Assembly (NCBI GenBank): GCA_026770705.1
Contig: JANJGN010000546.1
Location: forward strand, 248,001-312,000
Direction: 5' to 3'
From: Isurus oxyrinchus
Taxonomy: Eukaryota
Length of the DNA stretch: 64,000 bases
The notes beneath the pieces were generated by a model. The model was not told the origin of the DNA, did not search any database, and saw nothing but the letters and a program-made list of their open reading frames with translations. The translations under genes were made by a program, and so were the position numbers. This document shows positions 1-64,000 of the stretch, one piece after another (position 1 is the first letter of the stretch; each line of letters starts with the position of its first letter).

Positions 1-250
1 ATCCTGTTACAATCTCACTAACGCCCTGTGCAGCTGTTGCAAGACTTCCCTCCTTTTATACTCCATCCCTTTGCAATAAAGGCCAACATTCCACTTGCCT
101 TCCTCATTCCGTGGTGTTCCTGAATGCTGACTTTCTGTGATTCATGTACAAGGACACCCAGATCCCTCTGTACTGCATTCTGCATCCTGTCTCCATTTAA
201 ATAATATTCTGTTTTTCTATTCTTCCTGCCAAAATAATTTGTTGCCATTC
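1..250 (-). mobile_element. CR1-type LINE fragment
   Basis: Minus strand reads VQRDLGVLVHESQKVS...KASGMLAFIAKG. The same fragment precedes V2-V4. Confidence 0.8.
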
Positions 251-353
251 TCCTCAGTATTAACCATCCTCCAAATTCTGTCTCATCTGTAAATATCGGG
301 TTCAGTGGATCCACAAAACATCCAGAGATAAATATTGAGATTTCTCTCCACAG

Positions 354-719
354 TTGGACTGTCACAAGAGTGGAAAGGTGACACTCCACGAGAGGTGACA
401 GCGCAGGAAGATTCCTGTGTACAGATTCCATGTCATTACAGTTATCCATCGTGTCTGGAAAACCAACCACGAGTTGGAGTCTGGTTTAATAATGAGGAAC
501 GGAGAACATTGTCTATAGCCTTTCACTCCAAGGATCACAGTCACGAGTTACCACAGTTCCACCATCGGACCCGGCTGTCTGGAGACCTGAAAGATGGCGA
601 CTGTTCTCTGATTATGAACAACATCAGACGGGAAGATGCAGGACCTTATTTTTTCAGAATAGAATTTGACAATGCTCCGAGCTATAACTATTACCCTGTA
701 ACCCAGCTTCACGTTTCTG
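354..719 (+). CDS. Siglec-like gene A, V-set Ig exon (sialic-acid-binding domain)
   Basis: ccacag|TT acceptor and TCTG|gtaagt donor; 366 nt, phase 1-1. Encodes (V)GLSQEWKGDTPREVTAQEDSCVQIPCHYSYP...RLSGDLKDGDCSLIMNNIRREDAGPYFFRIEF. Has the Siglec hallmarks: CxxxPC pair, E-strand Cys (GDCSL) and the essential F-strand Arg (YFFR). Confidence 0.93.
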
Positions 720-1457
720 GTAAGTGCTGTGTTATAATTACTCAACATTTCACATTCAACACTCAATGGGAAATAACACAAACTATGACGTTTACATATT
801 AACACAAAACACAGCTTATTATAACACACTGTCTGATTCTCGATATCCTGGTGATAGCTTCCAGTTCAGTCCTAAAGCAACCTCTAATACTCACTTTAAT
901 ATCAATGATTAAATATATTGACTGTGTCCATCAATGTTATCAGGTTATCCACTCCCATCGATCTCTCTAATCCTAATCTCTAATGTCTCGAAGCCTGACA
1001 TATCGACAGAAGAAAGATTCACATTTCTATAGCACCTTTCACCACCTCAGAACGTACCAAATCACTTCACAGCCAATGAGCTGATTCCTGAATTGTAGTT
1101 ACTGTTGTAAAGTGAGAAACACAGCAGCCAATTTGCGCAGAGCAAGCTCCCACAAATTGCAAAGTAATAAATGGCCCAGATCGCTGAGTGAATGATGGGG
1201 TAGTGCACTCCAAACTCTGGTCTGCTCCTCCACCCTCACCCACTATTATCAGTTCAAGTGTCTCGGAGTGAACGTGTGTTAAGCTGAGAGACAGAAACAC
1301 CAAAGTGTCAAAGCAGGAAATGCTCTCCTGATCATTGTAACCTCTCAGTTCTGATATCATCCTTGTAAAAGTGCTTTCTCTTGTGGGACTGTGGTTTCTA
1401 TTTGAACTGATGCTTCACGTTATATTTCTCTAAAAGGATCCATTCTCTGTCTGTTAG

Positions 1458-1754
1458 ATTTCACAGATAAACCCATGATATTCCCTGCTGAAATTATTGC
1501 AGGAAAGCGTGTGGATGTAAGCTGCACCTTCAACACAACGTGCAATGGAACAGCAGCACCTGTCTTAACCTGGGACACTCCCACTGACGTACCTGGATCA
1601 GTCTCAAACACTGTAACTCAGCATGGTGTCACTCTGACCTATACTTCTGTTCTGACCCTGATCCCATCACTCAAACACCACGGACACACTCTCAGCTGCA
1701 GAGTGAGATATCCATCTGTTTCATCGGAGCGGACCCTCGTACTAACTGTGCAAG
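1458..1754 (+). CDS. Gene A, first C2-set Ig exon (Siglec domain 2)
   Basis: gttag|AT acceptor (an in-frame alternative at 1467) and CAAG|gtaaga donor; 297 nt, phase 1-1. DFTDKPMIFP...VSCTFNTTCNGTAAPVLTW...LSCRV, with the extra Cys typical of the Siglec V-C2 interdomain disulfide. Confidence 0.9.
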
Positions 1755-1874
1755 GTAAGAACGGACACCCTTCCATCTACATTAGCTAGAAAGCTCTACA
1801 TAGTACACTGCAAGATCCCACAACTGCATTGTGTTTAGCAACAAATCAATAGTCTTTAACTGATACAAATTCGC

Positions 1875-2370
1875 CTCTGACACTGCAGCAGTCCCTAAAT
1901 ACTGAATCTCCAACACTGCTGCACTCCCTCAGTTCTGAACCTTCGATAGTGCAGCACTCCCTCAGTACTGACTCTTCAACAGTGCAGTGCTCCCTCAGTA
2001 CTGGCCCTCCCACACTGCAGCACCCCCCGAGTTCTGACCCTCCAACAGTGCAGCACCCCCTCTGGACTGACCATCAGACAGTGCAGCTGTCCCTATGTAC
2101 TGAACCTCTGACAGTACAGCACTCCCTCAGTACTGACTCTCTGACAGTGCAGCACTCCCTCAGTACTTACCCACCAACAGTACAGCACTCCCTCAGTAAT
2201 GACCCTCTGACAGTGCCGCACTCCCTCAGCACTGAACCTCTGACGGTGCAGTGCTCCCTCAGTACTGACTCTCTGACAGTGCAGCACTCCCTCAGTACTG
2301 ACTCTCTGACAGTGCAACACTCCCTCAGTACTGACCCTCTGACAGTGCAGCACTCCCTCAGTACTGAACT
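1875..2370 (+). repeat. 33-nt minisatellite (acagtgcagcactccctcagtactgaccctctg)n
   Basis: Direct repeats visible in the sequence; the 11-aa periodic ORF is a by-product. The same family occurs at 10660-10870, 42570-42930 (-), 49690-49870, 53440-53840 and 62140-62350. Confidence 0.92.
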
Positions 2371-2498
2371 GAAGTCTCTGCCTGGATTACGGGCTTTGTG
2401 AAAAAGAACCTACATTGAGATCATACCTTTCGCATTCTAAGTGTCTTTCAAAGTGCTTCACAGTCAGTGTAACTTAATTGATGTTTATTTGTTTATAG

Positions 2499-2780
2499 AT
2501 GCACCACAGAATCTCTCAATTAATTTTCTTGATATGATTAATGCTTCATCGATCAATATAATTGAGGGGAATTCTGCAGTGATAATCTGCTCTGTCGAGA
2601 GCTTCCCAGCTTCTAACCTGACGTGGCGACATCTTAATGTCCCAATGAACAGAACAAGTTCCAACAATGAGCTGTGGTTGGTGATTCCTCACGTTACATC
2701 CAGGGACACTGGAGACTATCAGTGTGTGGCAGAGAATGAACATGGAGCAGTGGAGGGATTCATAAACATCACTGTGGAAC
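2499..2780 (+). CDS. Gene A, second C2/I-set Ig exon
   Basis: tttatag|AT and GAAC|gtgagt; 282 nt, phase 1-1. DAPQNLSI...IEGNSAVIICSVESFPASNLTW...DTGDYQCVAENEHG. Confidence 0.9.
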
Positions 2781-2814
2781 GTGAGTTACACAGAATTGAA
2801 CGTTCTCTTATTAT

Positions 2815-3850
2815 TAGCTCATGGGATGTGAGTATTGTTGACAAGGCCAGAAATTATTGCCCATCTGTAACTGCCCCTTGAGAAGGTGGTGGTGAGCTGC
2901 CTTCTTTAACCACTGCAGTCCATGTGGTGTAGGTACACCCACAGTGCTGTTAGGGAGGGAGTTCCAGGATTTTGACCCAGCGACGGTGAAGGAACGGCCG
3001 ATATAGTTCCAAGTCCCAGGGCAGACCACCACCTCAAGTTCGCCTCCAAGTCACACACCTCACTGACTTGGAACTGTCTTGGTGGAAGAGGTTAAGGGTT
3101 TGGAAGGTGCTGTCGAAGGATCCTTGGTGAGTTGCTGCAGCGCATCTTGTACATGGTGCACACTGCTGCCATTGTGTGCCAGTGGTGGAGGGTATGAATG
3201 TTTATGCTGGTGGCTGGGCTGTCGATCAAACAAGCTGCTCCTGGATGGTGTCGAGCTTCTTGAGTGTTGTTGGAGCTGCACTCATCCAGCCAAGTGGAGA
3301 TTATTCCATCACACTCCTGACTTGTGCCTTGTCCGATGGTGGACAGGCTTTGGGGGGTCAGGAGTTGAATTACTCACTGCAGAGTTCCCAGCCTCTTACC
3401 CGCTCTTGTAGCCACATTATTTCCTGTTGCTGGGTTGTTGCCAGGGCCAATAGCCTTTGCTGTATCCAGTATCATCAGCTGATTCCTGATGTCACGTGGA
3501 GTCAATCGAATTGTCTGAAAGCTGACATCTGTGATGCTGGGACCCTCTGGAGGAGGCCGAGATGGAGCATCCACTCAGCACTTCTGGCTGAACATGGTTG
3601 CCAATGCTTCAGCCTTGTCGTTTGCACTGATGTGCTGAGCTCCCCCATCATTAAGGATGGGCATATTTGTGGAACATCCTCCTCCTGTTAGATCTTTATT
3701 GTCCATCACCATTCATGACTGGATGTGGCAGGACTGCAGAGCTTAGATCTGACCCGTTGGTTGTGGGATCGCTTTGCTCTGTCTATAGCATGTTGTTTCC
3801 GCTGTTTGGTGTGTATGTAGTCCTGTGTGTCACCTCAGCAGCTTGGCACC
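2815..3850 (-). mobile_element. Fragmented CR1-like LINE (3' portion)
   Basis: Minus strand reads FTVAGSKSWNSLPNSTVG and IRLTPRDIRNQLMILDTAKAIGP. Related to the element at 44552-45630; duplicated at ~54250-55280. Confidence 0.75.
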
Positions 3851-4044
3851 TCTGTTATATGTGAATCCTCCTTATAGAAACCTGCATGTACATGGATATT
3901 ATCAATAAATATTACATAGATAAATGTTATTTGTATAGACCTTTCATGCATAGACAATATCACTTCACAAGTTCAGAATTACTACATGTACATAGGGAAC
4001 CATTCTCAAACTGTACCGGAGTCATTCATTGGCTGATTTTACAG

Positions 4045-4141
4045 GGCGAGATTCCAATGAATGGAAAGCAGGATTGCTTGGAGCTGGAATCTGTTTGAGT
4101 GTTGGACTGAGTGGATTCTTCATCTCCAAGTGTGTGAGAAA
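4045..4141 (+). CDS. Gene A, transmembrane exon
   Basis: ttttacag|GG and AGAAA|gtaagt; 97 nt, phase 1-2. RRDSNEWKAGLLGAGICLSVGLSGFFISKCVRK. Same length and phase as the gene B TM exon. Confidence 0.85.
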
Positions 4142-4444
4142 GTAAGTGTGAAGGTTTAATTGGTTGTTTTTGAAAATGTTTTCTTCAAACTTCTCTCCTT
4201 ATAGAAAGAATTTGCATTTCTATAGCACCTTTTACAATCCAAAACCCTTCGCAGTCCCTGAAGAGTTTTGATGTTCACCTAGTGTTTAACATCTCATCCA
4301 ACATTCACTGTTTCACAACTCAGTCCTGTAACTGGCAGTGTTGACCCGGACCATAAAATAGCTTCTGACCTCCTGAGTTTGTGAATGCTGCTATACAAAT
4401 AAAAACCTTTCTTTTGTTAGTGAATGCAATCTCTTTCCATTTTC

Positions 4445-4665
4445 CATGATTCATTCACTCTCTCTTATCGCCACTAATGCACGCCTTCTCATTCTCTCTC
4501 TCATTCACTCTCTCTCTTATCTCCACTAATGCTCTCCTTCTCATTATCTCTCTCATTCCCTCTCTCTCCAATCTCCACTAATGCTCTCCTTCTAATTCTC
4601 TCTCTCATTCACTCTCTCTCCTATCTCCACTAATGCTCTCCTTCTCATTCTCTCTCTCGTCCTCT
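4445..4665 (+). repeat. Pyrimidine-rich minisatellite (ctccactaatgctctccttctcattctctctctcattcactctctct)
   Basis: About 4 degenerate direct repeats; fewer copies in the duplicate at ~55875-56040. Confidence 0.8.
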
Positions 4666-4949
4666 TACACGTTGTTCAGTATCTCACATTTTTAAGGAGT
4701 GCTGAGCATCATCTGCTCCTTCAGAAGATCCACCTCAACACCTGGAGTGAGCAGTGAATTGAAACTCGCTCAACGACTGCTCAGCTTTACACAGGAATCA
4801 CGTCACAGAGTCAGGACACAAAGGGTTAACTGTTTGCTTACAACACAACACTAAGGCCCTACATTTCAATGAAAGTGTTTTCACAATTGTTCCCCAATTC
4901 CTGATTTGACTCACAGTGACACATCAACCCTTTCTCATTAAATACACAG

Positions 4950-5034
4950 AGGGATCAGCACAGGAAGAGGTCATTCAGCCGAAGCAGAGCGTGTGGGCAG
5001 TTCCTCCCCAGGCGAACAGTCGGACAGGTCCTGG
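4950..5034 (+). CDS. Gene A, cytoplasmic tail 1, exon 1
   Basis: tacacag|A and TGG|gtaagt; 85 nt, phase 2-0. GISTGRGHSAEAERVGSSSPGEQSDRSW, in frame with the TM exon and the next exon. Confidence 0.75.
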
Positions 5035-5545
5035 GTAAGTAACAGAACGATTGGAATTCACTTCCACCACCAACACCGTCCTTTGTTGATGTTGTGACTT
5101 TATAAAGACAGATTCCAATGATTGATGCCTTTGAAAGATTTCTACTGATTATTGAGATCTGGGTGTGAGGCTCAAGTCTGTTGTACAGAACATCTTTCTG
5201 GTTAAATTGTGCAGACAGGTTACACACAGTCTACGATTATATTCCCTCGGGTCTAGAAGATTAAGGAGGGATCTAACTGAGGGGTTCAAACTGATTAAAC
5301 ACTCGATAGGGTCGATAGAGAGAAGCTATTCCCTCGGGTGGGGGTGGGTGGTGGAGGTCGGGTGGAGTCCAGAACAAGGGGGCTGGAACTTCAGATTGGA
5401 GCCAGGCCATTCAGGGGTGATGTCAGGAAGCACTTCTTCACACAAAGGGGAGTGGAAATCTGGAACTCTCTCCCCAATAATCAAACCCAACACCGAATAC
5501 ACATCATGTTGATTGTCACTCTGTCCATTTCCATCTCTATTACAG

Positions 5546-5650
5546 AAGAGAGGCAAGGGGAAAGCAGGAATCAAATCGAACCATCGTGTTGATGAACATC
5601 GAAGTCCTGTTTATGAAAACTGTGAGCGTGGTTGGGCTTTGAGGAATCAG
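5546..5650 (+). CDS. Gene A, cytoplasmic tail 1, exon 2 (VYENC motif)
   Basis: ctattacag|AAG and CAG|gtgagt; 105 nt, phase 0-0. KRGKGKAGIKSNHRVDEHRSPVYENCERGWALRNQ. Confidence 0.8.
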
Positions 5651-5782
5651 GTGAGTCACACACCACAGGATCCCCAGCCTCTCAGCTGCTCCAGTAGCCT
5701 GGTTATTGATATGGCTGCTCCAGTCCTGTATCTGCAATGTTTTATACAGTCACTCCCAAACCCAACCAAACTCACACCCAAC

Positions 5783-6620
5783 ACCGTTCAGAATCAATAA
5801 TCAAACCCCGTTCAGAATCAATAATCAAACCCCATTCAGTATCAATAATCAAACCCCATTCAGTATCAATAATCAAACCCCGTTCAGTATCAATAATCAA
5901 ACCCCGTTCAGAATCAATAATCAAACCCCGTTCAGAATCAATAATCAAACCCCGTTCAGAATCAATAATCAAACCCCATTCAGAATCAATAATCAAAACC
6001 CATTCAATATCAATAATCAAACCCCATTCAGTATCAATAATCAAACCCCGTTCAGAATCAGTATTCACACCCCATTCAGTATCAATAATCAAACCCCATT
6101 CAGAATCAATAATCAAACCCCATTCAGAATCAATAATCAAACCCTGTTCAGAATCAATAATCAAACCCCATTCAGTATCAATAATCAAACCCCGTTCAGA
6201 ATCAATAATCAAACCCCTTTCAGTATCAATAATCAAACCCTGTTCAGAATCAATAATTAAACCCCGTTCAGTATCAATAATCAAACCCCCTTCAGAATCA
6301 ATAATCAAACCCCGATCAGAATCAATCATCAAACCCCGATCAGAATCAATCATCAAATCCCGTTCAGAATCAATAATCAAACCCTGTTCAGAATCAATAA
6401 TCAAACCCTGTTCAGAATCAATAATCAAACACCGTTCAGAATCAATAATCACACCCCGTTCATTATCAATAAACAAACCCGGTTCAGTATCAATAATCAA
6501 ACCCCATTCAGAATCAATAATCAAACCGCGTTCAGAATCAATAATCAAACCGCGTTCAGAATCAATAATCAAACCCCGTTCAGAATCAATAATCAAACCC
6601 TGTTCAGTATCAATAATTAA
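5783..6620 (+). repeat. 24-nt minisatellite (aatcaataatcaaaccccgttcag)n, ~35 copies, intronic
   Basis: Direct repeats with an 8-aa periodic ORF. Duplicate at 57155-58015. Confidence 0.95.
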
Positions 6621-6715
6621 TGTATCTATTGTGGGTGGAATTTTCGATTTGGATCAATAATACTAAACACTGATCACTCTGATTGTCACTCTGATCATTT
6701 CTGTTTCTATTACAG

Positions 6716-6832
6716 AAGAAAGATGAGAAGGATCTGGAAATGAAATCTAACCGCGGAGTCAATCCTGATACAGATGATGATCTTTACGCAAACTGTGAAT
6801 TTGCCAAGGATTCTGTTTATGGGAATTTATAA
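6716..6832 (+). CDS. Gene A, cytoplasmic tail 1, terminal coding exon (LYANC, SVYGNL*)
   Basis: ctattacag|AAG; KKDEKDLEMKSNRGVNPDTDDDLYANCEFAKDSVYGNL followed by TAA. AATAAA candidates lie downstream (7606, ~7774). Confidence 0.8.
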   Translation, partial: KKDEKDLEMKSNRGVNPDTDDDLYANCEFAKDSVYGNL

Positions 6833-7889
6833 ACTGAGTAAGAATGAGACACACACAGTGTGGGGAGAATACAGAATGGGAGAATCATTCAAAACTCCAA
6901 TTTACCTTCCTAATATCCACAGGAACTCACTCCCAGGAAATAGATTTAAACCTCTTGTTACAATCTGATGGAATTTCTTCGGAATGATCTATCCAGGATG
7001 GTTGTCTGTGGGTTTCAATTCGAACATCCTCCTTCAGAATTGTCCCTCACTGTTGGAAACATCCTTCTCTCCATTCTGATTGTAAATGTCTTTAGATATC
7101 GTTCGATGATGTACCAGGACAGAACGGACAAATTCAATCCCGTGTCCGTGATTATGAGTTAATTTTCATTCTGTTATTCACCTTCCTGTCTGTCAGTGTT
7201 TACAGAATATTCATCAGCCAGTGTAGACTTCAGGAAATGCAGGATCGGTGGATAATTGGAGCAGAGGAGATTGGCAAAATTTACTCAGCATTTTGTAATC
7301 AAATGTATTTTCAGATATATATTTGGATTTTACACTTCATCGTTAAACCGCAAAACTAACAGCAATCCCAGAAACATGGAAACAATTTGTTTGGAGATTT
7401 GAGAAATTCTCTGCAGCTCAGAGGATAACAGATGTGATACAGTGCCACCACTGGTGGGAGGACATCATTTCAGCATGACATGTTTACATTGATGTTGCCA
7501 ATGAACATTGGAAATTATGATGTGAAAAATTGGTTGCAGGTTTACCTTCTTCAATATGTCATAGATGGATGAGACAGCTTTGATAACAGAATGAAATAGA
7601 GCTGCAATAAACCACCATTTTAGTCTTTCACACTTGGAGAGTACAATGAGCATCCATTCTGAAGGCTGAGTGGATGGGTGGACTGTGCGATGTGTTACAG
7701 ATTACAGAGACCAACATACTCGATCCTGGTTCCGCTCTGTGTTTGATGACATTCTTGGATAAAAGATTGGGAAAATAAATAATCCTCCGGCCTTAACCTG
7801 TAACTGGTCTCTCCATCTGTCAATGTCCTGAGGACAGAATTGGGTTTGAGGTCCCAAATCAGACGCATACTTTGACTGCCCATTGAATA

Positions 7890-8885
7890 GGAACAGGAGG
7901 AGGCCATTCAGCCCCCTCGAACCTGCTACACAGGAACAAGAGAGCACCTGAAATAAAAACAGAAAATGCTGGAGAAACTGAGTAGGTCTGGCAGCATCTG
8001 TGGAGAGATAAACGGAATTAACATTTCGAGTCCGTATGACCCTTCTTCAGAGTCTATAAGCAAAAATTCTGTTTCTCTCTCCACAGCTGCTGCCAGACCT
8101 GCTGAGGTAATGCAGCATTTTCTGTTTTTATTGAAGATTTATAACATCTGCAGTATTTATTTTTAATGAGAGGAGGACATTCAGCCCCTCGACCCTGTTA
8201 CACAGGAACAGGAGGAGGCCATTCAGTCCCCTCGAGCCTGTTACACAGGAACAGGAGGAGGCCATTCAGCCCCATGAGCCTGTTATACAGGAAAAGGAGG
8301 AGGCCATTCAGCCCCTCAAGCCTGTTACACAGGAACAGGAGGAAGCCGATTCAGCCCCTCGAGCCTGTTACACAGGAACAGGAGGAGGCCCATTCAGCCC
8401 CTCGAGCCTGTTACACAGGAACAGGAGGAGGCCCATTCAGCCCCTCGAGCCTGTTACACAGGAACAGGAGGAGGCCCATTCAGACCTTCGAGCCTCTTAC
8501 ACCAGAACGTAAGGACGTCATTTCAGCCCCATGAGCTTGATGAACAGGAACAGGAGGAGGTCCATTAAGCCCCTCAAGTCAGTTACATAGGAACAGGAGA
8601 AGTCTCATTCAGCCACACGAGCATCTTATATAAGAACATGAGGGGGCCCAAACAGCCCCTCAAGCCTATTACACAAGAAGCAGAGGAGGAGGTTCATTCA
8701 GTCCCTCGAGGCAATTATAAAGGAACAGGAGGAGGCCCATTCAGTCACACAAGCCTCTTACACAAGAACAGGAGGAGGTCCATTCAGCCCCTCAAGCCTG
8801 TTACACAGGAACAGGAGGAGGCCCATTCAGCCACACAAGCCTGTTACACAGGAACAGGAGGAGGCCCGTTCAACCCCCTCGAGCT
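7890..8885 (+). repeat. ~42-43-nt minisatellite (acaggaacaggaggaggcccattcagcccctcgagcctgttac)n, interrupted by a Penelope-end palindrome at ~7950-8135
   Basis: Direct repeats. The unit resembles the antisense CR1 3' end seen at 21420-21455. Duplicate at 59285-60290. Confidence 0.85.
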
Positions 8886-9050
8886 TGTTGCATGTGAACA
8901 GTCGATGGCCCTTCAGCTACATTCTTGGCACGCAAAGGGTTAACAGGTTTCTAACTGTGCGAGGCAAAGAGTTGCTTTCTAACTTGGTACTAACCACTTC
9001 CTCATTTTGTCTCACAGTGACACATCAACCCTTTCTCATTAAATACACAG

Positions 9051-10174
9051 AGGGAGCAGCACAGGAAGAGGTCATTCAGCCCAAGCAGAGCGTGTGGGCA
9101 GTTCCACCCCAGGCGAGCAGTCGGACAGGTCCTGGGTAAGTAACGGAACGATTGGAATTCACTTCCACCACCAACACCGTCCTTTGTTGATGTTGTGACT
9201 TTATAAAGACAGATTCCAATGATTGATGCCTTTGAAAGATTTCTACTGGTTATTGAGATCTGGGTGTGAGGCTCAAGTCTGTTGTACAGAACATCTTTCT
9301 AGCTCAAGGGATGAGGGAAGAGCAGGGACATGAGCTTTGGGGTGTCCTGAGCAGGTGAAAGGCGATATAGAAATGCAAGTCCTTCATTGTTTTACTTTCT
9401 TAAAGCCTTGTAACTCTCTGCAGAGCACATATCATCCCACAGAGAATGAAATTAGTCTGTGAAGACATTGTCTAAAAGCAGTTCTGATCTCTCGAGAGGT
9501 GTCGGACAAGAGGTGAGGTCTCATTAACTCATTTCTCTTTCACAGCTTGAGAACCAATGAAATACCTGGGAGTGGACAATGATCAGGAAATCTTACTTCC
9601 TCCTGTCACTTCTCCAAGGTAATATCATCGTCAGCTCGGATAGATTTATGGCTAATCATCTTTGTAAAACATAATTCTTATTGAGCTGTGATTGGGAACA
9701 GATTCAGCAGTGAGCCAGTGTACAAACTCACACCAAGTCCCATTCACCCATCACCCCTGTGCTCACTGATATACACTGACTCCCTGTCTGACAGCAGAAT
9801 TGGAGGAGAGCAGAGGCCTTGGAGGTTTGCATGGTTGGAGGAGAAAGTGATTGGAGAAGAGGAATGGAGGGAATGGAAATTGAGGATGAGAGTCTTAAAC
9901 TCGAGGCTCTGCTGGTCTGGGAGCCAGTGCAGGTCAGCGAGTGGCAGAGGGTGTGAGGTGTTGAGTCGAGAAACAGTGATAAATACTGGGGGATGAAGTC
10001 TATCCTGATGCTTGGACTCCGATAGCAAAGGAATGAAATTTGTGTCTTTTGCTGATTTTAATCAGAATTTCCCATGAAGACAACACAGCAGCTCCTAGAA
10101 TAGACAGGCTGTTCAGTGTCACACTTCCTGTCCATTCTCACCATGCTAGATACTTCAATAAGGGAGCAAGATAA
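9051..10174 (+). CDS. Gene A, alternative tail cassette 2 (exons 9051-9135, 9546-9618, 10066-10174); truncated or pseudo
   Basis: A second copy of the 85-nt exon with intact ag/gt. The next exon is 73 nt (7 nt shorter than its paralog at 11646) and reads LENQ-stop in phase 0. The last exon keeps the open frame ISHEDNTAAPRIDRLFSVTLPVHSHHARYFNKGAR*. Confidence 0.5.
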
Positions 10175-10403
10175 CTGAAAGAGAGAAGGAAGGTAAAGCT
10201 GTCCGTGTGTAAAGGTGTCAATATACAGTTTGTATATTTGTCTTTCTCTCGACACATGCAGAGCTCAGGCTAGAGGCACTTTGTTAGTGTGTTTCACAGT
10301 GTCTGCTGGAGTAGGGTCAGTGCTGAGCTTGGGGACAAGTCAGTCTACAATGCTGCATCGGAATCAACAATACAACAATATGGGGTTTGGATCAGAAATA
10401 ATC

Positions 10404-10500
10404 CCTTAGACAATGAGGATCCAAAGAGATTCCTTAAACAATGAGGATTCAAAGAGATTCCTTAGACAATGAGGATCCAAAGAGATTCCTTAGACAATGA
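10404..10500 (+). repeat. 28-nt VNTR (ccttagacaatgaggatccaaagagatt)
   Basis: 3.5 copies here and 6.5 copies at 61801-61981. Confidence 0.9.
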
Positions 10501-11150
10501 ACATACAAAGTGCACCAATCAGATTGAATCAGATTAGCCAATCAGCTGTGTTGAAGAGCAGACAGGAATGTTAGGCTAATTAGTGATTCATGACGGAGAT
10601 AATGGGGGCAGTTCTGAGGGCTCCTAATCCATTGTCCTGTCTTGTAAATCAGCACCTTAATACTGACCCTCCAACAGTGCAGCACTCCCTCAGTACTGAT
10701 CCTCCAACATTGCAGCACTCCCTGATTAATGTCCCTCTGACAGTGCAGCACTCCATCAGTACTGACCCTCAAACAGTGGAGATCTCCCTCAGTACTGACC
10801 TTACAATAGTGCAACACGCGCTCAGTAATGACCATCCGACAGTGCAGCACTTGCTCAGTACCGACACTGGGGAGTTTCAGTCTACTCTGTGGGGCAGACG
10901 TCCCCTGAATGGGGTCTTGAACCCCACAACGTTCTGACCCCCTGAATTTGGCTGTGAAACCCACTGACCCACAGGAGAAATTCCTGGTCAATGACTGTCC
11001 ACCTGTGAGCAAAAATATCACCACAGGGTCAGGACACAAAGGGTTAACAGTTCACCAACATCTCAAAACATGTGCTGCTCTGTCACTTTGATCCAACTTC
11101 CTCATTTTGTCTCAAAGTTACACATCCACCCTTTCTCATTAAACACACAG

Positions 11151-12289
11151 AGGGAGCAGCACAGGAAGAGGTCATTCAGCCCAAGCAGAGCGTGTGGGCA
11201 GTTCCTCCCCAGGCGAGCAGTCGGACAGGTCCTGGGTAAGTAACGGAACGATTGGAATTCACTTCCACCACCAACACCGTCCTTTGTTGATGTTATGACT
11301 TTATACAGACAGATTCCAATGATTGATGCCTTCGAAAGATTTCTATTGATTATTGAGTTCAGGGTGTGAGGCTCAGGTCTGCTGTACAGAACATCTTTCT
11401 AGCTCAAAGGATGAGGGAAGAGCAGGGACATGAGCTTTGGGACATCCTGAGGTGGTGAAAGGTGCTATAGAAATGCAAGTCCTTCATTGATTTATTTTTT
11501 TAAAGCTTTTTAACTCTCTGCAGAGCACCTATCATCCCACAGAGAACCAAATTAGTCTTTGAAGACATTGTCTAAAAGCAGTTCTGATCTCTCGAGAGCT
11601 GTCGGACAGGAGGTGAGGATTCATTAACTCCTTTCTCTTTCACAGTTTAAGAGTCAGAAGCTAAAGGAATATCTGGGAGTGGACAATGGTCGGGAAATCT
11701 TACTTCCTCCTGTCACTTCTCCAAGGTAATAACATCGTCAGCTTGGACAGATTTATGGTGAATAGTCTTTGTAAAAGAACATTCTTACTGAGCTCTGATA
11801 GGGAACCGATTCAGCAGTGAGCCAGTGTACAAACTCACACCAAGTCCCATTCACCCATCACCCCTGTGCTCACTGATATACACTGACTCCCTGTCTGACA
11901 GCAGAACTGCAGGACAGCAGAGACCTCAAAGGGTTTCAGGGCTGGAGGAGGTGACAGTGACAGGGAGTAGAGAGGGAGGATGGAGGGATAAGGAATCAAT
12001 GAAGAGATTTTGAAAATTGAGTCATTGCTGGACTGGGAGCCAGTGTAGGTCAACGGGTGACAGGGGAGCGATCGGCTGAATAGAGAAGCAGGGATAAAAA
12101 CTGAGGGATGAAGTCTATCCTGATGCAAGCACTCCGATATCAATGCCCTGAAATTTTTCTCTCTTGCTGATTTTCATCAGAATTTCCCATGAAGACAACA
12201 CAGAAGCTCTTAGATTAGACAGGCAGTTCAGCGTCACACTTCCTGTCCATTCTCACCATGCTAGAAAATTCGATAAGGGAGCAAGATAA
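11151..12289 (+). CDS. Gene A, alternative tail cassette 3 (exons 11151-11235, 11646-11725, 12181-12289)
   Basis: All splice sites are canonical with phases 2-0, 0-2 and 2-stop. Continuous ORF: GSSTGRGHSAQAERVGSSSPGEQSDRSW/FKSQKLKEYLGVDNGREILLPPVTSPR/ISHEDNTEALRLDRQFSVTLPVHSHHARKFDKGAR*. Frame and stop position of the last exon are kept in the copies at 10066 and 63662. Confidence 0.6.
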
Positions 12290-12779
12290 CTGATAGAGAG
12301 AAGGGAGGCAAAGCTGTCTGTATGTAAAACTGTCAAATATTCTGAGTTATCATGATTGTTTCTGATCTGCTGCAGAGTTTATATTTCATTGAATCTTATC
12401 ACTTTGCAGCTCAGAGAGAGACCATTGACTCACTGCCTGAAAGGGCGGTGGAAGCAGATTCAACAGGAACTTTCAGAAGGGGAACTGGATAAATACTTGA
12501 AGGGGACATTTTGCAGGGCTTTGGGGGAGAGAGCAGAGGTGAGAGTGGGACTTATTGGACAGATCTTTCAAAGGCCCAGCACAGGCTCGATGGGCCAAAT
12601 GGCTTCCTTCAGTTCCGGATCATTCTACAATCCGATAAATTAAATCTCTTATCAGTAACTCTTCAGGCTCCTGCTGCAGGAATGGATCTTTCAGAAGGGC
12701 AACAAGCGGTTTCTCATATCATGTTCATATTTATTGACAATTACATAAGTGTATGGAACTGTTGAATATTTGAGTCTCT

Positions 12780-15700
12780 CAAGTGTGGATTTAACCTTCT
12801 GGTACACCCAGATCTTGTGCTGGTTACCTTGTCTGGAGGTGTCTTTAACTGCTCACAGTGATCTGTGGGATTGTCACCCTTGGATGTTGTTCCTGATTTC
12901 ATGTGGGATCTTCTCCTCGATGGAATAGGAGCGGGAATGGATCTGATTTATCCTCGGTTCCACCTCACCGCTGTGCCCTTGTGTGTTTGACTCCATAGGC
13001 CCTTGGTTCTGAACAAATCCTTGTCACCTCGGCTGGTGGTCATGAACCTTCTGTGGGATCCTGGATGTGAACTTGTCCCAACTGTAAACTTGGCAACTCT
13101 GCACCTCCATTTTTATCATGAACATTCCTTATCTTCTCTTGTAGTTTTAAAAGTTGCGCTCTGGTTTCTGAGAGAGTAGAATGGGTAAGAATAGCGAAAT
13201 TGGTCACTACTGGCCCACCAAACATGCTCTCTGTCAGTGATGGAATAAGGTGAGGTGATGGTGTAGTGGTATTGTTGCTGGATGAGTAATTCAGAGACCC
13301 AGGGTAATGTCCTGAGAATATGAGTTCAAATCCTGTCATAATAGATGATGGAATTTGAATTTAATAAAAAGATGAAATTCAAAGTCTAGTGATGACCACA
13401 AAACCATTGTTGGAAATCCCACCTGGCTCACCAGTGCCCTTAAGGGAATAAAATTGTCTGGCCGACATGTGACTCCAGACTCCACGTCAATGTGGTTAAC
13501 TCTTACATTAGGGATGGGTAATAAATCCTGGCCTGACCAGTGACTCCCACATCCCATGAATGAATTTAACAAAGTTGCAGTTATAGGTGTCGATCTCAAA
13601 TGTAACATTGCAATGTGTGGATCTTGCTTGGCCTGTCTACATTTGAGAATTAGGGATTTCACTGTGTGAATCATTCATTCAGCTAGGCTGTTAGATCTGG
13701 GGTAATGAGGAGAAGAAGTAGTGTGATTGATATTCCAGATTATCTGTAATCATGTCCCTAGGCTCACCAAATAAACTGAAAATAGTGCTTAGAGTGTAAG
13801 CAGCAGTTGTGCTCGGTGTGTTGTGCTATTTTTGAATAACGGGATATCTGGTAAAGCTGTCGACGATGACGATGAAGTCAGTGACATGGACATGAAAGGA
13901 TTCAGATGTGATTTTGGACTAAGAATGGGCAGGAATTTCCTGTGGAATCAGTGGTTCTTTGTCTTGACTTGGCTCATCCTCTTGACAAGCCTCGAACTTC
14001 CCTACAACGACTTCAAGGTCATTGTTTATACCCGGCCAGGGACTGTATCTCTTGTGAGTCTCCTTGTCTGATCTGTGCCCATGTGTGAAGGATGAAGTTG
14101 TTGAAGAATATATCATCACAAAGGTTCTGGTATGATGCGATGCCTGCCATTAAAAATGACTCCCTGGGAGATGCCTCGCTTATCCCGATGACGTCAAGTT
14201 GAATCAGGCCACCCTTTCAATGATATTTCCACAGTTCCTGTAGATTTTTTCACTGTCCCCTCTTGTAGCTGCTGGCATTTCTGTTGTGCTAAATGTACTG
14301 GATCAATTGACAGACTTGCATTCTCCTGCAGGTGTAATGTTGCAGCTCCCTTGAAACTGCAAATACTGTTGAAACTTTCTGCATATTTCAATGTTATGTC
14401 CATGAACTGAGTTGATGGGGTAGTTTCTGAGGTTGACCCATGTCAGTTCTGACAGATTCCATGGATTGTCACTAGTGTGAGGTCACCGCATGCCGGTAGA
14501 CTTGCAATTGCTCAGCCTTTAGTCTCCATGAGGTAGAACATCTGTGACACCCAGGAGGATTGATTGTACTTGCACCCCAGGACTATGTATTCCGCACATG
14601 GAATTGGTGAATTGTTGTACACAGCAGTAGGTTTCCCCATGGACTTCCATGTCCTTAGATACATGTCTTTGAAAATTTACTGGGGTGGTCTGGGGGAGGG
14701 GAATGTTGGCACTTGCCCTTGTGTCAATCTTGGCCAATAAAGGAGAGGTAGCAACTTTCTCAGGGCAGATAATTGGAATCTTGGCCAATAGTGCGGGTGA
14801 TGTGACAGCATCTGTTCTCCGTGAGATTGATGGTGTAAAAGGTGTGAAATTGTTCAACAATTGCACAAAACGTTGAGCACAAATGTTGCACAAACTCTAG
14901 GCCAGGGTTTTCCGGCCCGGTCATGGTGGGACCTGCCTTGGGAGATTGGGACAAATATAAATCCATTGGCTTTCGGACGGACCGGACAATCATGGAAGTG
15001 GGTGGGGCCAGAAAATCCCACCCCTATGGGAACATTTTCAGTTTATTTGATGTGCCCAGAGAGATCAACAAAGACCACAATCAACAATTTATTGGCAAGC
15101 CACGTCAGAATATGTGTGAGAGGTGGAATACCGATCACCGCTCCTAGTCTCGTCGTGTACATCATCGCCATTTCCTGGTTTGTCAGTCACCACATGTATA
15201 TGTTCCTGATGGGATAGCGGATGGTCATTCTTATTGCTTGAAGGTTCCCCGTTGTGCAGGGTTTGTTTGGATCAGCGCACGGCTCTTTGTAGCTGCATCA
15301 GCCTTTGCTCTAGTGCCCTACCGCTGTCAATGGCCCTTTCTGCCACAAGCCTTGCAGGATTGGTGGAAAGCTGGGCATTTCCTTGGTGCCTGCAGGAGGC
15401 CACACCTTCCACACGTCTCACTAGGTTTGGATGTTCTCGTGAGTGTGTCAACAATTGATGTTGTACAGAGGACCTGTAAGCTTCGTTGACGTGCGAGGAT
15501 CACTTCGTATTTATGTCCATCCTTGAGTAGCTCTTCAATGCTATAGGTTTTGGTCTTATCTAGCAGATCTTTCTGGAAGGCTTCCATGGGAGTGGATGCG
15601 ATCACCAACTCAACAACTGTGTCTGCAGTCTCTGTGTTTGAAATCACAGTGCGTACCCTTTTCTCTACATCGGCTGATGAAGTGGTCTATGGATTGTGTA

Positions 15701-16800
15701 GGCTGATGAAATGACATAAACTCTAGTTGATGAATGTGGAGTTTCACCTGATTCTGAACCTGTCTTCCAATGTCGTCCATATCTATTGGAGATCCTTTCG
15801 CTCTTCTGCTGTTAATCCTGACGTGTTCAGCCTGTGTAGACCTTCATTCCCAATCGCGAGGTGAATTTTTATGGGTGGCTCGTCTGGTTCAGTCACACCT
15901 GAATCAGGAAACCAGAGCTCTGTACGCTGTTTAAACATTCTGAATTCAGATAGTCGGTCAGCTACATCCCAGTTCAAACTGGGGAATTTCGTGGACATTC
16001 TGACAATATTCCTTTGACCTTCCTTCTCCTACAGGATCTGGGATGTGTTGCTTTAGCCCCTTTTGTGTGCTTTTCCGAAGCTCTGCCCACGAAGACGGGT
16101 TGTGGCAGGAACACACCACGGAGTAATGGAGTCTTTGTTTTTTATTCAATTTGCTGTTCAGCAATCTCGAAGCCGCCCGTTATAATCACTAACTTCTCTG
16201 GGCTGATTTTTATAATGGTTTTTGTGTGTTTGACTCTCCCTCGCTCACTATCGATCCAGCCCACACCCTGGTCACTCACCTTCCCTGACTGAGCTAACCC
16301 GCTGCTGGTCCTGGCGATACACACTGTCCCACTCACTGACCTACAGGCCGTGTGCTGTAATCTCACCACGAGGGATCCGTCTGCTCCCCAGCTCTTTACT
16401 TGAGCTCTTTCCCGTCACTGTGTCTTCAAAGGTTTCCTGAGCAGTCAGTACACTGCGATTTCAACCCTCTCTGATGCTGTGTCTCTGTTGTGGTCTGACC
16501 AAAGCGTCGAGGGTCGTCTCATGTCATGTAGCTCGATCTCAGGCTGTTCACCACATCATACCTGTACTGAATCTTGCTGCCAGAATGTTCGGCCACCGCT
16601 GATCACCATGTTGTGTTTTTATAATGATATAAAGGCACCAGCCCCTGATACGGAATTGGGTAAACACATTGTGGGTTCAGTTATTTAGAACAGGGACATG
16701 AGAACAGATATACAAGGATAGAAAGCTGGGAGACACCTGCAGCCAAACTGTGTGAGCTGTGTTCTGCTCACAGGCCAAAGTGAAACTTGGACTGGATGGT
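12780..16800 (-). mobile_element. Degenerate Ty3/Gypsy LTR retrotransposon (gag with Zn knuckles, protease, integrase remnants)
   Basis: Gag-like FRMFKQRTELWF and CGRCG...CPAFHQSCKACGRKGH; protease-like AKIDTRASAN; integrase-like IHTVKSLILKC...LHLRSTPI. A ...ACA|TGGTG PBS-like junction sits at ~16609. A short LINE/SINE fragment is inserted at ~13235-13570. Confidence 0.8.
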
Positions 16801-18520
16801 GTTATCATCCCAGCTGATGTTACTACTGGGCAAGTCAGATCCCAGGGTGGAGCTCAGCTTGAAAGGTCCTAACTTTTATTTTTTATTTAGGAATGTGGAG
16901 TGCGGCTACTGAACAGAGTCATAGGAGTCATCTGATGAACTTCTAACAAAAGAATAAAACATTTATTAAACTAGGAAAGACAAACTATATGACATTACTG
17001 ATTCACCTAGATCTATACCTTTACAGATTCATAAGTAGAACACAAGTTACGATAACTATCTTATACTCTCATGTTCACACTAAGTACACAGTCCGTGTAA
17101 ACCAATAGACGACCTGTGGTCAGGGACACCACATTCTGAAAGCAAGTGGCAGAGCCCACTTGAAACAAATTCTATGTCTCATCTGTCCCCAGATGCTTGT
17201 TACACTGTGAGCCAACCAGTCTCACTGAAAAGCTTCTTTCATATGAGGGTTTCCAATCTGCACTCTCCAAGAACTCTCTTTGGAATCTCCTCCAACATGA
17301 CACTTTCACTCAGACACCTTCCACAAGGGACCACTTTCACTATTTCAAACTCTCCTTCCCATGTTCCTGCCCCCTGGATCGCCACGTGCATTCAGCCTTC
17401 CTTCCACGCCCTGTCTCTCCAATGCTCAGCCGTGTCAATGGAACACCATGGCTTCACATGGCCGTAGTAATGAGTCACCAACCTGTGGTGTCTCCTAGGA
17501 TCTTCTGGCTTCTCGCAAGCCTATTTTGCTTTAGGTCTGTGTCCTGCTGCTTTCTCCCTTTATGTTTGGAGCCTTCTTCTGCTCCTCACTCTTAACTTGA
17601 CTTAACAGGGCCTTTTCCAGATTTGACTAGAAGGTTTTCTTGGGCCCTTTCTCCTGTTCCACTCGATGGTTTTGGCTTCTTCTTTACTTTGGGACTGACT
17701 ATCTGTCCCGCTCCTTTGCTGCTTCTCCTGGCAACTCCTTTCAACAGAACTGAAAGTACTTTTCTGTTTTTCTCTGTCTCTGTGGGTCCTTCCCTCTGCA
17801 TCACTGTTGCTAGGCAACAGCACAGTTTCTTACACCTTGTATTTGTTTTGACTTCCCTTCAACAGTCATAAAACCTCAATGGAATGCTGGCTTCTTTTTA
17901 ACTCAAGTTCCCCCTTTTCTCAACACCCAAATACAGAAATACAAACTAAACTTGAACTTAAAGATAGACCTTTTGCCTAACGCACACAAATACACATCGA
18001 ACTTACTTAAGCGAACACCAGTTCCTAAAAATCACATGACAAACTTCCCCTCGAGTGATGTCATGCTGCTGTCCCTGAAAGGCATATTACAACAGTGTTA
18101 TCACTTGGCAGGTGATGTGTGCCAGGCAGACCAAGTCCCTGAGAGAAACCTGGTCACACTATCATAATGATTTTGCAATTTGTATTTATTATGAGATGTG
18201 TGCACTTAATTCAGAAGCACTAACTCCACCAATACCTTCAGAGATTTAAAACAATAAATTAACATATTTGTCATCAAAATAAAGGATTTCAAGCACATAC
18301 ATAACTACAAGACTGCTATCATAACTCCTAAAATTCCTAATTAACCTGACTCCCAGTTACAGTCCCTTTAAGGCAACAGACCAAAAATAGATGTTAGATT
18401 TAAAACAAAATCAGCAAGTTAACCCAATGCCCCGGACAATGGAATTCCAAATGCATTGTCCCCAACTTCAGTTCTGTTGGAGAACAGGCTTCTGTACAAA
18501 CAGGGTCCTGAGGACCATGA
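16800..18520. mobile_element. Probable LTR-like interspersed repeat fragments
   Basis: Non-coding, with poly(A)-signal-like motifs typical of LTRs. No diagnostic protein. Confidence 0.35.
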
Positions 18521-18716
18521 ACCAATGTAGAATGAACTTTTCCGCTTTTGTGTCCAGGATTCTCTTCCATCTGGTGTGATACCTTGTGGAGTTCATTGTG
18601 TGTCCTGTAGATGGTCCACACTGCAGCCACTGTGCCCCAGTGATGGAGGGGGTGGATATCGAGTCTACTGGATCAACAAAACATCCAGAGTTAAATATTG
18701 ATATTTCTCTCCCCAG

Positions 18717-19094
18717 TTGGATTGTCACAAGAGTGGAAAGGTGACACTCCACGAGAGATGACAGCGCAGGAAGGTTCGTGTGTACAGATTCCATGTCATT
18801 ACAGTTATCCATCAGATTTGGTAAAGAAACCACAGGTCGGAATCTGGAAAATGAGAAGCTACATACGGAACAAATGGTCTAAATGGTCTATAGCCTTTCA
18901 CTCCAAGGGTCACAGTCGCGAGTTATCACAGTTCCACCATCGGGCCCGGCTGTCTGGAGACCTGAAAGATGGCGACTGTTCCCTGATTATAAACAACATC
19001 AGACGGGAATATGCAGGACCTTATTTTTTCACGATAAAATTTGACAATGGTCCGAGCCATAACGTTTCCCCTGAAACCCAGCTTCAGGTTTCTG
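18717..19094 (+). CDS. Siglec-like gene B, V-set exon V1 (lacks the essential Arg)
   Basis: ccccag|TT and TCTG|gtaagt; 378 nt, phase 1-1. VGLSQEW...SCVQIPC...GIWKMRSYIRNKWSKWSIAF...GDCSL...GPYFFTIKF. Confidence 0.88.
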
Positions 19095-19319
19095 GTAAGT
19101 GCTGTGTTATAATTACTCACCAATTCACATCCAACACTCAATGGGAAATAATAGTGTTTGATTTGCTTGTTTTTTGGCCGTGTTAACCAGCGTCACTATT
19201 TTTAATGATTTGTCTATTTCTGCTCCCAGATCCATGAGCTTATTGTGTGTGATTGAATCCACATCATAGCTGTAACGTAAACCGAGCTGAGGGGTGATGA
19301 CACCTCCCCCCTGAGTGAA

Positions 19320-20330
19320 GTATCTCCTCCCCAATACACCTTCCACCCCTCACACTGTCCGTGTAAACCCCCGTCCCATCTCCAGCCTCTCTTTCCCCTC
19401 CAAAGTCCTTGAACGTGTTTCCATCTCCCGAATCCGGTTCCATCTTTCCCGGAACTCCATGTTTGAATCCCTCCAATCAGGTTCCCACCCCAGCCACTGT
19501 GCTGAAAAATCTCTTATCAAGGTCACAAATGGCATCCTGTGTGACTGTGACAAAGGTCAACTTTCCCTCCTCGTCCTTCTCGATCTGTCTGCAGCCTTTG
19601 ACACGCTCGACCACACCATCCTCCTCCAACATCTCTCCACTGTCGTCCAGCTGGGTGGGACTGCTCTCCCCTGGCTCCATTCTTATCCATCTCATCGTAG
19701 CCAGAGAATCACTTGCAATGACTTTGCAGCATCATCTGAACAGTATTAGTTTTCACCTGTCCACTGAGGATCCCCAGCTCTACCTCACCACCACCTCTCT
19801 CGACTCCTCCACTGCTGCTAAATTATCAGGCTGCTTATCCGACATCCAGTACTGGATGGGCAGAAATTCCCTCCAATTAAATATTGGAAAGACTGAAGCC
19901 ATTGTCTTCATTCCCCGTTCCAAACTCTGTTCCCTTGCTAACAATTCCATTCCTCTCCCTGGCAGCTCTCTGAGATTGAAGCCAATCTGTTCACAGCTTT
20001 GTTGTCCCATTTGATCCTGAGATGAGCTTCCGGCCTCATATCTGCGCCCTCACTAACACCGTCTATTTCCACCTCCATAACGTCGTACGACTTCACCCTG
20101 TCTCAGCTCATCTGCTGCTGAAACCCTCATCCACACCTTCATTAACTCCAGACTCGACTGTTCCAACACATGCTCTACACTCCATAAACTTGAGGCCATC
20201 CAAAACTGCTGACCACGTCCTTACTCACACCAAGTCCCGTTCCCTTATCACCTGCTCTGCTCGATGACCGAGACTGGCTACTGGTCAAGCAAAATCTCAA
20301 TGTCCAAATTTTTGAATATTTTTCCTCCCT
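19320..20330 (+). mobile_element. L2/CR1-clade LINE reverse transcriptase fragment (repeated at ~22880-23890 and ~26440-27450)
   Basis: RPISSLSFPSKVLER, FESLQSG, LLVLLDLSAAFDTLDHTILL, DPQLYL, LQLNIGKTEAIVF; frameshifted. Confidence 0.88.
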
Positions 20331-20369
20331 ATTACAGTAATCTCCTCCTTTATCTTCATCCATGGCAAC

Positions 20370-21325
20370 ATTCCCTATCGCAGGAGCCTCCTCCGGTCCC
20401 TACAACCCTCTCTATCTCAGGAGCCTCCTCCAGTCCCTACAACCCTCCCTATCTCAGGAGCCTCCTCCAGTCCCTACAACCCTCCCTATCTCAGGAGACT
20501 CCTCCAGTCCCTACAACCCTCCTATCTCAGTACTCTCTTCCAATCCCGAAAACCATTCCTATCACTGCAAACTCCTCCGGACCCAACACCCCTCCCTATC
20601 TCTTTAACCTCCTCAAGCCCCGATAACCCTCGCGATATTTGTAGCCTCCTCCAGTCCTAACAACCTCCCCTATCTCTGCAACCTCCTCCAGACCGAATAC
20701 CTCTCCCTATCTCTGTAAGCTGGTCCATCTCTTACAACCCTTCATATTTCTGTAACCTCCTCCAGCCCACTACAACCCTCCCTATCTCTGTAACCTCCTC
20801 CAGTCCCTAAGAGTTTCCTTTATCTCTGTAACCTCCTCCAGCCATTATAACCCTCCCTATCTCTGTAGCCTCCCTCAGCCCCAGCCACACTCCATATCTA
20901 TGTAACCTCATCCTGCCCCTACAACCCTCCGTATCTCTGTAACCCCACCCTGCCCCAAAAACTCCCCCATCTCTGTAAACTCCTCCAGTCCCTGCAACCT
21001 TCCCTACCTCTGAAACCTCCACCAGCCTTTCCAACCCTCCCTACCTCTGCAATCCGTCCAGCCCCTACAACTCTTCCTATCCCTGTAAACTCCTCCTGCC
21101 CCTAAAACCCTCTCTGCCCTTGCAGCCTCCTCCAGTCCCTACATGTTCCCCATCGCCATAAACTACTCAAATCCCTACAGCCCTCCCTATCTCTGCAACC
21201 TCCTCCAGGTCCTACCACCCTCCCTATCTGCGTAACCTCCTCCAGTATCTACAGCCCTCCCTATCTCTGTTACCTCCTACAGCCCCCACAAACCTCCCTA
21301 TCTGTGTAACCTCCTCCAGCCCCTG
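20370..21325 (+). repeat. ~37-nt minisatellite (cctccagtccctacaaccctccctatctctgtaacct)n; also 23930-24885, 27490-28445 and antisense at 39390-39750
   Basis: Direct repeats visible in the sequence. Confidence 0.9.
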
Positions 21326-21384
21326 ATGGAAGGTGGGTCGAGCGGGTCAGTCACTTGCATGTTTATTCTGCAGCTTTAATATTT

Positions 21385-22190
21385 TAAGAAGGTAAGAATG
21401 TAGGAACATAAGAAATAGGGACAGGAGCAGGCCATTCGGCCCCTCGAGCCTGCTCTCACCGATCTGGTTGTGGCCTTAACTCCATTTTCCTGCCTGTCCC
21501 CCAAACCCTTGACTCCCTTGTCGATCAAAAACCTGCCTCACTCAGCCTTGAGTCTATTCAATGGTCCAGCCTCCACTGCTCTCTGGGGAAGAGAATTCCA
21601 CAGGCTAGCGCCCCTCTGAGAGAGGAAATTCCTCCTCATCTCAGTCTTAAATGGGGGAGCCCTCATTCCGAAACTGTGCTCCCTGGTTTTAGATTCCCCC
21701 ACGAGGGGGAAACATCCTCCCAGCATCCACCCTGTCAAGCCCCCTCGGAATCGGATATGTTTCAATAAGGTCACCCCTCATTCTTCTAAACTCCAATGGA
21801 TACAGGCCCAACCTGCTCAACATTTCCTCACAGGACAAACCCTTTAATCCTGGGAATCAGCCCAGTGAACCTCCTCTGAACTGCCTTCAATGCAACTCTA
21901 TCCCTCCATAAGTAAGGAGACCAGAACTGTACACACTGCTCCTGATACAATCTCACCCTGTGCAGCTGTTGCAAGACTTCCCTCCTTTTATACTCCATCC
22001 CTTTGCAATAAAGGCCAACATTCCACTTGCCTTCCTCATTCCGTGGTGTTCCTGAATGCTGACTTTCTGTGATTCATGTACAAGGACACCCAGATCCCTC
22101 TGTACTGCATTCTGCATCCTGTCTCCATTTAAATAATATCCTGTTTTTCTATTCTTCCTGCCAAAATAATTTGTTGCCATTTTCCTCAGT
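21385..22190 (-). mobile_element. CR1 LINE 3' end (repeated at ~24945-25750 and ~28505-29310)
   Basis: FPLVGESKTREHSF...FKTEMRRNFLSQRGASLWNSLPQRAVEA, followed by the 3' UTR tail. Confidence 0.88.
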
Positions 22191-22285
22191 ATTGACCATC
22201 CCCCCAATTCAGCCTCATCTGTAAATTTTGAGTCTAGTGGATCCACAAACCATCCAGAGTTAAATATTGATATTTCTCTCCCCAG

Positions 22286-22653
22286 CTGAACCCTCACAAG
22301 AGTGGAAAGGTGACACTCCACGAGAGGTGACAGCGCAGGAAAGTTCGTGTGTACAGATTCCATGTCATTACAGTTATCCATCACATTTGGAAAACCAACG
22401 CGAGGTGGAGTCTGGTTTAATAATGAGGAACAGATTCCCTGGGCTCCCATTGCCTTTCACTCCAAGGATCACAGTCACGAGTTACCACGGTTCCACCATC
22501 GGACCCGGCTGTCTGGAGACCTGAAAGATGGCGACTGTTCTCTGATTATAAACAACATCAGACAGGAAGATGCAGGACCTTATTATTTCAGGATAGAATT
22601 TGACAATGGTCCGAGCCATAACTATTACCCTGTAACCCAGCTTCACGTTTCTG
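22286..22653 (+). pseudogene. Gene B, V-set exon V2, frameshifted by 1 nt as assembled
   Basis: Splice sites are intact but the exon is 368 nt versus 369 for V3 and V4. CCAACGCG at ~22395 versus CCAAACGCG in V3. The two ORF-track frames (22267, 22347) together spell a complete V domain. Confidence 0.75.
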
Positions 22654-25600
22654 GTAAGTGCTGTGTTATAATTACTCACCAATTCACATCCAACACTCAA
22701 TGGGAAATAATAGTGTTTGATTTGCTTGTTTTTTGGCCGTGTTAACCAGCGTCACTATTTTTAATGATTTGTCTATTTCTGCTCCCAGATCCATGAGCTT
22801 ATTGTGTGTGATTGAATCCACATCATAGCTGTAACGTAAACCGAGCTGAGGGGTGATGACACCTCCCCCCTGAGTGAAGTGTCTCCTCCCCACTACACCT
22901 TCCACCCCTCACACTGTCTGTGTAAACCCCCGTCCCATCTCCAGCCTCTCTTTCCCCTCCAAAGTCCTTGAACGTGTTTCCATCTCCCGAATCCGGTTCC
23001 ATCTTTCCCGGAACTCCATGTTTGAATCCCTCCAATCAGGTTCCCACCCCAGCCACTGTGCTGAAACAGCTCTTATCAAGGTCACAAATGGCATCCTGTG
23101 TGACTGTGACAAAGGTCAACTTTCCCTCCTCGTCCTTCTCAATCTGTCTGCAGCCTTTGACACGCTCGACCACACCATCCTCCTCCAACATCTCTCCACT
23201 GTCGTCCAGCTGGGTGGGACTGCTCTCCCCTGGCTCCATTCTTATCCATCTCATCGTAGCCAGAGAATCACTTGCAATGGCTTTGCAGCATCATCTGAAC
23301 AGTGTTAGTTTTCACCTGTCCACTGAGGATCCCCAGCTCTACCTCACCACCACCTCTCTCGACTCCTCCACTGCTGCTAAATTATCAGGCTGCTTATCCG
23401 ACATCCAGTACTGGATGGGCAGAAATTCCCTCCAATTAAATATTGGAAAGACTGAAGCCATTGTCTTCATTCCCCGCTCCAAACTCTGTTCCCTTGCTAC
23501 CAATTCCATTCCTCTCCCTGGCAGCTCTCTGAGATTGAAGCCAATCTGTTCACAGCTTTGTTGTCCCATTTGATCCTGAGATGAGCTTCCTGCCTCATAT
23601 CTGCGCCCTCACTAACACCGTCTATTTCCACCTCCATAACGTCGTACGACTTCACCCTGTCTCAGCTCATCTGCTGCTGAAACCCTCATCCACGCCTTCA
23701 TTACCTCCAGACTCGACTGTTCCAACACATGCTCTACACTCCATAAACTTGAGGCCATCCAAAACTGCTGACCACGTCCTTACTCACACCAAGTCCCGTT
23801 CCCTTATCACCCGCTCTGCTCGATGACCGAGACTGGCTCCTGGTCAAGCAAAATCTCAATGTCCAAATTTTTGAATATTTTTCCTCCCTATTACAGTAAT
23901 CTCCTCCTTTATCTTCATCCACGGCAACATTCCCTATCTCAGGAGCCTCCTCCAGTGCCTACAACCCTCTCTATCTCAGGAGCCTCCTCCAGTCCCTACA
24001 ACCCTCCCTATCTCAGGAGCCTCCTCCAGTCCCTACAACCCTCCCTATCTCAGGAGACTCCTCCAGTCCCTACAACCCTCCTATCTCAGTACTCTCTTCC
24101 AATCTCAAAAACCATTCCTATCACTGCAAACTCCTCCGGACCCAACACCCCTCCCTATCTCTTTAACCTCCTCAAGCCCCGATAACCCTCGCGATATTTG
24201 TAGCCTCCTCCAGTCCTAACAACCTCCCCTATCTCTGCAACCTCCTCCAGACCGAATACCTCTCCCTATCTCTGTAAGCTGGTCCATCTCTTACAACCCT
24301 TCATATTTCTGTAACCTCCTCCAGCCCACTACAACCCTCCCTATCTCTGTAACCTCCTCCAGTCCCTAAGAGTTTCCTTTATCTCTGTAACCTCCTCCAG
24401 CCATTATAACCCTCCCTATCTCTGTAGCCTCCCTCAGCCCCAGCCACACTCCATATCTATGTAACCTCGTCCTGCCCCTACAACCCTCCCTATCTCTGTA
24501 ACCCCACCCTGCCCCAAAAACTCCCCCATCTCTGTAAACTCCTCCAGTCCCTGCAACCTTCCCTACCTCTGAAACCTCCACCAGCCTTTCCAACCCTCCC
24601 TACCTCTGCAATCCGTCCAGCCCCTACAACTCTTCCTATCCCTGTAAACTCCTCCTGCCCCTAAAACCCTCTCTGCCCTTGCAGCCTCCTCCAGTCCCTA
24701 CATGTTCCCCATCGCCATAAACTACTCAAATCCCTACAGCCCTCCCTATCTCTGCAACCTCCTCCAGGTCCTACCACCCTCCCTATCTGCGTAACCTCCT
24801 CCAGTATCTACAGCCCTCCCTATCTCTGTTACCTCCTACAGCCCCCACAAACCTCCCTATCTGTGTAACCTCCTCCAGCCCCTGATGGAAGGTGGGTCGA
24901 GCGGGTCAGTCACTTGCATGTTTATTCTGCAGCTTTAATATTTTAAGAAGGTAAGAATGTAGGAACATAAGAAATAGGGACAGGAGCAGGCCATTCGGCC
25001 CCTCGAGCCTGCTCTCACCGATCTGGTTGTGGCCTTAACTCCATTTTCCTGCCTGTCCCCCAAACCCTTGACTCCCTTGTCGATCAAAAACCAGCCTCAC
25101 TCAGCCTTGAGTCTATTCAATGGCCCAGCCTCCACTGCTCTCTGGGGAAGAGAATTCCACAGGCTAGCGCCCCTCTGAGAGAGGAAATTCCTCCTCATCT
25201 CAGTCTTAAATGGGGGAGCCCTCATTCCGAAACTGTGCTCCCTGGTTCTAGATTCCCCCACGAGGGGGAAACATCCTCCCAGCATCCACCATGTCAAGCC
25301 CCCTCGGAATCGGATATGTTTCAATAAGGTCACCCCTCATTCTTCTAAACTCCAATGGATACAGGCCCAACCTGCTCAACATTTCCTCACAGGACAAACC
25401 CTTTAATCCTGGGAATCAGCCCAGTGAACCTCCTCTGAACTGCCTTCAATGCAACTCTATCCCTCCATAAGTAAGGAGACCAGAACTGTACACACTGCTC
25501 CTGATACAATCTCACCCTGTGCAGCTGTTGCAAGACTTCCCTCCTTTTATACTCCATCCCTTTGCAATAAAGGCCAACATTCCACTTGTCTTCCTCATTC

Positions 25601-25844
25601 CGTGGTGTTCCTGAATGCTGACTTTCTGTGATTCATGTACAAGGACACCCAGATCCCTCTGTACTGCATTCTGCATCCTGTCTCCATTTAAATAATATCC
25701 TGTTTTTCTATTCTTCCTGCCAAAATAATTTGTTGCCATTCTCCTCAGTATTGACCATCCCCCCAATTCAGCCTCATCTGTAAATTTTGAGTCTAGTGGA
25801 TCCACAAACCATCCAGAGTTAAATATTGATATTTCTCTCCCCAG

Positions 25845-26213
25845 CTGAACCCTCACAAGAGTGGAAAGGTGACACTCCACGAGAGGTGACAGCGCAGGAA
25901 GGTTCGTGTGTACAGATTCCATGTCATTACAGTTATCCATCGTGTCTGGAAAACCAAACGCGAGGTGGAGTCTGGTTTAATAATGAGGAACAGATTCCCT
26001 GGGCTCCCATTGCCTTTCACTCCAAGGATCACAGTCACGAGTTACCACGGTTCCACCATCGGACCCGGCTGTCTGGAGACCTGAAAGATGGCGACTATTC
26101 TCTGATTATAAACAACATCAGACAGGAAGATGCAGGACCTTATTTTTTCAGGATAGAATTTGACAATGGTCCGAGACATAACTATTACCCTGTAACCCAG
26201 CTTCACGTTTCTG
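25845..26213 (+). CDS. Gene B, V-set exon V3 (E-strand Cys replaced by Tyr)
   Basis: 369 nt, phase 1-1. AEPSQEW...SCVQIPC...DGDYSLII...GPYFFRIEF. Confidence 0.88.
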
Positions 26214-29200
26214 GTAAGTGCTGTGTTATAATTACTCACCAATTCACATCCAACACTCAATGGGAAATAATAGTGTTTGATTTGCTTGTTTTTTGGCCGT
26301 GTTAACCAGCGTCACTATTTTTAATGATTTGTCTATTTCTGCTCCCAGATCCATGAGCTTATTGTGTGTGATTGAATCCACATCATAGCTGTAACGTAAA
26401 CCGAGTTGAGGGGTGATGACACCTCCCCCCTGAGTGAAGTGTCTCCTCCCCACTACACCTTCCACCCCTCACACTGTCCGTGTAAACCCCCGTCCCATCT
26501 CCAGCCTCTCTTTCCCCTCCAAAGTCCTTGAACGTGTTTCCATCTCCCGAATCCGGTTCCATCTTTCCCGGAACTCCATGTTTGAATCCCTCCAATCAGG
26601 TTCCCACCCCAGCCACTGTGCTGAAACATCTCTTATCAAGGTCACAAATGGCATCCTGTGTGACTGTGACAAAGGTCAACTTTCCCTCCTCGTCCTTCTC
26701 AATCTGTCTGCAGCCTTTGTCACGCTCGACCACACCATCCTCCTCCAACATCTCTCCACTGTCGTCCAGCTGGGTGGGACTGCTCTCCCCTGGCTCCATT
26801 CTTATCCATCTCATCGTAGCCAGAGAATCACTTGCAATGGCTTTGCAGCATCATCTGAACAGTGTTAGTTTTCACCTGTCCACTGAGGATCCCCAGCTCT
26901 ACCTCACCACCACCTCTCTCGACTCCTCCACTGCTGCTAAATTATCAGGCTGCTTATCCGACATCCAGTACTGGATGGGCAGAAATTCCCTCCAATTAAA
27001 TATTGGAAAGACTGAAGCCATTGTCTTCATTCCCCGCTCCAAACTCTGTTCCCTTGCTACCAATTCCATTCCTCTCCCTGGCAGCTCTCTGAGATTGAAG
27101 CCAATCTGTTCACAGCTTTGTTGTCCCATTTGATCCTGAGATGAGCTTCCGGCCTCATATCTGCGCCCTCACTAACACCGTCTATTTCCACCTCCATAAC
27201 GTCGTACGACTTCACCCTGTCTCAGCTCATCTGCTGCTGAAACCCTCATCCACGCCTTCATTACCTCCAGACTCGACTGTTCCAACACATGCTCTACACT
27301 CCATAAACTTGAGGCCATCCAAAACTGCTGACCACGTCCTTACTCACACCAAGTCCCGTTCCCTTATCACCCGCTCTGCTCGATGACCGAGACTGGCTCC
27401 TGGTCAAGCAAAGTCTCAATGTCCAAATTTTTGAATATTTTTCCTCCCTATTACAGTAATCTCCTCCTTTATCTTCATCCATGGCAACATTCCCTATCGC
27501 AGGAGCCTCCTCCAGTGCCTACAACCCTCTCTATCTCAGGAGCCTCCTCCAGTCCCTACAACCCTCCCTATCTCAGGAGCCTCCTCCAGTCCCTACAACC
27601 CTCCCTATCTCAGGAGACTCCTCCAGTCCCTACAACCCTCCTATCTCAGTACTCTCTTCCAATCCCGAAAACCATTCCTATCACTGCAAACTCCTCCGGA
27701 CCCAACACCCCTCCCTATCTCTTTAACCTCCTCAAGCCCCGATAACCCTCGCGATATTTGTAGCCTCCTCCAGTCCTAACAACCTCCCCTATCTCTGCAA
27801 CCTCCTCCAGACCGAATACCTCTCCCTATCTCTGTAAGCTGGTCCATCTCTTACAACCCTTCATATTTCTGTAACCTCCTCCAGCCCACTACAACCCTCC
27901 CTATCTCTGTAACCTCCTCCAGTCCCTAAGAGTTTCCTTTATCTCTGTAACCTCCTCCAGCCATTATAACCCTCCCTATCTCTGTAGCCTCCCTCAGCCC
28001 CAGCCACACTCCATATCTATGTAACCTCGTCCTGCCCTTACAACCCTCCGTATCTCTGTAACCCCACCCTGCCCCAAAAACTCCCCCAACTCTGTAAACT
28101 CCTCCAGTCCCTGCAACCTTCCCTACCTCTGAAACCTCCACCAGCCTTTCCAACCCTCCCTACCTCTGCAATCCGTCCAGCCCCTACAACTCTTCCTATC
28201 CCTGTAAACTCCTCCTGCCCCTAAAACCCTCTCTGCCCTTGCAGCCTCCTCCAGTCCCTACACGCTCCCCATCGCCATAAACTTCTCAAATCCCTACAGC
28301 CCTCCCTATCTCTGCAACCTCCTCCAGGTCCTACCACCCTCCCTATCTGCGTAACCTCCTCCAGTATCTACAGCCCTCCCTATCTCTGTTACCTCCTACA
28401 GCCCCCACATACCTCCCTATCTGTGTAACCTCCTCCAGCCCCTGATGGAAGGTGGGTCGAGCGGGTCAGTCACTTGCATGTTTATTCTGCAGCTTTAATA
28501 TTTTAAGAAGGTAAGAATGTAGGAACATAAGAAATAGGGACAGGAGCAGGCCATTCGGCCCCTCGAGCCTGCTCTCACTGATCTGGTTGTGGCCTTAACT
28601 CCACTTTCCTGCCTGTGCCCCAAACCCTTGAATCCCTTGTCGATCAAAAACCTGCCTCACTCAGCCTTGAGTCTATTCAATGGCCCAGCCTCCACTGCTC
28701 TCTGGGGAAGAGAATTCCACAGGCTAGCGCCCCTCTGAGAGAGGAAATTCCTCCTCATCTCAGTCTTAAATGGAGAGCCCTCATTCCGAAACTGTGCTCC
28801 CTGGTTCTAGATTCCCCCACGAGGGGGAAACATCCTCCCAGCATCCACCCTGTCAAGCCCCCTCGGAATCGGATATGTTTCAATAAGGTCACCCCTCATT
28901 CTTCTAAACTCCAATGGATACAGGCCCAACCTGCTCAACATTTCCTCACAGGACAAACCCTTTAATCCTGGGAATCAGCCCAGTGAACCTCCTCTGAACT
29001 GCCTTCAATGCAACTCTATCCCTCCATAAGTAAGGAGACCAGAACTGTACACACTGCTCCTGATACAATCTCACCCTGTGCAGCTGTTGCAAGACTTCCC
29101 TCCTTTTATACTCCATCCCTTTGCAATAAAGGCCAACATTCCACTTGCCTTCCTCATTCCGTGGTGTTCCTGAATGCTGACTTTCTGTGATTCATGTACA

Positions 29201-29403
29201 AGGACACCCAGATCCCTCTGTACTGCATTCTGCATCCTGTCTCCATTTAAATAATATCCTATTTTTCTATTCTTCCTGCCAAAATAATTTGTTGCCATTT
29301 TCCTCAGTATTGACCATCCCCCCAATTCAGCCTCATCTGTAAATTTTGAGTCTAGTGGATCCACAAACCATCCAGAGTTAAATATTGATATTTCTCTCCC
29401 CAG

Positions 29404-29772
29404 CTGAACCCTCACAAGAGTGGAAAGGTGACACTCCACGAGAGGTGACAGCGCAGGAAGGTTCGTTTGTACAGATTCCATGTCATTACAGTTATCCATC
29501 GTGTCTGGAAAACCAACCGCGAGGTGGACTCTGGTTTAATAATGAGAAACAGATTCCATGGGCTCCCATTGCCTTTCACTCCAAGGATCACAGTCACGAG
29601 TTACCACGGTTCCACCATCGGACCCGGCTGTCTGGAGACCTGAAAGATGGCGACTGTTCTCTGATTATAAACAACATCAGACGGGAAGATGCAGGACCTT
29701 ATTTTTTCAGAATAGAATTTGACAATGGTCCGAGCCATAACTATTACCCTGTAAGCCAGCTTCACATTTCTG
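29404..29772 (+). CDS. Gene B, V-set exon V4 (first Cys replaced by Phe)
   Basis: 369 nt, phase 1-1. AEPSQEW...GSFVQIPC...DGDCSLII...GPYFFRIEF. Confidence 0.88.
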
Positions 29773-30585
29773 GTAAGTGCTGTGTTATAATTACTCACCA
29801 ATTCACATTCAACACTCAATGGGAAATAACACAAACTGTGACGTTTACATATTAACACAAAACACAGCTTATTATAACACGCTGTCTGATTCTCAATAAC
29901 CTGGTGATAGCTTCCAGTTCAGTCCTAAAACAACCTCTAATACTCACTTTAATATCAATGATTAAATGTATTGACTGTGTCCATCAATGTTATCAGGTTA
30001 TCCACTTACATCAATCTCCCTAATCCTGTTTAAAATTCTTACATATCAACAAAAGAAAGATTTGCATTTCTATAGCGCCTTTCACCACCTCTGGACGTCG
30101 CAAATGGATTCACAACCATTGAAATAATTGTTGAAATGTAGCCCTTGTTGTAATATAGGAAACACAGCAGCCAATTTGTGCACAGGAAGCTCCCAGAAAC
30201 AGCAATGTGATCAATAACCTGATCATCTGCTTTAGATGCCGGTTCAGTGATTGGTTCAAATGGATTCTCTCCTCCTGGCGACAGGATAGAATTTAAATCT
30301 GGCAGATTTCAGAGAAAGTAACAAGCCAGTGTGTCAGGAACTGTGAGCTGCTCCCCCGCCCTCACCCGGGATTGTCAATTCAATTATCTCAAAGTGGAAG
30401 TGAATTCATCTGAGAGACAGAAATTCCACTAAGTCTGAAAATAGGAAATTCTCTCCTGATCATTGTAACCTCTCAGATCTGATATCATCCTTGTAAACGT
30501 GCTTTCTCTTGTGGGACTGTGATTTCTATTTGAACTGATGCTTCACGTTATATTTCTCTAAAAGGATCCATTCTCTGTCTGTTAG

Positions 30586-30882
30586 ATTTCACAGATAAAC
30601 CCACGATATTCCCTGCTGAAATTATTGCAGGAAAGCGTGTGGATGTAAGCTGCACCTTCAACACAACGTGCAATGGAACAGCAGCACCTGTCTTAACCTG
30701 GGACACTCCCACTGACGTACCTGGATCAGTCTCAAACACTGTAACTCAGCATGGTGTCACTCTGACCTATACTTCTGTTCTGACCCTGATCCCATCACTC
30801 AAACACCACGGACACACTCTCAGCTGCAGAGTGAGATATCCATCTGTTTCATCGGAGCAGACCCTTATGCTAACTGTAAAAT
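30586..30882 (+). CDS. Gene B, C2-set exon 1
   Basis: gttag|AT and AAAT|gtaagt; 297 nt. Almost identical to 1458-1754. Confidence 0.9.
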
Positions 30883-31249
30883 GTAAGTATGGATTCCCTT
30901 CATTCTATATTAGCTGTAATAGGATACAATGTGCAGAGCAAGATCCCACAAACATCACTTGAAGACAAAACAGGTCCTTTTTTATTAGTGATATTGACCA
31001 GGGAGAGCTCTTCCTGTATTGAGCCTTGGGATTGTTTATGCCTACCTGATAAGGCAGAGGGGGCCAAGGTTGAACTTAAAAGACAATATAGGATAATATA
31101 AATATTGTCTTCATTGATGTCAAAGATTTTGGGGGAGATGTAGTATAAAAGTTTAATATTAACAATGTAAATAGATAGTATTTATCATCAGTTACTCAAG
31201 GTCACATGAGAATAGAACACGGAGAGAGATAGTTCTATAGATACCTAGG

Positions 31250-33300
31250 TACATAGAAACTAGGAGCAGGATTAGGACATTCAGTCCTTCAAGCCTTCTC
31301 CGCCATTCAATATGATCAAGGCTGACCCTCTATCTCAAAGCCTTATTCCCGCTTTCTCTCCGTACCCTTTGATGCCCCTAATATCAAAATATTTATCAGT
31401 TTCTTTCTTGAATACACTCAGTGACCCGGCCTCCACAGCCTCTGTGATGGAGAATTCCACAGATTGACCACCCTCTGAGTGAAGAAATGTTTCCCTATCT
31501 CAGTCCAAAATGGCCTGCCCTGTATCCTGAGATTGTCGCCCTTGGTTTTAGACTCCCCAACCAGGGGATGCATCCTCCCTCCATCCAGTCTGTCTATCTC
31601 TGTTAGAATTTCTTACGTTTATTCAGGTCTCCTCTCATTCTTCTAAACTCTAGTGAATACAGACCCAGTCGTACCAATTCTCCTCATACGACAGTCCTGC
31701 CGCCCCTGGTATCAGCCTAGAGAACCTTCTCTGCACTCTCTCGACGGCAAGTCTATCCTTTTTTAGGGAGGGAGACCAAAACGGCACGTAGTACCCCATG
31801 TGCAGTCTCACCAAGACCTTGTATAACTGCAGTGAGACATCCCTACTCCTGAACACAAATCCTCTTGCAATGAAGGCCAACATACCATTTGCCTTCCGAA
31901 TTACTTGCTGCACCTGCCTGTTTACTTTCATTGGCTAGTGCACAAGGACACCCAGATCCCTTTGTACATCCACATTTCGCAATATATCACCATTTAAATA
32001 ATACTCTGCCTTTCTGTTTTTCACACCAAAGCCTACAATGTCACATTCATCCACATCATCTGCCATGTGTTTGCCCACACACACAACTTGTCTAAATCGC
32101 CTTGAAGCCTCTTTGCATCCTTCTCACAGCTCACACCCTTACCCAGCATTGTGTCATCAGAAAACCTGGAAATATTGCACTTGGCTCCCTCACCCAAGTC
32201 ATTTATATATATCGTGAATAGTTAGGTCCCAAGCACGGATCCCTGTGGTATACCACTAGTCACCGCCTGCCACTCAGATAAAGACTAATTTATTCTGACC
32301 CTCTGTTTCCTGTCTGTCGACCCAATTCTCAATCCATGCCAGTAAATTACCCCCAATCCCATGGGCTTTAATGTTGCCCACTAGCCTCTTATGTGGGACC
32401 TTATCAAAAGCCTTCTTGAAATCTAAAAACACCACATCCACTGGTTATCCCTTATCTATTCCACAAGTTACATCCTCAAAATCTCCAGTAGATTAGTTAA
32501 GCATGATTTTCCTTTCATTAACCCATGCTGACTTTGTCTAATCCCATTAATGCTTTCCAAGCGTTCCATTAGCACACCTTATATAATAGGCTCTAGCGTT
32601 TTCCCCATGTTAGACTAACTGGTCTGTAATTCTCTGATTTTTCTCTCCCTTCTATTTTAAATAGTGGGGTTACAATTGCCACCCTCCAATCTATAGGAAC
32701 TGCTCCAGAGCCTATAGAATTTTGGAGGATGACCACCAGTGCTTCCAATATTTCCAGGGTCACTTCCGTTAGTCTCTGGGATGTAGATTTTCAGGCCCTG
32801 AGGACTGTTCAACCTTTAACCCATTAATCTCTCCAGCTCCATTTTTTAAAACTAATCCTGATTATCTTCAATTCCTCCTTCTCACTAGACACTTGGTTCC
32901 CTAACATTCCTGGGAAATTATTTGTGTCCTCTTTTGTGAAGACAGAACTAAAATATATGTTCAGTTCTTCTGCCATTTCTTTGTTTCTCATTAGAATTTC
33001 CCCCATTTCTGACTGCAAGGAACCTACATCGGTCACTGCTAATCTTTCTCTCTTCACATATTTATAGAAGCTTTTACAGTCGGTTTTTACGTTCCCTGCA
33101 AGTTTACTCCCATGTTCCATTTTCCCCTTCTTGATCAATCTTTTTGTCCACTTTTGCTGAATTCTAAACTGCTCCCAATCCTCAGCATTGCTGCTTCCCC
33201 TGGCAATTTTATGTCTCCTCTCTGGATCTAATACTATCCCTAATTTCTTTTGTAAGCCCTGGTTGAGCACCATTTCCTGACTTATTTTTACGCCAGACAG
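31250..33300 (-). mobile_element. CR1 LINE, degenerate ORF2
   Basis: KANGMLAFIARG...LQLYKVLVRLHMGY...VQRRFSRLIPG and KTDCKSFYKYVKRER...AEELNIYFSSVFTKED. Confidence 0.9.
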
Positions 33301-33424
33301 AAATGGATAATTGTTGTAGCAAATGCTTCAGCCTTATCTTTTGCCCTGATGTGCTGGGCTCCCCCTTCATTGAGGATGGGAATATTTGTGGATTCCCCTC
33401 CTCCAGTGAGCTAATTGTCCGTTA

Positions 33425-34470
33425 CCATTGGATACGAGCATTAGTGGACTGTGTTAGACCATTATCGAAAATGAAAGCCGGACTCCAGTATGGCCTCACT
33501 ATGATGGATATGACAACTCGATTTCCAGAGACCATCCCTTTAGGAACAATTACAGCTAAAGTAGTAATAGGGAAGTTAACCCAATTTTTTACCCATTATG
33601 GATTACTGCTGGAGATCCAGTCAGATCAAGGTTCCATCTCTATGTCTTAAAATTTTCCGAACATAATGAGTAATTTGGGTATAAAACAGTTAAAGTCCAC
33701 AGCATATCATCCATAGACACGGGGATCTTTAGAGAGGGACCAACAAACCCTCAAAACAATGATTGAAGCTATTGTCATGAACTCCCCATGACTGGGACAA
33801 AGGACTGGATTTTCTTGTATTTCCCACACGAGATTCACCAAATGAATCGGCAGGTTTTAGTCTTTTTGGAATAACTTATGGACACGAGATAAGAGGCTGT
33901 CTGAAATACATCAAAGAAAGATATTCCGGACAGAGGGATGAATCCTCTATTTCAGATGATGTGTCCATGTTTCAGGAACGGCTCATGGGAGCCTCCAAAG
34001 TGGCACAAGAACATCTTATAGTTTCTCAAACAGAAATGAAGGAATGGGGCAGACAGGCAAGCTGTGACCCGAACATCACAACCAGGGGGATGACGTGTTA
34101 GTATCATTGCCTTGGCAGGGGGAGCCTCTGAAAGCGTGGTTCAGTGGTCCCCACAAGGTAATTAGGAGGGTTGGTCAAGTAAATTATTTGATAGACACCC
34201 CAGATTGTAGAATAAAGAATCGGCTGTGACACATCAATATGTTAAAACGATACCATCGTAGGGAGGGAGGTAAAAAGGAGCAGGTATTTCATTTCCAACC
34301 AGATTCTGCATACATTACAGAAAGGTTAATGCAGCAATAAAACCAGATTCCTACCCAATCCCCCGTTTAGAAGATGGTATTGACGGGGTTGGCAGTGCCA
34401 TGTTCCTTACTGAGATAAATTTGTTGGCAGTGGGGGGTGTTCGTGACCATCAGTGTGGAAGGGTTAGGTT
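33425..34470 (+). mobile_element. Gypsy (Gmr1-like) pol fragment: integrase followed by the start of RT
   Basis: VDCVRPL...MMDMTTRFPETIPL...EIQSDQGS (integrase core), then RFCIHYRKVNAAIKPDSYPIPRLEDGIDGVG (RT) at ~34298-34430. Confidence 0.78.
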
Positions 34471-34486
34471 TACAGGTTACACAGAC

Positions 34487-35012
34487 CACACACGCACCAA
34501 CAGACACACACACACATGNNNNNNNNNNNNNNNNNNNNNNNNNNNNNNNNNNNNNNNNNNNNNNNNNNNNNNNNNNNNNNNNNNNNNNNNNNNNNNNNNN
34601 NNNNNNNNNNNNNNNNNNNNNNNNNNNNNNNNNNNNNNNNNNNNNNNNNNNNNNNNNNNNNNNNNNNNNNNNNNNNNNNNNNNNNNNNNNNNCACACGCA
34701 CACGCGCACACAGACAACACACACGCACACACAACACACACACACCTGCACACACGCACATGCACACACACGCACACACACACACACACGCATACACACA
34801 CACACGTAAGCACGCACATTCACATGCACANNNNNNNNNNNNNNNNNNNNNNNNNNNNNNNNNNNNNNNNNNNNNNNNNNNNNNNNNNNNNNNNNNNNNN
34901 NNNNNNNNNNNNNNNNNNNNNNNNNNNNNNNNNNNNNNNNNNNNNNNNNNNNNNNNNNNNNNNNNNNNNNNNNNNNNNNNNNNNNNNNNNNNNNNNNNNN
35001 NNNNNNNNNNNN
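34487..35012. repeat. (CA)n-rich microsatellite containing two assembly gaps (34519-34691, 34831-35012)
   Basis: Seen directly. Other CA/TG tracts at 35729-35815, 46930-47220 and 49390-49495. Confidence 0.95.
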
Positions 35013-35422
35013 TCAGTGCTGCACTGGAGTCTCGGTGTCAGCTCCGATTCTGTGCTGAAGGAAGGTAAACTCCAGATCAACAAGACCCTGAATTGGATGA
35101 GCAACCTCCTGAACAGAGAATTGTAGATTTACCCCTCAGTGCTCCATCGATCAAATACAATCATTGCCTGTCAAGCCCTTGGGGACATTCTGAGGATGTG
35201 AAAGGGAGTTTCTTTAAATCTGGATGGGCAGGGTCTCTGGTGGGAGAATGCTCCTGCAGTGTGACAGTTTACATAGGCAGTGCCCATTGTAAATGTGACA
35301 TAGGAAAATATCTTGAGGGAAGGTACCTAGAAATGCATACAGACATCAGATACAGAGACATGATGCATGGAGTCTTGCTGTGCACTATGTTTGCTCACGT
35401 TAAAATCTTTATATGTTTTTAG

Positions 35423-35704
35423 ATGCACCACGGAATCTCTCAATCAATTCTCTTGATATGATTAACGCTTCATGGATCAATATAATTGAGGGGAATTCTG
35501 CAGTGATAATCTGCTCTGTCGAGAGCTTCCCAGCTTCTAACCTGACGTGGCGACATCTTAATGTCCCACTGATCAGAACAAGTTCCAACAATGAGCTGTG
35601 GCTGGTGATTCCTCATGTTACATCCAAGGACACTGGAAACTATCAGTGTGTGGCAGAGAATGAACATGGAGCAGTGGAGGGATTCATAAACATCACTGTG
35701 GAAT
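35423..35704 (+). CDS. Gene B, C2/I-set exon 2
   Basis: ttttag|AT and GAAT|gtgagt; 282 nt. YAPRNLSI...IICSVESFPASNLTW...DTGNYQCVAENEHG. Confidence 0.9.
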
Positions 35705-35726
35705 GTGAGTTAATGCAAACTTCAAC

Positions 35727-35784
<58 letters not shown>

Positions 35785-36612
35785 AGCACACACAAACACA
35801 CATACACACACACGTGTCAGCTCCCTCTCCTCTCTCAGTGCTGCACTCGAGTCTCGGTAGCAGCTCTGATTCTGTGTTGAAGGAAGGTAAACTCCAGATC
35901 ATCAAGACACTGAATTGGATGGAGCAACCTCCTGAACAGTGAATTGTAGGTTTATCACCCAATACCCCATTATTCCAAAGCAATTCCTCCATGGTGAAAT
36001 CTCCGTGAACATCCTGATCATGTGAAAGACACTTTCTTTTCTTCTAGCCCGACAGTGTCTCCTCTGGTGGAAGGCTGTAATTACAACGTGACAGTTTACA
36101 TATCCACACGCAGCAAGAGCTGAACAACACTCAGCTTGGGCTGAGAAATGACAAGTAACGTTCACACCACACAAGCACCAGGCAGTGATCATCTCCAACA
36201 AGAGAGAATCTAACCATCTCCCCTTGATATTCAATCACTTTCACATCGCTGAATCCCCCACAATCCACATCCTGGGGGATGTTAACCAAACAACTAACTG
36301 GACCGGCCATAAATACTGTGGCTACAGGAGCCGGTCAGAGGCTGGGAATCCTCTGGAGGTGAAAAACTCACCACCACCTCCTCAAGGGCAATTAGGGATG
36401 GGTAATAAATGCTGGTCTAGATAGATACATCCACTTCCCATGAATATGCAAAAAGGAACACACTGGCAGTGTCTGTTACAAATGGTGACATAGAAAATCA
36501 TAATGGGGAAAGAAGCCTTGACATGCACACAGACACCAGATGGAGAGAGATGATACCTGGAGTCTTGCTGTGCACTGTGTTTGCTCACAATGAAACCTTT
36601 ATTTGTATTTAG

Positions 36613-36894
36613 ATGCACCACGGAACCCATCAATTACTTCTCTTGATATGATTAACGCTTCATCGATCAATATCATTGAGGGGAATTCTGCAGTGATAAT
36701 CTGCTCTGTCGAGAGCTTCCCAGCTTCTAACCTGACGTGGCGACATCTTAATGTTCCAATGAACAGAACAAGTTCCAACAATGAGCTGTGGTTGGTGATT
36801 CCTCACGTTACATCCAGGGACACTGGAGACTATCAGTGTGTGGCAGAGAATGAACATGGAGCAGTGGAGGGGTTCATAACCATCACTGTGGAAT
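36613..36894 (+). CDS. Gene B, C2/I-set exon 3 (tandem duplicate of exon 2)
   Basis: tatttag|AT and GAAT|gtgagt; 282 nt. Near-identical to 35423-35704 and 2499-2780. Confidence 0.9.
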
Positions 36895-37214
36895 GTGAGT
36901 GTGGAGATACATTTGTTTGTTTGTTGTCTCCGTGGTCTCCGTGGAGCCATTGGGATCGTGTTGTTTTTAATCCAGTTTTCTTCAATCCTCGCTCAGTCCA
37001 CGTTATCCACACACCCAATTTTTCACTCTCCCTTTCTGTTTTTGCTCTCAGTTTCTCCTTCAATGGTTGTCAGGACAAGGCTGTCAGGTCTTCGTTTCCA
37101 ATCTCCGTACTTGAAGACCTTTCTCTCTCTAACTGTCCTGAACAACCCTTTTAATTGCTGAACGTCTCCTCTTGATCTAAGCCACTCATTGGTCTTTCTG
37201 TCCATCCAGCTGAT

Positions 37215-38440
37215 TCTGAGCATCTGGCAGCATCTGTGGAGAGAAAGACAGGGTTAGCGTTTGGAGTCCGTATGACTCCTCTTCAGAGCTAAAGGGAAGT
37301 AGACATGTGGTGAAATATATCCTGTCTAAGGGGGGGCGATGGGACAGGTGGAGCTGGATAGAAAACCAGCGATAGGTGGAGGCAATGGAGAGATTGTGGA
37401 AGATGTCATAAACAAAAGGTCAAAGGGTTGTTAACAGTGGTGGTATTGGATAAAGGAGGTGCTAATGGTGACATTAAGCAGAGTGTGATAATGGGCGGAC
37501 CAGGGTAAGCACTCTGGAAAGAGACAGATGGCCCTCGTGGGGGTGTGGCAGGGGGAGGGGACGGTGGAGGGAATAAAGATCGAAAATAGACTAAAATCTG
37601 TGGATAAAACAATCAATAAAAATGGAAATGAATTTCAAATAATAATAATAAAAATAAGTGGAAAACAGTCAACAAATAAAACAATTAAAATGAATACATA
37701 AAAAAGGGTTCAAAAAGCAGTGAAGATCGAGGAGAGAGTTCTGAAATTGTTGAACTCAATATTCAGACCGGAAGGCTGTAAAGTGCCAGGTCGGAAGATG
37801 AGGTGTTGTTCCTCCAGTTTGCGTTGGGCTTCACTGGAACAATGCAGCAGGCCAAGGACGGACATGTGGGCATGAGAGCAGGGTGGAGGGTTAAAATGGC
37901 AAGCGACAGGGAGGTCTGGGTCATGCTTGTGGACAGACCGAAGGTGTTCATCAGAGCGATCACCCAGTCTGTGTTTGGTGTCTCCAATGTAGAGGAAACC
38001 ACACTGGGAGCAGTGAATGCAGTAGATTAAATTGAAGGAAGTCTGCATGAAGCGCTGCTTCACCTGGAAGGAGTGTTTGGGTCATTGGACAGTGAGGGGG
38101 GAGGAAGTAAAGGGGCAGGTGTTGCACCTTCTGCAAATGCATGGGAAGATGTCATCGGAGAGGGTTGAGGTGCTAGGGGTGATGGAGGAGTGGACCAGGG
38201 TGTCCTGGAGGGAATGATCCCTATGGAATGCCAACATGGGGGGGGTGGGGGGGGGCGGATGTAGTGAAGGGAAGATGTGTTTGGTGGTGGCATCATGCTG
38301 GAGTTGGCGGAAATGGCGGAGAATGATCCTTTGAATGAGGAAGCTGGTGGGGTGAAAAGTGAAGACAGGAGGGACCCTTACATTGCTCTGGGAGGGAGAG
38401 GAATTTGCAAGGGGGGATGCGCGGGAGATACACAATCTCC
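37215..38440 (-). mobile_element. Penelope-like element 3' part (GIY-YIG endonuclease)
   Basis: NLIYCIHCSQCGFLYIGDTKHRLGDRSDEHLRSV...RKLEEQHLIFRPGTLQPSGLNIEF. Confidence 0.88.
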
Positions 38441-38757
38441 AACTCTTTCTCAACCATTAAGATGCTCCTTAAAACCATTAAGACACACCGTTAAAACCTC
38501 CTGCTTTCAGCGAGCTTTTGCTCACCTCTCCTAATGTCTCCTAATGTGACTCGGGGTCAGATTTTGTCCGAAGGAGGTGAGAGATGATGGAGGGAATTCC
38601 AGAGGTTAGGGTCCAGGCAGCTGAAGGCACGGCCGCCAATGGTGGAGAGATGGGAATGGGAGAATGTGCAAGGGGTCGGAATTGGAGGAGCGCAGAGATT
38701 TCGGAGAGCTGTGGGGTGTGGGGATTACCTGCTGATTGTTCTCTGTCTTTGTTCCAG

Positions 38758-39033
38758 ATCCCCCACAGGAGACGATGGTGTCCATCAGCAGATCCTCAGG
38801 TGGGATAAGAGAGGGAAGCAATATCACATTAACCTGCTCCAGTGAAAGTGTCCCTCCGATATCTCATTACACTTGGTTCAGGATCGAGGGGAACACCAGC
38901 ACCCAGTTAAACACAAGTAGCCGCACTCTCTCCTTCACTCCTGTAACACGGGAGAATGATGCAGGTTTCTACTGCACAGCGAGGAACCCAGTGGGTAACA
39001 GCACCTCCAACATCACCCACCTGAACGTACAAT
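38758..39033 (+). CDS. Gene B, C2-set exon 4 (CD22-like)
   Basis: ttccag|AT and CAAT|gtaagc; 276 nt. YPPQETMVSI...IREGSNITLTCSSESVPPISHYTWF...DAGFYCTARNPVG. Confidence 0.9.
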
Positions 39034-40061
39034 GTAAGCATTTTACTCCCCCTGTCTCTGCTTAAAACTCAAACACTTTCTGTCTGAGGGCAGCTTCCTT
39101 GCTGTGGTTTAGCATAACTAGCATCACCTCCCTGCTTTTTTCACCCTGCGCCTCTCCGAGATACATAAGGAGATATCAGAACAGGGACTGAAAGCTCAGA
39201 GAAAGAGGCCAGATTTTAAGGAGTGTCTGAAATGAGGAGAGAGATAGACATGGAGAGGTTTACGGTGGGAATTCTAGAGCTCGGGGCCCAGGCAGCTGAA
39301 GGCACGGCCGCCAATGGTGGAGCGATAGGAATCGGGGGATGGTCAAGAGGCCGGAATTGGAGGAGCGCAGAGATCTCGGAGGGATGTAGATGCTGGAGGA
39401 GGTTACAGAGATAGGGATGGTTGCAGAGGCTGGAGGAGGTTACAGATAGGGAAGTGTGTAGGGACTGGAGGAGGTTACAGAGATAGGGAGGGTTGTGGGG
39501 TCTGGAGGAGGTTACAGAGATAGGGAGGGTTGTGATGGCTGGAGGAGGTAACAGAGATAGGGAGGGTTATAGGGGCTGGAGGAGGTAACAGAGATAGGGA
39601 GGGTTGTAGATGCTGTAGGAGGTAACAGAGATAGGGAGGGTTGTGGGGTCTGGAGGAGGTTACAGAGATAGGGAGGGTTGAAGGGGCTGGAGGAGGTTAC
39701 AGAGATAGGGAGGGTTGTAGATGCTGGAGGAGGTAACAGAGATAGGGAGGGAGTAAGGAGGAATTTGAAACGATGTAAATTTTAAAATTGTGGCATTGTC
39801 GGACCGGGAGCCAGTGTAGCTCAGTGACCAACAGGGAGTGATGTGTGAACGGGACTCGGTGTGAGTTAGGACATGGGGACAGCAGAGTTTGGGATGAGCT
39901 GATGTTTCCGGAGAGTGGAAGATGGGAGGTCGGGCAGGAGAGTGTTGGGATAGTCGAGTGCGGAGGTAACAAAGGCAGGAATGAGTGTTTCAGTGTTAAG
40001 ATTCTATCTTACGCTCTAACTTTGCTATGAAGTTGTCTCATTGTTGTCCTTCCCTCCTCAG

Positions 40062-40355
40062 ATAAGCCGGAGATTTCCCAGCAGTTGGAGTGCACTCGGA
40101 GGTCAGAGGGGGTCACCTGCGTCTGTGTGGCCAACTCCAACCCACCCGGAGACCTCACCTGGCACCTGCCCAGTGCCAACATCAGTGGTAACCAAACACA
40201 CGGAGGTTTTGTGTCGTGGCAGGTCAGAGATGGGCATCTGGTGACTGGTTCCCTCACCCTGATGAGACCCCAGGATGAGGGGGGAGTGATGGCATCCTGC
40301 TCGGTTCAAAACCCACACGGGGAAGCCATGTTCAAGGTTTATCTGTGGGTCAAAG
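40062..40355 (+). CDS. Gene B, membrane-proximal Ig exon 5 (MAG domain-5 / CD33-related type)
   Basis: cctcag|AT and AAAG|gtgaca; 294 nt. YKPEISQQLECTRRSEGVTCVCVANSNPPGDLTWHLP...ASCSVQNPHG. The C-x8-CxC-x3-S-x-P pattern is characteristic of this Siglec domain. Confidence 0.88.
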
Positions 40356-40704
40356 GTGACAGAATCGCTCAGGATCGATCTCCACTCAGCTGGATTGATC
40401 CCTAAACTCGAGAATTCCCTCCCTCAACCTCTCCACCTCTCTCTCTACCTCCTCTAAGATGCTCTTTACAACTGACCCCTTTGACCAAGCTTTGAATCGT
40501 CTGACCTCATGTGACAATGGCAACACTTGGTCAAATTGGAGCCAGGCCGTTCAGGGGGTGATGTCAGGAAGCACTTCTTCACACAAAGGGGAGTGGAAAT
40601 CTGGAACCCTCTCCCCCAGATAAGCTGCTTCATTGGGTGCAAGACAGAAAGCTTTGACAAAATGTCCTTTCTCAGCAATACTCAGGTTCTCCTCCCAAAC
40701 GACT

Positions 40705-40890
40705 AAATATTATATATAAACATTACATAGATTACATCGAGAAACATTATATATAAATATTACATAGATTACATTGATAAATATTATATATAAATGTTAC
40801 ATAGATTACATTGATAAATATTATATATAAATGTTACATAGATTACATTGATAAATATTATATATAAATGTTACATAGATTACGTTGAGA
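40705..40890 (+). repeat. 37-nt AT-rich minisatellite (aaatattatatataaatgttacatagattacattgat), ~5 copies
   Basis: Direct repeats visible in the sequence. Confidence 0.9.
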
Positions 40891-41313
40891 AACGCAACAG
40901 CTGATTTGTGCAGAGCAAGATCCCACAAACAACAGTGTGAAGATGAGGTGATAAATGATTATTTTAGTGATGTTAGTTGATACATATATATAGAAATTAA
41001 AGATATAATTACAAATTTAGTGAGGGAAACCTGTCCATTTTAACAGGTCTGGGTGTATATGTGACTCCAGTCTCAGACACCAACATGGTTAACTCTTACC
41101 TGCCCTCTGAACTGGTCTCCCAGTTTGGGACAAACCAGTGGTTCAGGAGGAAGACCCCCCACCACCTTCTCAAGGGGAAACTAGGGATGGACAATAAATG
41201 TCAGCATTGCCCGAGAATGAGTATTTAAACACTGAGTGAGTGTATCGCTTCTCGAGATACATCGGAGCATCATTGTAAACCTGTAGTGCAGTAATTAATG
41301 GCTGTTTTTACAG

Positions 41314-41410
41314 GTAGAGACTCCAGTAAATGGACAGTAGGATTGTTCACGGCTGGGATCATGTTGAGTGTTTTCCTGGCTGGAATCTTCATCTTCATCT
41401 GTGTGAGAAA
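41314..41410 (+). CDS. Gene B, transmembrane exon
   Basis: tttacag|GT and AGAAA|gtaagt; 97 nt, phase 1-2. GRDSSKWTVGLFTAGIMLSVFLAGIFIFICVRK, with an uncharged core. Confidence 0.9.
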
Positions 41411-42287
41411 GTAAGTCTGAAGATTTAACTTGATTTTAATATAAACATTTGCTTCAATGTTCTTTCCTTAAGTCGGTGATTGTTTCCCTTGGGATCAGCA
41501 CCAGTTCCCTCTCTGTAAGTGATCCCTGTGTCCACTCTGATCCGGAGAGAACCTTTCATTGTCCTGTATCCAGGTAAACAATCACGAGACCCAGAGATTC
41601 CTCACTCTGCACGATTACTCCGGGATAAATATTTGCTTCAATGTTCTTTCCTGAAGTCGGTGATTGTTTCCCTTGTGTTAAGCGCCAGATGCCTCTCCCT
41701 AACTGGTCTCTTTGTCCCTTACGATCCAGACAGTGTTTTTCATTGCCCGTTATCCAGATGAATAATAATCAGTTGCTGTGATCTGGAAGGCGCTGCCTGA
41801 AAGGGCGCTGGAAGCAGATTTAATAGGATCTTTCAAAAGGGGAATTGGATAAATACTTGAAGGGGGAACATTTGAAGGGCTATGGGGGGAAGAGCAGGGG
41901 TGGAGGGGGGGTAAAAGATATGGCGTGTTATTATAATGATATTATACCTTAGGCTTATTTACTGTACAAGAAACAAAGCACCAATCGCTCACAGGGTTTG
42001 GGTGAGAATGTTGTCGGTTTGTTTATCAGGACTCGGCACGAGAACGGTTATACATACGGATAAAGATTGAAGGCATCAGAGCCGTGAGTGTGTGTTCTGC
42101 TCAAAGCAAAAGTCAAACTAAGATTGGATCACATGACACACTTCCATTATAGTGATGTCACGCTGATATCCCTTATTGGAACTAGAGACAGTCCAGTCGT
42201 TGGTGTAAGGTTACAGTGGGCTCTGTGTCTGTGCTGCACTGACTCTCTGCTATATGATAACCACAGTGTGATATTGTGTTATTGCAG

Positions 42288-42369
42288 GAGAAAGACAGCG
42301 ATGGAGGAGAGAGTTTCAGGGACCAGTGACATTGCATTGACCCCCAGGTCACTCTCTGTGAAGCACCAG
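42288..42369 (+). CDS. Gene B, cytoplasmic exon 1
   Basis: attgcag|G and CAG|gtacag; 82 nt, phase 2-0. RKTAMEERVSGTSDIALTPRSLSVKHQ. Confidence 0.8.
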
Positions 42370-43116
42370 GTACAGGAGCTGTTTACACTCACTTCAAAGC
42401 TTCAACCTCAGTGTGTCGACAACACGTATACCAGATTCTCAGCCGGGTTACACATAGATATCTCCCTGTGAAGCAATGGCTCAGTGGTCAGCACTGTCTC
42501 TCGCTCCCAGCCTCTGTCACCCTCCATCACTCGCTCTTTGACCAGAAACCTGAACACAAGGCACCTGATGTCAGTAGTGAGGGAGTGCTGCACTGCCAGA
42601 GGGTCAGTATTGAGGGAGTGCTGCGCTGTCAGAGGGTCAGTACTGAGGGAGTGCTGCCCTGTCAGAGGGTCAGTACTGAGGGAGTGCGGCACTGTCAGAG
42701 GGTCAGTACTGAGTGAGTGCTGCACTGTCAGAGGGTCAGTACTGAGGGAGTGCTGCACTGTCAGAGGGTCAGTATTGAGGGAGTGCTGCACTGTCAGAGG
42801 GTCATTACTGAGGGATTGCTGGACTGTCAGAGGGTCAGTACTGAGGGAGTGCTGCACTGTCAGAGGGTCAGTATTGAGGGAGTGCTGCACTGTCAGAGGG
42901 TCAGTACTGAGGGAGTGCTGCACTGTTGGAGTGTGATAGAGATTAAATTATAAAGAGAGAGAGAAAGCGAGAGAGAAAGAGAGACAGAGAAAGAGAGGGA
43001 AAAAAAGGGTTAAACCCACTGAGACACGACTGACACTAATGAGGCTGCACAATAATTTAACCCTATCAGTGCCAGTAAATGATGTGAGGATGTCTTCTGT
43101 TTCCATTTCTCTGTAG

Positions 43117-43365
43117 GGTAAACAGAACGTGCTGATTACTGAGCCCCAGAACACAACCAGAGACACAGCTAGCGAGGGGGAGACCCCAGCTCCCTGGGAT
43201 CTCTCTGAAGGTCCAGTGGGAGGCGATGTTGGACATGGGAACCCCGACAATACCGACGAGCTTCTCTACGCCAACATCAACTTTTCAAAGCTGCCCAGCG
43301 GTGACAGGACTGTGCACAGGAGCGAGGACACGGAATACGCACAGATCAGGTTCCAGAAAAACTGA
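43117..43365 (+). CDS. Gene B, terminal exon with ITIM and ITIM-like/ITSM-like motif
   Basis: ctctgtag|GGT; GKQNVLITEP...TDELLYANINFSKLP...SEDTEYAQIRFQKN followed by TGA. Confidence 0.9.
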   Translation, partial: GKQNVLITEPQNTTRDTASEGETPAPWDLSEGPVGGDVGHGNPDNTDELLYANINFSKLPSGDRTVHRSEDTEYAQIRFQKN

Positions 43366-43549
43366 GTGTGAAACAGGGAGCGGGGCTGTGGGGTGTGTGC
43401 AGCCAACATGGCCAAATAGTAATGAACACAAATATGATGTTGCTCAACTTTTTTATTGGCTCTGAGTGAGCTTTCTGAATGCTGCACCTTTTTCCATGCT
43501 GTAAAAGATTGCGAGATGCTTATGGGTTATGTATAATTTTACATCTGTT

Positions 43550-45630
43550 AATACAAGGTGAGGTGAGAGTGACTGCCCTTAACATTAAGGCTGCATTTGA
43601 CCGAGTGTGGCCTCTAGGAGCCCGATCATAACTGCAATCAATGGGAATCAGGGGTGGTACGAAAGTATAATAATTTGCATACTATTCTCCTGGTTTGTTG
43701 TAAACTAGGTTTATGGGTGTGAGTGTAGATGGGTCTGTCTGTGTGGCTTAATTACATCTGGAGTCAGGTAGACTTCAAGCTTGAGATTATCAAAAGAAGC
43801 TGGATGTAGAAATGTACTTGAAATGCTAATGAGAACACATGGAGGCTGTGTTAGCATGTAAGGTGTGAAGGGGTTGTTTAGATTTCAAAGGGATGTTGGT
43901 CTGTTTAGGACAAGCCCAATAAGCAAAGCTAAGGAGTTTTTTTTTTAAATTTTACCCAAACTTCATTGACAATATTGGCAGCATGACAGTTTATATTATG
44001 GGAAAGGTGCAGTTCCAAAGAATTTACACATCAAAGAGAGAGAAACATGTATAAAGGAGAATGAAAGGCTATGTTGGGGGCCATGTAAGATCTAACAGGA
44101 GTGTGTGAAACAGGCTTGAAGAAGCCTCCAGGCATTTGTGCATAAGTCTGTTATGTTCAGTAAATAAAGTTGGAGAAACCCATTTAGAATTCCAGTGTCA
44201 AGTGTGTGCTGTGTTAACTCGCTGGATTTGTTTTTAATCTAAAATCTTATTTTGGACTGTTGCCTTAAACAGGCTCTGTAACTGGGAGTCAGGTTAATTA
44301 GGAATTTGAGAATATATTTCAGCTGTAACTAACCGTGGTATTATATATGTGCTTGAAATCTTTTATTTTGTTAATAAATATCTTAATCGAATTTTTTAAA
44401 TCTCTGAAGGTTGTGGTCAACTCATTACTCCTGAATTCAGTGCACGCTTCTTGTAATAAATACAAATTGCAAAACTATTGTGATAGCATGACCAATTTTC
44501 CCTTGTGGATTTGGAGCACCAAGCACACATCATCTGCCATGTCATGTCACAGGGAAAACTCTCCACTCGTTGGATTCATACCAAGTACAAAGGAAGGTGG
44601 TTGTGGTTGTTGGAGGTCAGTCATCTCAGTTCCAGGACATCACCGCAGGAGTTCCTCAGGGTAGTGTCCTAGGCCCAACCATCTTCAGCTGCTTCATCAA
44701 TGACATTCATTCTATCAGATGGTCAGAATTATGGAAGGTCGCTGATGATTGCACAACGTTCAACATCATTCATGACTCATCAGATGCTGAAGCAGTCCAT
44801 GTCCAAATGCAGCAAGACCTTGACAATATCCAGGCTTGGCCTGACAAGTGGCAAGTAACATTCATGCCACACAAGTGCCAGGCAATGACCATCTCCAACC
44901 AGAGAGAATATATCCATCTCCCCTTAATGTCCAATGGCATCACCATTGCTGAATCCCCCACAATCAACACGCTGGGGGTTAACGTTGACCAGAAACTGAA
45001 CTGGACTAGCCATATAAACACTGTGACTACAAGAGCAGGCCAGAGGCTGGGAATCCTGTGGTGAGTAACTCACCTCCTGACTCCCCAAAGCCTGTCCACC
45101 AACCTCAAGGCACAGGTCACAAGTGATGGAATACTCTCCACTTTCCTAGATGAGTGCAGCTCCAACAACACTCAAGAAGCTCGACACCGTCCAGGACAAA
45201 GCAGCCCCGCTTGATTTGCACCCCATCCACAAACATTCTCTCCCTCCACAACTGACGTACTGTGGCAGCAGGGTGTATACCATCTACAAGATGCAACGTA
45301 GGGATTCACCAAGCCTCCTTAGACAGCACCTTCCAAACACATGATCACTACCATCTCGAAGGACAAGGGCAGCAGACACATGGGAACACCACCACCTGGA
45401 AGTTCCCCTCCAAGTCACTCACCATCCTGACTTGGAAATATATCACCGTTCCTTCACTGTCGCTGGGTCAGAATCCTGCAACTCCCTCCCAAACAGTTCT
45501 GTGGGTGTACATACACCACAGGGACTGCAGCAGCTCAAGAAGGCAGCTCACCCCCATATTCTCAAGGACAATTAGGGATGGGCAATAAATTCTGGCCTAG
45601 CCAGTGTCAGTGAATGAATACAAAAAAGAA
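43550..45630 (+). mobile_element. CR1-like LINE 3' half, split by a solo LTR
   Basis: VTALNIKAAFDRVW...QSMGIRG before the insert. GVPQGSVLGPTIFSCFIND...ADDCT...WQVTFMPHKCQAM after it, ending in an A-rich tail. Confidence 0.88.
43655..44551 (+). mobile_element. Solo LTR inserted in the LINE
   Basis: Begins TG, ends CA, has an internal AATAAA and gggg/ggga flanks. LINE coding resumes immediately after it. Confidence 0.75.
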
Positions 45631-46029
45631 TCAATTAAAGTGCCCTGACATTTCTGAACATTTTTATCAAATTAAATACGTACTCTAGTGAATAATTCCA
45701 TTCTCCAAGGCACCACTTCCTGTTGTCACATGTCCTTCTGATTATTTAAATTCCTGTGTCATTGGTAATGGAACATTCCCATGTAAACATGTCACACTGT
45801 AATTACAGCCTCCTGCCAGTGGTGGTGCTCTAGTGTCCTAGTTTTGCTTCTCAGAGACTGGAGGATCTCGATACATTGTGTTTACAATATGAGTAACACT
45901 CAGGGGTGACCAGGGGGATTCTTTTGGCCAAGTTTACGATGTTACTAAGATACAATGGCCCCGTAGGATTTTTCCTACTGCGTTTACAAGGTTGAATTGA
46001 AGAGATTTTTGAAGTGTCTGGCACAGTTT

Positions 46030-46250
46030 TACTAAGGTCCCCTCACATCCAATCTGGTGTCACTGGGTTCAGTTCTGGGTCCGGCACCTCAGGGAGGATA
46101 TATTGTCCTCGGAGGGGGTGCTGTGCAGAGTCACCAGGATGATCCCGGGGCTGAAAGGGTTAAATCCCGAGGACAGGTTGCACGGACCAGGCTTGTGTTC
46201 CCTCGAGTCTCAAAGATTAAGGGGTGATCTAATCGAGGGGTTTAAGATGA
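46030..46250 (+). mobile_element. CR1 LINE fragment
   Basis: RVTRMIPGLKGLNPEDRL...LRGDLIEGFKM. Confidence 0.75.
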
Positions 46251-46744
46251 GCCGTCTCTGTGACCTTCTTCAACCCTGTGAGTCAGCAATGACAACATGA
46301 GTTGATGTTAGCCTGATATGTAGTGCGTGGAGGGATATTACTCTCCAGGGTGTGTGTGCATCACAGTGCTCATTCACATGTGTTCCATGTGCACCTACAT
46401 CAGCTGTGTAGACATACAAGCCTCAATGCTGCATCCGGGGAATGTACCATGTCTCACACCTTAGCTGCAGCACGACCCTTCCCTTGGAGCTCTGTGTGCT
46501 CGAGACATATTTTGTTATTTTTTCCTGCCGTCTCTGTGTCCCCCGACCCGGGAGTGAAAATCCGGCCTTAACTTCCACTTTCTAGTGTCTGAGACAAGAG
46601 GCAATGAGTGAGTGGGCTGGCGGTCAGGATTAATGCTGTTAATCTGTGTTTGAGGGGCTGTGAATTCTCGGGGGACTAGTTACTCTCTGAGCAGCAGCTT
46701 CCAAATCCTTATTTGATGCCGTGCATGTGGGGTTGGAAGATTTT

Positions 46745-46850
46745 TTTTATAACCACAGGCAGTTCACAGAAACCCACAGGAAACCCACAGAGAGACAGTC
46801 ACTGGGATACACACTCACTCCTTGTGGTTTCACCTTTTAACCACATCCTG
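46745..46850. promoter_or_regulatory. Candidate haematopoietic enhancer (RUNX motif cluster)
   Basis: AACCACA at 46751 and 46839, TGTGGTT at 46823, two ACCCACA and a CAGGAAA within ~100 bp. Motif evidence only. Confidence 0.3.
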
Positions 46851-47234
46851 TCTGTGTGGCTTAAATGTTAAACACAGCGGCCACACTCAGGGAGGTTTCA
46901 CTCTGTGAAGCGCTTGCTCTCTCTCTCAGAAACACACACACACAGACACAGACATACACACATACACATTCACACACACACACTCACACACACACAGACA
47001 CACACATACATACATACTCACATACACAGACACACCCACTCACACACACACAGACACACACACACACTCTCACTCACACACATACAGACATGCACACACA
47101 CATACACAAACACACATACACACGCTCACACACTTAGAGACAGACACAAACACACTCACATTCTCACACACACAGACTCACTCACACACACACAAACACA
47201 GACAAACACACACACAAATATCCTGACAGCAAAC

Positions 47235-49390
47235 TGTGATTAAGAGCTTCCTAACAGACCAAAAAGATATTGAACTCTCTAAAAGTGACCTGTTTTTCAA
47301 AGAAATACGAGATTGTACACAGATCAAAAATGGCTGACACAAGTCATCTGATTGCTGATACTGTGAAGTTGATCACTTCTCTGGAAAGGTTCAAATGAAT
47401 TGCACTGCAGACCTGTTGCATCGAAGTTCATGCCTGGGGTGTGTCAGGATCCACTTCAAACAGGGACACTCTTAAAAGGAAGGCATTAAAATGCAAAGTG
47501 CTGGACTTTGATCAGCTGTAGTTCTATCAAAACAGTGGGAACTGCTCACCAAACAGAGAATCATCAGCCATTCAAAACCCCCTGTGGAGGATGCAATACC
47601 CCCATCTCCTGTTGATTTATATCTTGAAATGCATCAAATGTTTCAGAGATGCAAAGATAAAAAATGGGAATACTTGGTCTATAACAATGAATGCAAAACA
47701 TGCTGAGTGAATTCCCTTCAGGAATATACAGACAGGAGTTTAACAAATGGTTCTGCCAAGCAGATATAAGAGAAAGGAGGAGGAAAAAGAAATATGGCAG
47801 TCTTCCACAAACACTGCTGGAAAAGAGCAGAAATGATTTCTCCCTCTCTCTCTTTCTCTCCCTCTCTGTCACTCTCTCTCTTTCTCTCTCTCTGTCTGAA
47901 GCTAACAGAGTGTCTTCAACAACGTGCAAGTCTGAGCCAAATGAAATACAGGAATCTACAGAAAACCAACTAAATTAAAACAGCTTCAAACTTCACAGCC
48001 TACGCTGCATGTACAAGCAAATGACTCTTAATTTTTTATTGGACTCTATAATNNNNNNNNNNNNNNNNNNNNNNNNNNNNNNNNNNNNNNNNNNNNNNNN
48101 NNNNNNNNNNNNNNNNNNNNNNNNNNNNNNNNNNNNNNNNNNNNNNNNNNNNNNNNNNNNNNNNNNNNNNNNNNNNNNNNNNNNNNNNNNNNNNNNNNNN
48201 NNNNNNNNNNNNNNNNNNNNNNNNNNNNNNNNNNNNNNNNNNNNNNNNNNNNNNNNNNNNNNNNNNNNNNNNNNNNNNNNNNNNNNNNNNNNNNATTATT
48301 TTTTCTCTAGTTAGGTAACTAATAAACTGACTCTTTCTTTGACACAACCAAACGTGGTTTAATTGGTTCATTCTTAACAACCAAAGAGACTTATTTTGGA
48401 AATTGCAATTGGGGGAAAATATATTTTAAACCCTTTTTTCAACCAACCATAATTACCTCTTAAACCTCTTAACCTCATTACTACTGAATTCAAAACCCAC
48501 GTCTCAAAACATACAAGTTGGAAATTAGTTGTGACAGTTGTTTCAAGTTTCCCTCCAGGATTTGAACAGCTCAGCATTTACCATCTGTTATGTCATAACA
48601 GAGCTTCCTTCAAATTAACCAACGTGCCAAAAATGTATTGAACTGTTTAAAGGAGACCTGTTTTTCAAAAGTACAAGATTAGGCACTGATCAAAAATGGC
48701 TGTCACGAGTCACCTGATTGCTGATACTGCAAACTTGATCACTTCTCTGGAAAGCTTCAAATGAATTGCACTACAGACATGTTGCATGAAAGTTCTCACT
48801 GAGGTGTGTCAGGGTCCACTTGAAACAGGGGCTCCCTTAAAAATGCAAAGCGCTGGACTCTGATCACTGTAGGTCTATCAAGGTAATGGGAACTGCTCAC
48901 CATGCAGATATTCATCAACCGTTCAACACCCCTTGTGGAGGATGAAATGTCTCCATCTCCTGTTGATTTATATCTTGAAAAGCATCAAATGTTTCAGAGA
49001 TACAAAGATCAAAAATGGGATTACTTGGTCTGTAACAATGAATGACAGACAGGCTGATCAAATTCCCTTTTGGGAATATACAGACAGGAGTTTAACAACA
49101 GGTTCTGTCAAGCAGATATAAGAGAAAGTACGAGGAAAAAGAAAGATGGCAGTCACCCAAAAACACTGCTGGAAAAGAGCAGAAATTCTCTCTCTCTCTC
49201 TCTCTCTTTCTGAAGCTAACAGAGCATCTTCAACAAAGTGCAAATCTGAATCAAATCACCACAAAGATGCCACAGGAAACCAATTAACCTTGAACAGCTG
49301 CAACCTTCAACAATCTACACCTCAAAGACAAGCAAAGATGTTAACCATATATTCTTTTAATTTTTTATTGGACTCTAACTTTTTAATTAT
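47235..49390 (+). repeat. Two diverged direct copies of an LTR-like repeat (~47240-48050 and ~48600-49390) around an N gap (48053-48294)
   Basis: Shared blocks such as gatcaaaaatggctg...ctgattgctgatactg...ttgatcacttctctggaaag and ttttttattggactct. First copy ends ...tgtcataaca. Confidence 0.65.
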
Positions 49391-50061
49391 GACATGTGTG
49401 TCTGTGTGAGTGTGTGTGTGTATCTGTGTGAGTGTGTGTGTGTATCTGTGTGAATGTGTGTGAACGTGTGTGTGTGTGTACCTGTGTGCATGTGTATTGC
49501 TGCATCTTTATTATAAATGTTATTTAAAAATAGTGATCACACAAGCCTGGTTTCTAATAAAATGAAACTGCAAACAATTTACAGTAAAGTGAAACGTACA
49601 GGAATAATCTATTTTGAGCTGATGATATATAATTATACATGATGCATGTTGCTAATTTCAAACATCATCTGAAATATGGTAGGTCTGACAGAGCAGCTTT
49701 TCCTCAGTGCTCAGCCTCCGACAGTGCAGCACTCCCTCAGTACTGACCCTCTGACAGTGCAGCACTCTCTCAGTACTGACCCTCTGACAGTGCAGCATTT
49801 CCTCAGCGCTCAGCCTCCGACAGTGCAGCACTCCCTCATCACTGGCCCTCTGACAGTGCAGGACTCCCTCAAAAATTAAAAGAATATATGGTTAACACCT
49901 TTGCTTGTCTTTGAGGTTGTTGAAGGTTGCAGCTGTTCAAGGTTGATTGGTTTCCTGTGGCATCTTTGTGGTGATTTGATTCAGATTTGCACTTTGTTGA
50001 AGATAATTGTATCTCACAGATGGTGCGGTCATACTGCCAGAGTCCAGGTGTACACAGTATC

Positions 50062-51460
50062 TGACCAAAACAAAAACAGAATTAGCTGGAAAAACTCAGC
50101 AGGTCTGGCAGCATCGGCGGAGAAGAAAAGAGTTGATGTTTCGAGTCCTCATGACCCTTCAACTGAACTAGGTGAGTCCAAGGAGAAGGGTGAAATATAA
50201 GCTGGTTTAAGGTGTGTGTGTGTGGGGGGTGGGGTGGGGTGGGGGTGGGGGGGCAGCGGGGTTGGGTGGAGGGAGAGAAGTGGAGAGGGTTGGTGTGGTT
50301 GTAGGGACAAACAAGCAGTGATAGAAGCAGATCATCAAAAGATGTCACAGACAACAGAACAAAAGAACACATAGGTGTTAAAGTTAAAGTTGGTGATATT
50401 ATCTAAACGAATGTGCTAATTAAGAATGGATGGTAGGGCACTCAAGGTACAGCTCTAGTGTGGGTGGGGGGAGCATAAAATATTTAAAAATAATGGAAAT
50501 ATCCTCAACCCCCTCCTATGGCACCTCCCCATGCCCACGCAATAGATGCAACACCTGCCCCTTCACTTCCTCTCTCCTCACCGTCCAAGGGCCCAAACAC
50601 TCCTTTCAAGTGAAGCAGCATTTCACTTGCATTTCCCCCAACTTAGTCTAGTGTATTCGTTGCTCCCAATGTGGTCTCCTCTACATTGGAGAGACCAAAC
50701 GTAAACTGGGCGACTGCTTTGCAGAACACCTGCGGTCTGTCCACAAGAATGACCCAGACCTCCCTGTCGCTTGCCATTTTAACACTCCACCCTGCTCTCT
50801 TGCCCACATGTCTGTCCTTGGCCTGCTGCACTGTTCCAGTGAAGCCCAACGCAAACTGGAGGAACAACACCTCATCTTCCGACCAGGCACCTTACAGCCT
50901 TCCCGACTGAATATTGAGTTCAACAACTTTAGGTCTTGACCTCCCTCCCCCATCCCCACCCCCTTTCTGTTTCTTCCTCCTTGCTTTTGTTTTTTCCAAT
51001 AAATTATATAGATTTTTCTTTTCCCACCTATTTCCATTATTTTTAAATATTTTTAAATCTTTTATGCTCCCCCCACCCCCACAAGAGCTGTACCTTAATT
51101 CCCCAACCATCCATTCTTAATTAGCACATTTGTTTAGATATATATCACCTACTTCAACACCTCTGTGTTCTTTTGTTCTGTTGTCTGTGACATCTTTTGA
51201 TGATCTGCTTCTATCACTGCTTGTTTGTCCCTACAACAACACCCCCCTCTCCACTTCTCAGCCCCCACCCAACCCCGCTGCCCTCCCCCCACCCCCCCAA
51301 CACACATACACACCCCTTAAACCAGCTTATATTTCACCCCTTCCTTGGACTCACCTAGTTCTGTTGAAGGGTCATGAGGACTCGAAACGTCAACTCTTTT
51401 CTTCTCCACCGATGCTGCCAGACCTGCTGAGTTTTTCCAGGTAATTCTGTTTTTGTTTTA
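50062..51460 (+). mobile_element. Penelope-like element with inverted terminal arrangement
   Basis: GIY-YIG fragment (CIRCSQCGLLYIGETKRKLGDCFAEHLRSV) at ~50500-50940. 50062-50500 is the reverse complement of ~51030-51460. Confidence 0.88.
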
Positions 51461-51469
51461 GGTTTAATA

Positions 51470-53438
51470 CATGATCTCAGAATAAATGATCCCCTGGAAA
51501 ACAGTGACCATAACCTGGTAGAATTTAGCATTCCCTCTGAGACTGAGAAACTTGGGTCGGAAGCAACTGTGCTGGACTTAAATAAGTGTAATTACAAAGG
51601 AATAAGGACAGGGTTGTCTGGAGTGGACTGGGAAAGGGGTTTAGCAGAAAAGATGGAGGATGAACAATGGCAGATCTTTAAGAAAATAGCTCATGACTCA
51701 CAACAAAGATATATCCCAGTGAGGAAGAAGGATTGTAGGAAGAGAATAAACCAACCTGGGTTACCCAAAGAAGTTAAGGTGTGTGTCAAATTGAAAGAGA
51801 AACCATGCAATATGGTTAGTGGTAAGCCAGAGGATTGGGAACGTTTTAAAAACCAACAGAAGATGACCAAAAAATAAATAAAGAGGCAGAAAACTATGTA
51901 AACTAGCAAATTATTAAAAAAAGGACAGTAAAAGCTTCTTTAAGTATATAAAAAGGGAGAGAGAGACCAAAGTGAACATGGGCCCCTTAGAGAACTAGGC
52001 TGGGGAAATAATAATGAGGAGCCAGGAAATGACAGAGGAGTTGAATAAATACTTTGCATCAGTCTTCACGGTAGAACACACTAATAGCATTCCAAAAATA
52101 CTAAATAATCAAGGGGCAAAAGGGGGGTGGGGAGAGGAAATAAATACAATAACTATCACTAGAGAGTAATACTAGGGAAACTCATGGGTCTCAAGTCTGA
52201 TAGGTCCCCTGGACCTGATAGGTTGCATCTTAGGATATTAAAGGAAGTAGATGCAGAGATAGTGGATGTACTGGTTTTAATCTTCCAAGAATCCTTAGAT
52301 TCTGGGCAAGTCCCAGAGGATTGGAAATCTGCCAAAGTAACACCCATATTCAAAAAGGGAGGGAGACAACAAACAGGTAACTATAGGCCAGTGAGCTTAA
52401 CATCTGTCATTGGGAACATGTTAGAGTCCATTATAAAGGATGTAATAGCAGACTATTTAGAAATGCATAATTTAATCACACACAGGCTTCATGAAGGGGA
52501 AATCATGCATGACAAATTTATTAGAATTCTTTGAGGAGGTAACAAACAGGATAGATAAAGGGGAGCCAGTAGATGCAATATATTTGGATTTCCAAAAGTC
52601 GTTCAGTAAAGTATCACATATAAGGCTACTTAATAAGATAAGAGCCCATGGTGTTGGGGGCAGTATATTAGCATGGATAGAGGATCGGCGAACTAATAGA
52701 AGTCAGAGAGTTGAGATAAGGGGGGCATTTTCAGGATGGCAACCTCTGGATTGCCACAGGGATCAGTGCTGTTAATAGGGAAGGCAGGTGGAATGTTGGC
52801 CTTTATTTCAAAGGGAATGGAGTATAAAAATAGGGAAGCCTTGCTAAAACTGTACAAGGCACTAGTTAGACCACACCTAGAATACTGTGAGCAGATTTGG
52901 TCCCCTTATCTAAGGAAAGATGTACTGGTATTGGAGGCAGTCCAGAGAAGGTTCACTAGGTTGATCCCAGTAATGGAGGGATTTTCATATGAGAAGAGGT
53001 TGAGTAGGATGGGCCTGTACTCATTGGAGTTTAGGAGAATGAGAGCTGACCTTATTGAAACATATAAGATTCTTAGGCGCTTGACAGGGTAGATGCTGAG
53101 AGGTTGTTTCCCCTTGTGGGAGAGTCTAGGACCAGAGGGCTTAATCTCAGAGTAAGGGGTCACCCATTTAAGACAGAGATGAGGAGTTTCTTCTCTCAGA
53201 GGGTAGTGAATGTGTGGAATTCTTTACTGCAGAGAGCTGCAGAGGCTGGGTCATTAATTATATTCAAGGCTGAGATACACAGTTTTTTAATCAGTCAGGG
53301 AATCAAAGGCTATGGGGAAGAGGCAGGAAAGTGGAGTTCAGGATTGTCAGATCAGCCATAGTGTCATTGAATGGCGGAGCAGAGTTGATTGGCCGAATGA
53401 CCTCCTTCTGCTCTGACGTCTTGTGGTCTTATGGTCTT
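51470..53438 (+). mobile_element. CR1 LINE ORF2 with internal deletion and intact 3' end
   Basis: KSDRSPGPDRLHLRILKE, GNYRPVSLTSVIG, DAIYLDFQKSF; PQGSVL joins directly to GKAGGMLAFISKG (RT core deleted). Ends in (tcttatgg)-type repeats. Confidence 0.92.
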
Positions 53439-53439
53439 A

Positions 53440-56400
53440 TCACCCTCCAACAGTGCAGAGCTCCCTAATTACTGACCCTCCGACATTGCAGCACTCCCTC
53501 AGTACTGACCCTCCGACAGTGCAGCACTCCCTCAGTACTGACCCTCTGACAGTGCAGCACTCCCTCAGTACTGTTCCTCCAACAGTGCAGCACTCCCTCA
53601 GTACTGATTCTCTGACAGTGAAGTACTTGCTCAGTACTGACTATGCGGCAGTGCAGCTTTCACAGTACCTGCCCTCCAACAGTGCAGCAGGTCATCAGTA
53701 CTCACGCTCCAAGAGGGCAGCTCTCCCTCAGTACTGACCCTCTGACAGTGCAGCACTACCTCAGTACTGACCCTCCAACAGTGCAGCACTCCATCAGTAC
53801 TGACCCTCCAAAAGTACAGCACTCCCTCAGTACTGAACTGAAGTGTCTGACTGAATTAAGTGCTTTGTGGTGAAGGAACCTACACTGATATCACACCTTT
53901 CACATTCTCAGGGTCTCTCAAAGTGTTTCACAGTCAATGTAAGTAACTGATCAGACACACCACAGAATCTCTCAATTAATTCTCTTGATATGATTAACGC
54001 TTCATCGATCAATATAATTGAGGGGAATTCGGCAGTGATAATCTGCTCTGTCGAGAGCTTCCCAGCTTCTAACCTGACGTGGCGACATCTTAATGTCCCA
54101 ATGAACAGAACAAGTTCCAACAATGAGCTGTGGTTGGTGATTCCTCAGGTTACATCCAGGGACACTGGAGACTATCAGTGTGTGGCAGAGAATGAACATG
54201 GAGCAGTGGAGGGATTACACAGAATTGAACGTTCTCTTGTTATTAGCTCATGGGATGTGGGCATTGTTGACAAGACCAGAAATTATTGCCCATCTGTAAC
54301 TGCCCCTTGAGAAGGTGGTGGTGAGCTGCCTTCTTTAACCAAAGCAGTCCATGTGGTGTAGGCACACCCACAGTGCTGTTAGGGAGGGAGTTCCAGGATT
54401 TTGTCCCAGTGATGGTGAAGGAACGGCCGATATAGTTCCAAGTCCAGGGCAGACCACCACCTCAAGTTCGCTTCCAAATCACACACCATACTGACTTGGA
54501 ACTGTCTCAGCGGAAGAGGTTAAGAGTTTGGAAGGTGCTGTCGAAGGAGCCTTGGTGAGTTGCTGCAGCGCATCTTGTAGATGGTTCACACACTGCTGCC
54601 ATTGTGTGCCAGAGATGTAGGTATGAATGTTTATGCTGGTGGATGGGCTGTCGATCAAACAAGCTGCTCCAGGATGGTGTCGAGCTTCTTGAGTGTTGTT
54701 GGAGCTGCACTTATCCAGCCAAGTGGAGATTATTCCATCACACTCCTGACTTGTACCTGGTCGATGGTGGGCAGGCTTTGGGGAGTCAGGAGTTGAATTA
54801 CTCACCACAGAGTTCCCAGACTCATACTCGCATTTGTAGCCACATTATTTCCTGTTGCTGGGTTGTTGCCAGGGCCAATAGCCTTTGCTGTATCCAGTAT
54901 CATCAGCTGATTCCTGATGTCACGTGGAGTCAATCGAATTGTCTGAAAGCTGACATCTGTGATGCTAGGACCCTCTGGAGGAGGCCGAGATGGATCATCC
55001 ACTCAGCACTTCTGGCTGAACATGGTTGCCAATGCTTCAGCCTTGTCGTTTGCACTGATGTGCTGAGCTCCCCCATCATTAAGGATGGGGATATTTGTGG
55101 AACATCCTCCTCCTGTTAGATCTTTAATTGTCCATCACCATTCATGACTGGATGTGGCAGGACTGCAGAGCTTAGATCTTACCCGTTGGTTGTGGGATCG
55201 CTTTGCTCTGTCTATAGCATGTTGTTTCCGCTGTTTGGTGTGTATGAAGTCCTGTGTGTCACCTCAGCAGCTTGGCACCTCTGTTATATGTGAATCCTCC
55301 TTATAGAAACCTGCATGTACATGGATATTATCAATAAATATTACATAGATAAATGTTATTTGTATAGACCTTTCATGCATAGACAATATCACTTCACAAG
55401 TTCAGAATTACTACATGTACACAGGGAACCATTCTCAAACTGTACCGGAGTCATTCATTGGCTGATTTTACAGGGCGAGATTCCAATAATGGAAAGCAGG
55501 ATTGCTTGGAGCTGGAATCTGTTTGAGTGTTGGACTGAGTGGATTCTTCATCTTCAAGTGTGTGAGAAAGTAAGTGTGAAGGTTTAATTGGTTGTTTTTG
55601 AAAATGTTTTCTTCAAACTTCTCTCCTTATAGAAAGAACTTGCATTTCTATAACACCTTTTACAATCCAAAACCCTTCACAGCCCCTGAAGAGTTTTGAT
55701 GTTCACCTACTGTTTAACATCTCATCCAACATTCACTGTTTCACAACTCAGACCTGTAATTGGCAGTGTTGACCTGGACCATAAGATACTTTGTGACCTA
55801 CTGAGGATGTGAAAGGTGCTATATAAATGAAAACCTTTCTTTTGTTAGTGAATGCAATCTCTTTCCTTTTTCCATGTTTCATTCACTCTCTCTTACCTCC
55901 ACTAATGCTCTCCTTCTCATTCTCTCTCTCATTCACTCTCTCTCCAATCTCCACTAGCTCTCCTTCTCATTCTCTCCCTCATTCACTCTCTCTCCTATCT
56001 CCACTAATGCTCTCCTTCTCATTCTTTCTCTCGTCCTCTTACACGTTGTTCAGTCTCTCACATTTTTAAGGAGCGCTGAGCAACATCTGCTCCTTCAGAA
56101 GATCCACCTCAACACCTGGAGTGAGCAGTGAATTGAAACTCGCTCAACGACTGTTCAGCTTTACACAGGAATCACGTCAGAGTCAGGACACAAAGGGTTA
56201 ACAGTTTGCTTACAACACAACACTAAGTCCCTACGTTTCAATGAAAGGGTTTTCACAATTGTTCCCCAATTCCTGATTTGACTCACAGAGACACATGCAC
56301 CCTTTCTAATTAAATACACAGAGGGAGCAGCACAGGGAGAGGTCATTCAGCCCAAGCAGAGCGTGTGGGCAGTTCCTCCCCAGGCGAGCAGTCGGACAGG

Positions 56401-59400
56401 TCCTGGGTAAGTAACGGAACGATTGGAATTCACTTCCACCACCAACACCGTCCTTTGTTGATGTTGTGACTTTATAAAGACAGATTCCAATGATTGATGC
56501 CTTTGAAAGATTTCTACTGATGATTGAGATCTGGGTGTGAGGCTCAAGTCTGTTGTACAGAACATCTTTCTGGTTAAATTATGCAGACAGGTTACACACA
56601 GTCTACGATTATATTCCCTCGGGTCTAGAAGATTAAGAAGGGATCTAATTGAACGGTTCAAACTGATTAAACACTCGATAGGGTCGATAGAGAGAAGCTA
56701 TTCCCTCGGGTGGGGGTGGGTGGTGGGTGTCGGGTGGAGTCCAGAACAAGGGGGCCGGAACTTCAGATTGGAGCCAGGCCGTTCAGGGGTGATGTCAGGA
56801 AGCACTTCTTCACACAAAGGGGAGTGGAAATCTGGAACTCTCTCCCCAATAATCAAACCCAACACCGAATACACATCATGTTGATAGTCACTCTGTCCAT
56901 TTCCATCTCTATTACAGAAGAGAGGCGAGAGGAAAGCAGGAATCAAATCAAACCACCGTGTTGATGAATATCGAGGTCCTGTTTATGAAAACTGTGAGCG
57001 TGGTTGGGCTTTGAGGAATCAGGTGAGTCACACACCACAGGATCCCCAGCCTCTTAGCTGCTCCAGTAGCCTGGTTATTGATATGGCTGCTCCAGTCCTG
57101 TATCTGCAATGTTTTATACAGTCACTCCCAAACCCAACCAAACTCACACCCAACACCAGTCAGAATCAATAATCAAACCCCGTTCAGTATCAATAATCAA
57201 ACCCTGTTCAGAATCAATAATCAAACCCCGTTCAGTATCAATAACCAAACCCCGTTCAATATGAATAATCAAACCCCATTCAGAATGAATAATCACACCC
57301 CGTTCAGTATCAATAATCAAACCCCGTTCAATATCAATAATCAAACCCCATTCAGTATCAATAATCAAACCCCGATCAGTATCAATAATCAAACCCCGAT
57401 CAGTATCAATAATCAAACACCGTTCAGTATCAATAATCAAACCCCGATCAGTATCAATAATCAAACCTCGTTCAGTATCAATAATCAAACTCCGTTCAGA
57501 ATCAATAATCAAACCCCGTTCAGTATCAATAATCAAACTCCGTTCAGAATCAATAATCAAACTCCATTCAGTATCAATAATCAAACCCAGTTCAGAATCA
57601 ATAATCAAACCCCGTTCAGTATCAATAATCAAACCCCGTTCAGAATCAATAATCAAACCCCGTTCAGTATCAATAATCAAACCCCGTTCAGTATCAATAA
57701 TCAAACCCCGTTCAGAATTAATAATCAAACCCCGTTCAGAATCAATAATCAAACCCCGATCAGTATCAATAATCAAACCCCGTTCAAAATCAATAATCAA
57801 ACCCTGTTCAGAATCAATAAACAAACCCCGTTCAGAATCAATAATCAAACCCCGTTCAGAATTAATAATCAAACCTCGTTCAGTATCAATAATCAAACCC
57901 CGTTCAGAATCAATAATCAAACCCCGTTCAGTATCAATAATCAAACTCCGTTCAGTATCAATAATCAAACCACGTTCAGTATCAATAATCAAACCCTGTT
58001 CAGTATCAATAATTAATGTATCTATTGTGGGTGGAATTTTCGATTTGGATCAATAATACTAAACACTGATCACTCTGATTGTCACTCTGATCATTTCTGT
58101 TTCTATTACAGAAGAAAGATGAGAAGGATCTGGAAATGAAATCTAACCGCGGAGTCAATCCTGATACAGATGATGATCTTTACGCAAACTGTGAATTTGC
58201 TGAGGATTCTGTTTATGGGAATTTATAAACTGAGCAAGAATGAGACACACACAGTGTGGGGAGAATACAGAATGGGAGAATCATTCAAAACTCCAATTTA
58301 CCTTCCTAATATCCACAGGAACTCACTCCCAGGAAATAGATTTAAACCTCTTGTTACAATCTGATGGAATTTCTTCGGAATGATCTATCCAGGATGATTG
58401 TCTGTGGGTTTCAATTTGAACATCCTCCTTCAGAATTGTCCCTCCCTGTTGGAAACATCCTTCTCTCCATTCTGATTGTAAATGTCTTTAGATATCGTTC
58501 GATGATGTACCAGGACAGAACGGACAAATTCAATCCCGTGTCCATGATTATGAGTTAATTTTCATTCTGTTATTCACCTTCCTGTCTGTCAGTGTTTACA
58601 GAATATTCATCAGCCAGTGTAGACTTCAGGAAATGCAGGATCGGTGGATAATTGGAGCAGAGGAGATTGGCAAAATTTACTCAGCATTTTGTAATCAAAT
58701 GTATTTTCAGATATATATTTGGATTTTACACTTCATCGTTAAACAGCAAAACTAACAGCAATCTGGGAAACAGGGAAACAATTTGTTTGGAGATTTGAGA
58801 AGTTCTCTGCAGCTCAGAGGATAACAGATGTGCTACAGTGCCACCACTGGTGGCAGGACATCATTTCAGCGTGACATGTTTACATTGATGTTGCCAATGA
58901 ACATAGGAAATTATGATGTGAAAAATTGGTTGCAGGTTTACCTTCTTCAATATGTCATGGATGGATGAGACAGCTTTGATAACAGAATGAGATATAGCTG
59001 CAATAAACCTCAATTTTAGTCTTTCACACTTGGAGAGTACAATTAGCATCCATTCTGATGGCTGAGTGGATGGCTGGACTGTGCGATGTGTTACAGATTA
59101 CAGAGACCAACATCCTTGATCCTGGTTCTGCTCTGTGTTTGATGACATTCTTGGATAAAAGATTGGGAAAATAAATAATCCTCCTGCATTGATCTGTAAC
59201 TGGTCTCTCCATCTGTCAATGTCCTGAGGACAGAATTGGGTTTGAGGTCCAAAATCAGACGCATACCTTGACTGCCCATTGAATAGGAACAGGAGGAGGC
59301 CATTCAGCCTCCTCGAACCTGCTACACAGGAACAAGAGAGCACCTGAAATAAAAACAGAAAATGCTGGAGAAACTGAGTCGGTCTGGCAGCATCTGTGCA

Positions 59401-62400
59401 GAGATAAACAGAATTAACATTTCGAGTCCGTATGACCCTTCTTCAGAGTCTATAAGCAAAAACTCTGTTTCTCTCTCCACAGCTGCTGCCAGACCTGCTG
59501 AGCTAAGGCAGCATTTTCCGTTTTTATTGAAGATTTACAACATCTGCAGTATTTATTTTTAATGAGAGGAGGACATTCAGCCCCGCGACCCTGTTACACA
59601 GGAACAGGAGGAGGCCATTCACCCTCCTCGAGCCTGTTACACAGGAACAGGAGGAGGCCATTCAGCCCCTCGAGCCTATTACACAGGAACAGGAGGAGGC
59701 CATTCAGCCCCTCAAGCCTGTTATACAGGAACAGGAGGAGGCCCATTCAGCCCCTCGAGCCTGTTACACAGCAACAGGAGGAAGCCCATTCAGCCCCTCG
59801 AGCCTGTTACACAGCAACAGGAGGAGGCCCATTCAGCCCCTCGAGCCTGTTACACAGCAACAGGAGGAGGCCCATTCAGCCCCTCGAGACTGTTACACAG
59901 GAACAGGAGGAGGCCCATTCAGACCTTCAAGCCTCTAACACCAGAACGGAAGGAGGTCATTTCAGCCCCATGAGCTTGATGAACAGGAACAGGAGGAGGT
60001 CCATTAAGCCCCTCAAGTCAGTTACATAGGAACAGGAGAAGTCTCATTTAGCCACACGAGCATCTTATGTAAGAACATGAGGGGACCCAAACAGCCCCTC
60101 AAGCATGTTACACAAGAAACGGAGGAGGATGTTCATTCAGTCCCTCGAGGCAGTTTTACAGGAACAGGAGGAGGCCCATTCAGCCACACAAGCCTCTTAC
60201 ACAGGAACAGGAGGAGGCCCATTCAGCCCCCTCGAGCCTGTTACACAGGAACAGGAGGAGGCCCGTTCAACCACCTCGAGCTTGTTGCATGTGAACAGTC
60301 GATGGCCCTTCAGCCACATTCTTGGCACGCAAAGGGTTAACAGTTTTCTAACTGTGTGAGGCAAAGAGTTGCTTTCTAACTTGGTACTAACCACTTCCTC
60401 ATTTTGTCTCACAGTGACACATCAACCCTTTCTAATTAAACACAAATAGGGAGCAGCACAGGAAGAGGTCATTCAGCCCAAGCAGAGCGTGTGGGCAGTT
60501 CCTCCCCAGGCGAGCAGTCGGACAGGTCCTAGGTAAGTAACGGAACGATTGGAATTCACTTCCACGACCAACACTGTCCTTTGTTGATGTTGTGACTTTA
60601 TAAAGACAGATTCCAATGATTGATGCCTTTGAAAGATTTCTACTGATTATTGAGATCTGGGTGTGAGGCTCAAGTCTGTTGTACAGAACATCTTTCTAGC
60701 TCAAGGGATGAGGGAAGTGCAGGGACATGAGCTTTGGGGTGTCCTGAGCAGGTAAAAGGTGATATAGAAATGCAAGTCCTTCATTGTTTTACTTTCTTAA
60801 AGCCTTATAACTCTCTGCAGAGCAACTATCATCCCACAGAGAATGAAATTAGTCTGTGAAGACATTGTCTAAAAGCAGTTCCGATCTCTCGAGAGGTGTC
60901 GGACAAGAGGTGAGGTCTCGTTAACTCATTTCTCTTTCACAGCTTGAGAACCAATGAAATACCTGGGAGTGTACAATGATCAGGAAATATTACTTCCTCC
61001 TGTCACTTCTCCAAGGTAATATCATTGTCAGCTCTGACAGATTTATGGCTAATCACCTTTGTAAAACATAATTCTTATTGAGCTCTGATTGGGAACAGAT
61101 TCAGCAGTGAGCCAGTGTACAATCTCACACCAAGTCCCATTCACCCATCACCCCTGTGCTCACTGATATACACTGACTCCCTGTCTGACAGCAGAATTGG
61201 AGGAGAGCAGAGGACTTTGAGGTTTGCATGGTTGGAGGAGAAAGTGATTGGAGAAGAGGAATGGAGGGAATGGAAATTGAGGATGAGAGTCTTAAACTCG
61301 AGGCTCTGCTGGACTGGGAGCCAGTGCAGGTCAGCGAGTGGCAGAGGGTGTGAGGTGTTGAGTCGAGAAACAGTGATAAATACTGGGGGATGAAGTCTAT
61401 CCTGATGCTTGGACTCTGATAGCAAAGGAATGAAATTTGTGTCTTTTCCTGATTTTAATCAGAATTTCCCATGAAGACAACACAGCAGCTCCTAGAATAG
61501 ACAGGCTGTTCAGTGTCACACTTCCTGTCCATTCTCACCTTGCTAGATACTTCAATAAGGGAGCAAGATAACTGAAAGAGAGAAGGAAGGTAAAGCTGTC
61601 CGTGTGTAAAGGTGTCAATATTCAGTTTGCATATTTGTCTTTCACTCGACACATGCAGAGCTCAGGCTAGAGGCACTTTGTTAGTGTGTTTCACAGTGTC
61701 TGCTGGAGTAGGGTCAGTGCTGAGCTTGGGGACAAGTCAGTCTACAATGCTGCATCGGAATCAACAATACAACAATATGGGGTTTGGATCAGAAATAATC
61801 CCTTAGACAATGAGGATCCAAAGAGATTCCATAGACAATGAGGATCCAAAGAGATTCCTTAGTCAATGAGGATCCAAAAAGATTCCTTAGACAATGAGGA
61901 TCCAAAGAGATTCCTCAGACAATGAGGATCCAAAGAGATTCCTTAGACAATGAGGATCCAAAGAGATTCCTTAGACAATGAACATACAAAGTGCACCAAT
62001 CAGATTGAATCAGATTAACCAATCAGCTGTGTTGAAGAGCAGACAGGAATGTTAGGCTAATTAGTGATTCATGACGGTGATAATGGGGGGAGTTCTGAGG
62101 GCTCCTAATCCATTGTCCTGTCTTGTAAATCAGCACCTTAATACTGACCCTCCAACAGTGCAGCACTCCCTCAGTACTGATCCTCCAACATTGCAGCACT
62201 CCCTGATTAATGTCCCTCTGACAGTGCAGCAATCCCTCAGTACTGACCCTCAAACAGTGGAGATCTCCCTCAGTACTGACCTTACAATAGTGAAACACTC
62301 GCTCAGTAATGACCATCCAACAGTGTAGCACTTGCTCAGTACTGACACTGGGGAGTTTCAGTCTACTGTGTGGGGCAGAGGTCCCCTGAATCAGGTCTTG

Positions 62401-64000
62401 AACCCCACAACGTTCTGACCCCCTGAATTTGGCTGTGAAACCCACTGACCCAAAGGAGAAACTCCTGGTCAATGACTGTCCACCTGTGAGCAGAAATATC
62501 AACACAGGGACAGGACACAAAGGGTTAACAGTTTACCAGCATCTCAAAACAGGAGCTGCTCTGTCACTTTGATCCAACTTCCTCATTTTGTCTCACAGTG
62601 ACACATCCACCCTTTCTAATTAAACACACAGAGGGAGCAGCACAGGAAGAGGTCATTCAGCCCAAACAGAGCGTGTGAGCAGTTTCTCCCCAGGCGAGCA
62701 GTCGGACAGGTCCTGGTTAAGTAACGGAACGATTGGAATTCACTTCCACCACCAACACTGTCCTTTGTTGATGTTGTGACTTTATAAAGACAGATTCCAA
62801 TGATTGATGCCTTTGAAAGATTTCTACTGATTATTAAGATCAGGGTGTGAGGCTCAGGTCTGTTGTACAGAACATCTTTCTAGCTCAAAGGATGAGGGAA
62901 GAGCAGGGACATGAGCTTTGGGACATCCTGAGGTGGTGAAAGGTGCTATAGAAATGCAAGTCCTTCACTGATTTATTTTTTTACAGCTTTTTAACTCTCT
63001 GCAGAGCACCTATCATCCCACAGAGAACCAAATTAGTCTGTGAAGACATTGTCTAAAAGCAGTTCTGATCTCTTGAGAGCTGTCGGACAAGAGGTGAGGT
63101 CTCATTAACTCCTTTCTCTTTCACAGTTTAAGAGTCAGAAGCTAAAGGCATATCTGGGAGTGGACAATGGTTGGGAAATCTTACTTCCTCCTGTCACTTC
63201 TCCAAGGTAATAACATCGTCAGCTTGGACAGACTTATGGCTAATAGTCTTTGTAAAAGAACATTCTTATGGAGCTCTGATAGGGAACTGATTCAGCAGTG
63301 AGTCAGTGTACAAACTCACACCACGTCCCATTCACCCATCACCCCTGTGCTCACTGATATACACTGACTCCCTGTCTGACAGCAGAACTGCAGGACAGCA
63401 GAGACCTCAAAGGGTTTCAGGGCTGGAGGAGGTGACAGTGATAGGGATTAGAGATGGAGAATGGAGGGATAAGGAATCAATGAAGAGATTTTGAAAATTG
63501 AGGCATTGCTGGACTGGGAGCCAGTGTAGGTCAGTGAGTGACAGGGGAGCGATCGGCTGAATAGAGAAGCAGGGATAAAAACTGGGGGATGAAGTCTATC
63601 CTGATGCAAGCACTCCGATATCAATGCCCTGAAATTTTTCTCTCTTGCTGATTTTCATCAGAATTTCCCATGAAGACAACACAGAAGCTCTTAGATTAGA
63701 CAGGCAGTTCAGCGTCACACTTCCTGTCCATTCTCACCATGTTAGAAAATTCGATAAGATAGCAAGATAACTGATAGAGAGAAGGGAGGCAAAGCTGTCT
63801 GTATGTAAAACTGTCAAATATTCTGAGTTATCATGATTGTTTCTGATCTGCTGCAGAGTTTATATTTCATTGAAACTTATCACTTTGCAGCTCAGAGAGA
63901 GACCATTGACTCACTGCCTGAAAGGGCGGTGGAAGCAGATTCAACAGGAACTTTCAGAAGGGGAACTGGATAAATACTTGAAGGGGACATTTTGCAGGGC
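53440..64000 (+). repeat. Segmental duplicate of ~1900-12520 (offset ~51.4 kb)
   Basis: Colinear near-identity including introns, LINE fragments and minisatellites. Offsets are 51429 (TM), 51372 (tail 1) and 51481 (tail 3). Confidence 0.95.
53955..63770 (+). pseudogene. Gene C: 5'-truncated pseudogene duplicate of gene A (C2, TM and all three tail cassettes)
   Basis: The C2 exon at 53955 has lost its pyrimidine tract and has a 27-nt deletion removing the donor. The TM exon 55474-55569 has a 1-nt deletion (96 vs 97 nt). Tail-1 exons 56322-56406, 56918-57022 and 58112-58228 are intact. The tail-2 first exon (~60448) has a shifted acceptor and TGG>TAG. The tail-3 first exon (62632) has the donor changed gt>tt. 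No V or first C2 exon lies upstream. Confidence 0.85.

Follow-up and report, generated by a model that had tools for sequence, protein, structure and literature searches.

We analyzed a window of 64,000 nucleotides from the shark Isurus oxyrinchus (contig JANJGN010000546.1), which is part of a lamniform Siglec-like cluster. The window contains two genes, A and B; two 5' units, X1 and X2, that lie between them; a headless pseudogene copy of gene A (psiC); and the 5' units of the next gene (Table 1). All exons of genes A and B have canonical splice sites and compatible phases, except for the frame of the second V exon of gene B (V2). Every Ig exon of gene B is phase 1/1, so any subset of its V exons stays in frame (excepting the frameshifted, 368-nt V2). 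Genes A and B do share Ig exons, as a preliminary description of this DNA had reported, but with 90–95% nucleotide identity these exons are similar and not near-identical. Gene A is a shorter paralogue of gene B, and its one true tail carries three YxN motifs. The V array of gene B is linked to its downstream constant exons only across two assembly gaps, neither of which is touched by any exon or open frame. The two sides of this region (34519-35012) may be contiguous, and the exon order agrees with that of homologues.

Table 1. Features of the Siglec-like locus, in window coordinates.
Feature	Position	Strand	Remarks
Gene A	354-6832	+	V, two C2, TM, three-exon YxN tail
A, V-set exon	354..719	+	366 nt, phase 1/1; canonical, with YFFR and three Cys
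A, C2-1 exon	1458..1754	+	
A, C2-2 exon	2499..2780	+	
A, TM exon	4045..4141	+	RDSNEWKAGLLGAGICLSVGLSGFFISKCVRK
A, tail exon t1	4950..5034	+	Matches tails of homologues P0014 and P0007
A, tail exon t2	5546..5650	+	VYENC
A, last coding exon t3	6716..6832	+	LYANC, SVYGNL, then stop
X1 and X2	9051-9618, 11151-11725	+	Duplicated 5' units (n=2)
X1, 5' exon	9051..9135	+	Copy of t1; 306-bp block 96.7% identical to 4894-5199
X1, leader exon	9546..9618	+	ATG at 9579, giving MIRKSYFLLSLLQ; phase-1 donor
X2, 5' exon	11151..11235	+	Copy of t1
X2, leader exon	11646..11725	+	ATG at 11686, giving MVGKSYFLLSLLQ; phase-1 donor
Gene B	18717-43365	+	Four V exons, 5-6 C2 exons, TM, ITIM/ITSM-like tail
Tandem repeat	18661..29829	+	3.56-kb unit, 3.1 copies
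B, V1 exon	18717-19094	+	378 nt; starts VGLSQ; basic, Trp-rich C-C' segment; FFTIKF
B, V2 exon	22286-22653	+	368 nt; 1-bp deletion after 22397
B, V3 exon	25845-26213	+	369 nt; E-strand Cys replaced by Tyr (GDYSL)
B, V4 exon	29404-29772	+	369 nt; first Cys replaced by Phe (GSFVQIPC)
B, C2-1 exon	30586-30882	+	Joined to a V4-like V exon in a spliced contig
Assembly gaps	34519-34692, 34831-35012		CA-rich part of the gene B intron between C2-1 and C2-2a
B, C2-2a exon	35423-35704	+	
B, C2-2b exon	36613-36894	+	
B, C2-3 exon	38758-39033	+	
B, C2-4 exon	40062-40355	+	
B, TM exon	41314-41410	+	
B, cytoplasmic exon cy1	42288-42369	+	
B, last coding exon cy2	43117-43365	+	ITIM LLYANI, ITSM-like TEYAQI, then stop
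psiC	53955-58228	+	Headless pseudogene copy of gene A
X1' and X2'	60448..63206	+	5' units of the next gene

The shark V domain matches Pfam's V-set (46.6 bits; cut-off 26) and Ig_CD22 (34.5 bits; cut-off 27), and its top matches among solved structures are all Siglecs (E = 8.5e-14 to 2.5e-10). The best of these are Siglec-5, Siglec-8, and CD33 (E = 8.5e-14 to 1e-11), with the cysteine pattern and the arginine of YFFR aligned. Together with the uniform phase 1, these matches bear out the earlier view of the locus as Siglec-like and modular. The F-strand arginine (YFFR) aligns with the essential arginine of Siglec-5 in the V domain of gene A, in V3, and in V4, as well as in V2 if it is read across the break. 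In V1, the arginine is replaced by threonine. Siglecs have an intrasheet disulfide between strands B and E, and an extra cysteine at the start of the B strand pairs with C2-1. The full cysteine pattern is present in the V domain of gene A, V1, and V2, while V3 lacks the E-strand cysteine and V4 lacks the first cysteine. The extra cysteine of C2-1 is retained (FNTTC) and aligns with PDNC of MAG domain 2.

Gene B also resembles the CD33-related Siglecs in having C2 domains after the V region, a tail with a proximal ITIM (LLYANI) and a distal TxYxxI motif (TEYAQI), and a location among clustered paralogues and pseudogenes. The tail follows the same pattern as Siglec-5 and Siglec-9, whose motifs are LHYASL and TEYSEI (PMC2722167), and these proteins have the V cysteine pattern and the arginine of YFFR in common with such shark V domains as retain them (PDB 2zg2; E = 8.5e-14). 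Unlike the CD33-related Siglecs, gene B carries several V exons, and its C2-2 exon is repeated. Siglec-5, -8, -10, CD33, sialoadhesin, and MAG have similar scores against the shark V domain; these matches single out no mammalian Siglec as an orthologue and do not set CD33-related Siglecs apart from sialoadhesin or MAG.

The preliminary description saw three tail cassettes behind the one TM exon of gene A and proposed that they could vary its signalling output. There is indeed one TM exon, and it is followed by three phase-compatible copies of an 85-nt exon (4950-5034, 9051-9135, and 11151-11235), but the tails of homologues match only 4950-6832. By eye, homologue P0007 contains both t2-like and t3-like segments, and there is an AATAAA at 7606, downstream of t3. 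The second and third cassettes are a copy of t1 and then a leader exon (MIRKSYFLLSLLQ or MVGKSYFLLSLLQ), that is, 5' exons of gene B, so we rejected an array of signalling tails.

The preliminary description was right that there is no leader exon for gene B between 12.3 and 18.7 kb; there are two just upstream of 12.3 kb, in X1 and X2. The predicted junction of the leader with V1 (..LLQ/VGLSQEWK) is the same as at the N-terminus of homologues (MIGKSYFLLSLLQVGLSQEWK). In a great white shark model, P0160, a t1-like exon (MGNSSPGEHSDRSW) is spliced to a leader exon (SLRVRSEWHIWEWTMIRKSYFLLSLLQ), and these map to 11194-11235 and 11644-11724 of the window; the pair is in turn spliced onto a V exon. 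The leader exon of X1 has an upstream ATG that is out of frame. With two intact leader exons belonging to gene B, there is no need to suppose that genes A and B share a leader or a transcription unit. Transcription of gene B would begin at X1 or X2, and each of these duplicated units would pair a leader exon with a preceding non-coding exon that originated as a tail exon.

The four V exons share one acceptor (tatttctctccccag) and one donor (G/gtaagtgctg), and they are probably cassette exons of identical phase. V2, V3, and V4 lie in 3.56-kb tandem units that are 97.6–99% identical (99.0% for U2/U3 and 97.8% for U1/U2), and each unit contains a V exon, fragments of LINE reverse transcriptase, and a 37-bp minisatellite. 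Outside the exon, U1 and U2 differ by 0.9%. Pairs of exons among V2–V4 differ at just 6 to 11 codons, and dN/dS among the V copies is 0.6–1.4. V1 is probably an older and distinct type of V domain with a Trp-rich C-C' loop; V2–V4 are probably recent products of unequal crossing-over between units rich in transposon fragments and minisatellite. Constraint on these expanded copies seems to be relaxed, given the frameshift in V2 and the loss of one structural cysteine from each of V3 and V4. The claim of four phase-1 V exons ahead of a single constant set holds for the array and for the constant set, but V2 is out of frame: its 1-bp deletion leads to a stop within the exon. A protein with four V domains cannot come from the window's sequence as written, since including V2 breaks the frame. 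A working gene B protein would require that V2 be skipped or that its deletion be an error in the assembly.

Evidence for how such V exons are spliced comes from sequencing runs. In run X4, which is RNA-like, contigs of exons have a depth of 300–1100, versus 10–40 in introns. In one X4 contig, a V exon ends with TTCACGTTTCT and is followed directly, at 25844, by the first letters of a V exon of the AEPSQ type; in a second, a V end at 26213 is joined to a VGLSQ-type V start; and in a third, the same V end precedes C2-1 at 30585. A contig from run X18 connects 29771 directly with 30585, skipping an intron with GT..AG ends, and has flanks of 120 and 200 letters. The V end before C2-1 reads CACG in X4 and CACA in V4 of the window, which would fit skipping, absence, or polymorphism of V4 in the X4 animal. 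The RNA-like contigs (similarity of at least 95%) stem from different individuals or different species, and most of their variant letters match no repeat unit in the window; they show the behavior of the family and not of the I. oxyrinchus locus itself.

Related proteins suggest the same arrangement. Among 231 retrieved proteins with a detected V domain, 98 have at least two, although these homologues are automatic gene models and not cloned cDNAs. Gene models from sharks and rays have 2 to 5 V domains that abut at exon borders (..VS/AEPSQEWKG..). The closest homologues of gene B, from great white shark (P0180) and basking shark (P0004), have a V1-type and then a V2-type domain in series. Models named Siglec-12, Siglec-13, CD33-like, or MAG-like, such as XP_041037226 (great white), XP_078389734 (basking shark), and XP_038670868 (catshark), share the leader, V1- and V2-type domains, C2, TM, and tail exons of gene B, have serial V domains, and have exons that are 85–96% identical to the window. 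Compared to the closest of these, which have V1 and one V2-type domain, the V2-type exon of gene B is present three times, once with a frameshift. Gene B appears to belong to a family of inhibitory, Siglec-like receptors that is found throughout the elasmobranchs and whose ectodomain begins with several V-set (predicted lectin) domains in series.

Overall, we think that gene B probably encodes a serial multi-V inhibitory Siglec-like receptor that starts at X1 or X2, with V2–V4 as recent additions, and that the extra tails ascribed to gene A are 5' exons of gene B. The V exons would be spliced to each other and the last V to C2-1, as shown for relatives at least 95% alike, and further C2 domains, the TM segment, and a tail with ITIM LLYANI and ITSM-like TEYAQI would follow, as in CD33-related Siglecs. 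Several predicted sialic-acid-binding heads on one inhibitory stalk would raise avidity or reach; the outer V1, which lacks the arginine, may bind something else or serve as a spacer. The arrangement proposed for gene B resembles that of primate Siglec-12, where an inhibitory stalk bears more than one V-set domain, one behind the other, and a V domain of human Siglec-XII also lacks the essential arginine (PMC6288428). Siglec-12 differs in having two V-set domains instead of four V exons (relatives of gene B have up to five or six); also, in the shark gene, the domain without arginine is outermost and the extra V copies arose by very recent tandem duplication.

The V array might instead be a menu. 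That each transcript uses just one of the four V exons is highly improbable: it is suggested solely by phase compatibility (a leader could be joined in frame to any V), and it is contradicted, for close relatives, by the V-to-V contigs and by V domains in series. Also, the 3.56-kb unit, with its LINE fragments and minisatellite, has no promoter or leader for each exon, and the 3.2-kb introns have ordinary GT..AG ends, so nothing enforces exclusivity. Choosing among V2–V4 would add little diversity because they differ at so few codons. Clustered protocadherins and UGT1A likewise have similar variable exons upstream of one constant set, but those exons have their own promoters and no acceptor, so that one is used, whereas the V exons of gene B have acceptors, lack leaders of their own, and are spliced to each other. 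The V-to-V junctions and the serial V domains of gene models led us to reject a mutually exclusive array of the protocadherin or Dscam type. We consider it rather unlikely that splicing is regulated so that transcripts differ in the number or combination of V cassettes, and of the two leader units, that they include. Their shared phase and identical splice sites would keep any subset in frame, a frameshifted V2 would be tolerable if skipped, and in X4 a V exon is joined to B-type C2-1 without V4's own 3' end. Also, annotation gives the closest gene in great white shark (XP_041037226-230) a V1-V2 and a V2-only isoform, and a catshark gene (XP_038670868-874) has three isoforms with at least 6 different V exons and the same last V. 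On the other hand, these isoforms are automatic models, V2–V4 are nearly one domain so that combinations add little, and identical splice sites offer no handle for regulated choice. That recurrent unequal crossing-over also keeps adding cassettes to such a combinatorial system is a little more doubtful still. If combinatorial use did occur, splicing would make a set of lectin head arrays on one inhibitory stalk, and sharks would have a germline route to receptor diversity without rearrangement.

It is also possible, though somewhat unlikely, that gene B is decaying, with redundant V copies that are drifting and a haplotype that is a pseudogene or nearly so. The frameshift in V2, the missing arginine of V1, the missing cysteines of V3 and V4, the dN/dS values, and the dead copy nearby all point this way. 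Yet the splice sites and all other exons are intact, RNA-like runs contain plenty of exons that match at 95% or more, diversifying selection commonly brings the dN/dS of immune receptors close to 1 as well, and the deletion in V2 may be an assembly error. An array over-expanded by the assembler, from what are truly one or two V2-type exons, is very unlikely. Repeats that are 98–99% alike are difficult to assemble, there are gaps nearby, and the closest annotated homologues have V1 and a single V2-type domain. But the units are set apart by 37 to 103 positions each, and changes private to a single unit occur in exons as well as introns; genes with multiple V exons are present in other species too. 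Copies of one sequence should show far fewer differences, and so should two haplotypes, so the array does not look like an artefact. The V array of gene B is real, and the V exons of such genes appear to be joined one after another.

Further downstream, psiC is a dead partial copy of gene A, in which C2-2 through the tail is represented. Its C2-2 exon has lost the donor to a 27-bp deletion, and a 1-bp deletion shifted the frame of its TM exon. In the 5' units of the next gene, the leader ATGs are at 60976 (X1') and 63167 (X2'). The t1-like exon of X2' has lost its donor, and that of X1' has lost its acceptor, a loss that a first exon can afford.

We mapped the locus by comparing the window with itself and by placing the exons of related proteins on it, with each exon searched singly. 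Gene B is predicted to be a Siglec-like inhibitory receptor gene with multiple V exons, which were amplified very recently, and it is clustered with a shorter paralog (gene A) and a pseudogene (psiC, a headless copy of gene A). None of the proteins in the collections that we searched are encoded by the window itself, and the closest proteins are from the great white shark and the basking shark (85–96% per exon), which identifies the animal as a lamniform shark. The self-comparison also identified a duplicate of 1971–12519 at 53442–64000, with 91–96% identity.

Exons and repeated elements of the locus (positions in the window) and the flaws in the V exons
Feature	Positions	Flaw
Gene A	V 354–719; C2-1 1458–1754; C2-2 2499–2780; TM 4045–4141; tail exons 4950–5034 (t1), 5546–5650 (t2), 6716–6832 (t3, stop)	
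X1 (t1-like exon + leader exon)	9051–9135 + 9546–9618	
X2 (t1-like exon + leader exon)	11151–11235 + 11646–11725	
Gene B, V1	18717–19094	Thr for the essential Arg
Gene B, V2	22286–22653	1-bp deletion, then stop
Gene B, V3	25845–26213	Tyr for the E-strand Cys
Gene B, V4	29404–29772	Phe for the first Cys
Gene B, C2 exons	C2-1 30586–30882; C2-2a 35423–35704; C2-2b 36613–36894; C2-3 38758–39033; C2-4 40062–40355	
Gene B, TM and tail	TM 41314–41410; cytoplasmic exons 42288–42369, 43117–43365	
psiC	53955–58228	
X1' and X2' (same units for the next gene)	60448–63206	
~306-bp block	4894–5199; 8994–9300; 11093–11400; 56266–56571; 60391–60697; 62574–62881	
33-bp repeat arrays	1874–2367; 10661–10865; 42570–42926; 49687–49871; 53442–53836; 62142–62346	
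24-bp minisatellite	5780–6617 (gene A); 57160–58013 (psiC)	
gag/pol-like frames	13040–15650 (minus strand)	

The V exons score above the cut-offs for Pfam's V-set and for the CD22-type first Ig domain. Their best relatives with solved structures are Siglec-5, Siglec-8, CD33, Siglec-10, sialoadhesin, and MAG, and the alignment with these matches the YFFR arginine, the E-strand cysteine, and both B-strand cysteines. The extra cysteine is among the residues of C2-1 that align with the second domain of CD33 and of MAG. The tail of gene B contains LLYANI and TEYAQI, which is the same pattern as in human Siglec-5 and Siglec-9 (LHYASL and TEYSEI; PMC2722167). The tail of gene A has three YxN motifs (VYENC, LYANC, and VYGNL), and VYGNL fits the ITIM as well.

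According to the preliminary description, one of the four V exons of gene B could be chosen for each transcript. Instead, in transcripts with a similarity of at least 95% to gene B, we found V exons spliced to each other. We aligned contigs from four public runs to 25700–31000; all of the runs are contigs, which are unsuitable for analyzing depth or copy number. One of these runs (X4) behaves like RNA, with a depth of 300–1100 in exon contigs versus 10–40 in intron contigs. One contig from X4 has the 3' letters of a V exon (TTCACGTTTCT) immediately before an AEPSQ-type V start, a second joins a V-exon end to a VGLSQ-type V start, and in a third, the V end TTCACGTTTCT abuts C2-1. Also, a contig from another run (X18) joins 29771 to 30585 across GT..AG, anchored by 120 letters on one side and 200 on the other. 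The letters in the run contigs mostly differ from every unit in the window, so the contigs are from other than the assembled individual; the V end before C2-1 in X4 is not that of V4 (CACG versus CACA). In V3, no run contig over 25700–31000 carries a counterpart of V2's 1-bp deletion, which proves nothing.

Protein models from other species also have V domains in series. We searched for the V domain in 1.84 billion representative proteins and counted the V domains in each model. Many models from sharks and rays have several, and 2 to 5 of them abut exactly at the exon border (..QLQVS/AEPSQEWKG.., where the slash is the border). A model from the cloudy catshark has five V domains in series and a sixth further on; models from the small-spotted catshark, a devil ray, and a stingray have four; and models from the starry smooth-hound (Mustelus asterias) and the basking shark have three. 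In these models, the V domain after the leader starts with VGLSQ, and inner V domains start with either VGLSQ or AEPSQ. Of the V exons in gene B, V1 opens with VGLSQ and V2–V4 with AEPSQ.

The splicing of V exons to each other in such similar transcripts excludes a system with one V per transcript for these close relatives, which leaves the question of strict exclusivity moot. The observations in the preliminary description are largely right. Its interpretation is half right for the V array, which is modular but, as indicated by both the contigs and the multi-V models, probably used in series rather than by choice; it is wrong for the tails.

Transcripts might still vary in which V cassettes they include. 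For the closest gene in the great white shark (XP_041037226–230), the annotated isoforms contain V1-V2 or V2 alone. For one catshark gene (XP_038670868–874), three annotated isoforms contain at least six different V exons and have a common last V. Because these isoforms are automatic models, we consider variable inclusion to be a lead and not a finding. If isoforms do mix V cassettes, an innate receptor would have a novel means of diversification.

All four V exons share the acceptor and donor context, and 3/4 are in phase 1 at both ends. They lie within a tandem repeat of a 3.56-kb unit (18661–29829), and besides the V exon, this unit is made up of a 37-bp minisatellite and LINE reverse-transcriptase fragments. 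Identity is 99.0% between units 2 and 3, and 97.6–97.8% between unit 1 and either of them. Units 1 and 2 have 96 differences, of which 67 are within the V exon; the other 3.2 kb diverge by ~0.9%. Because the differences are concentrated in the exon, V1 is an old and distinct type of V in a homogenized or recently copied frame. Either conversion from a V1-type donor or selection that kept the exon while its flanks were homogenized could account for this mosaic. The basic, tryptophan-rich C-C' segment of V1 recurs in the first V of homologous models from the great white shark (P0180 and P0198) and the basking shark (P0004), and V2–V4 match the second V of these same models at 85–91%. Each of the four V exons has a flaw (see table). 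dN/dS between the V copies is 0.6–1.4, from small counts, which does not separate relaxed from diversifying selection. The upstream flank of gene A (24–353) is homologous to the flank of V4.

More broadly, whereas textbook Siglecs have one V domain (two in Siglec-12), there appears to be a large family in sharks and rays whose members carry two to five or six serial lectin heads, on stalks that bear ITIMs or YxN motifs. Automatic annotation already predicts this family. The only reference to Siglecs in sharks or other cartilaginous fish that our literature search turned up was a brief one in the paper on the genome of the whale shark, and none of the literature searched describes multi-V Siglecs in this group. 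The gene B locus shows how such arrays grow: a 3.6-kb V unit was duplicated in tandem very recently. It also shows that new V copies quickly lose their hallmarks.

The preliminary description gave gene A an array of three signaling tails, and saw no leader for gene B between 12.3 and 18.7 kb. The tails of homologs (P0007, P0014, and P0217) match only at 4950–6832. Gene A has one tail, which is followed by AATAAA at 7606. In the second and third "cassettes", the first exon is an 85-nt copy of tail exon 1 (for the 306-bp block at 8994–9300, identity to 4894–5199 is 96.7%), and the next exon is a leader: MIRKSYFLLSLLQ from the ATG at 9579 in X1, and MVGKSYFLLSLLQ from the ATG at 11686 in X2, both with a phase-1 donor. 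Joining the leader to V1 gives ..LLQVGLSQEWK, which is the N-terminus of the homologs, and P0160 from the great white shark runs from a t1-like exon to a leader exon to V. Together, these results place the leader of gene B in X1 and X2, in two copies. Builders of gene models should be aware that what look like additional tails of gene A are predicted to be exons of gene B that lie close to its promoter. In the units ahead of the next gene, X1' lacks the acceptor of the t1-like exon, which would be tolerable because a first exon needs no acceptor, and X2' lacks that exon's donor.

The ~306-bp block (the 85-nt exon and its flanks) occurs six times, with 93.5–96.7% identity. It holds the coding tail exon 1 in gene A and psiC, and the exon upstream of the leader in X1, X2, X1', and X2'. 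Because X1 and X2 share just 88% identity elsewhere, the block looks as if gene conversion had homogenized it. Within 9557–9618, the leader exon of X1 has a further, upstream ATG (MKYLGVDNDQEILLPPVTSP..), whose frame differs from that of the signal peptide; P0017 from the great white shark starts at an ATG of this type, which is lost in X2. In catshark models, the same MKYLEGT shares a reading frame with MIGKSYF.

The copy of gene A in psiC starts with the intron that precedes C2-2, and mapping of homologs to the sequence between 43.4 and 53.9 kb revealed no leader, V, or C2-1. The end of the C2-2 exon and its donor are lost to a 27-bp deletion, and a 1-bp deletion frameshifts the TM exon; the tail exons still look intact. 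We considered psiC as an alternative 3' end for gene B, which is ruled out by these two lesions.

That gene B is a single gene depends on the scaffold join. C2-1 and C2-2a are separated by a 4.5-kb intron, and both assembly gaps fall in a CA-rich part of it, 3.6 kb from the closest upstream exon and 0.4 kb from the closest downstream one; no frame crosses the gaps. The exon order of gene B matches that of its homologs. The number of C2-2 exons varies within the family, so there could be a hidden exon at the gaps.

In gene A, the flanks of t2 resemble those of t3, which is suggestive of an exon duplication. Between them are 35 copies of a 24-bp minisatellite, and psiC has the same arrangement. 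In P0198 and P0160, the two cytoplasmic exons appear twice in series (..TEYAQIR/RKTAMEERVSG..), which points to read-through models at that locus or to tail exons duplicated in tandem there.

Arrays of a 33-bp repeat (CCTCTGACAGTGCAGCACTCCCTCAGTACTGAC) are found in six places, on both strands, and one is at the left edge of the gene A/psiC duplication. These arrays may be breakpoint markers of unequal crossing-over. Finally, the long intron that separates V1 from the leader units contains open frames that, by eye, resemble retrotransposon gag (with a zinc knuckle) and pieces of pol.
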